Made by a program: the position numbers and the translations under genes
Notes under the pieces: model-generated
The model's input: the letters and a program-made list of their open reading frames with translations, nothing else
The model's database searches: none
What the model was told of the DNA's origin: nothing
IMG/VR virus record: IMGVR_UViG_3300048904_000337
Span: 1-64,000 of that record
Length of the DNA: 64,000 nt
Source of the DNA: a virus
Strand: one strand, 5' to 3'
Shown here: positions 1 through 64,000 of the stretch, piece by piece
Layout of the letters: every line of letters starts with the position of its first letter
Numbering within the stretch: position 1 is the first letter of the stretch

Positions 1-211
1 CAAAATTTAGCTCATATGATTCTTGTTCAGCCAGCGACAATACTTCCCAGCTTGGAACATACATTTCTACAAGCTTGTCGCCACCAAGCTCTACCCATCT
101 ACCATCAACATCTACAGCAATATACGGACGAAGTTTCGATAGGTCGCCTTCCATTTTTGCAAGTAGTTCACGTGCCGCAATAGCTGGAATAAGCTTGAAT
201 TTGAATTGCAT
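1..211 (-). CDS. hypothetical virion-module protein, N-terminal part only (ORF leaves window at position 1)
   Basis: ATG at 209-211, 17 nt after the spike-gene stop. The minus frame stays open to the window edge (MQFKFKLIPAIAARELLAKMEGDLSKLRPY...). Absent from the ORF track because it is truncated. Confidence 0.4.
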   Translation of the reverse strand, partial: MQFKFKLIPAIAARELLAKMEGDLSKLRPYIAVDVDGRWVELGGDKLVEMYVPSWEVLSLAEQESYELNF

Positions 212-228
212 GCCTTGGATTGATTTAA

Positions 229-924
229 TCATTGGAAAGGAGGCACCTGTCCATTATGTGTATGTCCGTAAACAACTGCTCCACCCACAGTGGTAGCCTG
301 CGGCAGTGTGGTAACTGGCCCGGTAACAATAAGATTTTTATCCACTTTCAGATTGCCTGTTATCTCAGTGTCAGGAGCATCAATTGTAACCTTAGTTGGA
401 GCAGTCAGCTTAATTGCTGTGGGCTGAATGCTAATCCGAGTTGCGCCGTCTGTTGACTGAATAACTAACGCTTCTGCGTCTTCTTCATTTATGGTATAAT
501 TGCGCATAACATCCGGTATGAAGATAGCATCACAAAATTTATGAGATGCTCCATCTGAACCAGCCGGCTGATCTTGCAGCGTTTGTAGGAACAACGTGAT
601 ATCACGATCGCAGGCATATATCCAACCAAGATCTCCAGGCTTAATTGGGAAATTGATATGGAAGTTACCTGCACCCATGCTCAGCACTTGAATGTCAGGA
701 ATTGCTTTACGGTTTTGCCGAAGCAAGTCCCCACCAGTTGTCGGCCGTACGGTTGACATAATAGCAGGGCGGACAGTTGCAGTATTTGCCACTCTGTCAT
801 ACGACTCAACAATAGCTGGTAAGCAGCATTCAATATCCATGCTGATGGCACTTTGGATAAAGCGCAGCGTTGAGCTAACTGTTTTTGAGTCTTCTGGCTG
901 AGTAACTAATGGTCCGTTAAGCAT
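229..924 (-). CDS. central baseplate spike, gpV-like
   Basis: ORF track gives 229..1017. I prefer ATG 922-924, which overlaps the upstream stop (ATGCTTAA). The C-terminus ends in YGHTHNG, an HxH motif typical of P2 gpV-type spike tips. Located in the tail module. Confidence 0.5.
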   Translation of the reverse strand: MLNGPLVTQPEDSKTVSSTLRFIQSAISMDIECCLPAIVESYDRVANTATVRPAIMSTVRPTTGGDLLRQNRKAIPDIQVLSMGAGNFHINFPIKPGDLGWIYACDRDITLFLQTLQDQPAGSDGASHKFCDAIFIPDVMRNYTINEEDAEALVIQSTDGATRISIQPTAIKLTAPTKVTIDAPDTEITGNLKVDKNLIVTGPVTTLPQATTVGGAVVYGHTHNGQVPPFQ

Positions 925-1222
925 CGCCCCACCAATACAATTTGTGCAGTCCATTGGCAAAGTTTTGATAAGTAGGGTAACTTGCCCCGTCTTCGCAAAG
1001 CCAGCCAATATTGCCAAACCGCTTATTCTGCGGAGCAGGCATCATGGAAGTGTTAGCGGCAGATAAATGCCCAGAAATTACAGATGTTCCGTCTACAGTA
1101 ACTGTTAACAATGTACTGTTAGACGGGCCCAGCTGAACAGTTATGCCAAACAGCCTTCCACCAAGCAAACAAGCTAGCTCTTGGTTGGGAACAGCTTGTA
1201 GCTGGATTAGATTCATCGTCAT
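917..1222 (-). CDS. hypothetical tail-module protein
   Basis: 101-aa ORF between the tube-like and spike genes. Its stop overlaps the spike start. No motif recognised. Confidence 0.5.
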   Translation of the reverse strand: MTMNLIQLQAVPNQELACLLGGRLFGITVQLGPSNSTLLTVTVDGTSVISGHLSAANTSMMPAPQNKRFGNIGWLCEDGASYPTYQNFANGLHKLYWWGDA

Positions 1223-1326
1223 TTAACTTACCTCGTAAGGCATTATAACGCGAGGCGGACTGGCCAGTAAATAACCAGCAAATAGGAAAGCCCAGGAAAG
1301 CCTGGGCTAAAATGTAGCAACTGCTG

Positions 1327-1788
1327 TTACACGCCCTGGTTGTTGTCGTTACGGTCTTCGAACACGAAGCCAAAGGCTCGCGAGTTCATGCGGCCATCCT
1401 GAGAACCAGACGGTGTAGCTGGACCACTGATAATCATACCGCTAGTGAGCGTAACAGTACGGCCGCTTGGGAACGTTTCAACGATGGTAATAACGTCCAT
1501 TGGGCGAGCACCTTTCTTCTTGCTAATGCGGTTGGCTTCATGCAAGATCGACAGGTTTTGGTCATCAATAGAGCCAGGAACAACTGCGTACTTGGTAGTA
1601 ACAACAGCTGGTTTGCTCCATACAACAAGATCACCGTTAGGGCCCATACCATATGCGGCAGTTTCCAGGTCACCGCTTTCAATAGGCGCCTGGTCATCCG
1701 CGAACATGTTGATAGTGAAACCCTGTGGGAAAGTTACGCTTGCGGTAATCCGTACCGACAAGCCAAACAGGGAAATATTTGTGCTCAT
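1327..1788 (-). CDS. tail tube-like protein, copy 1
   Basis: 153 aa, directly downstream of the sheath-like gene. Clear paralog of 62766..63263 (FPQGFTINMFADDQAPIE vs MPVGFKISQFADDADSIQ; SGMIISGPATPSGSQDGRM vs KGRIISGVASSSATAEGRM). Confidence 0.55.
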   Translation of the reverse strand: MSTNISLFGLSVRITASVTFPQGFTINMFADDQAPIESGDLETAAYGMGPNGDLVVWSKPAVVTTKYAVVPGSIDDQNLSILHEANRISKKKGARPMDVITIVETFPSGRTVTLTSGMIISGPATPSGSQDGRMNSRAFGFVFEDRNDNNQGV

Positions 1789-1806
1789 GTAAAGCTCTCC
1801 TGAGAA

Positions 1807-1829
1807 GGTGACCCACAGCGTAGGCCACC
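1807..1829 (-). promoter_or_regulatory. intercistronic RNA hairpin between sheath-like and tube-like genes, carries the ACCCACAG motif
   Basis: Minus-sense GGUGGCC-uacgcugug-GGUCACC. All 7 pairs form in minus-sense RNA (one G-U wobble), whereas the plus sense would have an A-C mismatch. Followed by UUCU and the RBS AGGAGA. Confidence 0.5.
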
Positions 1830-1842
1830 AACTTGTTGGTTG

Positions 1843-3438
1843 TTAGATCAGGACATCGCGGCCGGTGATCTTGCGGATTTGGTCGTTTTTGCCGTAGACC
1901 AACAGATAGTTGATGTAGTACTTGGTCACGCCGTTGACAACCTCGCTTTCAACCGAGGCATCTACCCAGTAGCCCTTATCTTCTACCTGCCGCCATGCGG
2001 TAGAGTTGCCGGTGATTTGGGTGATGTAAGCGCGCTGGAGGTTATTCAACGTTTTGCCAACGGAAATAACACCGTTCTCCAGGCCACTGTCGATCGGGCC
2101 CTGGATCAGACCAAGTACAGTAGTGCGGCCTTCACGGTTTGCAGGAATGGTTGGCAAAGCCAGAAGGCCATTCATGCAAACAGTCAGGATGGAGTCCTTC
2201 AGCCAGATTTCACCAGTGTAGGTAGTCAGGTCTACTGCAGCAGTAGAACCACCCATCAGGACGCCTTCCTGGTAGAACGCGATTTTCTGGCCAGATTTCT
2301 GTGTACGACCAATGTAGTTAGTGCGAGCTGCATCCATTACATCTGCACCGGTGTTATCGGTAATGGCTGGCCGGCGGTTGTCGAACTGGTAAAACATGAA
2401 GTTCTGCGAAGCAGCTGGTTGGGTGAAATCAATGGCACCAAAGATTTCTGCAGGCGAAAATTCTTGGTACACATCATTAACGTTCAATGGAGTGGCAGAA
2501 CGAATCTGTAGGCAAGTACCACTGTAGCCCTTCAGCGCGTTGTAGTAGGTAAGCGCGTCTGCCTGGGTATTAACACCGACGCAGTACACAAACTTGTTGT
2601 TTTGCGCATGGTTCCAGGCGGCAACACTTTCAACATCTGCCAAAGTCAAGGCATTTGCAGTATTATTGCTGATGTAGCCAAACGAACCAAAGTTGTCGTT
2701 CTCTGCAGCATCTGCAGTTACAGTGTCAAGCGGCGCTGTAGTGGAGGCTGGGAAAGATGGAACAGCAGTAGCAGTTGCTTCATTGATTCCGAAAGCAGTG
2801 CTGAGAACCAGCGCGCTGGTGCCGTCTGCCCCTGTAAACTGGAAAGACTGGAACACGTCCGGTAGTGCAGAGTTGCCTGGCGCAGTAATGACAAAAGCGT
2901 CTTTGTTGATGTCGTAGGTCACTACCGCAGCAGCAAAAGGCGTGTACTCTTCAGACGAGTAGGTAATGGCCGGAGACGCACGCAGCTGGGTTTGCAGCAT
3001 GGCAGCAAGGTCATTTTTGGTAGTGCCAGTAGCAGTCAGACCAGTGATGTTTGCAACAACAGTTGGGTCCGCGAAGGACGCAGTAAGCTGATTGTTAGTT
3101 GCAAGCAAAGCAGTAATGTCTGCAAACGACGAAGACAAAGTACCATAAACAGCAGCAGGAGAACCAGCCGCGTCACGACGGCGAACAAACGAAATCGAGC
3201 GTGGCGAACTGATGGTTTTTGACACAAAGCCCAGATAGTTGGTTGCAACTTTGAACTCTACCGAGGCATTACCAAAGTAGTTACCTACGTCAGTTGGATC
3301 GGTAAAAGAAGCAACAACATTGCCCGGCAATGCAGCATTGTCAGTATACGCGCGGAGATTGAAGTCGCGCAGGGCAACAACTGCAGCTCCGCCTACACCG
3401 GAAACGATGTCAACGTAGCGGGTAATAGAAATAGACAT
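1843..3438 (-). CDS. tail sheath-like / major tail structural protein
   Basis: 531-aa ORF immediately upstream of the tube-like gene and downstream of the connector genes. The N-terminus (MSISITRYVDIVSGVGG...) resembles what I recall of DUF3383-type sheath proteins. This is inferred and not verified. Confidence 0.45.
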   Translation of the reverse strand: MSISITRYVDIVSGVGGAAVVALRDFNLRAYTDNAALPGNVVASFTDPTDVGNYFGNASVEFKVATNYLGFVSKTISSPRSISFVRRRDAAGSPAAVYGTLSSSFADITALLATNNQLTASFADPTVVANITGLTATGTTKNDLAAMLQTQLRASPAITYSSEEYTPFAAAVVTYDINKDAFVITAPGNSALPDVFQSFQFTGADGTSALVLSTAFGINEATATAVPSFPASTTAPLDTVTADAAENDNFGSFGYISNNTANALTLADVESVAAWNHAQNNKFVYCVGVNTQADALTYYNALKGYSGTCLQIRSATPLNVNDVYQEFSPAEIFGAIDFTQPAASQNFMFYQFDNRRPAITDNTGADVMDAARTNYIGRTQKSGQKIAFYQEGVLMGGSTAAVDLTTYTGEIWLKDSILTVCMNGLLALPTIPANREGRTTVLGLIQGPIDSGLENGVISVGKTLNNLQRAYITQITGNSTAWRQVEDKGYWVDASVESEVVNGVTKYYINYLLVYGKNDQIRKITGRDVLI

Positions 3439-3452
3439 GTGGTTTCCCCTCC

Positions 3453-4025
3453 TTAAGGGATAACTTCAATGTTACCCGTAATCTTGCTAACTACAGGAAC
3501 TGCAGCAACAAGCGTTACGCGAGTGTATGTTACAACAATATCCAGCGAAGGACTTGCCTCTGGACGGTCTTGATCGTCAGGGAGGTATCCGTTTGAAAGG
3601 TTGCTGACTACGCGGAACGCACCAACCCCCTCTAATTGTAAAGCATCAACTGTAGCCACAGACTGCAAAAAGCCAGCTGCTGTGCTCAGTAAGTCAGAGG
3701 CTGTTGGGATGTAGACATCCGGAAATTGCATCGACCTGGCAGACAGCTGAAAGGTTGAAACGTAAACTTGATTTTCCCATTCATTTAGGAAAGTTGAATC
3801 TGCATTGAGTCTGTACTCTGGTTTTGCAAAGCCGTGTCGCCTGTCAAATAGCTTTTCCAGAAAAAGTGCAGGACCAGCTGGGATACCTTCCTTAGTTGGC
3901 TGGTTCTTCTGCAGTACTGGGAAAGCTTGGGTGTAGCCAGGAACTTGGTTAGCAGCTTGTAGTGCAAACCCGGTATTAAGAATGCTGAGTAGCTTTGCGA
4001 TCAGCTGGTTATCTGTAGTAATCAT
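3453..4025 (-). CDS. hypothetical neck/tail-completion protein
   Basis: ORF track gives 3453..4061. ATG 4023-4025 overlaps the upstream stop (ATGA). Sits between the head-tail connectors and the sheath-like gene. Confidence 0.5.
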   Translation of the reverse strand: MITTDNQLIAKLLSILNTGFALQAANQVPGYTQAFPVLQKNQPTKEGIPAGPALFLEKLFDRRHGFAKPEYRLNADSTFLNEWENQVYVSTFQLSARSMQFPDVYIPTASDLLSTAAGFLQSVATVDALQLEGVGAFRVVSNLSNGYLPDDQDRPEASPSLDIVVTYTRVTLVAAVPVVSKITGNIEVIP

Positions 4026-4408
4026 TGCGTCACCGGAGTAGGAATAGTCAGCATTACGCAAAGAACGCCCTTCCAGCCGTCGAATTCAAACCAGTCAAGG
4101 TCGCTATGAACCTCATACTGCTTGGAACCAACAATGATCTTGTCCCCTGCCATATCCCGACCAAAAATACCCATGTCATCAGACAGGTAAACGTTTATAT
4201 ACTTCTTATTGAAGTCGAGACCAAGCTGAACATAAGAGTTCAATGAAACAGCCTGGCAGCTTGCCTCGATTACTTCCGGCTCTTCCGCATAGCCAGGCAC
4301 AAGAATGCCGATTGAGTTAGCTGTCCGACCTAGATACCTATAAACATTAACAGGATAAGTGTCAATATTTAGGAAGGCATCATCAAGGAGATTAGAACCG
4401 GGTGTCAT
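4022..4408 (-). CDS. hypothetical head-tail joining protein
   Basis: 128-aa ORF, translationally coupled to both neighbours within the connector cluster. Confidence 0.5.
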   Translation of the reverse strand: MTPGSNLLDDAFLNIDTYPVNVYRYLGRTANSIGILVPGYAEEPEVIEASCQAVSLNSYVQLGLDFNKKYINVYLSDDMGIFGRDMAGDKIIVGSKQYEVHSDLDWFEFDGWKGVLCVMLTIPTPVTQ

Positions 4409-4857
4409 TTTGTCTCCCTGTGGGTAATAGTTTGCCCAAGAATTCCATCGCGTACAAGCGGCTTGTCAAAACCTTTTTGAGCAATAGTCGAATCAGCGTT
4501 ACCCTGGAAGTCTCCTTCTTTAAGGGTTTCTTGAATAGTGGCTACCAGCGCTTCGCCTAGCTTTTTCTTGTATGCCTCTACTGTAAGCGTACCATCCAAA
4601 ATTTCTGCCGATCGTCGCTCGATATAACCAGGTAACTTGGCATCGATTTTTGCTGCCGACTGCCGGAGAAGTGGACGGGCAGGTATACCCTTGTGGCCCG
4701 TCTCTGGATTTGGTGTTGTACCAAATTCGTTGGCAATCATTACAGCGGCAACACTTTGGCCTGTTGGGTACGTAGCGTTTTCAAACCAGCCAGCATCAAC
4801 ATTTGAGCCGTCTAGCTGCCTGAGTACGGCTGCGTGCTGGTCAAGTTTTTTGCTCAA
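4405..4857 (-). CDS. HK97 gp10-like head-tail/tail-completion protein
   Basis: 150 aa. The segment VAAVMIANEFGTTPNPETGHKGIPARPLLRQ matches the conserved NEFGT...PARPF core of the HK97 gp10 family as I recall it. Confidence 0.55.
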   Translation of the reverse strand: MSKKLDQHAAVLRQLDGSNVDAGWFENATYPTGQSVAAVMIANEFGTTPNPETGHKGIPARPLLRQSAAKIDAKLPGYIERRSAEILDGTLTVEAYKKKLGEALVATIQETLKEGDFQGNADSTIAQKGFDKPLVRDGILGQTITHRETK

Positions 4858-5297
4858 TGGAAAGTCCCGCCAACTTTTCGAAATGCTGCGCGCTCAGGCA
4901 GACCACCAATGGAGAATCCACCCACAGTGTCAATCTGCAGCATTGTCAGCAGTTGCTGTCCATATGGAGTTTGACCAAGCCACCACTCAAACATATCAGC
5001 AGCAGGTGGAGCAACTCGCGATACCGATACTTTATCAACAGTTGAGCTATTAACAAAACCACCTTGCTTACCTTTTGTGATAGTGGTGGTATGAATCCTC
5101 AATAGGTGTGCGAGCAGCAATTCCATATGCAGCTCAGCACATTCACCACAACCAACTCCGCCACAATCGCCTTCCTCGATCATGCAGACAACTTGGCGCC
5201 AGTACAGATTAAGCAAAGAATCCGGATATTTGGTTTCATTGGCAAACTCTGTAAAGTTTGCGCGGAAGTCATCAATGTTGAGAACAGGCGTGGCCAT
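4854..5297 (-). CDS. head-tail adaptor-like protein (DUF4054-like)
   Basis: 147 aa, the first gene of the connector cluster after the capsid genes. The N-terminal FRANFTEFANET...LLLAHLL pattern resembles that family. Inference. Confidence 0.45.
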   Translation of the reverse strand: MATPVLNIDDFRANFTEFANETKYPDSLLNLYWRQVVCMIEEGDCGGVGCGECAELHMELLLAHLLRIHTTTITKGKQGGFVNSSTVDKVSVSRVAPPAADMFEWWLGQTPYGQQLLTMLQIDTVGGFSIGGLPERAAFRKVGGTFH

Positions 5298-5299
5298 TG

Positions 5300-5737
5300 T
5301 TAGTCGTCCTCGTTTTCAGCGAGTTTGGTGGTGACTTTAACTTCGGACTGCAGAGTCTCCGAATTAAGCGGAGCACTGCCATCACGTTTGGTCATGTCGC
5401 CGTCAACAGCGTCGGCAACTTTCTTGTGGCTGTCGCCGAAGTCTTCATCCATGATTTTGTAGAAGCCGCGCTTGACAGCTGCTTGGAAACCAATGTGCCC
5501 CTCCAGCGCCTCAGCGTCAGCATCACTGATTTTAGTGACAACACCATGCGGGGTCCACAACGGTTTGCCATCTTCGGTGTTGGTCAGCTCACCAAAACCG
5601 CTGGTCAAACTTGGGGAGTTGGCACCGCCTTTGATAAGGACGGTATGCTCAACCACGTTCACGCCGCCGTTTTGGCCTTGACGGTAGAACACAAATTTTT
5701 GGTGGCAAGTCGCAGTTGACAAAACAAACTTGGACAT
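5300..5737 (-). CDS. hypothetical protein (head module)
   Basis: 145-aa ORF with its own upstream region, after the capsid-gene terminator. Acidic C-terminus. Confidence 0.55.
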   Translation of the reverse strand: MSKFVLSTATCHQKFVFYRQGQNGGVNVVEHTVLIKGGANSPSLTSGFGELTNTEDGKPLWTPHGVVTKISDADAEALEGHIGFQAAVKRGFYKIMDEDFGDSHKKVADAVDGDMTKRDGSAPLNSETLQSEVKVTTKLAENEDD

Positions 5738-5865
5738 GTTTGGGTACCTTGTTATTCGGGGGAAGAAAACAGGCTAATTATAAGCCAGACCTGTTTTAAC
5801 CGTAAACCGATAGGGGTAGTTTATAGAAGCTTTTTATTTACAAAGCTCCCAATTGTGCGGCATAA

Positions 5866-5894
5866 TAAAAAAGGGGAATAACTTCCCCTTTTTT
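5866..5894. terminator. intrinsic terminator after the major capsid gene (bidirectional shape)
   Basis: A-run, then GGGGAA-taac-TTCCCC, then a T6 run. Begins 23 nt below the capsid stop at 5917. Confidence 0.75.
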
Positions 5895-5916
5895 AATTTA
5901 CTGCTTAGCGCCAGTA

Positions 5917-7014
5917 TTAGATACCGGAATAGCGGACCACAGCGTAAGGGCGGGTGCACATTACACCAGCAGTGGCGTTTGCAAAGTCTTCGATGTAGCG
6001 CTTTGCCTTCTTCTCGACACCGACAGTCAGGAACTTGCTGACTACCAGTTGCTTGAAGACCATACCGCCGTCAGTCGAACCGTCGATCGAGCTGTCAACT
6101 TCTTCAGCATACAGGTAGAACACGTTCGCGCCAGTAGCTGCAGCGTTCAGCTCTGGAGCCGATTCGATGCGGATACGTTTGTAAGTCTGGGTCAGCCAGT
6201 CGCGAACAGAGATACCCTGCACGGTAACGGTGCTCAGGAAGTCTACCGAACTGGTTGCGATCAGCAGAACCAGGTCGACATTTTCCGGATCGATGTTGTC
6301 CTGCGACTGGGTACGCAGAGCAGCAATTGCAGTCCGGATATCAGACATGATCGCCAAAGCGTCCTTGGTCGACCAGGTGCCACCAGCAACGGAAACGTAG
6401 GCAGGCAGGTTCGGGTCATTCAGCAGACCGAAGGTGCGGTTTGAACCGTTGTACCAGCCGTTGAAGCCGATAGCGTTACGCATGATTTCCAGGCCGATTG
6501 CAGCAGCTTGGCGCTTATGCTCGCCGACGTTCAGGTTCATGGCAGCAGCACGTTGCTCTTCCAGCATGGCGACGGACATACCGTGCTCACCACGAACGAT
6601 GGTGCGACGCTCGAAGTTGGTGTTCAGGCCAGCCAGAGGGATACGGTTGTAGTCGCCATATTCAGTAGCAGAGCTGGCAGGTTCAACAACGCCCTGCACA
6701 ACTTCTTGGTCCTTGAACTCGCCCACAGTGGTGACGCCGATGCACTTGTCGATCTTGCGAGCTGCGGTCAGGATCTGGACGAAACCAGGCAACCACGCCT
6801 GCAGGAACTGGATCGGTGTAGCGATCGAGCCGGTAGTTACCGCAGGGGTGAACGAGGCGTCACCAACTGCCAGAGCACGGACTTGGCGGTGTACAACACC
6901 CGGGTCAATGTTGATGCCGATGCGGCGCAGGGCTTGGACAGCCTGGTCACCGACAACCGTCATGTTGAATGGGCGAACATCACGCGCCCGGATGTGACTG
7001 TGAATTACAGACAT
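5917..7014 (-). CDS. major capsid protein
   Basis: 365 aa. Follows the scaffold and decoration genes and is followed by a strong terminator. Codon usage looks like a highly expressed gene. The family (DUF2184/HK97-fold-like) is inferred. Confidence 0.7.
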   Translation of the reverse strand: MSVIHSHIRARDVRPFNMTVVGDQAVQALRRIGINIDPGVVHRQVRALAVGDASFTPAVTTGSIATPIQFLQAWLPGFVQILTAARKIDKCIGVTTVGEFKDQEVVQGVVEPASSATEYGDYNRIPLAGLNTNFERRTIVRGEHGMSVAMLEEQRAAAMNLNVGEHKRQAAAIGLEIMRNAIGFNGWYNGSNRTFGLLNDPNLPAYVSVAGGTWSTKDALAIMSDIRTAIAALRTQSQDNIDPENVDLVLLIATSSVDFLSTVTVQGISVRDWLTQTYKRIRIESAPELNAAATGANVFYLYAEEVDSSIDGSTDGGMVFKQLVVSKFLTVGVEKKAKRYIEDFANATAGVMCTRPYAVVRYSGI

Positions 7015-7061
7015 TTATTTCTCCTTGAGCTGGGCGTAAACGCCCAGCAGACGGTTGAGGA

Positions 7062-7574
7062 TTAGTACAGCTCGATCAGAGCAGGACCAGCGCCGGTAGT
7101 AGTTGTCAGAACGCGACCGTTCAGTGCAGTTGCACCAGAGGTCGAGGCAAGCTCGATAGCGCCAGTTGCTGGGTCAAAGCCGATGGCAGCGCCGTAGGTA
7201 ACAGCGGTACTGAATGGAACAACACACTGACCTTTGGTCATGAGCTGTGCGCGTTCCAGCGGGGCCAGAGCCAGGGTTGGGGCCAAAGTGCCACCTGCCG
7301 AAGTGCCGTACAAGGCAAATTCTTGCGGGTTGACCAGGATACCGGCAAAGGCAGTGGTACCACCGACGACAGCGATGTTCTCGTTGTTGGCCGAACCGTG
7401 AGCTGGAGCGCCGTTGACCGTGTCGCTCGAGTAGGTGTAAGCGTAACCGAAGTTGTTCGGCAGCGCAGACTGGTTATTCAGGCGCCACGAAGTGATGACG
7501 TGAGGAACTTCAGTGATGACTTGGCCGACAAAACCCTGAGTGTAGGTGAAGCCGACAGCAGATTGGAACGACAT
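7062..7574 (-). CDS. capsid decoration/cement-like protein
   Basis: 170-aa Gly/Ala/Thr-rich ORF between the scaffold and major capsid genes. Confidence 0.45.
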   Translation of the reverse strand: MSFQSAVGFTYTQGFVGQVITEVPHVITSWRLNNQSALPNNFGYAYTYSSDTVNGAPAHGSANNENIAVVGGTTAFAGILVNPQEFALYGTSAGGTLAPTLALAPLERAQLMTKGQCVVPFSTAVTYGAAIGFDPATGAIELASTSGATALNGRVLTTTTGAGPALIELY

Positions 7575-7585
7575 TGGCGTTCTCC

Positions 7586-8923
7586 TTACTTCTGTGGGTT
7601 GAGGTATGCGTCCAGCTCAGAGCTCGACGGAGCGGCACTGTCGCCGACACGTTGTTGTTTTACCGAAGCAACAGCTTTGGCAGTGGCTTTTTCAACGCCG
7701 TCCATATAGGCAGTCAGCGCAACAGCCGAGTCGCCCACGGCACACTTGATGCCCAGCTTTTTGACAGCGTACTCAGCAACTTTGCCGGCAGTCATGGAAG
7801 CGTGATCGAAAGCGCCGGTATGCTTGGATACACGGCTGTAAAGGGCGTCGCGTTCGGCAACGGCCTGGAACATGGAGTCCATGGTCACGGTCGATTTCTC
7901 CGAGTTGGCAATTTGCTCATCATTGTCATTGCCGTCACCGGCCTTGACGTCGGCATTAGTGCCGTCAGTGGAAGCGTCGGTAGATGCGTCAGTTTCTTCG
8001 TCACCGGTAGCAGCAGTGCTACCGCCAAGAACAGCAATCAGCTGTTTCAGCAGAGCAGTGACCTGGTCGTCAGCCGTGCCACCATCGGTTTCTTCATCGC
8101 CGGCTTTTTCTTCCTGGTTTTCACTTTTTCCTGCAGCAGCTGCAGCTTCGGCAGCTTCACGAGCAGCTTTGGCTTCGTCAGTTTCCGCTTCGCCCCCAGC
8201 TTCTGCTTCGCCACCTTCCTGGTGTTCAGGCTCTTTGGCTTCTTCCGCGAGGAATTGCTGGAGCACAGGGATTAGCTCGCGCAGTTTATCAACTGCACCG
8301 TCGCCAATACGTTTCTTTTTCATCTGATCTTCCTCAGAGGTTTGTTGGGAAAAGGCGCTATCTAGCACACGTGCGCCAGGAACTCGTGCCTTGCCGACAA
8401 GAGCGAGGTGATTCCCGCGCATGTCAACTTGTTCTGCCGCAACTTCACCGCCCTCTGTGGGAATGAAGTCACAGACAAAGCCGAGCGAAAGTTCAACTTT
8501 CTTCCCGGACATAATCAAACGAATCATTGTTCGGGAGTAAACAACCAGGTCGGCAACACACCAGCCTGTCTCTTCGTCAAAACGAAGGTTTACCATTACA
8601 CCACAGACGCCCTTCTTGTCCGGGTCTACACCCTCATCGACATCAGGCAGTCCATCACCATCCTGGGTAATGCCTTCAATATAGGTATGGTCGTCAATAA
8701 GTGGAAGGTTTTGGCAAGAGGTAAGGAAAGTCTCATTGCTGATAACCTCCTTAGCCCGCAAAACTTTGACAATCTCGTTTGGATCACCTGGAAGTTGTGC
8801 TTCGCTACGGGCGTAGTCGAAAATGCCGAAAGAGGTAATTGGGCACCCTGTTACATGCAGGAACCCATTCTCGTCAATACGACGAGCGCTTTTCGTTGAA
8901 GCCGCGTCAAAAACAATACGCAT
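7586..8923 (-). CDS. scaffolding / prohead protease-like protein (DUF2213-like)
   Basis: 445 aa. A structured N-terminal domain is followed by a long acidic Glu/Ala-rich low-complexity region (EEAKEPEHQEGGEAEAGGEAETDEAKAAREAAEAAAAAG), typical of scaffolds. Lies directly upstream of the capsid genes. Confidence 0.6.
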   Translation of the reverse strand: MRIVFDAASTKSARRIDENGFLHVTGCPITSFGIFDYARSEAQLPGDPNEIVKVLRAKEVISNETFLTSCQNLPLIDDHTYIEGITQDGDGLPDVDEGVDPDKKGVCGVMVNLRFDEETGWCVADLVVYSRTMIRLIMSGKKVELSLGFVCDFIPTEGGEVAAEQVDMRGNHLALVGKARVPGARVLDSAFSQQTSEEDQMKKKRIGDGAVDKLRELIPVLQQFLAEEAKEPEHQEGGEAEAGGEAETDEAKAAREAAEAAAAAGKSENQEEKAGDEETDGGTADDQVTALLKQLIAVLGGSTAATGDEETDASTDASTDGTNADVKAGDGNDNDEQIANSEKSTVTMDSMFQAVAERDALYSRVSKHTGAFDHASMTAGKVAEYAVKKLGIKCAVGDSAVALTAYMDGVEKATAKAVASVKQQRVGDSAAPSSSELDAYLNPQK

Positions 8924-9019
8924 CGGAGCATTACCTTAAAAGTTGAGCCCATTCTAAGACAATCGACCGGTCATTGTAAATATTTAGGGATTAAACTCAA
9001 TCAATAAATATTTCTAATG

Positions 9020-9160
9020 GTCAGTTAATTGACTGGAGCCAGTTTACCATTTGCCTTTTAGCGTTGTGATAAAAACAGTTTCTATCCGATTTGTTACTGC
9101 TGCTGGCTGACATTGCGCCAAAGACAGGCATATCACAAGTGTAAATGCTCTACGAAACAT
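9020..9160 (-). CDS. possible small secreted/membrane peptide downstream of the endolysin
   Basis: 46-codon ORF not in the track (MFRRAFTLVICLSFGAMSASSSNK...) with an N-terminal signal-like segment. RBS is weak and there is no proper lipobox. Confidence 0.25.
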
Positions 9161-9190
9161 GTGAGTTACCACTTGACCTGGGGGTTAAGC

Positions 9191-9214
9191 GGTGACCCAC
9201 AGGCGCAGGTCACC
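9191..9214 (-). promoter_or_regulatory. perfect 7-bp hairpin carrying the ACCCACAG motif, just after the endolysin stop
   Basis: GGTGACC-cacaggcgca-GGTCACC. Near-copy of the hairpin at 1807-1829. No T-run follows. Confidence 0.45.
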
Positions 9215-9220
9215 AAACTA

Positions 9221-9769
9221 TTAAGCAAGAAATTTCAGCGCTAATTTATAGCGTTCTTTCCGGTCGTCAAGGCCATTAGCGCCGCCATTGATAACTTTGG
9301 AGGTTGCAGTAAACTGGTCAACATCTGCCAGTTTGTTGAGGCTATTCTTTTTCCAGAACCAACCAGCTGACATTGCGGCATATTCCGGTTGTTCTAGCAG
9401 TTCTGGACTGTCAAGCAGACGCTCATCACCAAAAAGAGCCAAGCTACAGTCCTTGTAGTTCTTGCGACCAGTAACTTGGATAAAGCCTCGGCCCATAAAC
9501 TTTTTGCCGTCGCCCGGTACGATATTACCAAGATCAGCACGGCCTTCATACCGTAGCTGTGCGGTAGTTGGGCCCCAGATTTCACGTGGGTAGATCAGCG
9601 AGCCAGACTCATGGCCAATTTGCGCCAAGAAGTTGGCCGCAGCAAGCCGTGTGGAGATAGCCGCATACAGCATTGCAGCATTGATACCATTCATGTACTT
9701 TTCAGCACGAGCAGACGGGATATTCATTGCACTTGCGAGAGTAGCAGCAGTTAGCTGATACATAAACAC
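9221..9769 (-). CDS. endolysin, glycoside hydrolase family 19 (chitinase-like lysozyme)
   Basis: FLAQIGHESG, YEGRADLGN, GDGKKFMGRGFIQVTGRKNY: the GH19 phage endolysin signature. Confidence 0.8.
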   Translation of the reverse strand: MFMYQLTAATLASAMNIPSARAEKYMNGINAAMLYAAISTRLAAANFLAQIGHESGSLIYPREIWGPTTAQLRYEGRADLGNIVPGDGKKFMGRGFIQVTGRKNYKDCSLALFGDERLLDSPELLEQPEYAAMSAGWFWKKNSLNKLADVDQFTATSKVINGGANGLDDRKERYKLALKFLA

Positions 9770-9770
9770 C

Positions 9771-10094
9771 TCAGTTTTTGTGGTGCCCTTTACTGAGAAT
9801 ATTCAGTATAATGAGGCAGATTGAAGAGCTAAACAGGTCGTAGAGTTGCCGTAGTTGACTGTAGCTTTCACCAAGTGCAGCTTGACCAACCAGCTGGCTG
9901 TCTACAAAGTTATCAGAGGATAATCGCACTAGCAGGAGTAGGAGCATAATTACCGCCCCAAGCCCAGCTAGAACAGCAAAAGTGCGGGAGCACTCGCCCC
10001 CGTGAGTTGTTGTGAGCCACGTGCTGTATACAACCGTAGCAGTACAAACGACGCCAGTCGCCAAGACAGGAAGGGGCAATGTTGTGAGCATCAA
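9771..10094 (-). CDS. holin-like membrane protein
   Basis: 107 aa with two or more hydrophobic helices (LPVLATGVVCTATVVY, FAVLAGLGAVIMLLLLLV). Immediately upstream of the endolysin. Confidence 0.5.
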   Translation of the reverse strand: MMLTTLPLPVLATGVVCTATVVYSTWLTTTHGGECSRTFAVLAGLGAVIMLLLLLVRLSSDNFVDSQLVGQAALGESYSQLRQLYDLFSSSICLIILNILSKGHHKN

Positions 10095-10486
10095 TTTTTA
10101 TCCAACTCCCTGCTAACACGCGCAAGGAGACGCGCCTCTATCGCACGGACAAGTTCACTCCCTGACCAAGCAGCAATCCCGATAACACCATCACGATATT
10201 CAAAGGTAATTGGTGTTACAGAACCTGCGAGGAAAGCAGCAAATATTGCCACCATGAACAGAGCAAGAAACATAGAGAACTTAAACGGAGTACCGTTAAG
10301 CGTTTGGTATGAAATTTTTGCACATGCAGCAAGCAGCGCAATTAGGCACAAATGCGCTAACTCGAGCAGACGCTCCAGATAGTTATCCACTCGATTCTCC
10401 AGACTGTTGGCAGAACTGCGCAGTCGTGTAGCGCAACTGCGCGCGAATCTAGCTCCAGTACGAATACAGGCCAGAATTTTGCCCAT
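10091..10486 (-). CDS. membrane protein (lysis-cassette associated)
   Basis: ORF track gives 10091..10576. ATG 10484-10486 is preferred. TM segment FSMFLALFMVAIFAAFLAGSV. Stop overlaps the next gene. Confidence 0.4.
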   Translation of the reverse strand: MGKILACIRTGARFARSCATRLRSSANSLENRVDNYLERLLELAHLCLIALLAACAKISYQTLNGTPFKFSMFLALFMVAIFAAFLAGSVTPITFEYRDGVIGIAAWSGSELVRAIEARLLARVSRELDKN

Positions 10487-10533
10487 GATTATACTCCGAT
10501 CGGTCTGGTTAGTAAGTAACCGAGGATTGATTT

Positions 10534-11334
10534 TTAGTCGTCCAAAGAAGCTTTTGGACGCATTCGACACCTGCAATTAATAGCATAACCTGGTTTTCCA
10601 AGATCGCCCTTTTTTGCGTTAAACGCTTGGTTAGCATCAGAGCCGTCTGGCCACTTTAATTCTTCTGGTCCGCCTTCAAGGGAGAACTCATGACCATTGC
10701 GAAGCTCATGACACTTACGCGGTGTTTTACCTGCAGAAGAATGGTCCCAAATAAAAGTTTTAATACCGGAATCGAGCATCCGTGCAGTATTGAGACTTGT
10801 AAACAGTTTAGAGTTTTGGTCTCGAGCAATTAGCTTAGCGCGATTGCCAAGCATTTCCTGAAGCTCTGGATAAATTTTGGCCTGGTCCGGGCCGTACTTT
10901 GTGTAGAGAGCAGTGATCTTGTCAGACGTTTCTTTTGCAAGGTTGGTAATAAGCCCAACATTAGCCTCAACTTGCTGCGCCAACAACCCTTCAACTGCTG
11001 GAGCTAAACCCACAGTAAGGTGCTGCTTGCCCAGCTCCTCGATTGCGTCCCAAGTCGTTTTTGCCGAGTGCCGGTTTACCTTCGAGACAAACTTCTTGGC
11101 AATGCTAAACGCTTTTTTACGGAGCAGGTCAAGTCCAGCAAGAGTGATACGGTCTCCAACAAAACCTTTTTTCCGAAGTCCGGGAGCAACTACTTCTTCA
11201 ATGATAAGTTGATGGATTTCACGCTGATACTCAATGGCAACGCCAATCTGTGGGTTGAGCTGCTTGCCAATAATAAAAGTTGGCTTCGGCTTTCGCTCTC
11301 GAGTCTTACGCGCAATAAAGGGCTTTTTGGCCAT
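10534..11334 (-). CDS. minor head / head morphogenesis protein (Mu F / SPP1 gp7-like)
   Basis: 266 aa directly downstream of the portal gene. The C-terminal GKPGYAINCRCRMRP motif is typical of the MuF-like family. Confidence 0.65.
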   Translation of the reverse strand: MAKKPFIARKTRERKPKPTFIIGKQLNPQIGVAIEYQREIHQLIIEEVVAPGLRKKGFVGDRITLAGLDLLRKKAFSIAKKFVSKVNRHSAKTTWDAIEELGKQHLTVGLAPAVEGLLAQQVEANVGLITNLAKETSDKITALYTKYGPDQAKIYPELQEMLGNRAKLIARDQNSKLFTSLNTARMLDSGIKTFIWDHSSAGKTPRKCHELRNGHEFSLEGGPEELKWPDGSDANQAFNAKKGDLGKPGYAINCRCRMRPKASLDD

Positions 11335-11403
11335 GGGCTTCTTCTGTTAGGCGACCGACCACCGAGAGCATAACCCCCGAAATACAAACGGGGCCGGTCT
11401 AGT

Positions 11404-13263
11404 TTATTTGGCCAAATGGGCTGGCGGAGTAGGGAGAGGCTTTACGCCAGGCTCAATACCTGTTACGCCCTTAACAGATGCAGTTACAGTTGCGTAAGTC
11501 TGCTCTTGCTTTGTAGCTTGACGAGATTGAAGAGCCTCGACCAGCTTGGCAACAATATCCAAGACAAGTGCTTCGTCTACCTGACCCACAGGTGCATCGT
11601 CGCCCTGGATCAGCGAGTTGATCCGCTCGTCTTCCTCGTTTTCAAGGTTCTCGGAGTCGATACTTTCGCCACCATCATCGAGAACATCCCCATCACCATT
11701 GCCGTCGCCATTATCTGGGCCAGTTGGTTCTGGTTCAGGTACCGGTGGAAGTGGAGCATCGACATCCGCAGCAAGCGCGTAACCGGATTCCTTGTCCATG
11801 CGGATTCGAGAACGCTCTTCATCAGGGGAGATAACACCGGCATCAATATAAACCGCTGCAGTATCTGCCTTGACTTTTTGAATGTCGGCTGCGTCTTTCG
11901 CGCCAATAACGTCAACTGGCTCCCAGGTGTGGGAAATCTCGATACCATCCATGTACGAGTGTGAAACCAGCAGATAATGCCGTTCAAGGAATTGGTCAAA
12001 CCAAGTAGACTGGATAGACTCCAGATATTCATGGTAAGACTTCATTTCATGCTCGCCAGTAGCATTGAAGCCCTTTGGAGAAGTACCAAGCAATTTGGTT
12101 GCTGGCACTTGCGCAATTGCTGCTACAATTTGATACTGCGTCATAATGACGGTATCAAGGTCAGCAAGAGAAGTGTCAATCTGGGACACATCCTCATCCT
12201 TGCCAACTACCCGAACTTGCGAGTTGTCACGGAAGCTGACCCACTCTTGCATCCGAGCAACAAACGCGCCAAGTTTCATCTTGGCCTTGACCAGGTCTAC
12301 CTTGAGAACTGTAGTTCGCTTGGCCATTGCGAGAAGCGGAGCTTCGTTGGCAGTTCGCTCTGCAGCATATACTCGTTCAGCAATTCGCTGGGTAAGCGGC
12401 AGACCGCCAAATAGGTAGGAGGGTTTGAGAACGTCTGCTACTTCTTCGGTACGAAGAATAACAAGGTGCGATCGGTGGTAAGTCACCCCACCTGCCTGCC
12501 AGAAAGTCGGTTCGTAGAATTCTGGACTGGCTGGGTTAGATGCGCCAACAGAGCTTAGCAGTGGATAGATCCACTGTGGGTCGATCTGTACCCAGCCGCG
12601 GAAAGAGCCAGGGGTAATACCATCAATATTGAACTTTTTCTTGTAGTAGTCCGGATCAGTGGAGTCGACAAGAGGAATAAGAATTCGAATGCCAAAGACG
12701 TTGGCAAACTTGGCCGCTTCCATCATTACGCGGTCAAGACCCATTCGCTCGTCAATTGCTTTGAGCTTCAGGTCAAGCTCTTCAATTTTGTCAGAATCTT
12801 CAACGTCTTTGAAGTCGGTAGTCCAGCCGTTACGAATGGCGTCCTCGGCCGGCATTGCGCAGGCTTTACTGACCAACCAGTTTTGTGCAATGATTGCACA
12901 CATCTGGTGACCGATAAACCCTTGAGAAGAATACCAACCTGCAAGTGCTGGAGAAATAGCTTGGGTATTGGCAAACCCGCCAGTCATCAGCGTTCCACCA
13001 TTGCAGCTATCACCCACAGCAACGGCCGAGTCGCCAGCAAACTCGTCGACAACAGCAAAGTCCTCTACTGTTCTGGTAATGGACTTACTGACAATAGAGT
13101 CGAGAGTTGGGGACGTATTGTCATCGAGCCGGTCTGGCCAATATTCTTTTGGGCTGTAGCCTGCCTTGGAAGTCAAGTCCAGCACGTCAGTGACTGCAGA
13201 CTTGCTTACCTCGGTGGAGACGGTCGGCTCTTTACGTCCGCGCAATTTGTCAAAGAGTTTCAT
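11404..13263 (-). CDS. portal protein
   Basis: 619 aa with an acidic C-terminal tail. Occupies the canonical position between the terminase region and the MuF-like gene. Confidence 0.75.
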   Translation of the reverse strand: MKLFDKLRGRKEPTVSTEVSKSAVTDVLDLTSKAGYSPKEYWPDRLDDNTSPTLDSIVSKSITRTVEDFAVVDEFAGDSAVAVGDSCNGGTLMTGGFANTQAISPALAGWYSSQGFIGHQMCAIIAQNWLVSKACAMPAEDAIRNGWTTDFKDVEDSDKIEELDLKLKAIDERMGLDRVMMEAAKFANVFGIRILIPLVDSTDPDYYKKKFNIDGITPGSFRGWVQIDPQWIYPLLSSVGASNPASPEFYEPTFWQAGGVTYHRSHLVILRTEEVADVLKPSYLFGGLPLTQRIAERVYAAERTANEAPLLAMAKRTTVLKVDLVKAKMKLGAFVARMQEWVSFRDNSQVRVVGKDEDVSQIDTSLADLDTVIMTQYQIVAAIAQVPATKLLGTSPKGFNATGEHEMKSYHEYLESIQSTWFDQFLERHYLLVSHSYMDGIEISHTWEPVDVIGAKDAADIQKVKADTAAVYIDAGVISPDEERSRIRMDKESGYALAADVDAPLPPVPEPEPTGPDNGDGNGDGDVLDDGGESIDSENLENEEDERINSLIQGDDAPVGQVDEALVLDIVAKLVEALQSRQATKQEQTYATVTASVKGVTGIEPGVKPLPTPPAHLAK

Positions 13264-13436
13264 GCTGATCCGATTCGTAGGTCAAGTTAGCACGGATTTT
13301 AGGCTAAGCCTGTCGGAGAAGTAAACGGACAGCAGTTCTTCTATTAATACGCGTGGCACACGCGAATATCGTAGTTGACTGCATTTGTACAGAGTTATTA
13401 AGCTATAAGAAATACCTTCAATATGCTAAAATAGTA

Positions 13437-13466
13437 TTTCCAACATTGGAGCCCTATCGGCATAAT
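13437..13466 (+). promoter_or_regulatory. sigma70-like promoter candidate for 13524 gene
   Basis: TTTCCA, 18-nt spacer, CATAAT (GGCATAAT box, shared with the 21348 and 46553 promoters). Confidence 0.35.
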
Positions 13467-13523
13467 AACTACATCAGCGAGCAACAATGACTTGCTGCAA
13501 ACCAAGCTACATTACTGAGGATT

Positions 13524-14141
13524 ATGGAAATGACTACTGAAACCAAACTTACTGCTAAGCAAAAGCTCATCAACAATGTTCTGGGCATGTCAAACAACAC
13601 CTACAGCGCCAACGACCTGAATGAAATGAAGGTTGCTGAAATCAAAGAGCTGTTGGCTGACATGAAAAAAGAGCTGCTGACCCCTGACGCTGAAGTCGGT
13701 GAAAATGGTGAGTTTGTTGCTCCGGTCCTCACTGACGAGCAAAAAGCAGCTATTGCTTACGTGGATGCTGCTTCAACTAAAGATCCAAAAGAGCCAAAAG
13801 CGCCAAAAGCAGATAAGGGCCCAAGCAAGCGTGAAACTCTGTATGCAATCTTCGACAAAGCGCATGCCGAAGGCGTGAAGCTGAAAGATGCTGCAAAGGC
13901 CGCATTGCCAGAAACTTCGGATGGCGTAATTGCTTCGTACGCCACCTACTGGCGTGCCGATCGTGGCATCGTTGCTGAACGTAAGTTCGGTAATACTGCC
14001 CCAAAAGCTACCAAAGCTGAAAAAGCGTTGGCTGCTCTGCGCAAAATCTACGGTGAAGAGTTCAACTTCGAGCAAATTGTAATCGAAGTCAGTGTAGCAA
14101 TGGATGAAGAGCGTACCGCACAAGCTGAAACTGCTGAATAA
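13524..14141 (+). CDS. hypothetical Lys/Ala/Glu-rich protein, paralog of 46624..47103
   Basis: 205 aa. ATG 13530 may be the true start because of its spacing from the GAGGA RBS. Has its own promoter and terminator. Shares a core domain and the C-terminal AETAE with 46624..47103. Confidence 0.65.
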   Translation: MEMTTETKLTAKQKLINNVLGMSNNTYSANDLNEMKVAEIKELLADMKKELLTPDAEVGENGEFVAPVLTDEQKAAIAYVDAASTKDPKEPKAPKADKGPSKRETLYAIFDKAHAEGVKLKDAAKAALPETSDGVIASYATYWRADRGIVAERKFGNTAPKATKAEKALAALRKIYGEEFNFEQIVIEVSVAMDEERTAQAETAE

Positions 14142-14158
14142 CTCAGCAGCAAGAAAAC

Positions 14159-14184
14159 AAAACCCTCTTAAGTGAGGGTTTTGT
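14159..14184 (+). terminator. intrinsic terminator
   Basis: AACCCTC-ttaagt-GAGGGTT followed by TTTG. Almost identical to the terminator at 47120-47150. Confidence 0.75.
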
Positions 14185-14271
14185 CGTAGGAGAAATATGG
14201 CGTTTAACAGCATTTTACGCGGCATTAATTGCCGCTGTGCAGTAATTCCAATTTATGAAGGAGAACTTGCA

Positions 14272-14568
14272 ATGGGTGATGAAGCTGACCGCCTTATTGA
14301 CAGACAAATGATGTATCTGCCATGCCTTGACAAACGAGTTGCGCATCGTGCTTCCAACAAAGACATGGCGATGGTACTTGACATGGCAGAAAAAGCTGAA
14401 GCTGAGGGCCCTCGTGAGCCTTCAACAAGAACCACTTGCAACCGCTGTGGGACAACTCGCCTTCACTGGACTGGTGACAAGCAAGCAGGAACGCTTGTAA
14501 TGCGGGATGAGCACGGTTTTGTGCACAAGTGTCCTGACTACGGTGTCAAGTTGAATCTTACCCTTTGA
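14272..14568 (+). CDS. hypothetical small protein with zinc-ribbon-like CxxC...C motif
   Basis: ORF track gives 14197..14568. ATG 14272 sits behind the GAAGGAGA RBS. Contains CNRCG....HKCP. Confidence 0.55.
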   Translation: MGDEADRLIDRQMMYLPCLDKRVAHRASNKDMAMVLDMAEKAEAEGPREPSTRTTCNRCGTTRLHWTGDKQAGTLVMRDEHGFVHKCPDYGVKLNLTL

Positions 14569-14581
14569 CCCACAGTGTAAC

Positions 14582-14607
14582 AAGCCGGCCGCGAAGCCGG
14601 CTTTCTT
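14582..14607 (+). terminator. intrinsic terminator between convergent genes
   Basis: AAGCCGGC-cgcgaa-GCCGGCTT followed by TCTT. Overlaps the terminase stop. Confidence 0.65.
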
Positions 14608-16006
14608 ATAAGTCGAAGAAGCCTGCACCTGTTTGATCGCGATAAAGGGCAATAACTGCGGCGTCTGCCAAGTTGGGAGATGCAATATTACGCTTCTTCA
14701 AGTCTGCTTTCTTCTCCACTCGCACACGACCTGCCTCGTCAATCTGCTTTCTTGGAGTAGATAGCTCAAAGAACAGTTTCTCCAAGCTGTCAATCTCACT
14801 ACTGAAAGACAACAGCTCGTTGTCATCAAACTGTGGAAGATCAGCAGCTTCAGTTCCGCGCTCAATCGCAGACACAAGTACAAAAGTGTTACGAGCCCTG
14901 TCCGCAAGGGTGCCCCAAGCCTCGGCTTTTAGGTTGGAAAAGTACTCCTCGCAAGTAGTGTCCAGCATATAAGCTGCAGTGCTTGGTGAATGACCTGCAT
15001 GGAATTTCCCGTATTCCAGCTGTGGGAGACCCTTCAGCATCCGTTCTTCGTTCATTTCATTTATTTTCGGAACAGCAGAGGCGCCAATACCGATCACATC
15101 CGGAACCAGAATAGCATCAGCTTCCAGCGCTTTAAAGAAAGCGTACTTCACCGATTCCAGCAACTGGTCTTCAGTAGACGCCCATTCCTCAAGCGAGCGT
15201 AGCAGGTTTCCCTTCGCATTGGCAAGTGCCGAGGTGTCGTCACCGGCATCTGCAATATCGAAGCCCATCCGATTGTCGCCATACGCAATTCCCGGCCGGT
15301 TCAAAACAATGTGAGAATCGACGCAAGCCCGAAGCCAAGACGGTTTGATAAAGCTAAGTTGGTCGTCAGTGCGCGGAACGCCTAGGTAGATATGGGCAAA
15401 TTCCTCAGGCGGCAAGCGTTTCTTTGCGTCCCGAATAGACCGGATCATGGTCTCGCTCAAGAACGGGTTCTGATCGTAGTTGATCTTACGAACAATGCTA
15501 TCCGCTGGAGGGTTGAGCACCATTGACCACATAAAGTCAGTAGCTAAGTCAGGGTTCCAGATTATCCAAACTTCAGACTGGTTTTTACGTATAGTAGGCT
15601 CAATAGTCGCCCATTGCTCCTTGGTTAGTTTACCGGCTTCCTCAATAATCAGGATGTCTACACCGTTGAGAGACTTAATCTCCTGCAGGTTTCGCGCAAT
15701 GCCATAATAGAGGTACTGCGTGCCAGTTTCAAGGTCCCAAGTAGTAGTGTTCTGAAAATCGTACTGGTCAGCAAGACCCATTTCTTCAATGCGATTTTCA
15801 ATCAATGATTTGCAAGACTGGGCAATAGAGTTTTGAAACTGACGAGCCACTACTACGCGCAACTGTAATTGCGAACCCATATATGCAATTGCAGTGGCAA
15901 AATCGTAGGACTTAGAACTCGATCGGCCGCCATAAACAAATTTGAAACGGGCTGGGTTAAACCAAACATCTGCCAGCGCTGGATTCATGAATACGCCATC
16001 GCTCAC
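14606..16006 (-). CDS. terL: terminase large subunit (PBSX/XtmB, Terminase_3-like)
   Basis: 466 aa. P-loop FVYGGRSSSKSYDF. Walker B-like VDILIIEEAG. C-terminal nuclease-domain acidic residues. Confidence 0.85.
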   Translation of the reverse strand: MSDGVFMNPALADVWFNPARFKFVYGGRSSSKSYDFATAIAYMGSQLQLRVVVARQFQNSIAQSCKSLIENRIEEMGLADQYDFQNTTTWDLETGTQYLYYGIARNLQEIKSLNGVDILIIEEAGKLTKEQWATIEPTIRKNQSEVWIIWNPDLATDFMWSMVLNPPADSIVRKINYDQNPFLSETMIRSIRDAKKRLPPEEFAHIYLGVPRTDDQLSFIKPSWLRACVDSHIVLNRPGIAYGDNRMGFDIADAGDDTSALANAKGNLLRSLEEWASTEDQLLESVKYAFFKALEADAILVPDVIGIGASAVPKINEMNEERMLKGLPQLEYGKFHAGHSPSTAAYMLDTTCEEYFSNLKAEAWGTLADRARNTFVLVSAIERGTEAADLPQFDDNELLSFSSEIDSLEKLFFELSTPRKQIDEAGRVRVEKKADLKKRNIASPNLADAAVIALYRDQTGAGFFDL

Positions 16007-16338
16007 AGGAAGTCCTCATCGTCATCTTCGTTCTTAGGCTCAGCTGTAGGCGTAGGTGTAAATACCGGAACACTGTCATTTGCCTGCCGTTCGCTCTTGA
16101 TATCTTTAGCTACGTCAACACCTGAAGCAACGCCCTTATAAAAGTCGGCCAGACTGACAAATCGCTTTTTGACTTCAACTTTAATAGGGGTATAGGCGTC
16201 TTCTATTCGCGCGATGCGGTCGAGTGCCGCAACAGCAACAGAACCGGGATGGCCCGGGTCGCCTACCAGCGCCCAGAGCTCGTCTAGAATCTCTTGGCGC
16301 TTTGCAAGCTTGGCTGATTGAGTGTCGTTATCTGACAT
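16003..16338 (-). CDS. terminase small subunit candidate
   Basis: 111 aa. Its stop overlaps the terL start. Acidic C-terminus. Assigned by position only. Confidence 0.4.
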   Translation of the reverse strand: MSDNDTQSAKLAKRQEILDELWALVGDPGHPGSVAVAALDRIARIEDAYTPIKVEVKKRFVSLADFYKGVASGVDVAKDIKSERQANDSVPVFTPTPTAEPKNEDDDEDFL

Positions 16339-16397
16339 TGAGGATTAACCAAAAACGGGGGTATAATGCAGAAGACTCTATCATGCCCTAGAAAAAA

Positions 16398-16435
16398 AGT
16401 AAATAAAAACCCGGCGTAGCAAAGGCTAGCCGGGC
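16398..16435 (-). terminator. intrinsic terminator (minus strand)
   Basis: Minus sense: CCCGGC-13 nt loop-GCCGGG followed by TTTTTATTT. The ACCCACAG motif abuts it at 16441. Confidence 0.7.
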
Positions 16436-16455
16436 TAGTAACCCACAGTATACAG

Positions 16456-17019
16456 CTACTTGGAGGACACGGTTCCGTCTTTGACTGCAAAGTCAGTAAT
16501 CGCTGCAGTTTGCTTTTGGCTTTCCTTGGTCATGCCAAAATAGAACCCAAGAGTCTGCTTCAACTCGCTCATCCACAAGCCGATAAGTAGAGAAACAGTA
16601 CTTGCCGCAACTGGGTCGCGAAGAGCTGGAAGAGCCCAGCCTGTAAAGATGCAGATAAGAATTGACAACGCACCTGCCAGCAGAATACCTGTTACAATTG
16701 GGCGAACCAAATCATTTGGCTGGGCCGCTGCCAGCTTACGCGCCGAGTCGCGGTCAGCAGCTTCTGCTGCGTATTGGTCTGCAGCCGCTGTAATCATCAG
16801 CTTTTGCAGTTCCGCGCTATTGTTTTCCTGGAGCTCTTTCAGTTTGTAGGCCAAACTTGGGTCAGCAGCCAGAGCTGCATTCACCGAATCTGGGTCGTTG
16901 TTGGTTCCCAAAGCAGTAGACACAAGCGCGCCTACTGCCGCCCCAGCGGGACCGCCCAGCAGTGTTCCCACTGTGGGTGCCATAGTTCCGACTACCTTTC
17001 CGATATCTGACCAGTTCAA
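16456..17019 (-). CDS. membrane protein, possibly 3-TM holin family
   Basis: 187 aa. N-terminal glycine-zipper (GTLLGGPAGAAVGALVSTALG), central DRDSARK, and C-terminal TM helices. Resembles GTA-type 3TM holins from memory. Confidence 0.4.
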   Translation of the reverse strand: MNWSDIGKVVGTMAPTVGTLLGGPAGAAVGALVSTALGTNNDPDSVNAALAADPSLAYKLKELQENNSAELQKLMITAAADQYAAEAADRDSARKLAAAQPNDLVRPIVTGILLAGALSILICIFTGWALPALRDPVAASTVSLLIGLWMSELKQTLGFYFGMTKESQKQTAAITDFAVKDGTVSSK

Positions 17020-17318
17020 TCTAATGCCCTCAGCATGTCATCGGTAATTTCTTCACGTTGCTCATTCCAGTCCTTCCAGTCCGGTTGGAGAACTTTGCGG
17101 TTCTTGAAATAGTTTTGCCTAGCGATATTTTTCGCTCTGTATATTGCAGCTTCTACTGACAATGCTGTTGCTTCTTGCCCATTTTCACGAAGAAAACGAG
17201 CAAGATCGTAACTGTTACTCAGCCGGAAGTGGTCCTTTCCATACTGCATACAAACTTGCTGAAGTGGAGATTGCTGCCTGCGAGGTTTATGACTATGCTG
17301 TTTTGGTTGCATTTTCAA
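17016..17318 (-). CDS. hypothetical protein
   Basis: 100-aa ORF, translationally coupled to its neighbour. Confidence 0.5.
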   Translation of the reverse strand: MKMQPKQHSHKPRRQQSPLQQVCMQYGKDHFRLSNSYDLARFLRENGQEATALSVEAAIYRAKNIARQNYFKNRKVLQPDWKDWNEQREEITDDMLRALD

Positions 17319-17862
17319 CCTCCGTTAACAGCTTAAGACATTCTTTTGGATCTGCCTCCAAGATGCGGAACCAACGCTCAAAGTAGGCACGTAGCTCTTT
17401 CCGACGGAAATGAGTTTGGGCTTGCTGCATTAAGAACTGGTGGTAGCCAACAGTCTTATGTGCAATAAGCATGGCGCGTACTGGAGGAATAACAAGCCCA
17501 AGACGGATTCGTACTTCTTCGTCATCCCAGGCATCAGTCAGCGTAGTGCATAGATACGAGTTTGCTACGCGACGAAACTCCATTGCTAGCACAAGGGCTC
17601 GAGGTTGTACACCGTTTTTGCAAGCTGTTTTCCAGCCATACTCGAAAGTATGGTCATCCTGCAGCAATGGACGCAAGCAAGCTGCTCGCATAACTGCGGG
17701 CCAGCTGGAAAGATGATCGAGCACTTTCAGCGTTTGGTCAACTTGCCTAATGAGCTGAGTTCGGCCATCAGCAGTAGTTTTGTTACCAAGCATCTTTCTG
17801 GCAAGCTCGTACTCTGGGCTTTCAAGTGCTACAACAATTGGCTCTTTAAATGGTGCAGTCAT
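17293..17862 (-). CDS. hypothetical protein
   Basis: 189-aa ORF in the minus-strand operon. No motif recognised. Confidence 0.55.
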   Translation of the reverse strand: MTAPFKEPIVVALESPEYELARKMLGNKTTADGRTQLIRQVDQTLKVLDHLSSWPAVMRAACLRPLLQDDHTFEYGWKTACKNGVQPRALVLAMEFRRVANSYLCTTLTDAWDDEEVRIRLGLVIPPVRAMLIAHKTVGYHQFLMQQAQTHFRRKELRAYFERWFRILEADPKECLKLLTEVENATKTA

Positions 17863-18056
17863 TCACATAGTTCCTTATATTTTTTACGGTAGTCAGGCCA
17901 GCCAAGCTCGCCCTTGGAAGTTTGATTGAGCTTTACCATACTGCAATATTCGTCTTGCTGTAATTGCGCATCAAGCTTATGGTCCAGGGCATCAGACATA
18001 ATAAATACAGTCATGCCGCAACCAGCTATCAGTAATACAGTTTCTTTAAAACCCAT
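17859..18056 (-). CDS. small membrane protein
   Basis: 65 aa with an N-terminal TM helix (TVLLIAGCGMTVFIM). Confidence 0.45.
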   Translation of the reverse strand: MGFKETVLLIAGCGMTVFIMSDALDHKLDAQLQQDEYCSMVKLNQTSKGELGWPDYRKKYKELCE

Positions 18057-18080
18057 GATAAAGCTCCATCTATTATTTGG

Positions 18081-18311
18081 CTAGTGCATAAACCATTGTG
18101 TCATGTCTAGCTTTTGTTGTATACTGTAGAAAGATGGTGGATTGACTGTTTCAAGAATATTGTCATGGTCAACTGCCGACATGAGCTGGTCAAGCTTGAC
18201 TTTTATCGTAGGTCGACGCAAACCGTCTCTAACTAGAACCAGATGACACGGAGAATTATACAGAGAAGACATACGCTCTGCTTTTGTAATTGCAGCTTCA
18301 ATATCACCCAT
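18081..18311 (-). CDS. hypothetical protein
   Basis: 76-aa ORF in the operon. Confidence 0.45.
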   Translation of the reverse strand: MGDIEAAITKAERMSSLYNSPCHLVLVRDGLRRPTIKVKLDQLMSAVDHDNILETVNPPSFYSIQQKLDMTQWFMH

Positions 18312-18370
18312 CAGTCAGCACCAAAAAGACGAGCCAAGATGTTAAGGATAAGCAACAAAGTATTCATGAG

Positions 18371-19456
18371 TCACTTCCAGTTTTTGGACAATTCAAGCAA
18401 TGCCTTCATTGCCACTTTTGGCAGCCGAGGCATGCGCTTACTGTGGGTTTCATACCACTTTGACAAAATGTCATGTGGCGTGTCAAACTTTACAGTCGGT
18501 GGCTGCGCAATATATGACGCTGATTGCGTTACAACTGCATGAACTGTACTGCCAAAGTAACGCGGCTCACTTACGCCTACTGCTTTCAGCCGATCAACAT
18601 CTTCCGGCGTTTTTGCAATTGTTACACCGGGGTTGTTTTCTTTGAAAGCTTTTGCAGTTGCTTCTACTACTTTTACAGGAGCATTATACTGCGCGTACTT
18701 AAGATCGTACACCCCTTGCAGAATAAGTTCACTTGTCCACTCAGTGTCCGGCTGAGCAAACCACATTTCCTTGGTAACCCACAGTAGATCAAAGTCTGCC
18801 ACTGCCTGTCGATCGCGGTCCAACCTCAGATACTCGGGTTTGATGTCGTAGCCGAACTTCAGGTCTTCGGCTTTCTGGACAAATAAGCCATTGACATACA
18901 AGTGTCCAATATGCACTTCATCCAGCAAAATCCGTCCTTGCGGAACTTCGGAACGTAGACCGATTTCTTGGTTTGTTTGCATCTGCAGACAGGCATTACG
19001 GATTTGCTTGACATTTAAATCCGACAGCCCATTGATCGAAAAAGTCAAATTGCCTGGAGCGCCTTTACGGGTCTGCTCCCGAATTGACAAGACATCACAG
19101 CCGTACTTTTTAGAGGGCTCAAAGCAAGGAGTCCAAACCCGCTCACCATTGTAAACAGTTACCGGGAAGCCAAGTCGAGTCAGTACCAGCAGAGCCAGCT
19201 TATAGCCTTCGCCGTACTTACCAATAGAGGATGGATCATCTTGCTTAGTTGAAGCGCCAAGCAAAAGTGATGATGGCGGAAGAATTACGCCTACTGACGT
19301 GACTGTCAGATTGGTAAGCCCTTCATCTGAGTCGTTTTGTTCAAACGCATATTGGAATTCTGCTGTAGAATCGATGGCGTTCTGCAGCAATTCCTTGACA
19401 GCTTTGACCAGGTCCCAATGTGGTGCATAGTCCTTAGTCAGCGATAGTTGATACAT
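18371..19456 (-). CDS. GHKL (Hsp90/MutL/MORC-like) ATPase-fold protein
   Basis: ORF track gives 18371..19498. ATG 19454-19456 sits behind the GGAGGAAG RBS. N-box ELLQNAIDS and G2-box GKYGEGYKLA are present. No canonical DxGxG G1 box. Confidence 0.55.
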   Translation of the reverse strand: MYQLSLTKDYAPHWDLVKAVKELLQNAIDSTAEFQYAFEQNDSDEGLTNLTVTSVGVILPPSSLLLGASTKQDDPSSIGKYGEGYKLALLVLTRLGFPVTVYNGERVWTPCFEPSKKYGCDVLSIREQTRKGAPGNLTFSINGLSDLNVKQIRNACLQMQTNQEIGLRSEVPQGRILLDEVHIGHLYVNGLFVQKAEDLKFGYDIKPEYLRLDRDRQAVADFDLLWVTKEMWFAQPDTEWTSELILQGVYDLKYAQYNAPVKVVEATAKAFKENNPGVTIAKTPEDVDRLKAVGVSEPRYFGSTVHAVVTQSASYIAQPPTVKFDTPHDILSKWYETHSKRMPRLPKVAMKALLELSKNWK

Positions 19457-19640
19457 CGTCTTCCTCCAATCCATCTTCAGCTTCAATTTTAGCGGCAAAG
19501 GCTTCCGGCGTCATTGGCTTAATATAAGCCTTGACTGCGCGTCGAATCTCGTCTTGCGACATATCACGCACCAGAATTTCTTTCACTTTTTTGATAAAAC
19601 TCATCCAACCGTGTGGATGGTCTTTGATTACTTGTCCCAT
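19434..19640 (-). CDS. hypothetical protein
   Basis: ORF track gives 19434..19670. ATG 19638-19640 sits behind the AGGAAAG RBS. Confidence 0.45.
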   Translation of the reverse strand: MGQVIKDHPHGWMSFIKKVKEILVRDMSQDEIRRAVKAYIKPMTPEAFAAKIEAEDGLEEDDVSTIAD

Positions 19641-19873
19641 CTTTTCAGCTTTCCTCTGTATTTGTGCCAAACACCATTATTGCAGGCGTCTCGGATTTTG
19701 GTATATGTTAGCAACGATCTGCCTTCAACACCCATTCGGACTTCTACCCTTGGGCAGTTGCTCGGCGGAAACATTATCGGCTTTGGAAACTTTTCAGCGA
19801 CTACCGGAGCAGCTAGCGCAAATAGTAGCCAACAAAGGTAGATAAAGAAAATCCAACCTGGAAGTCTACGCAC
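19628..19873 (-). CDS. small secreted/membrane protein
   Basis: 81 aa with a signal-like N-terminus (WIFFIYLCWLLFALAAPVVA). Confidence 0.45.
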   Translation of the reverse strand: MRRLPGWIFFIYLCWLLFALAAPVVAEKFPKPIMFPPSNCPRVEVRMGVEGRSLLTYTKIRDACNNGVWHKYRGKLKRWDK

Positions 19874-19933
19874 AATAACCCCATAGACAAAGGCCAGCCA
19901 ACATTATATAGTAAGCTGGCCTTAGTTGTACAT

Positions 19934-20224
19934 CTATTTTTCTCGCACAATCCAGTAAGCTGCACCAAGACCTTGCGCATAGTCAGAAACTGCAGCAACC
20001 ATGTGGTTTATTTTCTCCTCATCACCACACTCACTCGACACATATACTGGAGAATCTGGATATTTGTCGGTAAAGTCTTGCTTCATGCGGATCATTCGGT
20101 CTTGACCCACAGCAGAACAGCTAGCCTCGCTTTGGTAGGTCTCGTTCCGGTAGACTTCGAACTGACAGCTGGTCTGCTCACCAACTGTCACGCACATACT
20201 CACAACCATTGAGAGCAGCATCAT
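19934..20224 (-). CDS. small Cys-containing secreted protein
   Basis: 96 aa with a signal-like N-terminus (MMLLSMVVSMCVTVG). Confidence 0.45.
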   Translation of the reverse strand: MMLLSMVVSMCVTVGEQTSCQFEVYRNETYQSEASCSAVGQDRMIRMKQDFTDKYPDSPVYVSSECGDEEKINHMVAAVSDYAQGLGAAYWIVREK

Positions 20225-20469
20225 TGCACATCCTCAATAAATTTTTCAATAGTGCGGGCAAGTGGAAGCCCATGCTTCATGGACAATTTTGCTGCATAAG
20301 TAAGAGCCTTACCTACGTCAGCAATATCAATTACCCAGTTGTAACCGAGATAAATAGACAAGTGCTGCTGTTGACCAAGCTCAACAACCTGAACGCCACC
20401 GCCATTACAGACAGTTGGCAAAACAGCGATAAGCGACGCGGAAAGCGAAAGACTTTGCGGGGTTGGCAT
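20221..20469 (-). CDS. hypothetical protein
   Basis: 82-aa ORF, coupled to its neighbours. Confidence 0.45.
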   Translation of the reverse strand: MPTPQSLSLSASLIAVLPTVCNGGGVQVVELGQQQHLSIYLGYNWVIDIADVGKALTYAAKLSMKHGLPLARTIEKFIEDVQ

Positions 20470-20745
20470 TCAGAAACCTCCTGATTCATGGTATGATTTA
20501 AGCTCGGCATTAATAGCTTTCAACGCCAAGATAAGCTGCTCTTCATAGTCTTCCACGGTGGGATACCGCTTGGAAGACAGGATTGTCATTGGCACATTTC
20601 TGTAGACAATAGAAAAACCCTCGTTAGCTGCATCTTGCCCAAACCAAATAGACTTCTTGAATTGGACGTCGCAGTTGTCGAGGTTTGCAAGTGCTACATC
20701 AAAGTTGCAGCGCTTTTCAGATTTGTACACATAGCTTAGCTGCAT
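20470..20745 (-). CDS. hypothetical protein
   Basis: 91-aa ORF. Confidence 0.5.
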   Translation of the reverse strand: MQLSYVYKSEKRCNFDVALANLDNCDVQFKKSIWFGQDAANEGFSIVYRNVPMTILSSKRYPTVEDYEEQLILALKAINAELKSYHESGGF

Positions 20746-20832
20746 TAGCCACCATTATCGAGAAGACATGAACTTACATGTGGGTTATACAGCAAAACCC
20801 GCAATTAAGCGGGTTGTTTGCCAAACTTATAG

Positions 20833-21057
20833 TTATTCAACTGGTATTACAGCTGGATAATACCACTTTATTTCTTCAAGGCACAGCCGTACCATCACAT
20901 CCGTTTTTGTAGAAACAGGACTAGCGTAGATTGAATCAAGTCTTTCAAAGGCGTCATCACCGCAAAAATAAACGTAACCATCGCCACGAACGGCTTCGAT
21001 GTCTAGCATAGGATAGGCTTTACGAATTGCACTATTAACAGCGAGCATGTTAGCCAT
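20833..21057 (-). CDS. hypothetical protein
   Basis: 74-aa ORF. Confidence 0.5.
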   Translation of the reverse strand: MANMLAVNSAIRKAYPMLDIEAVRGDGYVYFCGDDAFERLDSIYASPVSTKTDVMVRLCLEEIKWYYPAVIPVE

Positions 21058-21058
21058 G

Positions 21059-21202
21059 TTACATTACCTCCACAACAATCTTGTCAACATTCTCAAAACC
21101 AATTTGACGTACCAGCAAGCGGCAAGCCCAGTCTTTACCTTCAAAGAAGAAACCCGACTCGTAGGTTACGCCGTTGATGATTGCAGTAGCTTGATAGTAC
21201 AT
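21059..21202 (-). CDS. hypothetical 47-aa protein (not in ORF track)
   Basis: ATG 21200-21202 sits behind the AAGGAAA RBS. Sequence MYYQATAIINGVTYESGFFFEGKDWACRLLVRQIGFENVDKIVVEVM. Stop lies 1 nt before the next ATG. Confidence 0.45.
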   Translation of the reverse strand: MYYQATAIINGVTYESGFFFEGKDWACRLLVRQIGFENVDKIVVEVM

Positions 21203-21324
21203 GTTAATTTCCTTAAGTTTGTTAACTTGATGCGTTCATTATGCCAGCAGTCACTGCTGCTGTATAATTGATTGTTCATATCAAGTGACTATTTTGGCAT
21301 TAGAAATTTATATCAGCAAAGCAG

Positions 21325-21353
21325 TATACAGCCCCTCACAGCTTTGGCATAAT
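21325..21353 (+). promoter_or_regulatory. sigma70-like promoter
   Basis: TATACA, 17-nt spacer, CATAAT (GGCATAAT box). Confidence 0.45.
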
Positions 21354-21397
21354 GACTACATCAAATGCAAACAACCAAACACTTAAGGAAATCAAAA

Positions 21398-21643
21398 ATG
21401 GTCACTATCAATAGTAAACATGAAGCAGCAATGGTAATGCGCGATTTGGTTACTTCTCTGGAAGAGCAAGGCAAAGGCTTCCACTATGACGATAGCCCTT
21501 TTGAATACGACTGCTTCACTAAAGAAGAAGCTGAAGAAATCAGCGCCAAGCTGAAGCTGATCCGCAAATTCCTCGATGAGGAAGAGCTGTGGGAAGTTGT
21601 TTCTGACGCCCTCGGCTTAGACGATGAAGACGAAGAAGAATAA
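21398..21643 (+). CDS. small highly acidic protein
   Basis: ORF track gives 21365..21643. ATG 21398 sits behind AAGGAAATCAAAA. The C-terminus reads LGLDDEDEEE. Has its own promoter and terminator. Confidence 0.6.
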   Translation: MVTINSKHEAAMVMRDLVTSLEEQGKGFHYDDSPFEYDCFTKEEAEEISAKLKLIRKFLDEEELWEVVSDALGLDDEDEEE

Positions 21644-21664
21644 GAATAAGTTAACCAAATAAAA

Positions 21665-21697
21665 CAAACCCGCCTACTGGCGGGTTTTGTCTTTATT
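21665..21697. terminator. bidirectional intrinsic terminator
   Basis: AACCCGCC-tact-GGCGGGTT flanked by an A-run and TTGTCTTT. Serves 21398..21643 (+) and rtcB (-). Confidence 0.75.
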
Positions 21698-22934
21698 AGC
21701 CTTTAACGCATACGACTTGCCGTAGTGTATGGACGATTTCAACAAGATCAGACTGCGCAGCCATTACAGCATCAATGTCTTTGTAAGCTGCTGGTGTTTC
21801 GTCGATTACTTCTTCGTCTTTACGGCACTCAATGCCTGCAGTAGCCGCAATATGGTCTTCCAGAGTAAAGCGTTTTCGCGCCTCAGTTCGACTCATTGCA
21901 CGACCGGCACCATGTGAACAAGAGCAGAATGAGTCTTTATTACCTTTGCCTCGCACAATGAATGACTTTGCCCCCATGCTTCCAGGAATTATGCCGAGTT
22001 CGTCCTTTCCAGCGCGTACTGCGCCCTTGCGCGTCACCATTACATTTTCATTGAAATGGTTTTCCCAGCTGACGTAGTTGTGATGGCAGTTTACTGCAGA
22101 CTCATCCAAAGTAAATGGTTTTGGTACTGCCTCGCGCAAAGCCGCCACTGCAGCAACCATCATCAAGTCGCGATTGAGCCGCGCAAAATCCTGTGCCCAC
22201 TTAACAGCTTCACAGTAGTCATGAAATAAGTCGGACCCTTGCGGAAAGTAAGCAAGATCTTTGTCCGGCAAATTGATAAACCAGCGTTTCATATCCTCTT
22301 TGGCACGCTCAATAAAATAGCTACCAATTGAGTTGCCAATACCACGGGAGCCGGAGTGCAGCATGATCCAAACGCGGTCAGACTGGTCGAGACAGATTTC
22401 CACAAAGTGGTTACCGGTGCCAAGAGTACCGGCATGTGTTAATGCTCGACGCGCTGGCTTTTCCAACTTTGGATGCTTAGTTATAATTTTTTGGAGCTGA
22501 AGCATCGACGCTGTAAGTTCTGCTTCCAACTGGCCAGTTGCCTGCGGAGCAGAAACTCCCCAAGCGCCACGGTCACCCGGCATGCCATTGTTAGTACGGC
22601 CATGCGGAATACGTTTTTCAATTCCAGTGCGAAGAGAAAACAAGTTATCTGGCAAGTCGCTTGCAACAAGAGTTGTCCGTTGAGCGGCCATACCGCAGCC
22701 AATATCTACCCCAACAGCTGCTGGAACAATGGCGCCTTTGGTTGCAATAACACTACCCACAGTGGCGCCCATCCCATAATGGACATCTGGCATCACAGCG
22801 ATATGCGAATGCACAAATGGCAGACCTGCCAAATTGCGGAGTTGCTGTTTTGCAGCATCTTCGACTTGAACGCCACGCGTCCAAGCTTTGATTGGTTTGC
22901 CTGCGCTTTCAATAATTTCAAATTTATCTTTCAT
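21696..22934 (-). CDS. rtcB: RtcB 3'-phosphate RNA ligase
   Basis: 412 aa with MPDVHYGMG, GVDIGCGM, GTGNHFVEI, HSGSRGIGN, NCHHNY and SCSHGAGR: the complete RtcB signature. Confidence 0.9.
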   Translation of the reverse strand: MKDKFEIIESAGKPIKAWTRGVQVEDAAKQQLRNLAGLPFVHSHIAVMPDVHYGMGATVGSVIATKGAIVPAAVGVDIGCGMAAQRTTLVASDLPDNLFSLRTGIEKRIPHGRTNNGMPGDRGAWGVSAPQATGQLEAELTASMLQLQKIITKHPKLEKPARRALTHAGTLGTGNHFVEICLDQSDRVWIMLHSGSRGIGNSIGSYFIERAKEDMKRWFINLPDKDLAYFPQGSDLFHDYCEAVKWAQDFARLNRDLMMVAAVAALREAVPKPFTLDESAVNCHHNYVSWENHFNENVMVTRKGAVRAGKDELGIIPGSMGAKSFIVRGKGNKDSFCSCSHGAGRAMSRTEARKRFTLEDHIAATAGIECRKDEEVIDETPAAYKDIDAVMAAQSDLVEIVHTLRQVVCVKG

Positions 22935-23132
22935 TTAAACACCCTTCCCTTTGCACTCAAAGTGAGCATCTTTGTTGCCATTACGTTTGAGCTCGGCTAC
23001 CATTTGAGCACCTTGCGAACGGCAGTCTGTGAAGCTGTGGGTTTCTACTTGCACAACAAGAGTTGTGTACGACTGCCCAGCAAAAATCAGCAAAAGTACT
23101 TTAAGCATTTTCAATACTCCACTCTTTTTCAA
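22935..23132 (-). CDS. small secreted protein
   Basis: 65 aa with a signal-like segment (LKVLLLIFAGQS). The start is uncertain. Confidence 0.4.
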   Translation of the reverse strand: MKKSGVLKMLKVLLLIFAGQSYTTLVVQVETHSFTDCRSQGAQMVAELKRNGNKDAHFECKGKGV

Positions 23133-23298
23133 GTAACAGTTTGGCTTCGAGAACTATGCAGCTGTCTTCATGCCTAATCTTCCAGTCAGGAGCATACTCA
23201 GAACCATCACAATGAATGCAACAGTCAGGATATATACCGCCATCTACTCGGAAGCGAGAAACAATAGCTTCAGCAAGCCGTTTGGTAATTAAGAGCAT
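23101..23298 (-). CDS. small Cys-rich protein, paralogous to N-terminus of 26171..26614
   Basis: ORF track gives 23101..23379. ATG 23296-23298 sits behind the GGAGGG RBS. LAEAIVSRFR...CIHCD...PDWKIRHEDSCIVLEAK aligns with MAEAILKTYR...CLHCD...PLWIITHSPDCIVLKCK. Confidence 0.5.
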   Translation of the reverse strand: MLLITKRLAEAIVSRFRVDGGIYPDCCIHCDGSEYAPDWKIRHEDSCIVLEAKLLLEKEWSIENA

Positions 23299-23486
23299 GC
23301 ACCCTCCTTCCAGCCTTGAATAAATTGACGGCGAAGCTTTGCTGCTCGATCGCCACTTTCGCGAAGCTCTGCAGGACAATTGGCTGCAAAGTCAGCAAAG
23401 TGCTCAGCATTTATACCAAGTTCAGCTCTTGTAAAGAAGCCTTCTTGATAAGCTTCTTCATTTGTCCAATCGAGAAACGTTCCCAT
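23289..23486 (-). CDS. hypothetical protein
   Basis: ORF track gives 23289..23525 (TTG start). The internal ATG 23484-23486 is preferred. Confidence 0.4.
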   Translation of the reverse strand: MGTFLDWTNEEAYQEGFFTRAELGINAEHFADFAANCPAELRESGDRAAKLRRQFIQGWKEGACS

Positions 23487-23553
23487 AAATATTCCAGTTT
23501 GCTGCTTATACTGGCAAAGCCCCAATTAAGGGGCTTGAGGTGGGTGGGGTCGC

Positions 23554-23682
23554 TTATGGCTTTTCAGTTCCGATAATGAACCAGCAGCCTTCTGAATCCT
23601 GACCCCAACAAAGAACGTCGCCTTTGTAATAAGAAAGAGTATTCATCATGCCATCATAACCACTGCAAATTAGCTTGTTCAT
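23554..23682 (-). CDS. hypothetical 42-aa protein (not in ORF track)
   Basis: ATG 23680-23682 sits behind the GGAGCA RBS. Followed by the hairpin AGCCCC-ttaatt-GGGGCT plus TTTG. Confidence 0.3.
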   Translation of the reverse strand: MNKLICSGYDGMMNTLSYYKGDVLCWGQDSEGCWFIIGTEKP

Positions 23683-23790
23683 TTCGTCTTGCTCCGTTAT
23701 TCGTTTCGATGATTCATTGTACAGCAACTACTCATCAATAGGCAATCAATAATTCTAATGACAATCTTAAGCGGCCATATGAACAATCAA

Positions 23791-23820
23791 TTGGCTTTCT
23801 ACAATTGGCGGCTTTATAAT
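23791..23820 (+). promoter_or_regulatory. sigma70-like promoter
   Basis: TTGGCT, 18-nt spacer, TATAAT. Confidence 0.45.
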
Positions 23821-23853
23821 GAACCAACATCAATGAGTATGTGAGGCAACAAA

Positions 23854-24132
23854 ATGAAGCAGTATAACAAGCAAGAAATGCTGTCATTGTTCGTAGCAAA
23901 CAAAATGCAAATCCAAGTCACCAACTCCTACAACCTCCAGCATTGCGGTATTGCATTAACAGTTGAAGAAACCAAAGACTTTGCTGACCACCCAAAAGTG
24001 TATAGTCGTCCTTCTGATAATTTTGGCCGCTTTTGCTTGGTAGTATGGCTTCTTGAAAAAGGTTCAGTGTCAGTACTTCCTGTGGATATTGCTGAAGTGG
24101 CCGATGAGTTGTATAAAATTTTCCACAGTTGA
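23854..24132 (+). CDS. hypothetical protein (opposite-strand island)
   Basis: 92-aa ORF with its own promoter and terminator. Confidence 0.6.
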   Translation: MKQYNKQEMLSLFVANKMQIQVTNSYNLQHCGIALTVEETKDFADHPKVYSRPSDNFGRFCLVVWLLEKGSVSVLPVDIAEVADELYKIFHS

Positions 24133-24144
24133 TTCAACAGCCAA

Positions 24145-24178
24145 AATAAACCCGCTTGATTGCGGGTTTATTTGTTTA
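24145..24178. terminator. bidirectional intrinsic terminator
   Basis: AACCCGC-ttgatt-GCGGGTT followed by TATTTGTTT, with an A-run upstream. Confidence 0.75.
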
Positions 24179-24184
24179 TGGCAG

Positions 24185-25075
24185 TTACTTGCCGATATTG
24201 ATAGTGAGATTTTCGATTTTCATTATGCCGCTACTGACTTTTAAGGCAGCTTTGAGCTGTTCACCCACAGTGCCTGATACTTCCTCAGCCAAAGGCGAAG
24301 GGCTTTCCACTTCACCGGTTCGCGGCGGTCGCTCAACCAAATCCCAGTTTTGGTCACAGTAAGCCGCACATTCACACGCGAGTTTGAATGAAACTGGCTT
24401 GTCATTCATATAGCAGTGAACTACTTGGGCGAGTAGTTCTTGCTGGCGCTTGATAATCTCATTTGCGTGGTCAAGCTCTGGGCTTGGAATAGTCATTTCC
24501 GGTTCCTCTTTCTTTACGCGGCTGGGATTTTCATAGCGCTCAAAGCGGTAGTTTGGGCCTACTTTTGCTTTTACTGCTGACTCGCTAAACAATGGCCAAC
24601 CTTCCAGCATTTCCTGCGGGAAGTAAACTGTACCTGGAAGTTCAGCAACATTGACCTGCATACGTGTCAGCCAAACTTCATCAATTAAGTCCTGCTCAAA
24701 AGCCTGCCTAAAAATTTCAGCCCCACCAATAATGAATATTCGGTCTTTACCACGGCTGATAGCTTGCTTCAAAAGCTCTGGTACTGCATAGCAAATACCG
24801 GACCAAATACCATTACAGCCGATAGTATTGGGCGTGATGCAGCCTAAAAGCTTTTTGTCTTTGGTCAGTACATGGCACTCCCGGCCAGGCAGTCGCACCA
24901 CGCCTAGAACTCCACTCCTGGGCAAAGACTCCCAAGTTTTCCGGCCCATCAAGACAGTATGCCCCATTGTTTCCTTCTGGAAGTTAGCCAAATCTACTGG
25001 CGAATTCCATGGAAGCTTGCCATCAACGCCAATGACGTTATTGAGTGATGCCGCTACAATTGCAATTACTTTCAT
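24185..25075 (-). CDS. dihydrofolate reductase with ~125-aa C-terminal extension
   Basis: ORF track gives 24185..25135. ATG 25073-25075 overlaps the upstream stop (ATGA). IVAASLNNVIGVDGKLPW and LMGRKTWESLP are DHFR signatures. The region after about residue 170 is an unrelated extra domain. Confidence 0.75.
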   Translation of the reverse strand: MKVIAIVAASLNNVIGVDGKLPWNSPVDLANFQKETMGHTVLMGRKTWESLPRSGVLGVVRLPGRECHVLTKDKKLLGCITPNTIGCNGIWSGICYAVPELLKQAISRGKDRIFIIGGAEIFRQAFEQDLIDEVWLTRMQVNVAELPGTVYFPQEMLEGWPLFSESAVKAKVGPNYRFERYENPSRVKKEEPEMTIPSPELDHANEIIKRQQELLAQVVHCYMNDKPVSFKLACECAAYCDQNWDLVERPPRTGEVESPSPLAEEVSGTVGEQLKAALKVSSGIMKIENLTINIGK

Positions 25076-25392
25076 GATAAAATCTCGACTGTATAGTGAA
25101 AAATATTGCCGCCCTGTGGGGTAGACGAGACACAATGGGCAATATCTGCATGTCGTAGTTTATCTGCAGTGGCAAATGCCTTGTCTTTATTTTGACCAAA
25201 GTTAATCAGTACAATAGGCACACTAGCAGTTTTGCGCGGCCAAGCCTTCTTGCTGGTCCAGTCGTGAAATGCTACTGCCCAGTCACTGAATAGCGTCAAA
25301 GCCATGAGCGGATGTGCAATCCCGTCATGGACAAGTGCCCAGAGCAGTTTCTCTTCCTGGTTTGCGCAGGCTTTACGCGGGTCTGTCTGCAT
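25072..25392 (-). CDS. hypothetical protein
   Basis: 106-aa ORF, coupled to the DHFR gene. Confidence 0.5.
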   Translation of the reverse strand: MQTDPRKACANQEEKLLWALVHDGIAHPLMALTLFSDWAVAFHDWTSKKAWPRKTASVPIVLINFGQNKDKAFATADKLRHADIAHCVSSTPQGGNIFHYTVEILS

Positions 25393-25696
25393 CTTCCAAT
25401 TCCTTCTTCAAAAATTCACGAAGCCCAGTCAGCCACTCAAGCCCATCGTCTGGGCAGGCCTTCCAAGCTTCTTCAACTTTGGCTTGAAATTCAAGCAATG
25501 ATTGACGTCTAACATTTTCGAGCATTTTAAAATATTTAGCTGTTACAGCTTCCAGCTCTGGAGTTGGTACTAAGCGTGTTTGGCCTAGCATTCTTTCAAT
25601 TAGTGAAGGCGGAGGAGCAGCAGGCGCAGCTGGCCGGCTAACTTTATACTCCTCTGGCATTTGATTAGGCTCTTTTGCAGTCACTGCTACCTCCAT
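25373..25696 (-). CDS. hypothetical protein
   Basis: 107-aa ORF. Confidence 0.5.
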   Translation of the reverse strand: MEVAVTAKEPNQMPEEYKVSRPAAPAAPPPSLIERMLGQTRLVPTPELEAVTAKYFKMLENVRRQSLLEFQAKVEEAWKACPDDGLEWLTGLREFLKKELEDADRPA

Positions 25697-25755
25697 CCAA
25701 ATAAAGAAACCGCGAAAGGTATTCTAACGCGGCTTATAGTTGTTTGTATATAGCA

Positions 25756-26178
25756 TTAGCCAACTTTGCGGAAAGATTTGACATCGGCCCAGTCTGCTGG
25801 TTCACCAGCATTGAAAATGAGCACGCTATCGTCAGATCGAATGATTTTCACTGTATCATGTAAAGTAACGAAACTAGGCTTCAAAAATTTATCGTCCAAG
25901 TCAAGGTTTACATTCACCCAGAGCCCATCACCGTAGACTGACTGTGGGTTTTCAGTGATAAAACGCTTTGGTGCTGGCTCAACTTGGGCTTCAACTGCTG
26001 TTGGCATAGTGCTTGCCAGTAACATACAGTCAGCTAGTCGATAAGCAGATGCAGCCATGCTGGTGCAAATGCCAGCGTTCATCGACATTGGGCGGGCTTT
26101 TCGGAGTAGCTCCATAACAAATTCTTTGGCCAGCTCGTCACGTTTTTGGCGACGAGCATCGCCGATAAGGTTACTCAT
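25756..26178 (-). CDS. hypothetical protein
   Basis: 140-aa ORF. Confidence 0.55.
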   Translation of the reverse strand: MSNLIGDARRQKRDELAKEFVMELLRKARPMSMNAGICTSMAASAYRLADCMLLASTMPTAVEAQVEPAPKRFITENPQSVYGDGLWVNVNLDLDDKFLKPSFVTLHDTVKIIRSDDSVLIFNAGEPADWADVKSFRKVG

Positions 26179-26614
26179 TTGTTACTCCCGTTACTTGGTC
26201 AATGGTTTCAACCATTGTTTGGTGGAATGCTGCGCGTTTTCGATAGTGTTTGACATCACTTTCGCGAAGGTCAGAATCGTCAGCGTATTTGGCCAAATTT
26301 TTGACAGCATTCGCATGGTATTCACGGAGTTGTGCACGTTCAACTTCTAGCGGTTCCGGCATGACGTTAATGCGTTTAATACGGCCAGCATATTGAGCGT
26401 AAAGTGACCAGTTGATTGGCGCTGGAGGATTTTCTTGCACCTTTTTCAGATGTTTGCACTTCAGTACGATGCAGTCTGGACTATGAGTGATAATCCATAG
26501 TGGTGCCTGCCCGGCCTGTTCGCAATCGCAATGCAAGCAAACATACCGGCTTACTGTGTCAGCATGGCGGTACGTCTTGAGAATTGCTTCAGCCATTTCG
26601 AGCATGATAGTCAT
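26171..26614 (-). CDS. hypothetical protein with N-terminal Cys-rich domain
   Basis: 147-aa ORF. Its N-terminal domain is paralogous to 23101..23298. Confidence 0.55.
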   Translation of the reverse strand: MTIMLEMAEAILKTYRHADTVSRYVCLHCDCEQAGQAPLWIITHSPDCIVLKCKHLKKVQENPPAPINWSLYAQYAGRIKRINVMPEPLEVERAQLREYHANAVKNLAKYADDSDLRESDVKHYRKRAAFHQTMVETIDQVTGVTNE

Positions 26615-26895
26615 TTCAGCAATTCCTTGCGCGCAATATTGACATTAGACGGGAAGTCGCAGACAACACGGACTTGTGCTCGGCCATCTCGCATATTGAG
26701 GCAGAAGCTCCCGTCAAAGAACTCAATTGGCTCATTCGCCACAAGCTTACGCTCTTGAGAAGTATCACCCACAGTGAAACGCACCGCGGCGGACTTCTCT
26801 GTGATCCGTAGAACAGTCAAGGTGACTAGCTGGTGGGTCGATTTGTTTTTGAATATAATACTTTCGCCGGAGTTACGGGTAAGTACAAGTGCCAT
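26611..26895 (-). CDS. CsrA/RsmA-like RNA-binding protein with internal insertion
   Basis: MALVLTRNSGESIIF aligns with CsrA MLILTRRVGETLMI. VTLTVLRITEKSAAVRF aligns with VTVTVLGVKGNQVRI. The C-terminal VRVVCDFPSNVNIARKELL aligns with VRIGVNAPKEVSVHREEIY. About 30 extra residues lie between the beta4-like and beta5-like segments. Confidence 0.55.
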   Translation of the reverse strand: MALVLTRNSGESIIFKNKSTHQLVTLTVLRITEKSAAVRFTVGDTSQERKLVANEPIEFFDGSFCLNMRDGRAQVRVVCDFPSNVNIARKELLK

Positions 26896-26908
26896 GATTT
26901 GTGTTCCT

Positions 26909-27289
26909 TCAGTTAATAGTTGGGTAAACGTCTACATCAAAAAGATCGTCGTGAACGTAACCGTAATCATCGGCATACCAATACGGATCTTCCTCCTCAA
27001 TATCGCACCAAAGAGGCTCTTCCATTGGTGTGTCGTCATACCGCTCGTAGTCGTCAAGCAATGCGTCAAACTCATCAAGGCGAGAATCTTCAATTGCTTC
27101 GTTCAATGCCATTGCAACAGCTTTGGCATGTTGCTTGCGCATAGCTTTCCGGCCGTTGCGCTTGAGGAACTTGCGCTCAACTGGAGTGTAGTGGACAATG
27201 CACGGATCATCCCCATCAATAGAACGTGGCAGAATAGACGATTTGTTACCACCACGACGGTTGCGGTCTTTGCGAGTTACTTGAGCCAT
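26909..27289 (-). CDS. hypothetical protein, basic N-terminus and very acidic C-terminus
   Basis: ORF track gives 26909..27310 (TTG start). ATG 27287-27289 sits behind the GAAGGAA RBS. Confidence 0.55.
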   Translation of the reverse strand: MAQVTRKDRNRRGGNKSSILPRSIDGDDPCIVHYTPVERKFLKRNGRKAMRKQHAKAVAMALNEAIEDSRLDEFDALLDDYERYDDTPMEEPLWCDIEEEDPYWYADDYGYVHDDLFDVDVYPTIN

Positions 27290-27311
27290 TGCTTGTGTTC
27301 CTTCAAACAAT

Positions 27312-27340
27312 TATGTAGCGCTAATATACTGCAGTAGCAA
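27312..27340 (-). promoter_or_regulatory. sigma70-like promoter candidate (minus strand)
   Basis: Minus sense: TTGCTA, 17-nt spacer, TACATA. Confidence 0.35.
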
Positions 27341-27452
27341 GCACTTTGAAAATAGCCGTTAGTTATCTATACTTCTATGCTTATAGCCACACAATACTCA
27401 GAGGATAGCAAGGCACCATCTAGGCACCTTGCTACTTAATGCAGGTACTAGT

Positions 27453-29270
27453 TTACAAGAATACCGGGCCGGATAGAACCCCTACACTAAGCACACAGGC
27501 ACCTATTGATCCGGTCACCGCCCCAAGGGTCTTGGCTTGAACTGCTAGTTGGACGCTTGCGCTATTTATAGGCCCATATTGCAGGGGCATCCAAGGCGTA
27601 CTAAACGGAAGGTTACTGGAGCTATCGGTGAATATCAAAGATCCGAAATTTCGTTGAGTCACCCCATCTTGATACTCGTTAATCAAGAGAGTCAGGGACT
27701 TTCCAGCGCCAGTACTAGACGGTTTTGCCCTTGCCGATAGTTGCACAAACACTTTTCGCCCACGGGTACTTCGGAGTGGAGTAGTCAGAGGCATTATGCC
27801 TGTCAGATTGACTACGCTGCCGCTTGTGTCTGGCACAGCAGTATTGCCCGGCAATTGAGTAGTGGATAGTACCTTGATATGTGGCAACAGAACCCGGCCA
27901 GCAGCCAGTTCCGATACGTTACTAAGGTCGATAGTCAGCACACCGATAAATTGCCTATTCCAGTTATTGGCATCGTTAAATTCAGGACTTACGTTGGTGA
28001 CATCAGCATTTCCTGCGCTTATTAACGTCCTGAATAGATTCCCTGATTGTTGAGCAGTTCCTTCGATGGACATTTCAAAGTCATTGCCGTCCAAGTCTGC
28101 AATACTGAACTCATGTGGTGGGCTGGATACCGTGCCCTTAGGTGTGACATCAATCATTAGCCACTTCCCTGAAGTTGGGCCAAATCGCCGGGCAGAGTAA
28201 ACTATCAAGCACCGGCCTTCATCAGTGCAGATCATAACAGGGCGAGTTGGCCAGTTCAGTAAGGATAGAGTGTTATTCAGGTTTGTTACCTGATCGTTAC
28301 GCCACTCGGAACCGGTCCACCATAGATGATGGACATTACGCGATGTAGGATTACCTGAGGCAAGAAACAACGCGATATGCGGCCGACCGTCAGTATCCAC
28401 ATCAAGGCCAAATTGGTTAATGATGCCGGAGTTGATTGTTGGTGTTTGCAGCACTAGAGCATTTGTATTAGCGTGCAGCAGAGGAAGTGACACCGCTGAT
28501 CCATTCACCGCCTTCCATGTAATACCCTTATCTTCTGAGTACATTACGTGCACATCAGCATTGGTGTGGGCATCTCCGCCATTGGGGCGCCAAGTGTAGG
28601 CCAACCACAAACGGTCCTGCCGATCTACAACAACACGTGCCTCATAAGGACTTTCAAGCGTTGTCTTCCCCGAGGCAATCATTCCGCGAGAAGTCCATGT
28701 TGAACCATTCCACACCTTAAGGTATGTATCGCCCAGTCCTGACACACCATCACGGTAATGAAAGGCGAGAGTGCCATCCGCAAAGCGAACAAATCGAGGG
28801 TATGTAACTTGGCTTACTACCAAATCGTCCATAGTGGATGCAACCCAAGCCGTAATATCCCGAGGGTTGGCTGAACGCACATACCTCAAGGGGTCGGCAT
28901 GATGGTTACAAGAGAGGTGAATGTACCCCTGGCCATCCATAATTGCAGAGACCACATTGTGGGAGTCTGGTTCCACTGGGAGGGCCAGAGGATTTCCGGC
29001 AAGAGTTCCCATATCGAATGTTGCCCACGATCCAATTGGCATTGTCTTTTTACACGCCTGCAAAGCGCCTGCGGTGTTATAAAAGAATGCGTAAAGATCA
29101 TCGCCGTCAGTAATGGTGCCCGACTGGGTGTAGCTGGTGCCGTTGTATGTAGTCTGCCCTGCGACGTCCGAAGGAAGCACGTCCAGGCGCAAAGTGTTGA
29201 TATAACTTCGGCCTACATACAGTGAATCTGCGGTTTTTTTACTAATACCCGGTGCGTCAAGAATACTCAT
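27453..29270 (-). CDS. tail spike / receptor-binding protein with BNR-type beta-propeller-like domain
   Basis: 605 aa. Repeated W/Y-rich beta-propeller-like blades (SEDKGITW, TGSEWRN, VWNGSTW) and NHHADPLRY resemble the BNR_4/sialidase-like fold. Follows a fibre-anchor-like gene. Confidence 0.45.
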   Translation of the reverse strand: MSILDAPGISKKTADSLYVGRSYINTLRLDVLPSDVAGQTTYNGTSYTQSGTITDGDDLYAFFYNTAGALQACKKTMPIGSWATFDMGTLAGNPLALPVEPDSHNVVSAIMDGQGYIHLSCNHHADPLRYVRSANPRDITAWVASTMDDLVVSQVTYPRFVRFADGTLAFHYRDGVSGLGDTYLKVWNGSTWTSRGMIASGKTTLESPYEARVVVDRQDRLWLAYTWRPNGGDAHTNADVHVMYSEDKGITWKAVNGSAVSLPLLHANTNALVLQTPTINSGIINQFGLDVDTDGRPHIALFLASGNPTSRNVHHLWWTGSEWRNDQVTNLNNTLSLLNWPTRPVMICTDEGRCLIVYSARRFGPTSGKWLMIDVTPKGTVSSPPHEFSIADLDGNDFEMSIEGTAQQSGNLFRTLISAGNADVTNVSPEFNDANNWNRQFIGVLTIDLSNVSELAAGRVLLPHIKVLSTTQLPGNTAVPDTSGSVVNLTGIMPLTTPLRSTRGRKVFVQLSARAKPSSTGAGKSLTLLINEYQDGVTQRNFGSLIFTDSSSNLPFSTPWMPLQYGPINSASVQLAVQAKTLGAVTGSIGACVLSVGVLSGPVFL

Positions 29271-29278
29271 AGGTCACC

Positions 29279-29701
29279 TTATACAATTGTGATGGCGGGT
29301 TGAGCTGTCACGGCGCCATTAACATCTCTGGTGACAGCTGGTTGCGTAATAAGTTTGGTTGGAGTACCTGCATACGTAGCATGCCACGCATCAATCGCCC
29401 CAGGGAAAGCTGTACTTGTAGTGTCAGTTGTGAATGTTCCAGTTACACCGTCCGGCCAAACAATATCAGCAGAGATAATTGCACCATTGGCGTCGCGAGT
29501 GGACGTCACAAGCTGAAAGGACTGTGTGTACGCCCAGCCAAGCAAAGTAGGTAGTTTAGCGTACTCTGCTATTTGACCCACAGTCGTTCGGAAGCTCTTG
29601 CTGCCAAATACTGTCTCTATTGGCTCATTACCAGTCAGTGTGCCAGTAACCAGCGGCAAATCATTGATTGTTTGCCCGAGTTTAGGCGGTGTTGTTGCCA
29701 T
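29279..29701 (-). CDS. tail fibre-like protein (N-terminal anchor type)
   Basis: ORF track gives 29279..29767. ATG 29699-29701 is preferred. MATTPPKLGQTINDLPLVTGTLTGNEPIE is a typical fibre N-terminus pattern. Confidence 0.45.
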   Translation of the reverse strand: MATTPPKLGQTINDLPLVTGTLTGNEPIETVFGSKSFRTTVGQIAEYAKLPTLLGWAYTQSFQLVTSTRDANGAIISADIVWPDGVTGTFTTDTTSTAFPGAIDAWHATYAGTPTKLITQPAVTRDVNGAVTAQPAITIV

Positions 29702-29805
29702 AATTATTCTACCCTTATATAATAAGCAGGCGCAACTGCCCGTCTGTAGTAAGTCTAAGCTTACCATCAGTAGCCGCGCGCATTAGGTTAGTTAAAAACG
29801 GTGGA

Positions 29806-29838
29806 CGAGAAAAGCCCACAGCGCTAGACGGTGGGCTT
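29806..29838 (-). terminator. intrinsic terminator-like hairpin in leader of fibre cassette
   Basis: Minus sense: AAGCCCAC-11 nt-GTGGGCTT followed by TTCTC. The stem includes the CCCACAG core. Confidence 0.5.
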
Positions 29839-29902
29839 GCGGAGGAAATAGCTACGTAGCGGCTTGCCGGTATCATCACCAGCTCCTATTGTGGTGTATA
29901 CC
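29806..29902 (-). ncRNA. candidate ~100-nt leader transcript / sRNA
   Basis: Bounded by the promoter at 29909-29937 and the terminator at 29806-29838. Internal pairings are CGGAGG/CCUCCG and GCUGGU/ACCGGC, plus the palindrome GCUACGUAGC. Confidence 0.3.
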
Positions 29903-29908
29903 CTCCGG

Positions 29909-29937
29909 ATTATAGTACACCGCTAGGAAGTGGGTAA
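29909..29937 (-). promoter_or_regulatory. sigma70-like promoter candidate (minus strand)
   Basis: Minus sense: TTACCC, 17-nt spacer, TATAAT. Confidence 0.4.
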
Positions 29938-30169
29938 ATAGCCGTTATATTTCGTCACATAAGAGTAGATTAATAGCTATCAATACTTCAGGAGGCCTGA
30001 CATGGCCTTTACCGGTTTATCCCTACATGTCTACGGTCTCCGCCACCGCGTTTTAAGGACAGCCTAGGCGTTCTCCTACCTTTTCAGCTAAAGAGGCCCA
30101 GACCGTCCCAATAGGCGATTTAAACCTGTCGGAACTAATTCTAGACCTACCTTATTCTGCCCAGGCTGT

Positions 30170-30421
30170 TTAAACCTTCAGCAGAGCAGCATCGACTTTG
30201 CCGCGAGACTTCAGATTGAGCGTTTCGCTGTAGCCTTGACATATGATACCATCAGTAAAACCCGCAGCAATTGGTTCTTTATAGTGCCGTTCCCAATCAA
30301 ACGGTGTATTAAAAGTTTTCAAGTGGCATACAACATCCGCCATATCGCTATGGTGATAACGGCTTGGAAACACAAAGATTTCTTCGATGCCTTTTTCGTT
30401 ATTAGTGACAATATATTTCAT
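30170..30421 (-). CDS. hypothetical protein
   Basis: 83-aa ORF. Confidence 0.5.
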   Translation of the reverse strand: MKYIVTNNEKGIEEIFVFPSRYHHSDMADVVCHLKTFNTPFDWERHYKEPIAAGFTDGIICQGYSETLNLKSRGKVDAALLKV

Positions 30422-30651
30422 TTTCGTTTACCCCATCGGTCTCGAGGACCGTTTCCTTTTGCATTAACAGCAAAGCCAACAGGCTGGACGCGTTCATCCG
30501 ACAAACTGTTGACGACTTTTACTCCAGCCAGACGAAGAGCAATAAGTGTTTCGCTACTGACATTCGGCCCAACAATTACCATTGTGGGATTGGTACCAGT
30601 TGCTTCTTTGAAGTGGTTAATAAACTGTTCGACTTCAACGCTTTCACTCAT
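30418..30651 (-). CDS. hypothetical protein
   Basis: 77-aa ORF, coupled (ATGA-type overlap). Confidence 0.5.
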   Translation of the reverse strand: MSESVEVEQFINHFKEATGTNPTMVIVGPNVSSETLIALRLAGVKVVNSLSDERVQPVGFAVNAKGNGPRDRWGKRK

Positions 30652-31190
30652 ACATCATCCAGCTTCGGTGTGGACGCTGAAGTAGACTCACTGGCCTTCT
30701 TGTAGTCATGATACATTGGCTTGAAAGTACCCGTCTGATAGCCGCCATAAACCCTTGGTGTCTCTCCGCAGGCTGCGCATGTACCATGATTCTCACGAGA
30801 AAGTACATTTGGCTGACCGTTGCCACTGTCAAGGTTGCGCAGGAACTTGGCATGCTCAGGCAACACTGCCGGTACTGGCACAGGCTGCAATGAATAGCCT
30901 GATGCGCTAGTGTTGCACTCCTTCAGAATCGTGCAGCATGGATATAGTGCCACCGGCTCACCCTGCCCGCCCTTCAGCCGCTCGATTTCGGCGCGAAGTT
31001 CGGTGTTTTGATCTTCAAGCTTGGTCATCATCTGATGCCATTCGGGCTCGTCGTTCTCCGCCGTCAGCTGAGCGATGGTTGCTTGCAGTTCGACAACATC
31101 TTCGAATCTGGCATAGCGACCCTGAGGGCTTTCGATCTCATTACCGGCTTGATGATTGACCGGAAAAATGTCGTAGCGCTTGATATTCAT
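30648..31190 (-). CDS. hypothetical coiled-coil protein (Ead/Ea22-like impression)
   Basis: 180-aa ORF in a locally G+C-richer segment. Central coiled coil (LEDQNTELRAEIERLKG). The family call is from memory only. Confidence 0.5.
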   Translation of the reverse strand: MNIKRYDIFPVNHQAGNEIESPQGRYARFEDVVELQATIAQLTAENDEPEWHQMMTKLEDQNTELRAEIERLKGGQGEPVALYPCCTILKECNTSASGYSLQPVPVPAVLPEHAKFLRNLDSGNGQPNVLSRENHGTCAACGETPRVYGGYQTGTFKPMYHDYKKASESTSASTPKLDDV

Positions 31191-31621
31191 TCTATGCCCT
31201 CAAAGTGGCGCGAGAGGATCAGCCCGAGATCGGATGCCTTAATACAAATGCATTCCGGATCGTCTCCGTCGGCAGGCTCAAGCTCGCAGGCGTCGCGCAC
31301 TGCAAGAATTACTTTCTGCGCCATATCGGCTTGCAGTTCGGCGAGTTCGGGCGGGGCGACACTGATCGCTTGATTGTTGAGGCTTTGGGCCAGAGAGAAA
31401 CATTGGTTTGAGGTCAGAACCGTATAGCACCGGGATGCGTCAACGGCTTCTGCTACAGACTTCATGCTATGCGTCAACGTCTGGCGCTCGACGACAGGGG
31501 TGGCGAGTAGGGAGCGTAGTTCACTGTTCGCCCTCATTACGTCCTCTACGTCATAGCTTTTCGACACGGTTCCGGTTACGCGCTCCAGCAACTCCCGCGA
31601 CACTTCAATTTTACTGCTCAT
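31187..31621 (-). CDS. hypothetical protein
   Basis: 144-aa ORF in the same G+C-richer segment. Confidence 0.5.
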   Translation of the reverse strand: MSSKIEVSRELLERVTGTVSKSYDVEDVMRANSELRSLLATPVVERQTLTHSMKSVAEAVDASRCYTVLTSNQCFSLAQSLNNQAISVAPPELAELQADMAQKVILAVRDACELEPADGDDPECICIKASDLGLILSRHFEGIE

Positions 31622-31793
31622 TCTTCACCACCCTCAAAGTTGGCTTCGTTTCTGCTGGCGGCATTTCCAAAGCCTCGTTAACCTGGCAGCCTTTGCCGAG
31701 TTTGTAAGCACAGACCAGGAACCATGCGGCGTTCTTTGGATCGTCTTCGATACGGTCTGCAAGCGCTTTGATGATCAGCAGGTCATTGCTCAT
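31611..31793 (-). CDS. hypothetical protein
   Basis: 60-aa ORF. Confidence 0.4.
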   Translation of the reverse strand: MSNDLLIIKALADRIEDDPKNAAWFLVCAYKLGKGCQVNEALEMPPAETKPTLRVVKNEQ

Positions 31794-31818
31794 TCGCTTG
31801 CTCCCGATTGTTGTATAT

Positions 31819-32055
31819 TCATTTCACAACTCCCCAACTATTGCGTTGACCTTTGGCTTTGGGCTTGTTTGGTCGTAGCTCTTCATTTGCTTCGCGATAG
31901 CCGCGCTCAATAACGGCTGCACCTACGATTTTTGCAGAGTAATAGCCCGGAGAGCAATTGCCCAAAGGTTTACCAGTTTCAATGTCTTCGACAATTGCGT
32001 CAATAACAATTTGCTTTCCGGTCTTACCTGCGCCAGTTGCAATCACAATTTTCAT
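31819..32055 (-). CDS. hypothetical protein
   Basis: 78-aa ORF. Confidence 0.5.
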   Translation of the reverse strand: MKIVIATGAGKTGKQIVIDAIVEDIETGKPLGNCSPGYYSAKIVGAAVIERGYREANEELRPNKPKAKGQRNSWGVVK

Positions 32056-32065
32056 TCTTTAATCC

Positions 32066-32326
32066 TCAGTAAAGCCTAGGTCGTGTAATCCAAGCGCCTT
32101 TTGAAAAGTTGAAAGCGTAGATTGGACATACAATCCACGGCAATGGCTCAGTCTTTGGCCGGCCGTTCCACAATGCTTTCATGTCATCAATCAACAAATC
32201 ATTGCATTCTGTACAGCCATCTATCAGCAGTTCATCGCGTGTTATGAAACTGGCACAACGGCGGCAATAGCCTTCATCCAGTTCGTCCGGTGGTTGAGGA
32301 AAACGGTCAAGTTCGTAGTTACTCAT
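32066..32326 (-). CDS. small zinc-ribbon protein
   Basis: 86 aa with CRRC...CTEC. Confidence 0.5.
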   Translation of the reverse strand: MSNYELDRFPQPPDELDEGYCRRCASFITRDELLIDGCTECNDLLIDDMKALWNGRPKTEPLPWIVCPIYAFNFSKGAWITRPRLY

Positions 32327-32522
32327 TTTTAAACCCCAAATCGTTCAACTGCGCGCGAACACCCGCGTCGAACTGGCATTGCGCTTCAGATGTATTGAAC
32401 TCGCCATCTGACAATCGAAACAGCGAATTTGCTGCCTCCTGCCGACTGAGCCCTTGTTTTGCATAATCGTTTATTGCGGAAATAGCTGCTTTGCGTCCGT
32501 CATTATAATGATTCCCTGCCAC
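32319..32522 (-). CDS. hypothetical protein
   Basis: ORF track gives 32319..32570 (TTG start). GTG 32520-32522 behind the AGGAG RBS is preferred. Confidence 0.4.
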   Translation of the reverse strand: MAGNHYNDGRKAAISAINDYAKQGLSRQEAANSLFRLSDGEFNTSEAQCQFDAGVRAQLNDLGFKNE

Positions 32523-32621
32523 GCTGTTACTCCTATTAATTATCCATGCATAGTATATTGTAAGCAGCAAATTGAACAGTAAGCAATACCTATCTGGTGT
32601 CAGTGGTCAATAAGTTATGCG

Positions 32622-32662
32622 CATAAGAAAGCCCAACAACCCACAGCGGCAGGTGTTGGGCT
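32622..32662 (-). terminator. intrinsic terminator with ACCCACAG motif in its loop
   Basis: Minus sense: AGCCCAACA-15 nt loop (contains CUGUGGGU)-UGUUGGGCU followed by UUCUUAU. Confidence 0.65.
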
Positions 32663-32676
32663 CGTGGCTATCGGCT

Positions 32677-33012
32677 TCAAGCGGCTTCAGTCTCAGCCTC
32701 GGCTTGGTGGGTAGCTTCGGTCAGCTCGTAAATTTCCTGCTCCAGCTTCGCCAACTTCTCAACAGCTTTAAGCAGTCGAGTTTGCAAGGCAATTGGAGTG
32801 GCTAACGGCTTATCAGCTTGTGCGCTGATGTGCTGTGGGAGCTTTTGCGAGTCAGCTCGTGTTGAGTTCAGCTTGCTGCGATAGTATGAAATGCAGCCAA
32901 GCGTCGTATGCGCATTTGGATGCCGCTTCAATACAACTGCCAACACCTCAGCATTGTTGAGACCCTTCTCAATTGCCGCATAAGCTGTAGTCTGTACTTT
33001 AAGAGTAGCCAT
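32677..33012 (-). CDS. hypothetical protein
   Basis: ORF track gives 32677..33075. ATG 33010-33012 sits behind the GAGGTGA RBS. Confidence 0.55.
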   Translation of the reverse strand: MATLKVQTTAYAAIEKGLNNAEVLAVVLKRHPNAHTTLGCISYYRSKLNSTRADSQKLPQHISAQADKPLATPIALQTRLLKAVEKLAKLEQEIYELTEATHQAEAETEAA

Positions 33013-33185
33013 GTTGTCACCTCTGTAACATAAGTTGGTTCCCAAGTTAATTGCTTCACTCCAATGTTGTTGCACATTTGTATGTGCTTATGTAAAGGAT
33101 AGGCCGTATAGCTTGCTGCGTACAATCAATTGTTTGCATAGCCTAAATGGTTGTGATGCGCTAAGCTAATCGCTAAGCTGCAGAA

Positions 33186-33212
33186 ACTACAAAGCCCTCC
33201 GAAGAGGGCTGA
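33186..33212 (-). terminator. intrinsic terminator (minus strand)
   Basis: AGCCCTC-ttcg-GAGGGCT followed by TTGTAGTTT. Near-copy of the terminator at 47171-47197. Confidence 0.7.
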
Positions 33213-33230
33213 TGGCGTATATTATGGCAA

Positions 33231-33398
33231 TTAAAACAGCTTAACAACTTTCCATTCTGCGTTTGGAATGTCTTTGCTATAGCTTTCAACAAGCTTATCT
33301 GCAAGCTCCTTAGTGTAAGCTTTAATCACTTCACGAAACTCACTGGAGTTTACAGTTTTAACTTGTACGCTGTACGGAGCCAAATTTACAGTAGCCAT
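33231..33398 (-). CDS. hypothetical 55-aa protein (not in ORF track)
   Basis: ATG 33396-33398 sits behind AAAGGAATTAAGTC. Sequence MATVNLAPYSVQVKTVNSSEFREVIKAYTKELADKLVESYSKDIPNAEWKVVKLF. Has its own terminator. Confidence 0.55.
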   Translation of the reverse strand: MATVNLAPYSVQVKTVNSSEFREVIKAYTKELADKLVESYSKDIPNAEWKVVKLF

Positions 33399-33532
33399 GA
33401 CTTAATTCCTTTAGGTTGTTTCGTTTTGATGTGGTCATTATATAGGTATTGGCTGCAGCTGCACAATTGATTGTTCTAATGACCACTGCTAGCAGCTATG
33501 CGAACAACCAATTGATAAAGATGAAATAACTA

Positions 33533-33561
33533 TGTACAGCCACTGACTGTAGCCATATAAT
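33533..33561 (+). promoter_or_regulatory. sigma70-like promoter
   Basis: TGTACA, 17-nt spacer, TATAAT. Confidence 0.5.
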
Positions 33562-33594
33562 AGACACATACCAACGAACACAAGGAAACACGAA

Positions 33595-33975
33595 ATGACT
33601 GCTCACACTCACGAAGTACAGTGGATGAACAAGGCTAACGGCAAATGGTTCCAGCTGGAAACCTTTGAATCCGAAAAGAAAGCTGAAGTTGCAATGAAAA
33701 AGCAGCAAAAGAAGGCCAAATTTGGTGTATATCGCGTAGCACCAGTTACTGCCATCGACAACAAATATAACGTCGGTGTTAAGGTTCGTATTGAAGTAAA
33801 GCGACTCCGTAGAGATGGTCTTATGGACCGCCAAGTTTTTATTGCTGAAGTAGTTAAAAATGATGGCTATATGGCTGAATATGTAGTTGTGCGCCATGAA
33901 GTAATGGAAAATGTTTTGCAGCTTATTCCCGGCGGTGGATTTGTAATCGAAATGGCTACTTACGAAGTCATTTAA
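33595..33975 (+). CDS. hypothetical protein (opposite-strand island)
   Basis: 126-aa ORF behind the AAGGAAACACGAA RBS. Has its own promoter and terminator. Confidence 0.65.
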   Translation: MTAHTHEVQWMNKANGKWFQLETFESEKKAEVAMKKQQKKAKFGVYRVAPVTAIDNKYNVGVKVRIEVKRLRRDGLMDRQVFIAEVVKNDGYMAEYVVVRHEVMENVLQLIPGGGFVIEMATYEVI

Positions 33976-33993
33976 CAATAGCAGTTAAGTCAA

Positions 33994-34018
33994 ATAACCC
34001 GCTTCGGCGGGTTTTGTC
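33994..34018 (+). terminator. intrinsic terminator
   Basis: AACCCGC-ttcg-GCGGGTT followed by TTGTCG. Confidence 0.75.
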
Positions 34019-34051
34019 GTTGCTACTAGCCCACAGTGGCAGTCCAACTGG

Positions 34052-34432
34052 CTACGGTGCCTCAGCTACTTGATAGCCATTGCTTTCAGCCCATTTGGTG
34101 GCGTCTTCTTTCGTTCGGAAGTCTTCAAGCACACCAACAAACTTGTCGCCTTCAAAGAGGCTTACAATAAACGGGTATGAAGTGTCTGCCTGCCTTCTCA
34201 ACGGTAAAATTCGAACAGTTGGTTTGGGACTAGCAGCCCAGAAGGCCGGTACGCTCTTATGCGTTACTGCTGTACCAATGGTAATTTCAAGCTCAACTAC
34301 TTTGCAAGTTGAATGCCTTTCTAAATATGGCTGAGCGTATTCTGCTGAAGTGAACAGCCAAGGATCGCGGTTATTTGCTGGGTTAAGGACCAACTGCTTG
34401 GTACTTTCATCAAGTATTCCGAATATTTTCAT
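34052..34432 (-). CDS. hypothetical protein
   Basis: ORF track gives 34052..34459. ATG 34430-34432 sits behind the GGAGTGG RBS. Confidence 0.55.
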   Translation of the reverse strand: MKIFGILDESTKQLVLNPANNRDPWLFTSAEYAQPYLERHSTCKVVELEITIGTAVTHKSVPAFWAASPKPTVRILPLRRQADTSYPFIVSLFEGDKFVGVLEDFRTKEDATKWAESNGYQVAEAP

Positions 34433-34436
34433 TTGA

Positions 34437-34691
34437 TTACCACTCCAACAAGTCTTCAATAACAGTAACGGGAATAACTACTAGTTGGTTACTACCATTT
34501 ACCTTTTCCCATCGGTCGGCAGATAACTGCGCATCATTAGCAGTTTCAAATAATCGAGGAGATTTCCTTTTATTGTTAATTTCTGTTGGGTCCCAAGAAG
34601 TAACACCTCCAGCTGTGCGGCGTAGATTTTGTGCAGGAAACAATTTACCAGTTTGCTTATGTTTAATTGCAAAAGCTTTATGTCGTGACAT
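34437..34691 (-). CDS. hypothetical protein, tandem paralog of 34700..34945
   Basis: ORF track gives 34437..34706 (TTG start). ATG 34689-34691 is preferred. Confidence 0.5.
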   Translation of the reverse strand: MSRHKAFAIKHKQTGKLFPAQNLRRTAGGVTSWDPTEINNKRKSPRLFETANDAQLSADRWEKVNGSNQLVVIPVTVIEDLLEW

Positions 34692-34699
34692 TTTAAAAG

Positions 34700-34945
34700 T
34701 TACCAAATTATAATGGAAATAGTTATAACAGTTTCAACTACTGAGGCTTCTTGCGCAATAGTTGGATTGGACTTTTGCCAATTCTCGAATACTCTATCCG
34801 CATCTTCTTTATTATCCCAAAGCTTTGGGCCTTGTCTATTGCTATTATTCCACGGGTTCCAGTATCGGTGGCTTACACTGGAATTCTTATGCGGCATCAA
34901 TGCGTTAGTTGGATAATGGTAAATAGCAAAAGACTTGATATGCAT
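34700..34945 (-). CDS. hypothetical protein, first gene of leftward operon
   Basis: ORF track gives 34700..34990. The promoter -10 box lies inside that extension, so ATG 34943-34945 (MHIKSFAIYHY...) is preferred. Confidence 0.45.
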   Translation of the reverse strand: MHIKSFAIYHYPTNALMPHKNSSVSHRYWNPWNNSNRQGPKLWDNKEDADRVFENWQKSNPTIAQEASVVETVITISIIIW

Positions 34946-34978
34946 TAAAAGTTCCAGTAAATTAGTATTGATACGCGC

Positions 34979-35007
34979 ATTATATAGCAACTAAATTAAA
35001 TTGAGAA
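34979..35007 (-). promoter_or_regulatory. leftward sigma70-like promoter
   Basis: Minus sense: TTCTCA, 17-nt spacer, TATAAT. Confidence 0.45.
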
Positions 35008-35199
35008 CTAGTAATTATTGTCGGAAGATAATTAGGCTAGTTAGGCACTAACCCACAGTGGTACGCACAGTCGTGCTTTAGCGGAGTTTCAACTTCCTGG
35101 CAATTATAACTTTCTAAACTTTTACTTGCTTTAAACAATTACTGTCAGCAAGTTTGCTTTATTAATTTATAACTAACTAGCTGCTTTCTTTTTTTCTAA

Positions 35200-35780
35200 T
35201 TTTATTTTGCAGCAACTGTGTCGTGTCGCAGCAAAGCTACCTCTGTGTACTCCTAGCCGCTACCATCTAGTGGCTCTATTCTCTGTCCTTTATATCTACT
35301 TTCATCCTTACCACTATTATTTTTTTTTTAATAATATTATATATAGATAATAGAAAAGTAACCCCTATCCCTAGGCCAAATAGGCGTCACGTAGTAGCCT
35401 CTTGTTGCAGCCGCTGCAAAGCTAGTTTCTGCTATTCGAGAGCACGCCGTGCAAGGCTTTCGGATGTGTCATGCTGCGATTTTTGGCCTTGTTGCGCAGC
35501 AGAACGCAGCAAAGCAACAGTACACGGTAGGGCGCTATGCAAGAAGGGCTATTTTATTGAAAATAAGTGGCTGAAACAGCATTTCATCGTTACCAAAATA
35601 AACCCTCCACCCAGCTATTTTCTGGTCGAAAAACATACTCGTATATACAAGTGCAGCACAATGCAGCAAACTGCAGCACAGCTAAATTTGCCTGCTGCAA
35701 TTTTCCGGAAACGCTGCACTTTTGCCCGCATTAATGGGTAACGCGCTATACTTGCTGCAGTACGCTGCAGTCCAATTAGC
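35200..35780. repeat. iteron-like GCAGCA/TGCTGC repeat field with central AT-rich tract (candidate replication origin)
   Basis: CGCAGCAAAGC occurs at 35227 and 35505, and the variant CGCTGCAAAGC at 35412. Clusters of TGCAGCA/GCTGCA lie at 35209, 35406, 35494, 35652-35682, 35692, 35713 and 35752-35772. The tract at 35305-35350 is almost pure A/T, including T10. Confidence 0.5.
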
Positions 35781-35871
35781 TGGCAGTCAATAATACAGCG
35801 CTAGAGCAAAGTTCGGCACTTTCGGCCTAACACTGTGGGTGGATAAGAACTTCGCTAGCTGCTTAATCCGC

Positions 35872-35900
35872 TATGTTCAAAAGTTAAAAAATGGTATAAA
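35872..35900 (+). promoter_or_regulatory. rightward promoter candidate (extended -10)
   Basis: TGGTATAAA extended -10. The -35 box (TATGTT) is weak. Confidence 0.35.
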
Positions 35901-35932
35901 ATGCGCAGAACTTCATTAATAGGTATCAGCTT

Positions 35933-36454
35933 ATGTCAGAGAAAATTTCCCCGGCTTTAGACCCGGCTAGTTATCTTGGATTGTCTGCAGGTTTGGCTTC
36001 CAGTGTTGGAGACCCAAGGGTTTTACTCGAGCAATCCGACATTTTATTAGCTCAAGCTCAATCTGGTGATTACTCAGTAATGATCCGTCACCACAATGCT
36101 TTGGCTCTTGCTAGTCAAATGGCTGCACATTCCGCTTTGCATAAGGCCTTGCAATGTGACTTGCCGGAAGAGCATGCCAAATGGATTGCTACTGCAACTA
36201 AGGCACAAGCAATTGCAAACAATGCAACTGCGCAAGTTATCTTGCTGACTAACACTGAAGAAAAGCTTAAGCCATATCGTCAGCAAATTCAAAATGATGC
36301 CAACCAAAAAGCTGCGCTTACTTTAAACAATGCCAAGGCCCTTGCGATCGCCAAGCAAATGTTCATTGAGCATAAAGCCCAGTTTGAAACAGAGATACTA
36401 CGAAGCAACATGTCGCCTGAAGAGTATCTTTCTTTGCAATGGGAAAATGAATAG
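35933..36454 (+). CDS. hypothetical protein, first gene of rightward operon
   Basis: 173-aa helical-looking ORF. Confidence 0.6.
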   Translation: MSEKISPALDPASYLGLSAGLASSVGDPRVLLEQSDILLAQAQSGDYSVMIRHHNALALASQMAAHSALHKALQCDLPEEHAKWIATATKAQAIANNATAQVILLTNTEEKLKPYRQQIQNDANQKAALTLNNAKALAIAKQMFIEHKAQFETEILRSNMSPEEYLSLQWENE

Positions 36455-36505
36455 TTGCTAGCTATTTACTTGCGCTTTTATACAGTGTAAAGTGACCGTC
36501 CACAG

Positions 36506-36600
36506 AAGTTTCCAAAAGGCTGTGCTATTAGCGTGAAGTGCTCCGGCTTCGGCGGGATTGGTCTCCCGCAGCGTTAATAGCACAGCACTTTTGGAAATTT
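36506..36600 (+). promoter_or_regulatory. long (~27 bp) near-perfect stem-loop upstream of primase gene
   Basis: Arms 36506-36533 and 36572-36600 pair with one bulge and two G-T wobbles. The apex holds a UUCG-capped hairpin (TCCGGC-ttcg-GCGGGA) and GGGA-ttggtc-TCCC. Confidence 0.55.
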
Positions 36601-36646
36601 CCTATCGGTCTGACCAACCGCAACCCGCCTCGGAGCTACGGCATAC

Positions 36647-39121
36647 ATGCTTTCGTACGACCCTATCTATCCCGCTGAGTTGCAAACAAGCGAGAACGCT
36701 TGGGGGCTTTGGAAACTCGGCATTGGCAAAGACGGTGAGATTTGCAAAAAGCAAGTCAAACTGAATGGCCGCAGTCCTGATCCAACTGACCCAACAACAC
36801 TTACTTCCTTTAAGCATGCAAGCGAGCAGCGCGATATTCTTGCAAAGCAAATGCTTGAGCCTGCAGTCGAAGCCTTCCTTAAGGCAACTCCTCAGGCATC
36901 ACGCTGTGGGTTGATCTGGCTTATTCAGCCGGGTTATGTTGTGATGGACTATGACAATCTTGCTGCCAACCCGCAGTATCGTTCTCTTTACGCTGCCAAC
37001 CCAACTTGGATTGAGCGATCGAGTCGAGGGGACGGTGTACACCAAGTCTTCTTCCATAAAGACAAGCCTAGTGGCGTGGTGACAAAGGTTGTCGATGGAA
37101 TTGATGCTCGTGGCTCGGGCACATTCCTTTACACTACTGGCAATTGTAATCCTGCTCAGCCGACAATTAATGAGCTGACACCTTTCTTGGAAGACGCCAT
37201 TTCTCAGCGCTCTCAGCAAATTGCTGAGCTTCGAGCTTCTCGGCTGTCGCTCAATTCGCTTTATGGCGAAGAAGTAACGGACGAGTATTTGCTGGCCAAG
37301 TTCCTTGAAGACCCCGAGGCTGTTCGACTGTCCAGCGACCCACAGGTTGTGCTTAAGTCGGAAGTCATGGGTCTGTTTGTCAATAGACTTTCGCGCTACT
37401 CTGCAGATGTAGACCAAATGGTCCGCGTTTTCTGCGGGTTTGCATGCGCCCGTCAAGAGAATATCAGCGAAGCAAAACGAAATCGCAAAGATATTACTGA
37501 CGTTGCGTCTTTGTTCCATTTGCACTTCGACTATATGTCAGAGAAGTGCTTGCTCGACTTGCCTATGGTCAAGTTCAATCTGACAATGGGCCAAGAAGAA
37601 ACGCATCTGCTCCCACCTGAAGAAGACGAGCAGACTACCAAGTTGGCAATGCCACCATTGCCACCAAATATGCAGGTTATTGCGAAGGCTTTGGACAGCG
37701 TAAGCGAAGTGGCAAAAGACGTCGCTCACCCGGCTGTTATACAGTTTGTCAGAATGATGGCAGATAATCGGTTACTTGCCGAAACTGTCTTCTTGGACAG
37801 CAAAAGTCGACTGCGCTTCTCATCCCAGCCGTCACGTGCGCTTGTGCATTTTATGACGCTAGCAAACTCTGGTCGCGGTAAGTCTCGATCTTATCGACGA
37901 ATTCGAGAGTTTTGCCGACTTCTTAACGCGCAGTATGCTTCCGATGGAACTCTATGCCTGTTGCCTGCTAGCCCAATCCGTGATATGGGTAAAGGCATGC
38001 AAGGTGCCCAGCGAATTGCAGCAAGTCTTGACTTAATGGACAAGCAAGGCGCATGCATCGCATTAACTGACGAAGCCGATGCTAACTTTGCATCTGTATC
38101 AGATCCAGGTGGCTCTAAAGCATTTCTGAAAGAGTTTACTGAAAACGTCAACTCCCCCGGTGCATCGACTGAGGCAGATAAAACTGCCGGTAGCCAAAAG
38201 CGGATTGAGCTTCGTGACTTGGTTGCACAGTTGAGCTACTTGTCTACCACCAAGGCAATGAAACCAATTTTGATGCAGCACCTCGGTGACGGCCTGTTAG
38301 CACGATTGGTTTTGTGGATCAGTAACGAACCAGCTATTACTTCTGACAGTTGGGACGGCTCCATCCATTATGTCGATGTTGAAGAACGTATTGATATTGG
38401 TGAAGCGGCTAAACTTTGTGCCCGCTATAAACAAGTACCAGCTTCAACAGTGACGTTTAGCAAAGAGCTTTTGCATAACACAAGTATTATTCGTCGGTTA
38501 CTTAGCCTAAATGACGCAGCTGGTAAAGACCAAGACATTGAGGAAGACGCATATAACAGGTATTCGCTGTACGCACAGTATCTGTCAGCTATTTATGCTT
38601 GGTCTGAAAATCCAGAAATGCCAACCCACACGGAGAACTCGCTCCTGTGGGGCATTTCAGTTATTGAGTATGCACGTGAAAGTTCCGCTAATTTCTTCAA
38701 GGACATTAATACAACTGTTGATGCATCTGGCTTTAATGAGCGAATGGCGCGCAGTAGCAGTATTTATGCGGATAAGTATTCCAGTTGTATTAACATGTTT
38801 TATACTGAGGGTACTGACTTAGGGCTACTTCGCAAAGAACTGCGCGAGTACCGTCGACTATCCCAAAAAGTTGACGAGAAAATAGCTGAACGCGTTTTGA
38901 CAGTTGGTATGTTTACGCAGTACAGTACAAAATTCTTTAAATTGTCACGGACAGAAGTCACTGCCAAGATCAAAACAGCTGCACTTCGTGAACTTGCACT
39001 AGATGGAATAATTGAACTTCGTTCTGAAGTGGGCATTGTACTTAACCCGCCTCCTGCAGAACTTCCAGCAACAACAGAAATTCGCCGCTTGAATACTCTT
39101 GCGGTACAACCGGAGCAATAA
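36647..39121 (+). CDS. bifunctional primase-polymerase / helicase-type replication protein
   Basis: 824 aa. N-terminal prim-pol motifs VVMDYDN (DxD) and SSRGDGVHQVFF. Central P-loop ANSGRGKSRS and Walker B IALTDEAD. Confidence 0.7.
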   Translation: MLSYDPIYPAELQTSENAWGLWKLGIGKDGEICKKQVKLNGRSPDPTDPTTLTSFKHASEQRDILAKQMLEPAVEAFLKATPQASRCGLIWLIQPGYVVMDYDNLAANPQYRSLYAANPTWIERSSRGDGVHQVFFHKDKPSGVVTKVVDGIDARGSGTFLYTTGNCNPAQPTINELTPFLEDAISQRSQQIAELRASRLSLNSLYGEEVTDEYLLAKFLEDPEAVRLSSDPQVVLKSEVMGLFVNRLSRYSADVDQMVRVFCGFACARQENISEAKRNRKDITDVASLFHLHFDYMSEKCLLDLPMVKFNLTMGQEETHLLPPEEDEQTTKLAMPPLPPNMQVIAKALDSVSEVAKDVAHPAVIQFVRMMADNRLLAETVFLDSKSRLRFSSQPSRALVHFMTLANSGRGKSRSYRRIREFCRLLNAQYASDGTLCLLPASPIRDMGKGMQGAQRIAASLDLMDKQGACIALTDEADANFASVSDPGGSKAFLKEFTENVNSPGASTEADKTAGSQKRIELRDLVAQLSYLSTTKAMKPILMQHLGDGLLARLVLWISNEPAITSDSWDGSIHYVDVEERIDIGEAAKLCARYKQVPASTVTFSKELLHNTSIIRRLLSLNDAAGKDQDIEEDAYNRYSLYAQYLSAIYAWSENPEMPTHTENSLLWGISVIEYARESSANFFKDINTTVDASGFNERMARSSSIYADKYSSCINMFYTEGTDLGLLRKELREYRRLSQKVDEKIAERVLTVGMFTQYSTKFFKLSRTEVTAKIKTAALRELALDGIIELRSEVGIVLNPPPAELPATTEIRRLNTLAVQPEQ

Positions 39122-39124
39122 ACC

Positions 39125-39490
39125 ATGACAATGACCGTACAACGTTACATCGAAATCAAAGAAGCACTTGACGCAGCAAAAGAGCTGGAAAGCGCAGCCC
39201 GTCAAGAGCTTGTAGCTCGGTCTGGGCATACTGCTAAAGGCTCAAAGACCGTCAAGATGGACGGCTTTAAAGTCTCCATTACCAACTCTGTCAACATCAC
39301 TATTTACGAGCCAGGCTTGGAAGAAGCCAAGCAAAAGCTAGGCGAGCGCTTTCAAGTTGCTTTTCGTACCAAGTTTGAGCCCAATGCTAAAGGCTGGAAA
39401 GAGCTTAATCCAACAGAGTTGGAAATTGCTGAAGAGGCAATTATTACTAAGCCTGGTACACCTCAGTTGTCCGTAAAAGGAGAAGCTTGA
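39125..39490 (+). CDS. hypothetical protein
   Basis: 121-aa ORF. Confidence 0.55.
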   Translation: MTMTVQRYIEIKEALDAAKELESAARQELVARSGHTAKGSKTVKMDGFKVSITNSVNITIYEPGLEEAKQKLGERFQVAFRTKFEPNAKGWKELNPTELEIAEEAIITKPGTPQLSVKGEA

Positions 39491-39496
39491 TTGGTT

Positions 39497-40054
39497 ATGC
39501 CTTTAGCAAAGGTATGCCGTGACTGCGGCGCGGATAGAGCTACTGCAAAATGGCATAAGCATGGCGGTGCTCGTTGCCATTTGTGCTACAACGTTATGAA
39601 GAACGCAACCAACAAGGCATTGAGAAGTACAGAAGAAGGCGCAGCAAAAGCTCGTGAATCCAAGCGTAAACATGCAGCAAAGCCTGAGACAAAAGAAAAG
39701 CATAGAAATCATATGCGAGAGTACGCGCGAAAACAAGCAGAATGCCCAGAATTTAGAAAATTAAATAGCCGAAGAGGATGCGCTTACGCAAAAGCAAATC
39801 CAGAAAGGGTGAATGCAAACTCTGCCAAAAGGCGGGCTGCAAAGCTTAAAAGAACGCCAAAATGGGCCAATATTGACGATATAACGGAATTTTATGCAAA
39901 TTGCCCAAAGGGTATGCATGTAGACCATACTATACCGTTGCAGGGAGAGCTTGTTAGCGGCTTACATTGTTTAGCCAACTTACAATATTTGCCAGCAGCA
40001 GAAAACTTTAGTAAAGGAAATAACTTTGATCCCAATACATTTGAGGCACTGTAA
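39497..40054 (+). CDS. HNH homing-type endonuclease, copy 1
   Basis: ORF track gives 39491..40054 (TTG start). ATG 39497 is preferred. N-terminal CRDCG...CHLC zinc finger. C-terminal HVDHTIPLQGELVSGLHCLANLQYLPAAENFSKGN. Confidence 0.8.
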   Translation: MPLAKVCRDCGADRATAKWHKHGGARCHLCYNVMKNATNKALRSTEEGAAKARESKRKHAAKPETKEKHRNHMREYARKQAECPEFRKLNSRRGCAYAKANPERVNANSAKRRAAKLKRTPKWANIDDITEFYANCPKGMHVDHTIPLQGELVSGLHCLANLQYLPAAENFSKGNNFDPNTFEAL

Positions 40055-40165
40055 GTGATTGATTCGTAACAACTAAGCAACTAACTTCTAACTATTTAAA
40101 CCCTAAATATTTACAACTATAACTAGCCTATATAAAATAGCCAAACTAACTGAGACAACACATTA

Positions 40166-40879
40166 ATGCAAATCAAAACAACTTCCGAAGCAGTTCCTGG
40201 CCCAGTTCGAATGGCAGTCTTTGGCCTTTCTGGTGCTGGCAAAACTATGCTAGCGGCAACAGCTCCAAGTCCATTGCTACTTAACGCTGAACGTGGTTTG
40301 CTGTCTCTTAGTCCAGCAAACATTGCTAAAGTCTACGGTGAAAACCAAGACTGGGTCACATACAATGTTCCATACATTGATGTGTCCACAGTTCAGGCCT
40401 TGAAGGATGTTTATGCTTGGCTGCAAACTCCAGCAGCGGCAATTTACAAAACAATCATTCTTGACTCTTTGTCTGATATTTCCGAAGTTGTTTTGGCTGA
40501 AGCCTTGGCAAACCCAACAGTCAAGGATCCTCGTCAAGCCTATGGTATTCTTGGCACTGATGTCTTGAACCTGGTTCGCGCTTTCCGTGACTTGCCAACT
40601 CACCACCACATTGTCTTCCTTTGCAAAGCAGAGAAGTTCACTGACGATGTAACAGGCTCTACCAACATCGGTATGAAGTTTCCAGGCAAAATGCTTCAGT
40701 CTGGCATGCCTTACCTGCTGGACGAAGTCTTTGCATTCGAGATTGCGGCCAACGGCAACCGCCAGCTTCGCACTAAAGCTAACTGGCAATATCAGTGCAA
40801 AGATCGTTCTGGCGTTCTTGACGAGCTGGAATATCCTAGCTTGATGCACATCTTTGCCAAGATGGGACACGCAATTTAA
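40166..40879 (+). CDS. RecA-fold ATPase (AAA_24 / Sak4-like)
   Basis: Walker A GLSGAGKT and Walker B IILDSLS. Followed by an SSB-like gene, the usual Sak4 context. Confidence 0.65.
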   Translation: MQIKTTSEAVPGPVRMAVFGLSGAGKTMLAATAPSPLLLNAERGLLSLSPANIAKVYGENQDWVTYNVPYIDVSTVQALKDVYAWLQTPAAAIYKTIILDSLSDISEVVLAEALANPTVKDPRQAYGILGTDVLNLVRAFRDLPTHHHIVFLCKAEKFTDDVTGSTNIGMKFPGKMLQSGMPYLLDEVFAFEIAANGNRQLRTKANWQYQCKDRSGVLDELEYPSLMHIFAKMGHAI

Positions 40880-40957
40880 GGGCCTACAGCATATTTGGTA
40901 CATGCAACCGCCTCATAAGCGGATGATAGACCGGTTCGAATCCGGCTAGGCCCACCA
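40880..40957 (+). tRNA. tRNA with CAU anticodon (Met, or Ile2 if lysidine-modified)
   Basis: Acceptor GGGCCTA/TAGGCCC plus ACCA. D-arm GCAT-ATTTGGTAC-ATGC. Anticodon loop CTCATAA. T-arm CCGG-TTCGAAT-CCGG. The G1-C72 pair argues against an initiator. Starts the nucleotide after the ATPase stop codon. Confidence 0.8.
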
Positions 40958-41028
40958 AGTAATAAATAACGGCTTAGGCACTGTGCCGTAAACAGTGCAA
41001 ACCACTTAACCTTAAAGAGAAAACGAAA

Positions 41029-41706
41029 ATGCAATTGAATTTCAACGCACAAGAAGTACAACCAGCTTCCGCCGACTTCGAACCAATTCCGGCCGGCTGG
41101 TACCAAGCTGTTATTGAGAAGGCTGAGTTCCTTCCTTTGAACAACGGCAACGGTTCCCGCATTTCGTTCCAAGCTCGCATTCAAGGTCCAACTCACGCTA
41201 ACCGCGTAGTGTTCGGCAGCATCAACTACCAGCACAACACCAGCCCACAAGCTCAAGAAATTGGCCAGCGTCAGCTGTCGGCTCTTTGCCATTCGATCAA
41301 TGTCATGGCGCTGAGCAATGTCCAGCAGCTGGTTGGCACTCCGTTCGAAGGCCGTGTAAAGGTTGTTCCAGCCCAATACCATGTCAAGGGCGATCCGTCC
41401 TCTGGCGTCCAGTATGAAGCCAAGAACGAGTTCCAGGGTTTCCGCGCAGTTGGTGCTGGCCAGGGAACTGGTGCAGGTGCAAGCGCAACTTCTGCTCCTG
41501 CGTCTTCTGCCCCGCAATCGGCGCCGCAAAGCCGTCCGCAATCTGCTCCGCAATCGGCACCGGCTCAGCAGTCTCCAGCAGCTGACCAAACCACTGCAAT
41601 CGATCCTGCCGTTCTTGCTGCAGCCCAAGACTTGATTGCTCAACAGCAACAAGCTTCGGTCGAGCAAGCGCAAACCACTACTGAGCTGCCAAAGCAACCT
41701 TGGTGA
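41029..41706 (+). CDS. single-strand DNA-binding-like protein (DUF669-like)
   Basis: 225 aa. Sits in the Sak4-like ATPase context. Has a Gln/Pro/Ser/Ala-rich linker with tandem repeats and a short conserved tail. Confidence 0.5.
   Translation: MQLNFNAQEVQPASADFEPIPAGWYQAVIEKAEFLPLNNGNGSRISFQARIQGPTHANRVVFGSINYQHNTSPQAQEIGQRQLSALCHSINVMALSNVQQLVGTPFEGRVKVVPAQYHVKGDPSSGVQYEAKNEFQGFRAVGAGQGTGAGASATSAPASSAPQSAPQSRPQSAPQSAPAQQSPAADQTTAIDPAVLAAAQDLIAQQQQASVEQAQTTTELPKQPW
41512..41559 (+). repeat. 4 x 12-nt in-frame tandem repeat (PQSA units)
   Basis: CCGCAATCGGCG / CCGCAAAGCCGT / CCGCAATCTGCT / CCGCAATCGGCA. Confidence 0.8.
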
Positions 41707-41768
41707 TCTAGCCCAGGTCAAGTAGCATAAAATGCATGCCAATGAAAGTTGGCGTGCATTTCTGGTAA

Positions 41769-42203
41769 ATGGAGTTTAGCATGACACCAAAATGGGAAAA
41801 GCGGTTCCTCGAGCTGGCGGCCACTGTGGGTCAGTGGTCTAAGCAAGAAAAGAAAGTCGGCGCGGTAGTCGTTCATACCGAAACCCGTCATGTTCTTGGA
41901 GTTGGCTATAATGGCCCTCCACCTGAGTACGACGACAACCTTTTGACCGAAGAAAACTCTACTGATATTGTTGTTCATGCCGAAGTGAATGCTATACGCA
42001 ATTCATCGGCGATAGGTGACAACTTAAGTGTGTTTGTATGTTTACACCCTTGCGCAAAATGTGCTACAATACTAGCTAGTGCAGGTAGGGTCAAACGCAT
42101 TGTCTGCCCACCACCAATCACAACCGGTCGTTGGGCTGAGTCCCAACTTAAAGCCGTTGGCATCTTTAACGAAGCAGGAATTGAGGTAAGTTATGTTTGC
42201 TGA
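41769..42203 (+). CDS. dCMP deaminase
   Basis: VVHAEVNAI (HAE zinc site) and CLHPCAKCATILASAG (PCxxC). Confidence 0.8.
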   Translation: MEFSMTPKWEKRFLELAATVGQWSKQEKKVGAVVVHTETRHVLGVGYNGPPPEYDDNLLTEENSTDIVVHAEVNAIRNSSAIGDNLSVFVCLHPCAKCATILASAGRVKRIVCPPPITTGRWAESQLKAVGIFNEAGIEVSYVC

Positions 42204-42393
42204 TCCACTTGACGTTGCAGACGCAAATACTACTAAACAGCTTGAAACAACGCTTGAAAACCGTGTTGTTTACACGGGCATAAGCAATGAGTTTTGCGAA
42301 GACTGTGACGACGAAATTCCTCTTGCTCGTCGTCTTGCTGGCGTAGACGCCAAAAAATGTGTTCATTGCCAAACCAAAGCTGAACGCAAATGA
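42193..42393 (+). CDS. DksA/TraR-type C4 zinc-finger protein
   Basis: CEDCDDEIPLARRLAGVDAKKCVHCQ. Confidence 0.7.
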   Translation: MFADPLDVADANTTKQLETTLENRVVYTGISNEFCEDCDDEIPLARRLAGVDAKKCVHCQTKAERK

Positions 42394-42866
42394 GTCAATT
42401 GAACTTTACGCCTCATGCTGCAGTTCCGTTTGTTATTGACCCACAGCGAGAAGCCAAGGTTCGTGACCGCTTGCCTACGCCAAAAGTCTGCCGCTATTGC
42501 AGCAGTCAAGTTGTCTTTGTCAACAACTCGCATGTCTACGGTTCTTCCGTAGGCTTTTGGCCATTTGTTTACACATGTGTGAGTTGCGACTCATTTGTTG
42601 GGACGCATACCGGCACCAATATTCCATTGGGAACATTAGCCAACCGCGAGCTACGCCAACTACGCCAAGTTGCTAAGCAATCGTTTTTGGCTATAAATAA
42701 GCAGCTTGGCAGAAATGCAACACAATCGTATAAATGGCTTGCTGAGCAACTTGGTAAGCCAGTCAATGAAACACACTTTGGCTGGTTTGAAGCTGAAGAC
42801 CTCAATAAAGCACTGCAAACAACTGAAGCTATACGAATTCAACTATCGGAGCAATCGCATGTCTAA
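42390..42866 (+). CDS. zinc-finger protein (DUF3268-like)
   Basis: CRYCSSQV...CVSCDSFVGTH. The family is recalled, not verified. Confidence 0.5.
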   Translation: MSQLNFTPHAAVPFVIDPQREAKVRDRLPTPKVCRYCSSQVVFVNNSHVYGSSVGFWPFVYTCVSCDSFVGTHTGTNIPLGTLANRELRQLRQVAKQSFLAINKQLGRNATQSYKWLAEQLGKPVNETHFGWFEAEDLNKALQTTEAIRIQLSEQSHV

Positions 42867-43125
42867 TCAATCTCTGCAAGAAGTTTTGGCACAACGCGGT
42901 AACTCGCATGGCCACATTACTATTCAAGCTGCTTTGTCGCAAGAATTTAAAGCAGCTGCAATGGCTTCTCCTAACTGGGATAAGTTGGAACCGTATCAAA
43001 AGGAATGTATTGAGATGATTCTGCATAAAGTGTCTCGAGCATTGACTGGCGACTACAAAGAACCAGACCATTACAAAGACATTGCTGGCTACTCAACTCT
43101 TGTTGAACGGGAGCTGACTAAGTGA
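42859..43125 (+). CDS. hypothetical protein
   Basis: ORF track gives 42706..43125. ATG 42859 overlaps the upstream gene's end. Confidence 0.5.
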   Translation: MSNQSLQEVLAQRGNSHGHITIQAALSQEFKAAAMASPNWDKLEPYQKECIEMILHKVSRALTGDYKEPDHYKDIAGYSTLVERELTK

Positions 43126-50091: not shown

Positions 50092-52082
50092 GTTTGTTTT
50101 GGTTGCCAGACGAAAAGGTAATTAAACCTGTCCGACGGCCAATGCCGCCTATTCCAAATACAGGCTGGAAGAACCCTGAATATTTTCCTGACTTAAGTCA
50201 GGCAAAAGCAATTGCATTGGACACGGAAACCAAAGATCCAGAGCTGCTAATTGCCGGACCGGGTTGGGGTCGTGGCCCAGACAAGGGCCATATTATTGGT
50301 ATATCCGTAGCAACTGACTGCGGGTATAAAGGCTATTTTCCAATGCGCCATGAGCTTGGCGGCAATATGGATCCAGGTGCAGTTCTTGCATGGGCACGCA
50401 AAGAACTGTCACGACCGCATCAAGTTAAAGTTGGGTTAAACCTGACTTATGATAATGGCTGGTTGAAAAATGAAGGTGTAGAAGTAGCAGGTCTAAGCTA
50501 CGACTGTGGCTTCGCAGAAGCGCTTATCGACGAATATGCCCCACAGGACCTTGAGTCGCTCGGCCAAAAATACCTTGGCATGGGTAAAGAATCCAACCTT
50601 ATGTACAAATGGTTGGCTGATGCATATGGCGGAAAAGAAAACGGCACACAAAGGGCGAATATGTACCGCTGCCCAGTTGAGCTTGCTGGCCCCTACGCAG
50701 TAAGCGATGCCATTTTACCGTTGCAGATTATCCGCAAGCAATGGGAAATAATGCAACGGGAAGGTTTGCTTGAAGTCTTCATGATGGAGACTGAACTCAT
50801 GCCGCTTATGATCGCCATGCGATTTAAAGGTGCACGAGTCGACTTGCCTTACGCCAACAAGCTACGCGACCAGCTTGAAGAGCAAAGTGGAATTATGCAA
50901 GAAGAGCTTCGTGCGCAAGTTGGCTTCCGAGTCAACGTCAACTCAGGCCCAGACTTAGCAAAAGCATTTGATAAACTCGGTTATGACTACGAAGTAACAA
51001 AAGACGGTAACCCGTCGTTTACAGCCGAGTTCTTAAAAGCACAAACCCATGGGTTGGCAAAGCATGTTATTGCCACCCGTGAAGTCATGAAGATGAAGTC
51101 AACCTTTGTTGAGGGATATATCCTCAACAAAAATATTAATGGTAGAATCCACTGCCAGTTCAAACAACTTAAAGGTGCACGAGGCGGAACAGGTAGTGGA
51201 CGCTTTTCTTCCAGTGATCCTAACCTTCAAAACATTCCAATTCGTACTAAGCTAGGCGCGCAGATTCGAGCAGCATTTGTACCTGAGCTTGGCGAGACCT
51301 GGAAGTCACTTGACTTGTCTTCCATCGAGTACCGCGTTTTGGCGCATTTCGCTGTGGGTCAAGGATCGGCTGAAGTTCGAGCGGCGTTTAACGCAGACCC
51401 AACAACCGACTTCCACCAGTTGGTTTGCGATATGATTAATGACTTGACTGGCGTTGGCATTAGCCGGAAGTCGACAAAGACTATTAACTTTGGTCTACTT
51501 TATGGAATGGGACTTGACAAGCTTGCTGCTTCGCTTATGCTTCCAGCCGATAAGGCCAAACTGTTGGTAGATTCGTATTTTGACGCTTCGCCTTATGTTC
51601 GTCAGACGCTGGAGCATTACTCCAATGAAGCAAACCGTCTTGGCTACGTTTCAACCATTATGGGCAGACGCGCTCGCTTTGATTTCTGGGTTCCTAATAA
51701 CCGCGGCGGTCGTGACAAAACTCCGCTGAAATGGGATGCTGCAGTTGCTGCTTATGGTCCGCGACTTCAGCGAGTTGGCCTGCATAAGGCAGTTAACAGA
51801 GTGCTCCAAGGTTCCGCAGCTGATGCCATGAAAATGGCAATGCTTAAATACTGGAAATCAGGGCTGTTTGACATCATGCCAATGCTACTGACGGTCCATG
51901 ATGAAACGTCTTTTAGCTTTGATGGTTCCAAGCTGCACCAAGAAGCTTTGCTTGAAGCACGTCATATGATGGAAAATCCATTCCCAATGAATATCCCATT
52001 GCTTAGCTCTTGCGATAGCGGTCCAAACTGGGGAGAAGTCGAAGAGCTGCCTTATAACGATATCTTCAGAATGGTGGCATAA
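50088..52082 (+). CDS. family A DNA polymerase with 3'-5' exonuclease domain
   Basis: ExoI ALDTETKD. Motif A LDLSSIEYRVLAHF. Motif B RKSTKTINFGLLYGMG. Motif C LLTVHDE. The TTG start overlaps the upstream stop. Confidence 0.85.
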   Translation: MSLFWLPDEKVIKPVRRPMPPIPNTGWKNPEYFPDLSQAKAIALDTETKDPELLIAGPGWGRGPDKGHIIGISVATDCGYKGYFPMRHELGGNMDPGAVLAWARKELSRPHQVKVGLNLTYDNGWLKNEGVEVAGLSYDCGFAEALIDEYAPQDLESLGQKYLGMGKESNLMYKWLADAYGGKENGTQRANMYRCPVELAGPYAVSDAILPLQIIRKQWEIMQREGLLEVFMMETELMPLMIAMRFKGARVDLPYANKLRDQLEEQSGIMQEELRAQVGFRVNVNSGPDLAKAFDKLGYDYEVTKDGNPSFTAEFLKAQTHGLAKHVIATREVMKMKSTFVEGYILNKNINGRIHCQFKQLKGARGGTGSGRFSSSDPNLQNIPIRTKLGAQIRAAFVPELGETWKSLDLSSIEYRVLAHFAVGQGSAEVRAAFNADPTTDFHQLVCDMINDLTGVGISRKSTKTINFGLLYGMGLDKLAASLMLPADKAKLLVDSYFDASPYVRQTLEHYSNEANRLGYVSTIMGRRARFDFWVPNNRGGRDKTPLKWDAAVAAYGPRLQRVGLHKAVNRVLQGSAADAMKMAMLKYWKSGLFDIMPMLLTVHDETSFSFDGSKLHQEALLEARHMMENPFPMNIPLLSSCDSGPNWGEVEELPYNDIFRMVA

Positions 52083-52099
52083 ATATAGCTAAATAGCCG

Positions 52100-52128
52100 T
52101 ATACAAGCTAGGTATGTTCACGTATAAT
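52100..52128 (+). promoter_or_regulatory. sigma70-like promoter
   Basis: TATACA, 17-nt spacer, TATAAT. Confidence 0.45.
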
Positions 52129-52161
52129 GAATGTATCAACCAAACAAAAGGAATTCAGAAA

Positions 52162-52311
52162 ATGAACCTTTATTGCGTAAAGTTTTGGAATAGTGCTGGA
52201 GAGCTGCTTGCCTCAATTGAGGTACCAGCCAAAAGTCAAAATAAGGCAAAAGTCTTGGCTTGCAAAAGTGTTACTTGCAGCTGGGTATCACAAACAGCAG
52301 AACTTTGCTAA
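52162..52311 (+). CDS. hypothetical 49-aa protein
   Basis: ORF track gives 52114..52311. ATG 52162 sits behind the AAAGGAAT RBS. Confidence 0.45.
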   Translation: MNLYCVKFWNSAGELLASIEVPAKSQNKAKVLACKSVTCSWVSQTAELC

Positions 52312-52327
52312 AAGGAAATAATCTGCT

Positions 52328-52474
52328 ATGCTTCTTCTGCTTTTGAAGAGCTTAGCATTCGTCGTGGTGGACTGGCCAACAGCAATTGTCCATAAACCAC
52401 TTGATTGCCGCAAAGCGGCAGTCCGGTTATGGCGGCAGCCATCGGATCATTGGCGAATGAGAAGCTCGGGCTAA
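52328..52474 (+). CDS. possible 48-aa hydrophobic peptide
   Basis: Not in the track. MLLLLLKSLAFVVVDWPTAIVH... sits behind AAGGAAA. Overlaps a structured RNA-like region, so coding is uncertain. Confidence 0.25.
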   Translation: MLLLLLKSLAFVVVDWPTAIVHKPLDCRKAAVRLWRQPSDHWRMRSSG

Positions 52475-52549
52475 GGTTGTTGCTGCAACCGTAAATCCCG
52501 CCAAAAAGTTTAAAACATAATTTATGCTAGTTTGTTGCAAGCAGTAAAC

Positions 52550-52576
52550 AAAGCCCGCCTCGTTGCGGGCTTTGTC
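52550..52576 (+). terminator. intrinsic terminator
   Basis: AGCCCGC-ctcgtt-GCGGGCT followed by TTGTC. Confidence 0.65.
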
Positions 52577-52604
52577 AGTAGAAGTACCTCAAAAGGAATT
52601 AATC

Positions 52605-52727
52605 ATGCTACGTAAAAACATTTGCAAGAAATGCGGAGCCATCAATGGTGGTAAAAGCAAACACAAGTGGTTTTTCAGCGAAAGCAACAAAAAGTGCTGC
52701 GGTCATTGTGGCACAGTGGATAAATAA
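52605..52727 (+). CDS. 40-aa zinc-ribbon protein (not in ORF track)
   Basis: ATG 52605 sits behind AAAAGGAATTAATC. MLRKNICKKCGAINGGKSKHKWFFSESNKKCCGHCGTVDK contains CxxC...CxxC. Confidence 0.5.
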   Translation: MLRKNICKKCGAINGGKSKHKWFFSESNKKCCGHCGTVDK

Positions 52728-52739
52728 TCGGAGCAATAC

Positions 52740-53198
52740 ATGACTGAAGCAACTGTTGTAGTTCAAAAAGCCGTAGACCAATTGCCAACTCAAGCACCTG
52801 AAAGCATTCAGGTGGTAACCGTTGTTTTTGCTGACAAGCTCGGCCAGCAAGAGTACTACTACTTTGCGCCAGCTTCTGCTCGTGCTGGTCAGTATGCAGC
52901 TGTTTACAACCAACCCGCGCACAACAGTGACGCGTTTCCATTCAAGATCGTCAAGATCGTTCGTGACAACGTAATCGACACCGAAGGCCGCGCCACCAAA
53001 TCAGTTTGGGGCTCTTTCGATGAGCAGTTTGCTCAGTCAGTACAAAAGCGCACTGAAGAACTGGCCCGTATTCGTTCTCAGCTGGCGCTTAAGCGTCGGC
53101 AGTTCGAAGAAGCCAAAATGTACGAAGTCATGGCAGCAACTGATCCTGAAGTTGCTGCTCTACTTGAAAGCCTCAAAGGCTTCAACGTAAACGTTTAA
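52740..53198 (+). CDS. hypothetical protein
   Basis: 152-aa ORF. Confidence 0.6.
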   Translation: MTEATVVVQKAVDQLPTQAPESIQVVTVVFADKLGQQEYYYFAPASARAGQYAAVYNQPAHNSDAFPFKIVKIVRDNVIDTEGRATKSVWGSFDEQFAQSVQKRTEELARIRSQLALKRRQFEEAKMYEVMAATDPEVAALLESLKGFNVNV

Positions 53199-53258
53199 CT
53201 TCTACAACCCACAGCGGGTGCGGCTATTATAGCGCATCCGCTTTGCCGTGAGCAAAAT

Positions 53259-54239
53259 ATGGAACTGTTTACCTCGCCTCCACCATTTGGGCTTAAGCCT
53301 AACCTCGCTGCAAAGTACGTAGAAGAGAAGCATAAATTCCCTTGCTACGGTTCTCCAAAAATTGACGGTATCCGAGCGCTCGGAGTTGCCGGTCAATTGC
53401 TTTCCCGTACGCTAAAACCGATTCCTAACCGTTACGTCCAGTCAGTATTTTCCAATTGCTACGGATTGGACGGCGAATTGGTAGTAGGACCTTACAACCA
53501 TCCAAATGTAATGCAAGCCACTACTTCCGGTGTCATGAAAAAATCTGGTGAACCGGACGTTACTTTTTACATTTTTGACCGATGGGACATGCCACGTCAT
53601 ACTTTCGAAGAGCGGCTTGCTTCGCTTCAAGAAGGCTGGGGCCTAACTCGTGCGGCGCCTCGAATTATTGTTCTTGAGCAAGTGCTACTTAATAATCAAG
53701 AAGAACTTGATGCATTCGAAGCCAAGTGCATCCGCAACAACTTCGAAGGCATTATCACTCGCGATCCGAAGCGCAAGTATAAGAATGGGCGATCGACAAC
53801 CAATGAAGGCGGTATGACCAAAGTCAAGCGCTTCAGTCATGGCGAAGGCTTAATCTTTGACTTTGAAGAAATGATGCATAATGACAATGAAGAGTTTGTC
53901 AATGAACTTGGCAATGTCGCTCGCTCATCACACCAGGAAAACATGGTTGGCACTGGAATGCTTGGTGCACTGTGGGTTAGCAACCCTGAGTTCGACAAGC
54001 CATTCAAAATCAGTGCCGGCTCGATGTCTCACCCACAGCGGGTATGGGCCTGGGAAAACCGTGACAAGCTGAAGAATGAAATCTGCCGATTCAGTTGGTT
54101 TAAGCATGGTACCAAAGATGTTCCACGCCATGGTATTTGGGCTGGTTTCCGCCATATGATGGACCTTGGCATTGAGCATCCGCTATACAATGAAAAATTC
54201 GCGAATATTCCAGTGACCCTAGAGTTTCCTTTGGAGTAA
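53259..54239 (+). CDS. ATP-dependent DNA ligase
   Basis: Adenylation motif I SPKIDGIRAL (KxDG), motif III-like FYIFDRW, and motif IV-like FEGIITR. Confidence 0.8.
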   Translation: MELFTSPPPFGLKPNLAAKYVEEKHKFPCYGSPKIDGIRALGVAGQLLSRTLKPIPNRYVQSVFSNCYGLDGELVVGPYNHPNVMQATTSGVMKKSGEPDVTFYIFDRWDMPRHTFEERLASLQEGWGLTRAAPRIIVLEQVLLNNQEELDAFEAKCIRNNFEGIITRDPKRKYKNGRSTTNEGGMTKVKRFSHGEGLIFDFEEMMHNDNEEFVNELGNVARSSHQENMVGTGMLGALWVSNPEFDKPFKISAGSMSHPQRVWAWENRDKLKNEICRFSWFKHGTKDVPRHGIWAGFRHMMDLGIEHPLYNEKFANIPVTLEFPLE

Positions 54240-54242
54240 GAC

Positions 54243-54578
54243 ATGAACGTAGTAGAAAATTTGCTTGTAACACTCATGGAAGAATGCTCGGAAGTAGCAA
54301 AATGCTGCTCCAAGATTTTGCGTGCTGGAACTGAACATATTCCGCCTGGCCGAGAAACAACCAACCTGCAAGAGCTCAAAGCAGAGCTGACAGATATGCA
54401 GGGCACTATTGCCGAGCTGATCCAAAATGATCTGCAGTATCTACTACTTGCAGAAGTGGATATTCGTGGAATGATGGCTAAGCAGGTAAAGCTTCGGCAT
54501 TATATCGCGGTGTCGCGTGAACGCGGATGCGTTCAAGGCAAATTGGCTTTTGACGAAGGCAATACTAATGGCAGGTAG
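54243..54578 (+). CDS. small MazG-like NTP pyrophosphohydrolase candidate
   Basis: 111 aa. LMEECSEVAK...ELTDMQGTIAEL resembles the MazG-type four-helix EExxE pattern. Confidence 0.4.
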   Translation: MNVVENLLVTLMEECSEVAKCCSKILRAGTEHIPPGRETTNLQELKAELTDMQGTIAELIQNDLQYLLLAEVDIRGMMAKQVKLRHYIAVSRERGCVQGKLAFDEGNTNGR

Positions 54579-55065
54579 TCTTACACCCGAGCGAATTGCC
54601 AGCGATTCTGAGCACAGCCAGCAAGCTGCGCTGTTTTGCTGGATCCGTCGCAAAGCGCATTATCACCCAGAGTTGGAATGGGCATTTGCAATTCCCAATG
54701 GCGGCCATCGAGACAAGATCACTGCCGGCAAGCTGAAAGCTGAAGGTGTGACTCCTGGTGTCTTCGACCTTTTCATCCCAGTCCCGAAAGGCATCCACTG
54801 TGGGTTATGGATTGAGATGAAAAAGCCAAGCGGCGGAGTAGTGTCCACTGAGCAAAAAAAGTTTGGCAAAGCTATGTGCGACCGCGGCTATTACGCGGTA
54901 GTATGTTATTCATGGGTAGATGCTGTAGCGACTATTGCAGCCTACCTGGAAATCACAACTGAGTATCCGGCTACGCTACCACCTGAGTTTTTAGCAAAGC
55001 TAAAAGCCGAGCGCGAAGCGAAGCGGGCCAACCCTATTCGGCCGAGTCAGAGGACTAAAAAATGA
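54568..55065 (+). CDS. VRR-NUC domain nuclease
   Basis: ORF track gives 54517..55065. ATG 54568 overlaps the upstream end. AIPNGGHRDKITAGKLKAEGVTPGVFDLFIP...LWIEMKKP. Confidence 0.7.
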   Translation: MAGSLTPERIASDSEHSQQAALFCWIRRKAHYHPELEWAFAIPNGGHRDKITAGKLKAEGVTPGVFDLFIPVPKGIHCGLWIEMKKPSGGVVSTEQKKFGKAMCDRGYYAVVCYSWVDAVATIAAYLEITTEYPATLPPEFLAKLKAEREAKRANPIRPSQRTKK

Positions 55066-55409
55066 AAGTAAGTATTGATACTTCTGTAAAACCAGAAAAT
55101 GTTGCTCAAGCAAATCAGGCTCAATATGCTGCACAAAATGGCAAAGTGCTTATTACGCTCGGCGATACAGGTATCATTAAAGCAGTTCCAACTGGCTTTA
55201 GTTGGACCAGCTTTTTCTTCGGTGCGCTGGTACCGATGGTCCGTGGTGATTTAGTAGTTGCCATTATTGCAGTGCTTGCATGCGTCGCAACCGGTGGCAT
55301 TGCAGCTCCATTCGTGTGGATTTATCTTGCTTGCGCGTATAATGAACGCTATTTGCTGTCTATGCTGGAAAAGGGTTGGACTATCATTAAACCAGCTGAA
55401 AAGGAATAA
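55062..55409 (+). CDS. membrane protein
   Basis: 115 aa with two TM helices (WTSFFFGALVPMV, VVAIIAVLACVATGGIAAPFVWIYLA). Confidence 0.55.
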   Translation: MKVSIDTSVKPENVAQANQAQYAAQNGKVLITLGDTGIIKAVPTGFSWTSFFFGALVPMVRGDLVVAIIAVLACVATGGIAAPFVWIYLACAYNERYLLSMLEKGWTIIKPAEKE

Positions 55410-55412
55410 GTT

Positions 55413-55724
55413 ATGGCTGGCTGCTCAATGGCGCAGCATATTGCGCGTATTGAAAGTGAAGATGGCAAAAAGTTTACTGATATTCTTTTTGAGCTGGCAG
55501 CAAGCGGCGAGAGTAAGTCATCATCTGCCGAAATACTTGATATTCCACAGACTACACTATGTAAGTGGCTAAGGAATAACCCACAGTGCATTGAGTGGCC
55601 AGCCAAAAATTCCAGCAATGGTTTTATGGAAAATGTGAGAAATAGCACGCCCGCAAGGCAGGCTGCAAGACTTATAAATCTAAAACTATCTTGCAATCAT
55701 AAGCTAAAAGAAAGCCGACCATAG
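55413..55724 (+). CDS. helix-turn-helix DNA-binding protein
   Basis: 103 aa. SSAEILDIPQTTLCKWLRN is a classical HTH. Last gene of the rightward unit. Confidence 0.5.
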   Translation: MAGCSMAQHIARIESEDGKKFTDILFELAASGESKSSSAEILDIPQTTLCKWLRNNPQCIEWPAKNSSNGFMENVRNSTPARQAARLINLKLSCNHKLKESRP

Positions 55725-55736
55725 CGTCGGCTTTAC
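55711..55736 (+). terminator. intrinsic terminator
   Basis: AAGCCGAC-catagc-GTCGGCTT followed by T. Confidence 0.6.
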
Positions 55737-55768
55737 TATCTGTATACAAGCTAAATTTACAGGTGTAA

Positions 55769-55831
55769 GGTATTTCCAGCAGGAAATACCTATCGGAAAT
55801 TAAAGCAAATTGACAGGAGTTTCCTGCTGGA
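55769..55831. promoter_or_regulatory. perfect 9-bp palindrome plus inverted 12-nt copy
   Basis: GGTATTTCC-agca-GGAAATACC (55769-55790). TTTCCTGCTGGA at 55820-55831 is the reverse complement of 55775-55786. A TTGACA box lies at 55810-55815. Confidence 0.4.
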
Positions 55832-55895
55832 CATTAAGAGTTTTTACAGACTTTAGCTCGTACAAGGCCTTTTTACTGTACTTTTTGAAACAATG

Positions 55896-55925
55896 AAAAA
55901 GCTCCTCTATCCGAGGAGCTTTCTG
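55896..55925. terminator. bidirectional terminator between convergent units
   Basis: A-run, then AGCTCCTC-tatcc-GAGGAGCT, then TTCT. Confidence 0.7.
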
Positions 55926-55951
55926 GCATTTCCTTATAGTTACTGGGCCGT

Positions 55952-56161
55952 TTATTCCGGATCTACTGGGCGCTCGCTAAGCTCCCATTCTTGGGTTGCC
56001 TCGTTAAACTTACAAATTTGTGTAGCTGGGTCAAATGGCGGTGGCTCAATAAACGTGGCATGTGCCGGGAGCAAGAATACACCAGGCTCAAGCGGAGACT
56101 CATATGCTTCACCGCTAGTAGTGTATTCAAAAGTAAATTCAGAATAGCCGTAGCAAATCAT
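55952..56161 (-). CDS. tail fibre assembly/chaperone-like protein
   Basis: 69 aa directly after the fibre gene. ...GVFLLPAHATFIEPPPFDP...W resembles Tfa N-terminal domains. Confidence 0.5.
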   Translation of the reverse strand: MICYGYSEFTFEYTTSGEAYESPLEPGVFLLPAHATFIEPPPFDPATQICKFNEATQEWELSERPVDPE

Positions 56162-56173
56162 AGCGTTTCCCTC

Positions 56174-57499
56174 TTAGAATCGAATGCACGGAAGTAGTGC
56201 AATGTTTTTGACGCGCACTTCTGTACCAGTACCTGCTACGCCTGTACTGGCACCACTCGTAGTGCCTGGTTGAATTACGTTGCTACCGGACCCAGCTACG
56301 ACAGCAGCAAGAGCGCCATACGGGTGACCGTGTGCCGGCATCTGGTCAGCCTGATAGCTACCAAACACCCGAGATGGGTCGAGGCCTCGAGTGCTATCCC
56401 AGCCTCTGAAATCAACACCGCGGCAGTCCGGGAGATTGAAAGTAGTAGACCCGTCACCAACACCAAAAGGACAAATTGTGACAGTAGTAGTAGAAGTTGC
56501 TGTAGCATTTGCAGATAGCGTAATAGTACTACCGCCAACTGCTGTAACAGTAGTGGCTGCAGGAATACCCGGCCCGCTGATTGGCATGCCAACCCACATG
56601 GAGCTAGGGCTAGCTACGCCTGTAATACTGTTACTGCCGGAGGTAACTGTACCGGCTACCGACGCAGCAATAGTAGCAAATAGCGCAGCATAGGTCGTTC
56701 GTGATACAGCTGTTCCATTCGCCGCCAAATGCGTAGCTGGCGGCGACATAGAGGCAAACCACTCAATTTTTCCTGGCTGTGCAGCAAATGCAGAAGTGGC
56801 CTGCCCAAGCGTCATTAAATGCTGGCTCTTGGTAGCAGTTGCTCCCTGAATAGCTCCACCGCTGCTACTAACAAGGGCCCAACTTGCGCCAAAGCGCATC
56901 AGCATAGTAATTCCGCCGGCAGCAACTTCTCCTCCTTGTAGTGCGATGCCTGCCCCGCCAACTACAGGCAGACTATTAAACGTCATAGGACCTGTGTTTG
57001 TGGCGATTGGGGAAAACTTGGCGATAGTTCCATCAGTGCTCGGAAGAGCTGGGAAGTATGTTGCAGTTTGGGCGTTAGCTGTACCAGCACCAACTGCGTA
57101 GTTAACTTGTACAGAGATAGGTAGCCAGCCTGCTCCACCAGTGTCCGGGTTGTTCGAGTTACCTGCTGTAGTACAAATCCACACCCCACTACCGGATGCC
57201 TGTGGGACAATTGCGCCAACTGGGTAACCACCAATAGCAGTTGCCAGCGTAGCGCTAAAAGTAGGAGTACCAATACCTGTTTGCATTTCACGCAGGGCAG
57301 TAGTAATGTCATTAAGCAGCGAGTTAAACCCTTCTCGAGAAATATTTTTTGCGTTTGGGTCAACACCAAGCTGAAGCTCATAGTCTGGCCCGTAGCCAGC
57401 AGTGTAGCTAACAGAACCATCGATCTGTGAAGCATCTGGAACAGGCGGAGTACGGTCCCCGCTTATCGCAAATGGTGTAGTAAAAAGTTTAGCCGACAT
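56174..57499 (-). CDS. tail fibre with C-terminal phage tail collar domain
   Basis: 441 aa, Gly/Ala/Thr-rich shaft. C-terminal GSTTFNLPDCRGVDFRGW...QADQMPAHGHPY is the collar-domain signature. Confidence 0.75.
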   Translation of the reverse strand: MSAKLFTTPFAISGDRTPPVPDASQIDGSVSYTAGYGPDYELQLGVDPNAKNISREGFNSLLNDITTALREMQTGIGTPTFSATLATAIGGYPVGAIVPQASGSGVWICTTAGNSNNPDTGGAGWLPISVQVNYAVGAGTANAQTATYFPALPSTDGTIAKFSPIATNTGPMTFNSLPVVGGAGIALQGGEVAAGGITMLMRFGASWALVSSSGGAIQGATATKSQHLMTLGQATSAFAAQPGKIEWFASMSPPATHLAANGTAVSRTTYAALFATIAASVAGTVTSGSNSITGVASPSSMWVGMPISGPGIPAATTVTAVGGSTITLSANATATSTTTVTICPFGVGDGSTTFNLPDCRGVDFRGWDSTRGLDPSRVFGSYQADQMPAHGHPYGALAAVVAGSGSNVIQPGTTSGASTGVAGTGTEVRVKNIALLPCIRF

Positions 57500-57503
57500 T
57501 GCT

Positions 57504-58178
57504 TTACTCCGATTGGATAATCGTTTGTACGCCGCTACCTCGCGGCAGATATTCCATCAATGCAGTCTTAAAGTTATTAGACAGCGAAAATGTAAAAATG
57601 TATTTTTGAGTCATTGGCTTAATATTAATCGCGCCTGGCGCAGCATTAAAGTTGCTTGGCGCAAAAAAGTTATTATGGTACTGTCCAAAGCCAAAAGCTG
57701 GAACGCCAAGCCCACCCACAGTCTCTTCGATATAGGCCAAGCCACTATCCGCAAATACGTCAGCCAGCATATAGTTGATATTGCTGACAGTAGTGTTCAT
57801 TGTCTGCGCGTAGTACCGAATACGCAAAAGCTTTCTTGCTTCTTCAAGCTGTAGTGCAGATGCAGCACTTGAGCCATAAAAGTTTGCAGTATCAAAATTA
57901 CTTCGGTTGGCAAAACCGAATGGCCTTGCGTCTGTTACAACACTGCCATAGACAAGTGATACAGGCACGTCAAGTATAAGTGCCCAAACGACTATACCAA
58001 ACAGATTTGCAGTGCGCAGGTTAAAAACAGAAGATTCCCATCCAGCCCAAAATCCCTTCCACTCTTTATCGTACCAGTCCTGTTTAGCCTGGGATAAACC
58101 GACTAAATTAACAGCGAGATCATACTGCCACGTTATGTTTTGAAGCAAGTCAAGCTCGTAGTTAAGCTCTTTATCCAT
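57504..58178 (-). CDS. baseplate wedge protein (DUF2612-like)
   Basis: ORF track gives 57504..58229. ATG 58176-58178 overlaps the stop of the J-like gene. Sits between the J-like gene and the fibre. Confidence 0.5.
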   Translation of the reverse strand: MDKELNYELDLLQNITWQYDLAVNLVGLSQAKQDWYDKEWKGFWAGWESSVFNLRTANLFGIVVWALILDVPVSLVYGSVVTDARPFGFANRSNFDTANFYGSSAASALQLEEARKLLRIRYYAQTMNTTVSNINYMLADVFADSGLAYIEETVGGLGVPAFGFGQYHNNFFAPSNFNAAPGAINIKPMTQKYIFTFSLSNNFKTALMEYLPRGSGVQTIIQSE

Positions 58179-59395
58179 TAGGACACCACAACTGTAATGT
58201 CGCCAGATGCGAGTGTTGCAACTTCCCACAGCGCAATCACAAGTTCATCTGTAGAGTATACTGGAGGGGTAATACCGTCGTAAAAAGCCACTTCCACTTT
58301 TCGAATAAACAAAGATGGCAATTGCGTATTAATTGCCGCAGATATTTCAAATGGACTAATATGTACACCGACTACATAGCCAGGTTCATTAGGCAATTGA
58401 CCATTTGCATACTGCAATACAGCTGTTGGAATTGCAGTAGTGGGATCTATTGAAGATCCAGCTGCCACAGTGATACGTACTACACTCCGCTTTTCAATAG
58501 GGCGGGTAAAAATAACCGGATATGGTTGGCCGCTGATCGGGTCAACAAGGCTTTGGTTGACGATAGTTCCATTGCTACTACCGCCAGTATAAGGAGAACC
58601 AGTCTGCTTGCTTGCCAAAAGAGCAAGACCAATATCTGCGTCGATACCGCCTTGAACACAAATCCAAGTGCTAGACGCTGGCATTATAACCCCATCAATT
58701 GTTGCGCCTATAGAGTTAGGGTTATCCCTGTTTTTTAAAGCCCGAACTCCATCTACTGCAGCCACATTGGAAGCAATCGCAGCTGTTTGGCCTTTACCCA
58801 TCTTGGATAAAAGAGCTACGCGCTTTGCACGAAGCTGCGAATCAGTTTCCTCAAATGAGCCCACAGTGACAGTGGCAGGGGTTGCGTCTACACCAGTCCA
58901 GCCGAAAGTGCCATCTACAATAGTAAAAGACGACAAAGTTGGGCTTAATGGACCGGCATCAATAGCCTGAAAGTCACCAATAGCAGATATAGACGGACCA
59001 ACTTCAGTGTCCATAACTAGCCTGTAATAATTACCATCCGAGTCTGCAATTCGAGAGCCAGATGGCACTACAGTATTAAATGAACCTGACATCGCCACGC
59101 CATCGAGCACGGTAAAAGTTTCACCTGACGCCCAAATATTGTGCAACCCGCAAATAGCCTTAAGAAAAGTGCCAACGCTCACTTGTGGGTTAATCATGTT
59201 AGCAGTTTCAGCAGTGAGTCCTACTACACCACTTCGCGCAGTTGTTTCAATATCAATAAGACGGCCTTGCGGTGTGTCGTCTTCAAGCAGCATAGTTGGG
59301 CCAAATTGCGCAATATACTCTGCCTGGACATCAGCCTTAAGCGTGCTAGTGTCAGGGACAACTACCCCTGTTTCTACAATGTAGTTATACGGCAT
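58178..59395 (-). CDS. baseplate J-like protein
   Basis: ORF track gives 58178..59416. ATG 59393-59395 sits behind the GGAG RBS. 405 aa. The N-terminal pattern and position match the gpJ family. Confidence 0.55.
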   Translation of the reverse strand: MPYNYIVETGVVVPDTSTLKADVQAEYIAQFGPTMLLEDDTPQGRLIDIETTARSGVVGLTAETANMINPQVSVGTFLKAICGLHNIWASGETFTVLDGVAMSGSFNTVVPSGSRIADSDGNYYRLVMDTEVGPSISAIGDFQAIDAGPLSPTLSSFTIVDGTFGWTGVDATPATVTVGSFEETDSQLRAKRVALLSKMGKGQTAAIASNVAAVDGVRALKNRDNPNSIGATIDGVIMPASSTWICVQGGIDADIGLALLASKQTGSPYTGGSSNGTIVNQSLVDPISGQPYPVIFTRPIEKRSVVRITVAAGSSIDPTTAIPTAVLQYANGQLPNEPGYVVGVHISPFEISAAINTQLPSLFIRKVEVAFYDGITPPVYSTDELVIALWEVATLASGDITVVVS

Positions 59396-59467
59396 ATAAA
59401 TCTCCAAGCAGTACACTATTTTAGCATGAGCTGGTGCACCGCGTAAATAAGAACAGTTAGCAACAAC

Positions 59468-60424
59468 TTAACTGGCGCTAGGCGATGCTGTCCAAGTAGC
59501 ATACCATCCAGTATCACGAGAAGTTATATCATACTCAACGCCAGTTACAACCCATTGCTGATTGACTGTTGGGTTAAGAGTTGAAAATAAATTAACTGCT
59601 CCTGCAAGTCTGACATTTGTGTCTGCCAGTGTTGTAAATTTGACGCCCCACTGGGTAATACTTGGAATACCAATAAGCTGGCCGTCTGCAGAATTTGCGT
59701 TTACTTCTACAAGTTCACCTTGTAACGCACTACCCCATTCAGTTACAACAAGTGTATCATCATCAACAAAAACACAAATAGTATTTTTGTGCAAGTTAGC
59801 TAATAACCCAACAACGGCTGATAGGCTATATGCCTTCTGTATAATCAAAGCGCTTGTACGAGCAGATACTGCTGGCAGTGTTGCAGTTACTTCATACCGC
59901 AGTGGCATACTGACAAGATTAGCTGCCCACTCACATACTGCCCTAAAGGACGACAATTTTGGTAAAGCATGAACTACAAAGCCAGTACTCGATATATTCA
60001 TATCAATTAGGCTTGTGACGCAATTCAACGTTAAAGATATATCTGGAGGATTGCCCAAACTTGTTTCCAAAATGGCACCACGGAAAACAGTAATCAGTTT
60101 ATCTGGTGCACTTTGCCGCCCAATACGAATATCAACAGGCACAAAAGGTTGGCTGTAGTTACGTGACGCCCATTGTGTAAAGTAGCCAACAAGATAATTC
60201 CGGCGTTCAGCAGTCAAGTTATCAATAGTAATAGTGCAAGTATTTTGCACAGCCAATACAGTTTTCTGAGTACGGCAAGTTATGTAGAAGTCCTCATTAA
60301 ACTCTACTACATTGTCACCGTCGCCAATCCGCAGACTAAGCTTGCGGTTATCTACTTTATTGCGCGGAGCAGCTGTAGCTGGAGCTGCAGCTTTTACTGT
60401 GGTAGCTGGTAGTTCTATAGCCAT
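59468..60424 (-). CDS. tail/baseplate hub protein
   Basis: 318 aa immediately downstream of the tape measure gene. Assigned by position. Confidence 0.4.
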   Translation of the reverse strand: MAIELPATTVKAAAPATAAPRNKVDNRKLSLRIGDGDNVVEFNEDFYITCRTQKTVLAVQNTCTITIDNLTAERRNYLVGYFTQWASRNYSQPFVPVDIRIGRQSAPDKLITVFRGAILETSLGNPPDISLTLNCVTSLIDMNISSTGFVVHALPKLSSFRAVCEWAANLVSMPLRYEVTATLPAVSARTSALIIQKAYSLSAVVGLLANLHKNTICVFVDDDTLVVTEWGSALQGELVEVNANSADGQLIGIPSITQWGVKFTTLADTNVRLAGAVNLFSTLNPTVNQQWVVTGVEYDITSRDTGWYATWTASPSAS

Positions 60425-60428
60425 TTTA

Positions 60429-62417
60429 TTAACTCACTACAGGGCTGGCAAATTCCGCAACAGCGTAACGGAGTTCATTTTTGAGATGATCGCCAAAGTC
60501 TTTTGCAACTCCGCTAACATCAGTAGCATTGCTTGTAACTTCAATCTTATCAATCTTAATATCGCCAACACCACCCTTGCCGCCTACACCTGTGGGTTTA
60601 GACTTATTAATCGCGTCAGCTTGGTTGGACATAGCGCCAACAGCTGCTCGATCCATGCTCATAGTACGCTGAGAATTTGGGTTAATAGTTTTTTGCATTT
60701 GGCGAACACGAGCCTCGTATGCTCCACTTGTTTCACCGCGATATCCACCAGCAGAAACACCAGAACCTGCACCAACGTTTGCAGCCCACAGTGCCATTGC
60801 CTGCTCAAGCCCAGTATTTACTAACGCCAAGGTATTGTTTTCAATTTTCTTGGTATATTCGGTTTGGGCCTTTTGGACTTTACCTTGCTCGGTCTCTTGG
60901 TGTAGCTGATTACTCAAGATAGATTTAATATCATCAAGCGTTTTGACATTTGGGTCATTTTTGATAATTTCTGCTGTTTTTGCTTGTGCAGCTGCCAGCT
61001 TTTCAGCACTGACGTCCCTGCCCTCAAACTTGCCACCAGGGGCTAGTTGTGAAGCTGCTGTACCTACTTGGTTGGACATGTCAGTTTGGCGCGCCTTTTC
61101 TTCGGCATCAAACTTGGCTGCAGCTTCTTCTTCAGCCTGTTTACGGATTGCTGCCCGCTTCTCAGGCGTCATATAAATATTTTCTACCCGGGCAGTAGTC
61201 TCTGCAGCATCACCCGCTTTTTTAACGGCATCAGCCTTTTGCTCTTCAAGCGTGCGAGTTTCTGGGCCAAGGCCAACCATATGGAGCAGGCCTGTACCAG
61301 CTTCTACAATCTTGGTCATACCTTCAATCAAGAAGCTGACAAAAGAGCCCCAGGCATCATGCAGTCCGGAAGTTGCTTGAGTCCATTCGTCTACTGCTTT
61401 GCTAAACTCGATAGTTGCTGGTATAGTCTTAGACCGTACCCGCTCATCATTAGCCTTTTGGTGGTTAGTTAGCTTTTGCTCAGTAATAGCAAGTGTTTCT
61501 GAGGCAGTTTGCAGCGTTCGGCGCCGCTCTGACTCCTGGGCAATAGATAACCCCATATCATCGATCTGCGCCTGAGTAGTCGACACAACAGCCTTGACAT
61601 CAGCAAGTGATCGACCAAACAGCTGTACACCTTCAATAAGAGCGCGTTCGCCTTGGTCAGTTTCTTGTAGGGAGCGAAGATACTTATTCTGCTGCTCAAT
61701 TTGCTTTTCAAGGCTAGCGTTTACCTCAACACCAGCCTTTTTCCATAGGTTAGCCTGCTTAATCAACGGATTATTAAAAGCAGAGGCTGGATCACGGGCG
61801 GCTTGACGCTGGGCCGCACGAATCTCTTCACCCTTGCTGTTTACACCTTCAGCAGACTGTGCTACCGACTCATCGCTAAGCCCAATTGCACGGCCGCGGG
61901 ACTGTAGCCGAATAAGCTCACCCTGCGCGAGTCTTGCCGCATATGCGCGTTCGCCGAGCTCAATGGCTTCTTTAGCGCCCTCTCGAGCATCGTCAATTGC
62001 AGCATTAGCTGTTTTAATTGCACCAATTACTGCACCAATGCCTATAGCAGCAACTGCAGCAGCAGGACCAAGCCCGACTATAACTTCACCAAGGCCAGAA
62101 GCTGCACCGCGAATAGCTGTAAGCTTATCAGAAGAAGACGCAACTTCGGTTAGCGACTTACCAAAAGCCTTACCAGCTTTTTCAGTCTTACTAAAGCTTT
62201 CAGCTACATCTTTGTTTGACTTGGCTGCTTCTTTGGCATTTTCTTTAGACTTCTTGGCCTGTATATTTACAGCAGCATCATCCTTTTTACGCTTAGCCTG
62301 CTGCTTATCATGCTTTGCTTCTACCTTGTCTTCCAAGGCAGAAAGTTCTTTAATATTTTTTACAGCTTGGCCAGTATCTGCGCGGTAGCGAAGAAAAAAA
62401 GTATTAAGCAGTGACAT
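60429..62417 (-). CDS. tail tape measure protein
   Basis: 662 aa, Ala/Lys/Glu/Gln-rich and largely helical, with a hydrophobic Gly/Ala segment (GLGPAAAVAAIGIGAVIGAI). Lies between the chaperone and hub genes. Confidence 0.75.
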   Translation of the reverse strand: MSLLNTFFLRYRADTGQAVKNIKELSALEDKVEAKHDKQQAKRKKDDAAVNIQAKKSKENAKEAAKSNKDVAESFSKTEKAGKAFGKSLTEVASSSDKLTAIRGAASGLGEVIVGLGPAAAVAAIGIGAVIGAIKTANAAIDDAREGAKEAIELGERAYAARLAQGELIRLQSRGRAIGLSDESVAQSAEGVNSKGEEIRAAQRQAARDPASAFNNPLIKQANLWKKAGVEVNASLEKQIEQQNKYLRSLQETDQGERALIEGVQLFGRSLADVKAVVSTTQAQIDDMGLSIAQESERRRTLQTASETLAITEQKLTNHQKANDERVRSKTIPATIEFSKAVDEWTQATSGLHDAWGSFVSFLIEGMTKIVEAGTGLLHMVGLGPETRTLEEQKADAVKKAGDAAETTARVENIYMTPEKRAAIRKQAEEEAAAKFDAEEKARQTDMSNQVGTAASQLAPGGKFEGRDVSAEKLAAAQAKTAEIIKNDPNVKTLDDIKSILSNQLHQETEQGKVQKAQTEYTKKIENNTLALVNTGLEQAMALWAANVGAGSGVSAGGYRGETSGAYEARVRQMQKTINPNSQRTMSMDRAAVGAMSNQADAINKSKPTGVGGKGGVGDIKIDKIEVTSNATDVSGVAKDFGDHLKNELRYAVAEFASPVVS

Positions 62418-62769
62418 TTGCTACCGCCTCCTCAAAGAAATCAATTACACCTTCCCACAGCGCATCCGCTAGCGAGGGGCTATTTATCAGCTCTCTAGCC
62501 TGTGGGCAGTTATATTCCAGGAACTTAATCAAGAGTGCTTGTTGTGCGGCTTTCGGAACATGGTTATCAAGCATTGCCTCTGTCGAAAGAGGCACCCAAA
62601 TTTCATCTAAGATATGAACCTGGACATAACCAAAAAACTTAAGCCGATATTCTATCGGCTGGTCAAGTAGGCCAGTAATACCAAGTCCTTTAGTAAACAG
62701 CTCTCGGCCTACTATGGGCGGTAACTTCGGCAGTTTAAACTTTTTACCGCCGCCATCAATAATTTTCAT
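62404..62769 (-). CDS. tail assembly chaperone-like protein
   Basis: 121 aa between the tube paralog and the tape measure. Overlaps both neighbours. Confidence 0.45.
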   Translation of the reverse strand: MKIIDGGGKKFKLPKLPPIVGRELFTKGLGITGLLDQPIEYRLKFFGYVQVHILDEIWVPLSTEAMLDNHVPKAAQQALLIKFLEYNCPQARELINSPSLADALWEGVIDFFEEAVANVTA

Positions 62770-63263
62770 AATATTGCCCCACGAGCTGCGTTAACTACTG
62801 TATTAACAATACTTGCAGTAGACAAGGAATATTGGTCGCCAAATGCAAAGGTATAAATGTTGCCTGGCATACGGCCCTCTGCTGTAGCGGAAGACGACGC
62901 AACGCCGGAAATAATTCTGCCCTTTACAAAAGTTCGTATGCCGCCATTTGGAAAGCTAATTACAACGCTAATACTGTCATGTGCAAGTTTTGATGTAACA
63001 GCTGCACGGTTAGCGTTATAGAGCACAGCCAGAATTTGGTCTTCAGCAGAGTTAGCAATTACTGCAAAACTTACTGTAAGTGGCACAGCAGATGCATAGC
63101 TTACAATTCTGCCATTAAGGTCTAGTACTGCCGTACCTGTCTGCGCCTCATGAATTTGAATGCTATCAGCATCGTCCGCAAATTGGCTGATCTTAAAACC
63201 AACAGGCATGGTCTTGCTTGCAATCATGTAAGCGTAAAGGCCGCTTGTTCCTACATTGTTCAT
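62766..63263 (-). CDS. tail tube-like protein, copy 2
   Basis: 165 aa. Paralog of 1327..1788 (see that entry). Confidence 0.55.
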   Translation of the reverse strand: MNNVGTSGLYAYMIASKTMPVGFKISQFADDADSIQIHEAQTGTAVLDLNGRIVSYASAVPLTVSFAVIANSAEDQILAVLYNANRAAVTSKLAHDSISVVISFPNGGIRTFVKGRIISGVASSSATAEGRMPGNIYTFAFGDQYSLSTASIVNTVVNAARGAIL

Positions 63264-63264
63264 T

Positions 63265-63891
63265 TTATGCTCCAGGAACTGTCATTCGCGCCTTAACGCT
63301 AATCTCATCAGCGCCAGAAACTGTTTGCGGCCGTTGTAGACCTGCTTTTTGCCGATCGGCATAACGAGCAAGTTCGACATTAGACGGATCTGACATTTTA
63401 GAAGTGGCTGCAGTCTTTTGGATATACTCATGAAAGCCGAGCGTAATCTGCAGCGCATCATAAATGCCTGGGTCACGCTGAATAGGCAGGCTAGACAGCA
63501 GCATATCTGGGTACATGATATCGTCTACTTGCAGCATCACCAGCGTGTTACTGTAGTAGAGCTGTCCAAGCTCAGAATAAAACTGTGACAAAAGGCCGGA
63601 CTCAACAAGCAGTATTACGCTAGCCGTTCTCGGCTCAAATACAACGTTGTCCTGTAGTGACTTGTTAGTTTCCAGCGGGTGGCTTGCTACAGCTTTTGTC
63701 AGTTGGACTTCAATGTCCATAATACCGACGCCGTTGAAAATAGACGACACTGCGCGGTTTAGGTAAATGCCATGGCGTGGCGCTGTAGAAAAGAAATCTT
63801 CGATTGCGCCAGTTACACTATCGAATATTCCCTTTGCAGTTGCCGCCAGGCCCTTAGCAGCCGAAGTAATACCCGAAACAAACTCAAACAT
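63265..63891 (-). CDS. hypothetical tail-module protein
   Basis: 208-aa ORF. Its ATG overlaps the upstream stop (ATGTTTGA). Confidence 0.5.
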   Translation of the reverse strand: MFEFVSGITSAAKGLAATAKGIFDSVTGAIEDFFSTAPRHGIYLNRAVSSIFNGVGIMDIEVQLTKAVASHPLETNKSLQDNVVFEPRTASVILLVESGLLSQFYSELGQLYYSNTLVMLQVDDIMYPDMLLSSLPIQRDPGIYDALQITLGFHEYIQKTAATSKMSDPSNVELARYADRQKAGLQRPQTVSGADEISVKARMTVPGA

Positions 63892-64000
63892 TTTGGTTGT
63901 TCCCTGTTATAACAATGCCATACTCAGTCACGGTGCCGGTAACAAAACTGAGCTCGCCTTCTGTGGGTATACTCATTTTAATACCGGCAACAGATACAAC
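63884..64000 (-). CDS. hypothetical protein, C-terminal 38 codons only (ORF enters from beyond the right edge)
   Basis: The minus frame is open from the window edge to TGA 63884-63886 (...VSVAGIKMSIPTEGELSFVTGTVTEYGIVITGNNQNV). Confidence 0.35.
   Translation of the reverse strand, partial: VVSVAGIKMSIPTEGELSFVTGTVTEYGIVITGNNQNV

Follow-up and report, generated by a model that had tools for sequence, protein, structure and literature searches.

The window analysed here is a 64,000-nucleotide stretch of DNA from a phage whose genome size is 65 kb. It carries genes for DNA replication and a recombination module (Sak4-like/SSB/Cas4-like), and we detected no integrase in this phage, which has its own replication machinery. 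The features on which the argument below turns are as follows.

34991..35932, no strand assigned: origin-like intergenic region (divergent), containing (T/C)GCAGCA(A) repeats that resemble iterons and a stretch rich in AT
36647..39121, +: 824-aa NrS-1-like PrimPol-helicase, candidate motif reader
49129-50091, upstream of the family A DNA polymerase gene: processivity-factor family match
50088..52082, +: family A DNA polymerase, would-be primer extender

Scattered over the whole window is a short word that had been noticed in a sequence-only reading as an octamer, ACCCACAG/CTGTGGGT, over-represented on both strands. This enrichment was stronger than had been claimed: we counted 43 copies (26 on the plus strand and 17 on the minus strand), compared with a mean of 1.8 and a maximum of 6 in dinucleotide-preserving shuffles. 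The exact heptamer CCCACAG occurred 66 times (35 +, 31 −), against an expectation of 4.3 to 6.7 under Markov models of orders 0 to 3, so that the enrichment survives the background correction that the same reading had called for. CCCACAG was the number-one 7-mer and 8-mer of the window, with a z of ~30 vs ~7 for the next unrelated word. None of the 21 one-mismatch variants was enriched (100 observed vs 117 expected, summed), and partial words lying apart from full sites were depleted, CCACAG, for example, being found 12 times vs 25. The real core is thus the strict heptamer and not the octamer. All 66 sites are listed here.

CCCACAG sites (coordinates, strand, context; within a gene unless otherwise stated):
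284..290, +, ccaCCCACAGtg
417..423, −, cagCCCACAGca
1723..1729, −, tttCCCACAGgg
1812..1818, +, tgaCCCACAGcg, non-coding/gene edge
4418..4424, −, ttaCCCACAGgg
4921..4927, +, ccaCCCACAGtg
6722..6728, +, tcgCCCACAGtg
7592..7598, −, caaCCCACAGaa
8455..8461, −, attCCCACAGag
9196..9202, +, tgaCCCACAGgc, non-coding/gene edge
11009..11015, +, aaaCCCACAGta
11248..11254, −, caaCCCACAGat
11585..11591, +, tgaCCCACAGgt
12574..12580, −, cgaCCCACAGtg
13013..13019, +, tcaCCCACAGca
14445..14451, −, tgtCCCACAGcg, non-coding/gene edge
14569..14575, +, tgaCCCACAGtg, non-coding, adjoins terminator-like hairpin
15020..15026, −, tctCCCACAGct
16442..16448, +, taaCCCACAGta
16971..16977, −, gcaCCCACAGtg
18441..18447, −, aaaCCCACAGta
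18778..18784, +, taaCCCACAGta
20106..20112, +, tgaCCCACAGca
21587..21593, −, cttCCCACAGct, non-coding/gene edge
22756..22762, +, ctaCCCACAGtg
23035..23041, −, aaaCCCACAGct, octamer copy overlooked earlier
24264..24270, +, tcaCCCACAGtg
25114..25120, −, tacCCCACAGgg
25942..25948, −, aaaCCCACAGtc
26768..26774, +, tcaCCCACAGtg, non-coding/gene edge
29577..29583, +, tgaCCCACAGtc
29815..29821, +, aagCCCACAGcg
32640..32646, +, caaCCCACAGcg, non-coding, loop side of hairpin
32833..32839, −, gctCCCACAGca
34030..34036, +, tagCCCACAGtg, non-coding, adjoins terminator-like hairpin
35052..35058, +, left edge of origin-like intergenic region
35833..35839, −, right edge of origin-like intergenic region
36904..36910, −, caaCCCACAGcg
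37339..37345, +, cgaCCCACAGgt
38645..38651, −, tgcCCCACAGga
41824..41830, −, tgaCCCACAGtg
42440..42446, +, tgaCCCACAGcg
43516..43522, +, agaCCCACAGcc
44800..44806, +, tgaCCCACAGca
45125..45131, −, cagCCCACAGtt
46067..46073, −, taaCCCACAGtg
48004..48010, −, catCCCACAGtg
48367..48373, +, ttaCCCACAGga
49525..49531, −, tagCCCACAGtc
49808..49814, +, cagCCCACAGtg
50540..50546, +, tgcCCCACAGga
51352..51358, −, tgaCCCACAGcg
53208..53214, +, caaCCCACAGcg, non-coding, adjoins hairpin
53970..53976, −, taaCCCACAGtg
54032..54038, +, tcaCCCACAGcg
54798..54804, −, taaCCCACAGtg
55580..55586, +, taaCCCACAGtg
57200..57206, −, tgtCCCACAGgc
57715..57721, +, ccaCCCACAGtc
58225..58231, +, cttCCCACAGcg
58860..58866, +, gagCCCACAGtg
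60590..60596, −, aaaCCCACAGgt
60785..60791, +, cagCCCACAGtg
62454..62460, +, cttCCCACAGcg
62500..62506, −, ctgCCCACAGgc
63961..63967, −, ataCCCACAGaa, non-coding/gene edge

The earlier list of 42 octamers was nearly exact, except that the copy placed at 53217 starts at 53207 and the minus-strand copy at 23035 had been passed over. Sites lacking the full octamer number 23 rather than 21, those at 417 and 21587 having been missed and those given as 50550 and 57210 lying at 50540 and 57200. The count of 10 sites reading CCCACAGTGG agreed with ours. The base preceding the core was A at 43 of the 66 sites, with Y favored two bases upstream, and the bias reported for the 3′ flank was real: the core was followed by T, C, or G, seldom by A, and then by G at 36/66 sites.

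The sites used all six reading frames, and 30 were co-oriented with transcription while 36 were anti-oriented. Twelve of the 66 were non-coding or at a gene edge, non-coding sequence making up ~8% of the window. When codons were shuffled synonymously within genes, which keeps the proteins and the codon usage, 21.9 ± 2.8 copies were obtained (maximum, 32), at least 12 of which were the unshuffled non-coding sites. Since the shuffle yielded only ~22 copies vs the 66 observed, codon or dipeptide bias, which had been named as a possible trivial explanation, does not account for the enrichment, and the earlier proposal that selection acts on the DNA and not on a protein repeat is upheld.

Relatives of the phage gave the same picture. 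The core with its flanks, Y-W-A-CCCACAG-T-G, was enriched in every clade member found, down to 40% primase identity, which answers the question, also raised earlier, of whether related phages carry the word. Where the relatives' DNA was ~82 to 87% identical, 29 of 38 window sites were kept (0.26 to 0.37 expected), and where it was ~70 to 72% identical, 11 of 23 were kept (~0.1 expected). Site gains and losses were also seen. The CCCACAG sites are under purifying selection with turnover.

We also found a property of the sites that goes beyond the sequence-only reading, namely, that they are regularly spaced on each strand. The CVs of same-strand spacing in the window were 0.53 (P < 1e-4) and 0.57 (P = 8e-4), and those in relatives ranged from 0.14 to 0.51; in one relative, twelve successive same-strand gaps each measured 2.4 to 3.9 kb. 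The median of the pooled same-strand gaps was 2.1 kb (5 to 95% range, 0.7 to 4.5 kb), and only 0.9% of them were shorter than 500 bp, vs 20% expected. The positions of plus- and minus-strand sites were mutually independent (shift null). Because spacing is regular within each strand and the strands are independent of each other, whatever reads the word must be strand specific. CCCACAG is therefore a strand-specific signal kept by selection at ~1 copy per 2 kb per strand.

Two of the sites form an inward-pointing pair, 35052 (+) and 35833 (−), that brackets the origin-like region. This inverted pair had been noted before and is real; furthermore, it was kept in three lineages, although the iterons differ between them. 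GC skew gave no clear replication signal in either direction.

The 824-aa protein encoded at 36647..39121 comprises an AEP primase-polymerase (residues ~1 to 200), a helix-bundle domain (~210 to 300), and a P-loop (DUF3987-like) helicase part with the Walker A sequence LANSGRGKS near residue 405. With hhalign, its N-terminal 300 residues aligned to proteins that combine an NrS-1-type PrimPol with a helix-bundle domain (98.4%; E = 9e-15). We found no match to it among isolated phages, 5 homologues among 5.8 billion proteins, and 14 among 1.84 billion representatives. The PrimPol-helicase is thus very rare and clade specific, and it is common to the motif-bearing clade.

The most likely reading, to which we give a probability of roughly 40%, is that CCCACAG marks genome-wide start sites for the phage's own PrimPol primase. 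In both studied relatives of this enzyme, pRN1 ORF904 and NrS-1, the helix-bundle domain binds a short single-stranded template word, GTG in the former and, most efficiently, GTGG in the latter. Priming by ORF904 is confined to GTG, its initiating ATP lying opposite the nucleotide next to that word on the 5′ side (PMC2965215), and NrS-1, which is most efficient at GTGG, likewise begins at the adjoining 5′ base (PMC8718748). The G-rich strand of CCCACAG, 5′-C-T-GTGG-G-3′, contains both words; by our own arithmetic, the probability of TGTGG on either strand of a random heptamer is ~0.006. We infer from these likenesses that the heptamer is read by the 824-aa protein and is where primers begin. 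The helix-bundle domain would bind GTGG(G), the first nucleotide, A, would pair with T and the second, G, with C, and the primer, 5′-AG(T)G..., would be passed to the family A polymerase. At the origin-like region, a primer from 35052..35058 (+) would extend rightwards and one from 35833..35839 (−) leftwards, both into the region. The same-strand gaps fit the sizes reported for Okazaki fragments, 1.5 to 2 kb in E. coli and 1 to 6 kb in T7 (PMC8599759). By chance, any 7-base word would occur ~1 time per 16 kb on a given strand, a frequency much too low to sustain discontinuous synthesis, and so selection would have placed sites on both strands at intervals like those of Okazaki fragments. Each of the two strands can act as template for lagging synthesis when replication is of the theta, rolling-circle, or recombination-driven kind. 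If true, this layout of primase sites would represent a novel viral strategy for organizing DNA replication.

Several observations weigh against the primase reading. Known PrimPols require only 3 to 4 bases, and a strict 7-base need would be unprecedented. Site orientation showed no bias to the left (20+/16−) or to the right (15+/15−) of the putative origin, so that half the sites would go unused in a simple model with a fixed origin and priming of the lagging strand only. The NrS-1 genome is not enriched for its own 8-base site (n = 1), and a phage that has a distant homologue of the primase carries clustered iterons only and no dispersed motif. The structure model of the 824-aa protein was poor (pLDDT, 43), and its direct PDB sequence match was weak (E ~1). 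Finally, protein and motif are linked by a correlation in one clade, and it could equally be that a single host is common to all of its members.

The main rival is a Chi-like signal, a resemblance pointed out earlier that is still alive but not favored. Known Chi-rich phages have clustered sites, often in one orientation, and lack a recombination module of their own (PMC12315714). Whereas the sites of the Chi-rich phages P1 and MD8 are clustered, those described here are regular and on two strands, in a phage with its own module. CCCACAG also equals none of the described Chi, DUS, USS, or KOPS words, in keeping with the first impression that it was no described motif. The motif might also be host driven in origin and be read by a host-encoded protein, e.g., RecBCD or AddAB.

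The suggested likeness to a DNA uptake sequence of a competent host is weakened. Uptake receptors are orientation blind (PMC1939737), and regular spacing on each of two mutually independent strands argues against such a reader. The association with terminators that had suggested this likeness holds insofar as non-coding sites adjoin hairpins, but these hairpins are unrelated to the motif, and no inverted motif pairs form terminators. It also counts against this explanation that the phage has replication machinery of its own and that no integrase was detected in it. As for the proposal of a site for a phage protein, it lives on in the favored primase reading, but nicking by HNH proteins is unlikely because HNH genes are missing from some motif-bearing relatives.

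The sequence-only reading had proposed that an octamer, ACCCACAG, is over-represented on both strands of the window, and this enrichment is real: we counted 43 copies on the two strands, compared with 1.8 in dinucleotide shuffles. Its list of positions proved nearly all right, with one typographical error and one missed copy, but the unit that is actually enriched is the heptamer CCCACAG, which occurs 66 times (35 copies on the plus strand and 31 on the minus strand), whereas 4.3 to 6.7 copies are expected under Markov models of orders 0 to 3 (a 10- to 15-fold excess). In this background-corrected count the heptamer was by far the most over-represented 7-mer, and the most over-represented 8-mers were extensions of it. 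The core is strict. The 21 one-mismatch variants sum to 100 copies against 117 expected, and sub-words of the motif are depleted outside full sites (CCACAG occurs 12 times compared with 25 expected, and CACAG is at 0.64 of expectation). The flanks carry partial information, with a pyrimidine at position −2, an A directly before the core at 43 of the 66 sites, a base other than A directly after it (T at 30 sites, C at 20 and G at 12) and then a G at 36 of the 66.

By our rough gene calls (92% coding), genes contain 54 of the 66 sites, which use all six frames and extend across the whole genome; 30 sites are co-oriented and 36 anti-oriented with respect to transcription. The other twelve are non-coding, a mild excess. 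When synonymous codons were shuffled within each gene, 21.9 ± 2.8 sites were found (maximum, 32), a total that includes at least the 12 unshuffled non-coding sites, compared with the 66 observed. Approximately 10 coding sites survived this shuffling, above the naive expectation, because the encoded peptides (T-V-G, x-P-Q and T-H-S) recur. Synonymous-codon shuffling and the use of all six frames thus exclude codon or dipeptide bias and bear out the earlier proposal that selection acts on the DNA or RNA and not on a protein repeat. A dispersed repeat or mobile element was rejected because the flanks are unrelated beyond ~3 bases, and iterons or operator arrays were rejected because the sites are not clustered in non-coding control regions. 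The association with terminators that had been described did not hold up: no terminator is formed by an inverted pair of sites, each of the twelve non-coding sites stands alone as a neighbor of unrelated hairpins, and no common structural role for them was found, which removes a hairpin or terminator role. As the first inspection had supposed, the word is not a described motif, in that the known Chi, DUS, USS, KOPS and HIP1 words are either absent from the window or not enriched in it.

On each strand, the sites are spaced far more regularly than random, with coefficients of variation (CVs) of 0.53 (P < 1e-4) on the plus strand and 0.57 (P = 8e-4) on the minus strand and a per-strand density of one site per 1.8 to 2.1 kb. 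The per-strand CVs of the relatives are 0.14/0.30, 0.19/0.26, 0.39/0.45, 0.51/0.26, 0.46/0.44 and 0.50/0.45, and contig 3300034127_000032, once pieced together, has twelve consecutive same-strand gaps of 2.4 to 3.9 kb. Among 112 pooled same-strand gaps, the median was 2.1 kb (5 to 95% range, 0.7 to 4.5 kb) and only 0.9% were shorter than 500 bp, compared with 20% expected, showing that same-strand neighbors are avoided. Sites on opposite strands lie as near to each other as 46 to 133 bp, with no mutual avoidance. Against a circular-shift null, the combined CV of 0.71, the alternation of plus and minus sites and the nearest-opposite distances all equaled those of two independent regular series, implying that the constraint acts per orientation. 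The reader of the word is therefore strand or direction specific, which narrows the mechanism to a strand-tracking reader. An orientation-blind binder of duplex DNA would instead constrain the combined set, and this argues against both a DNA-uptake receptor and a nucleoid protein. Independent regular spacing on each strand is a new property, previously unreported; targeted literature searches surfaced no phage motif with this combination (the word itself returned only unrelated eukaryotic papers), and we know of no described phage motif that has it. Such spacing offers a clean computational signature with which phage genomes could be screened for signals read by strand-tracking enzymes.

Through the genes for terminase, polymerase and primase we found relatives in three contigs of IMG/VR and, from three other sequencing runs, in contigs of Logan, with primase identities between 97% and 40%. 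All of them are enriched for the same word, at 0.5 to 1.2 sites per kb and with the same flank preferences. At ~82 to 87% DNA identity, 29 of 38 window sites are conserved, where a neutral heptamer would be expected to persist at a frequency of 0.26 to 0.37; at ~70 to 72% identity, 11 of 23 are conserved (two of the contigs being near-duplicates), against a neutral expectation of ~0.1. Gains and losses of sites between relatives are also seen. The sites are thus under purifying selection, with turnover, in the phage itself, and the finding as a whole is real, statistically overwhelming, conserved across the clade and under selection.

The motif is not a trait of the whole structural lineage, since distant structural relatives have 0 to 2 copies; no comparable dispersed word was found in Vibrio phage JSF39 (which infects V. 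cholerae), Serratia phage MyoSmar, Pseudomonas phage tabernarius or one metagenome-assembled genome (MAG) contig. Two contigs that carry a distant homologue of the phage primase, L024 and L025, likewise have no dispersed word and only clustered iterons. A third, the 7.7-kb contig L026 (ENA ERZ27267796 k141_194076), also encodes a distant primase-helicase homologue, and in its interval 300 to 5500 ACCAGGT/ACCTGGT occurs 11 times, compared with 1.8 expected, over several genes; this may be another dispersed word, belonging to a sister lineage, on what is a short contig. Scans of further viral and metagenome collections with the primase profile gave no new relatives. In JSF39 (PV834959.1), CAATGAAC occurs genome-wide 29 times against 2.9 expected. 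Many of its copies overlap start codons (A-ATG-AAC), and it is therefore probably a translation-start context and not an analogue of CCCACAG.

The window is a nearly complete genome from a tailed phage that is uncultured. A 64,915-bp Logan contig, SRR35925489_217776, encodes the same proteins, and its ends meet near window positions 39693 to 39722 with an overlap of ~30 bases, so that the assembly is circular, the window is a rotated copy of it and ~0.9 kb of the genome lies outside the window. The structural genes are of the type found in the PB1, BcepF1, MyoSmar and JSF39 myoviruses, at identities of no more than 53%, and no close isolated relative was found. The phage appears to be virulent: it has replication genes of its own, and no integrase was detected among its genes. 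The features needed for what follows are these:

35100-35800: origin-like intergenic region, divergent and upstream of the primase operon, dense in iteron-like (T/C)GCAGCA(A) repeats, with an AT-rich stretch at ~35290-35350
35.9-56 kb: replication block, with genes for a family A polymerase, SF2 helicase, Sak4-like ATPase, DUF669 SSB (single-stranded DNA-binding protein), Cas4-like exonuclease, DNA ligase and thymidylate synthesis and two HNH-like genes
36647-39121, plus strand: predicted PrimPol-helicase of 824 amino acids, the largest protein, adjoining the origin-like intergenic region
39491-40054 and 44015-44560: two HNH/endonuclease VII-like paralogues (phrog_1035) inserted in the replication block, with no CCCACAG in either

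The iteron-like repeats and the AT-rich stretch make the region at 35100-35800 a likely replication origin. Its cluster of TGCAGCA repeats, at 35.1 to 35.8 kb, is separate from the CCCACAG sites, and the layout is kept in relatives with other repeats (GTGGCCGCG in the motif-bearing relative L017, CGCAGCA in a second one, L023, and AACATGCA in L024). An inverted pair of sites had been noted to bracket this region, and it does so, at 35052 (plus) and 35833 (minus), flanking the iteron- and AT-rich DNA; the same inward-pointing pair is kept in L017 (8247 plus and 8836 minus) and L023 (2791 plus and 3505 minus), in which the iterons differ. JSF39 has an iteron-like repeat of its own, GGTAACAG, at 40.4 to 40.8 kb.

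The 824-amino-acid protein beside this region is our candidate reader of the word. It has no Pfam hit and no match among isolated phages, and only 5 homologues were found in a set of 5.8 billion proteins and 14 in one of 1.84 billion representatives. When the PDB was searched by profile with this protein, the matches were all to chains of the NrS-1 phage primase-polymerase and were weak (E about 1), with the catalytic DxD, sGxGxH and GxY..TG motifs aligned. Distant members of its family, found by hidden Markov model, carry PF22763 (the NrS-1 helix-bundle domain; E = 1e-30), PF09250 (Prim-Pol) or DUF3987 domains, and hhalign aligned residues 6 to 307 with proteins that combine PrimPol and helix-bundle domains (98.4% probability; E = 9e-15). 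The AlphaFold (AF2) model was poor (pLDDT of 43, too low for a fold search), and its only confident part was a helical bundle at residues 211 to 300. Taken together, the profile matches and the modeled bundle identify the protein as a predicted AEP PrimPol with a helix-bundle domain and a P-loop helicase.

The reading that we prefer, to which we give a probability of about 0.4, is that CCCACAG sites are start sites of this primase. Enzymes of this kind offer a precedent. The pRN1 protein ORF904 primes only at 5′-GTG-3′, with the initiating ATP placed opposite the first base 5′ of GTG (PMC2965215), and NrS-1 PrimPol is most efficient at 5′-GTGG-3′, with synthesis again beginning at the base immediately 5′ of its site (PMC8718748); its template words are 5′-GTG(A/G)-3′ and 5′-TTTGGTTA-3′. 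The phage encodes a homologous PrimPol and helix-bundle domain fused to a helicase, its signal is strand specific, and the G-rich strand of the motif, 5′-C-T-GTGG-G-3′, is GTGG with a T before it, a resemblance to the geometry with which those enzymes start. The helix-bundle domain would bind GTGG(G) on the G-rich template strand, and synthesis would begin just 5′ of it, with A pairing with the T and then G with the C. A template containing 5′-CACTGTGGGTWR-3′ is the predicted start substrate, with A placed opposite the T that lies 5′ of GTGG. The preferred flank (T and then G on the C-rich strand) would supply primer positions 3 and 4, giving a primer that begins 5′-AGTG, while the CCCAC part would be recognized and not copied. 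At the presumptive origin, the primers made at 35052 and 35833 would both point inward, a suitable geometry for launching two leading strands.

A 7-base word is expected by chance at only around one copy in 16 kb of a strand. Selection would therefore plant sites at the distance of an Okazaki fragment on every strand able to serve as the lagging-strand template, and such selection would jointly explain the enrichment, the regularity on each strand, the lack of redundant neighbors and the purifying selection with turnover. The same-strand gaps, with their median of 2.1 kb and range of 0.7 to 4.5 kb, lie at the distances of Okazaki fragments, which measure 1.5 to 2 kb in Escherichia coli and 1 to 6 kb in T7 (PMC8599759). 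Around the origin-like region, the sites show no orientation bias on either side, and GC skew gives no clear replication signal. The absence of orientation bias implies that, on this reading, forks must cross every region both ways, as in rolling-circle or recombination-dependent replication, which is plausible given the recombination module of the phage (its Sak4-like, SSB and exonuclease genes).

There are weaknesses in the proposal that the primase starts at these sites. The link between protein and motif is a correlation within the clade, which a shared host would explain equally well. Known PrimPols need only 3 to 4 bases, which are abundant by chance, whereas the word here is a strict one of 7 bases, enriched and evenly spaced, and L024 and L025, with their distant homologue, have only clustered iterons. 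In the NrS-1 genome, the long site is not enriched and has no spacing pattern, and to our knowledge no genome-wide enrichment or spacing of sites of the pRN1 or NrS-1 type has been described.

The primase-helicase of T7, gene 4, is a second point of comparison. It too is a phage-encoded fusion that starts Okazaki fragments at defined template words (5′-GTC-3′, extended to GGGTC, TGGTC or GTGTC, with primers pppACCC, ACCA and ACAC). ACCCACAG begins with ACCC, the primer that T7 favors, which may be coincidence. However, the T7 enzyme is a DnaG/Toprim primase with a zinc finger and not an AEP, and its sites are short and under no known selection for spacing. A trinucleotide is usually given as all that a primase needs, and it is an open question in the field why most such sites are passed over and what sets the length of Okazaki fragments (PMC8599759). 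If the primase does start at CCCACAG sites, the phage would be a natural case in which the sequence itself encodes where chains start, through a strict word that is under strong selection and evenly placed along each strand. A stronger version, which we regard as doubtful, makes the heptamer an obligatory and private priming code, such that the PrimPol-helicase starts chains only at 5′-CTGTGGG-3′. In that case, the genome sequence would fix the start and length of every Okazaki fragment, and priming would be limited to phage DNA, since the word would turn up in host DNA at only around one copy per 16 kb on each strand; this would amount to a self/non-self device within replication.

It is also conceivable, although we think it rather unlikely, that 5′-CTGTGGG(T)-3′ is a Chi-like signal, read by a host helicase-nuclease of the RecBCD or AddAB type or by a nuclease-helicase pair of the phage. 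The enzyme would track in from a double-strand end and, on recognition, switch from degradation to recombination; with sites placed regularly in both orientations, phage DNA would be protected and repaired at any point where an end arose. A likeness to Chi had been remarked on earlier, and part of it stands: the G-rich strand is G/T-rich, has CTG...GG in common with E. coli Chi (GCTGGTGG) and forms a strict, orientation-dependent word of the 7 to 8 bases typical of Chi, and the independence of the two strands fits an orientation-dependent reader. In the Chi-rich phages LLS and P1, the octamer found most often is Chi, at one per 1.86 to 1.9 kb (Pseudomonas phage MD8 is a further case), matching the per-strand density found here (PMC12315714). 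Chi words are unknown for most Proteobacteria (bioRxiv 10.1101/2020.08.13.249359). Other points count against it. The window holds 3 copies of GCTGGTGG, with the other known Chi words at background level, and two core positions separate CTGTGGG from E. coli Chi. Sites in the known cases form clusters and share, for the most part, one orientation, whereas the sites here are regular and divided 35 to 31 between the strands: in our MD8 control, all 32 of 32 sites were on one strand, with a CV of 1.39; the first 50 kb of P1 gave per-strand CVs of 0.99 to 1.27 and a combined CV of 1.9; and LLS has 20 of 23 sites in one orientation with terminal clustering (PMC12315714). Clustering should be of advantage for Chi, which is not recognized at every encounter, but there are no clusters here and same-strand neighbors are avoided. 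Furthermore, Chi-rich phages typically lack a recombination module of their own (PMC12315714), and this phage has one. Its Cas4-like exonuclease and SF2 helicase could form a private nuclease-helicase, but we give only a slim chance to a phage-private Chi read by that pair. A new Chi, if it were one, would reveal the recognition sequence of an uncharacterized helicase-nuclease and make this the first Chi-rich phage with regular, two-strand placement.

Some other strand-specific phage function, such as a T5-like site-specific nick, base modification of one strand or a place where a different tracking enzyme loads or pauses, seems to us unlikely. It would accommodate the strict core with its one-turn flank preference, the regular spacing on each strand separately and the retention of the motif across the clade, and the clade has many uncharacterized proteins of its own that could serve (DUF7173, DUF3268, a DksA/TraR-type zinc finger protein and a 173-amino-acid protein adjoining the origin, among others). 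On the other side, the Pfam hits recorded for the called genes include neither a DNA methyltransferase nor any known modification enzyme, and no conserved nickase candidate was found in the clade. The HNH/endonuclease VII-like genes differ in presence and position among relatives, as expected of homing endonucleases, and the L023 locus lacks both yet has the full motif density; not being universal in the clade, HNH endonucleases were rejected as readers. T5-like phages carry short, sequence-defined nicks, which are strand-specific marks in a phage genome, but those of T5 are on one strand only and their word is not enriched, and the present genome is known from assembly, which cannot show nicks. 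We know of no nicking or modification system that needs an enriched and evenly spaced site.

A DNA-uptake sequence of a naturally competent host, present in the phage passively or by drive, is very improbable. As in Neisseria (DUS) and the Pasteurellaceae (USS), there is approximately one copy per kb over both strands, inside and outside genes, with a mild non-coding excess, a strict core and weaker flanks. Even spacing of USS is reported by Karlin et al., as cited in PMC1939737. However, orientation is experimentally irrelevant to uptake (PMC1939737), so it is the combined set that should be regular, and here the regularity is per strand. The sequence is a different one (there are no copies of eight known DUS and USS words in the window), and inverted-pair terminators are lacking, so the resemblance to uptake sequences drawn in the sequence-only reading is weakened. 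Nor would an apparently virulent phage with its own replication genes gain anything from uptake, and the purifying selection acts on sites in the phage itself.

Finally, an artefact of composition, codon usage or repeats, to which the ~10 coding sites kept in synonymous shuffles contribute only in part, is refuted by the codon shuffles (66 sites against 21.9 ± 2.8) and dinucleotide shuffles (43 octamers against 1.8), the six frames, the unrelated flanks, the conservation above background and the regular spacing. The probability left over from all of these readings belongs to something that we have not considered.

Several minor observations were made in passing. When genome collections were scanned with the tail fibre, the sole find was a phage-like contig, distantly related, within an Enterobacterales MAG. 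In a "Chryseobacterium sp." MAG (GCA_030152205.1, JASLHK010000367.1), a contig of 3.2 kb encodes a helicase, WP_347220239.1, that falls in the same 90%-identity cluster as the helicase of the window; this contig is probably phage DNA mis-binned into the MAG and not a host clue. The sole stretch of the window with a nucleotide match to an isolated phage is a tRNA-Met gene at 40880-40957, which is 93.6% identical to DNA of Pseudomonas phage Medea1 that is unannotated there. A 605-amino-acid BNR_4-domain protein, encoded at 27453-29270 among early or accessory genes, has phage matches only to a Klebsiella phage tail spike and human-gut phage fragments, at ~30% identity, and may therefore be a depolymerase or receptor-binding protein. 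The palindrome TGATCA is strongly avoided across the window (2 copies compared with ~21 expected) while GATC is common (147 per strand), a pattern suggesting that a BclI-like restriction system of the host exerts pressure. The ribosome-binding sites of the phage are GGAG, and its GC content is 47%. The next most enriched unrelated 8-mer in the window is AAACCCGC/GCGGGTTT, with 11 copies against 1.6 expected (for example, at 33997-34016), and at least one of its copies forms a terminator stem (AACCCGCTTCGGCGGGTTTT).
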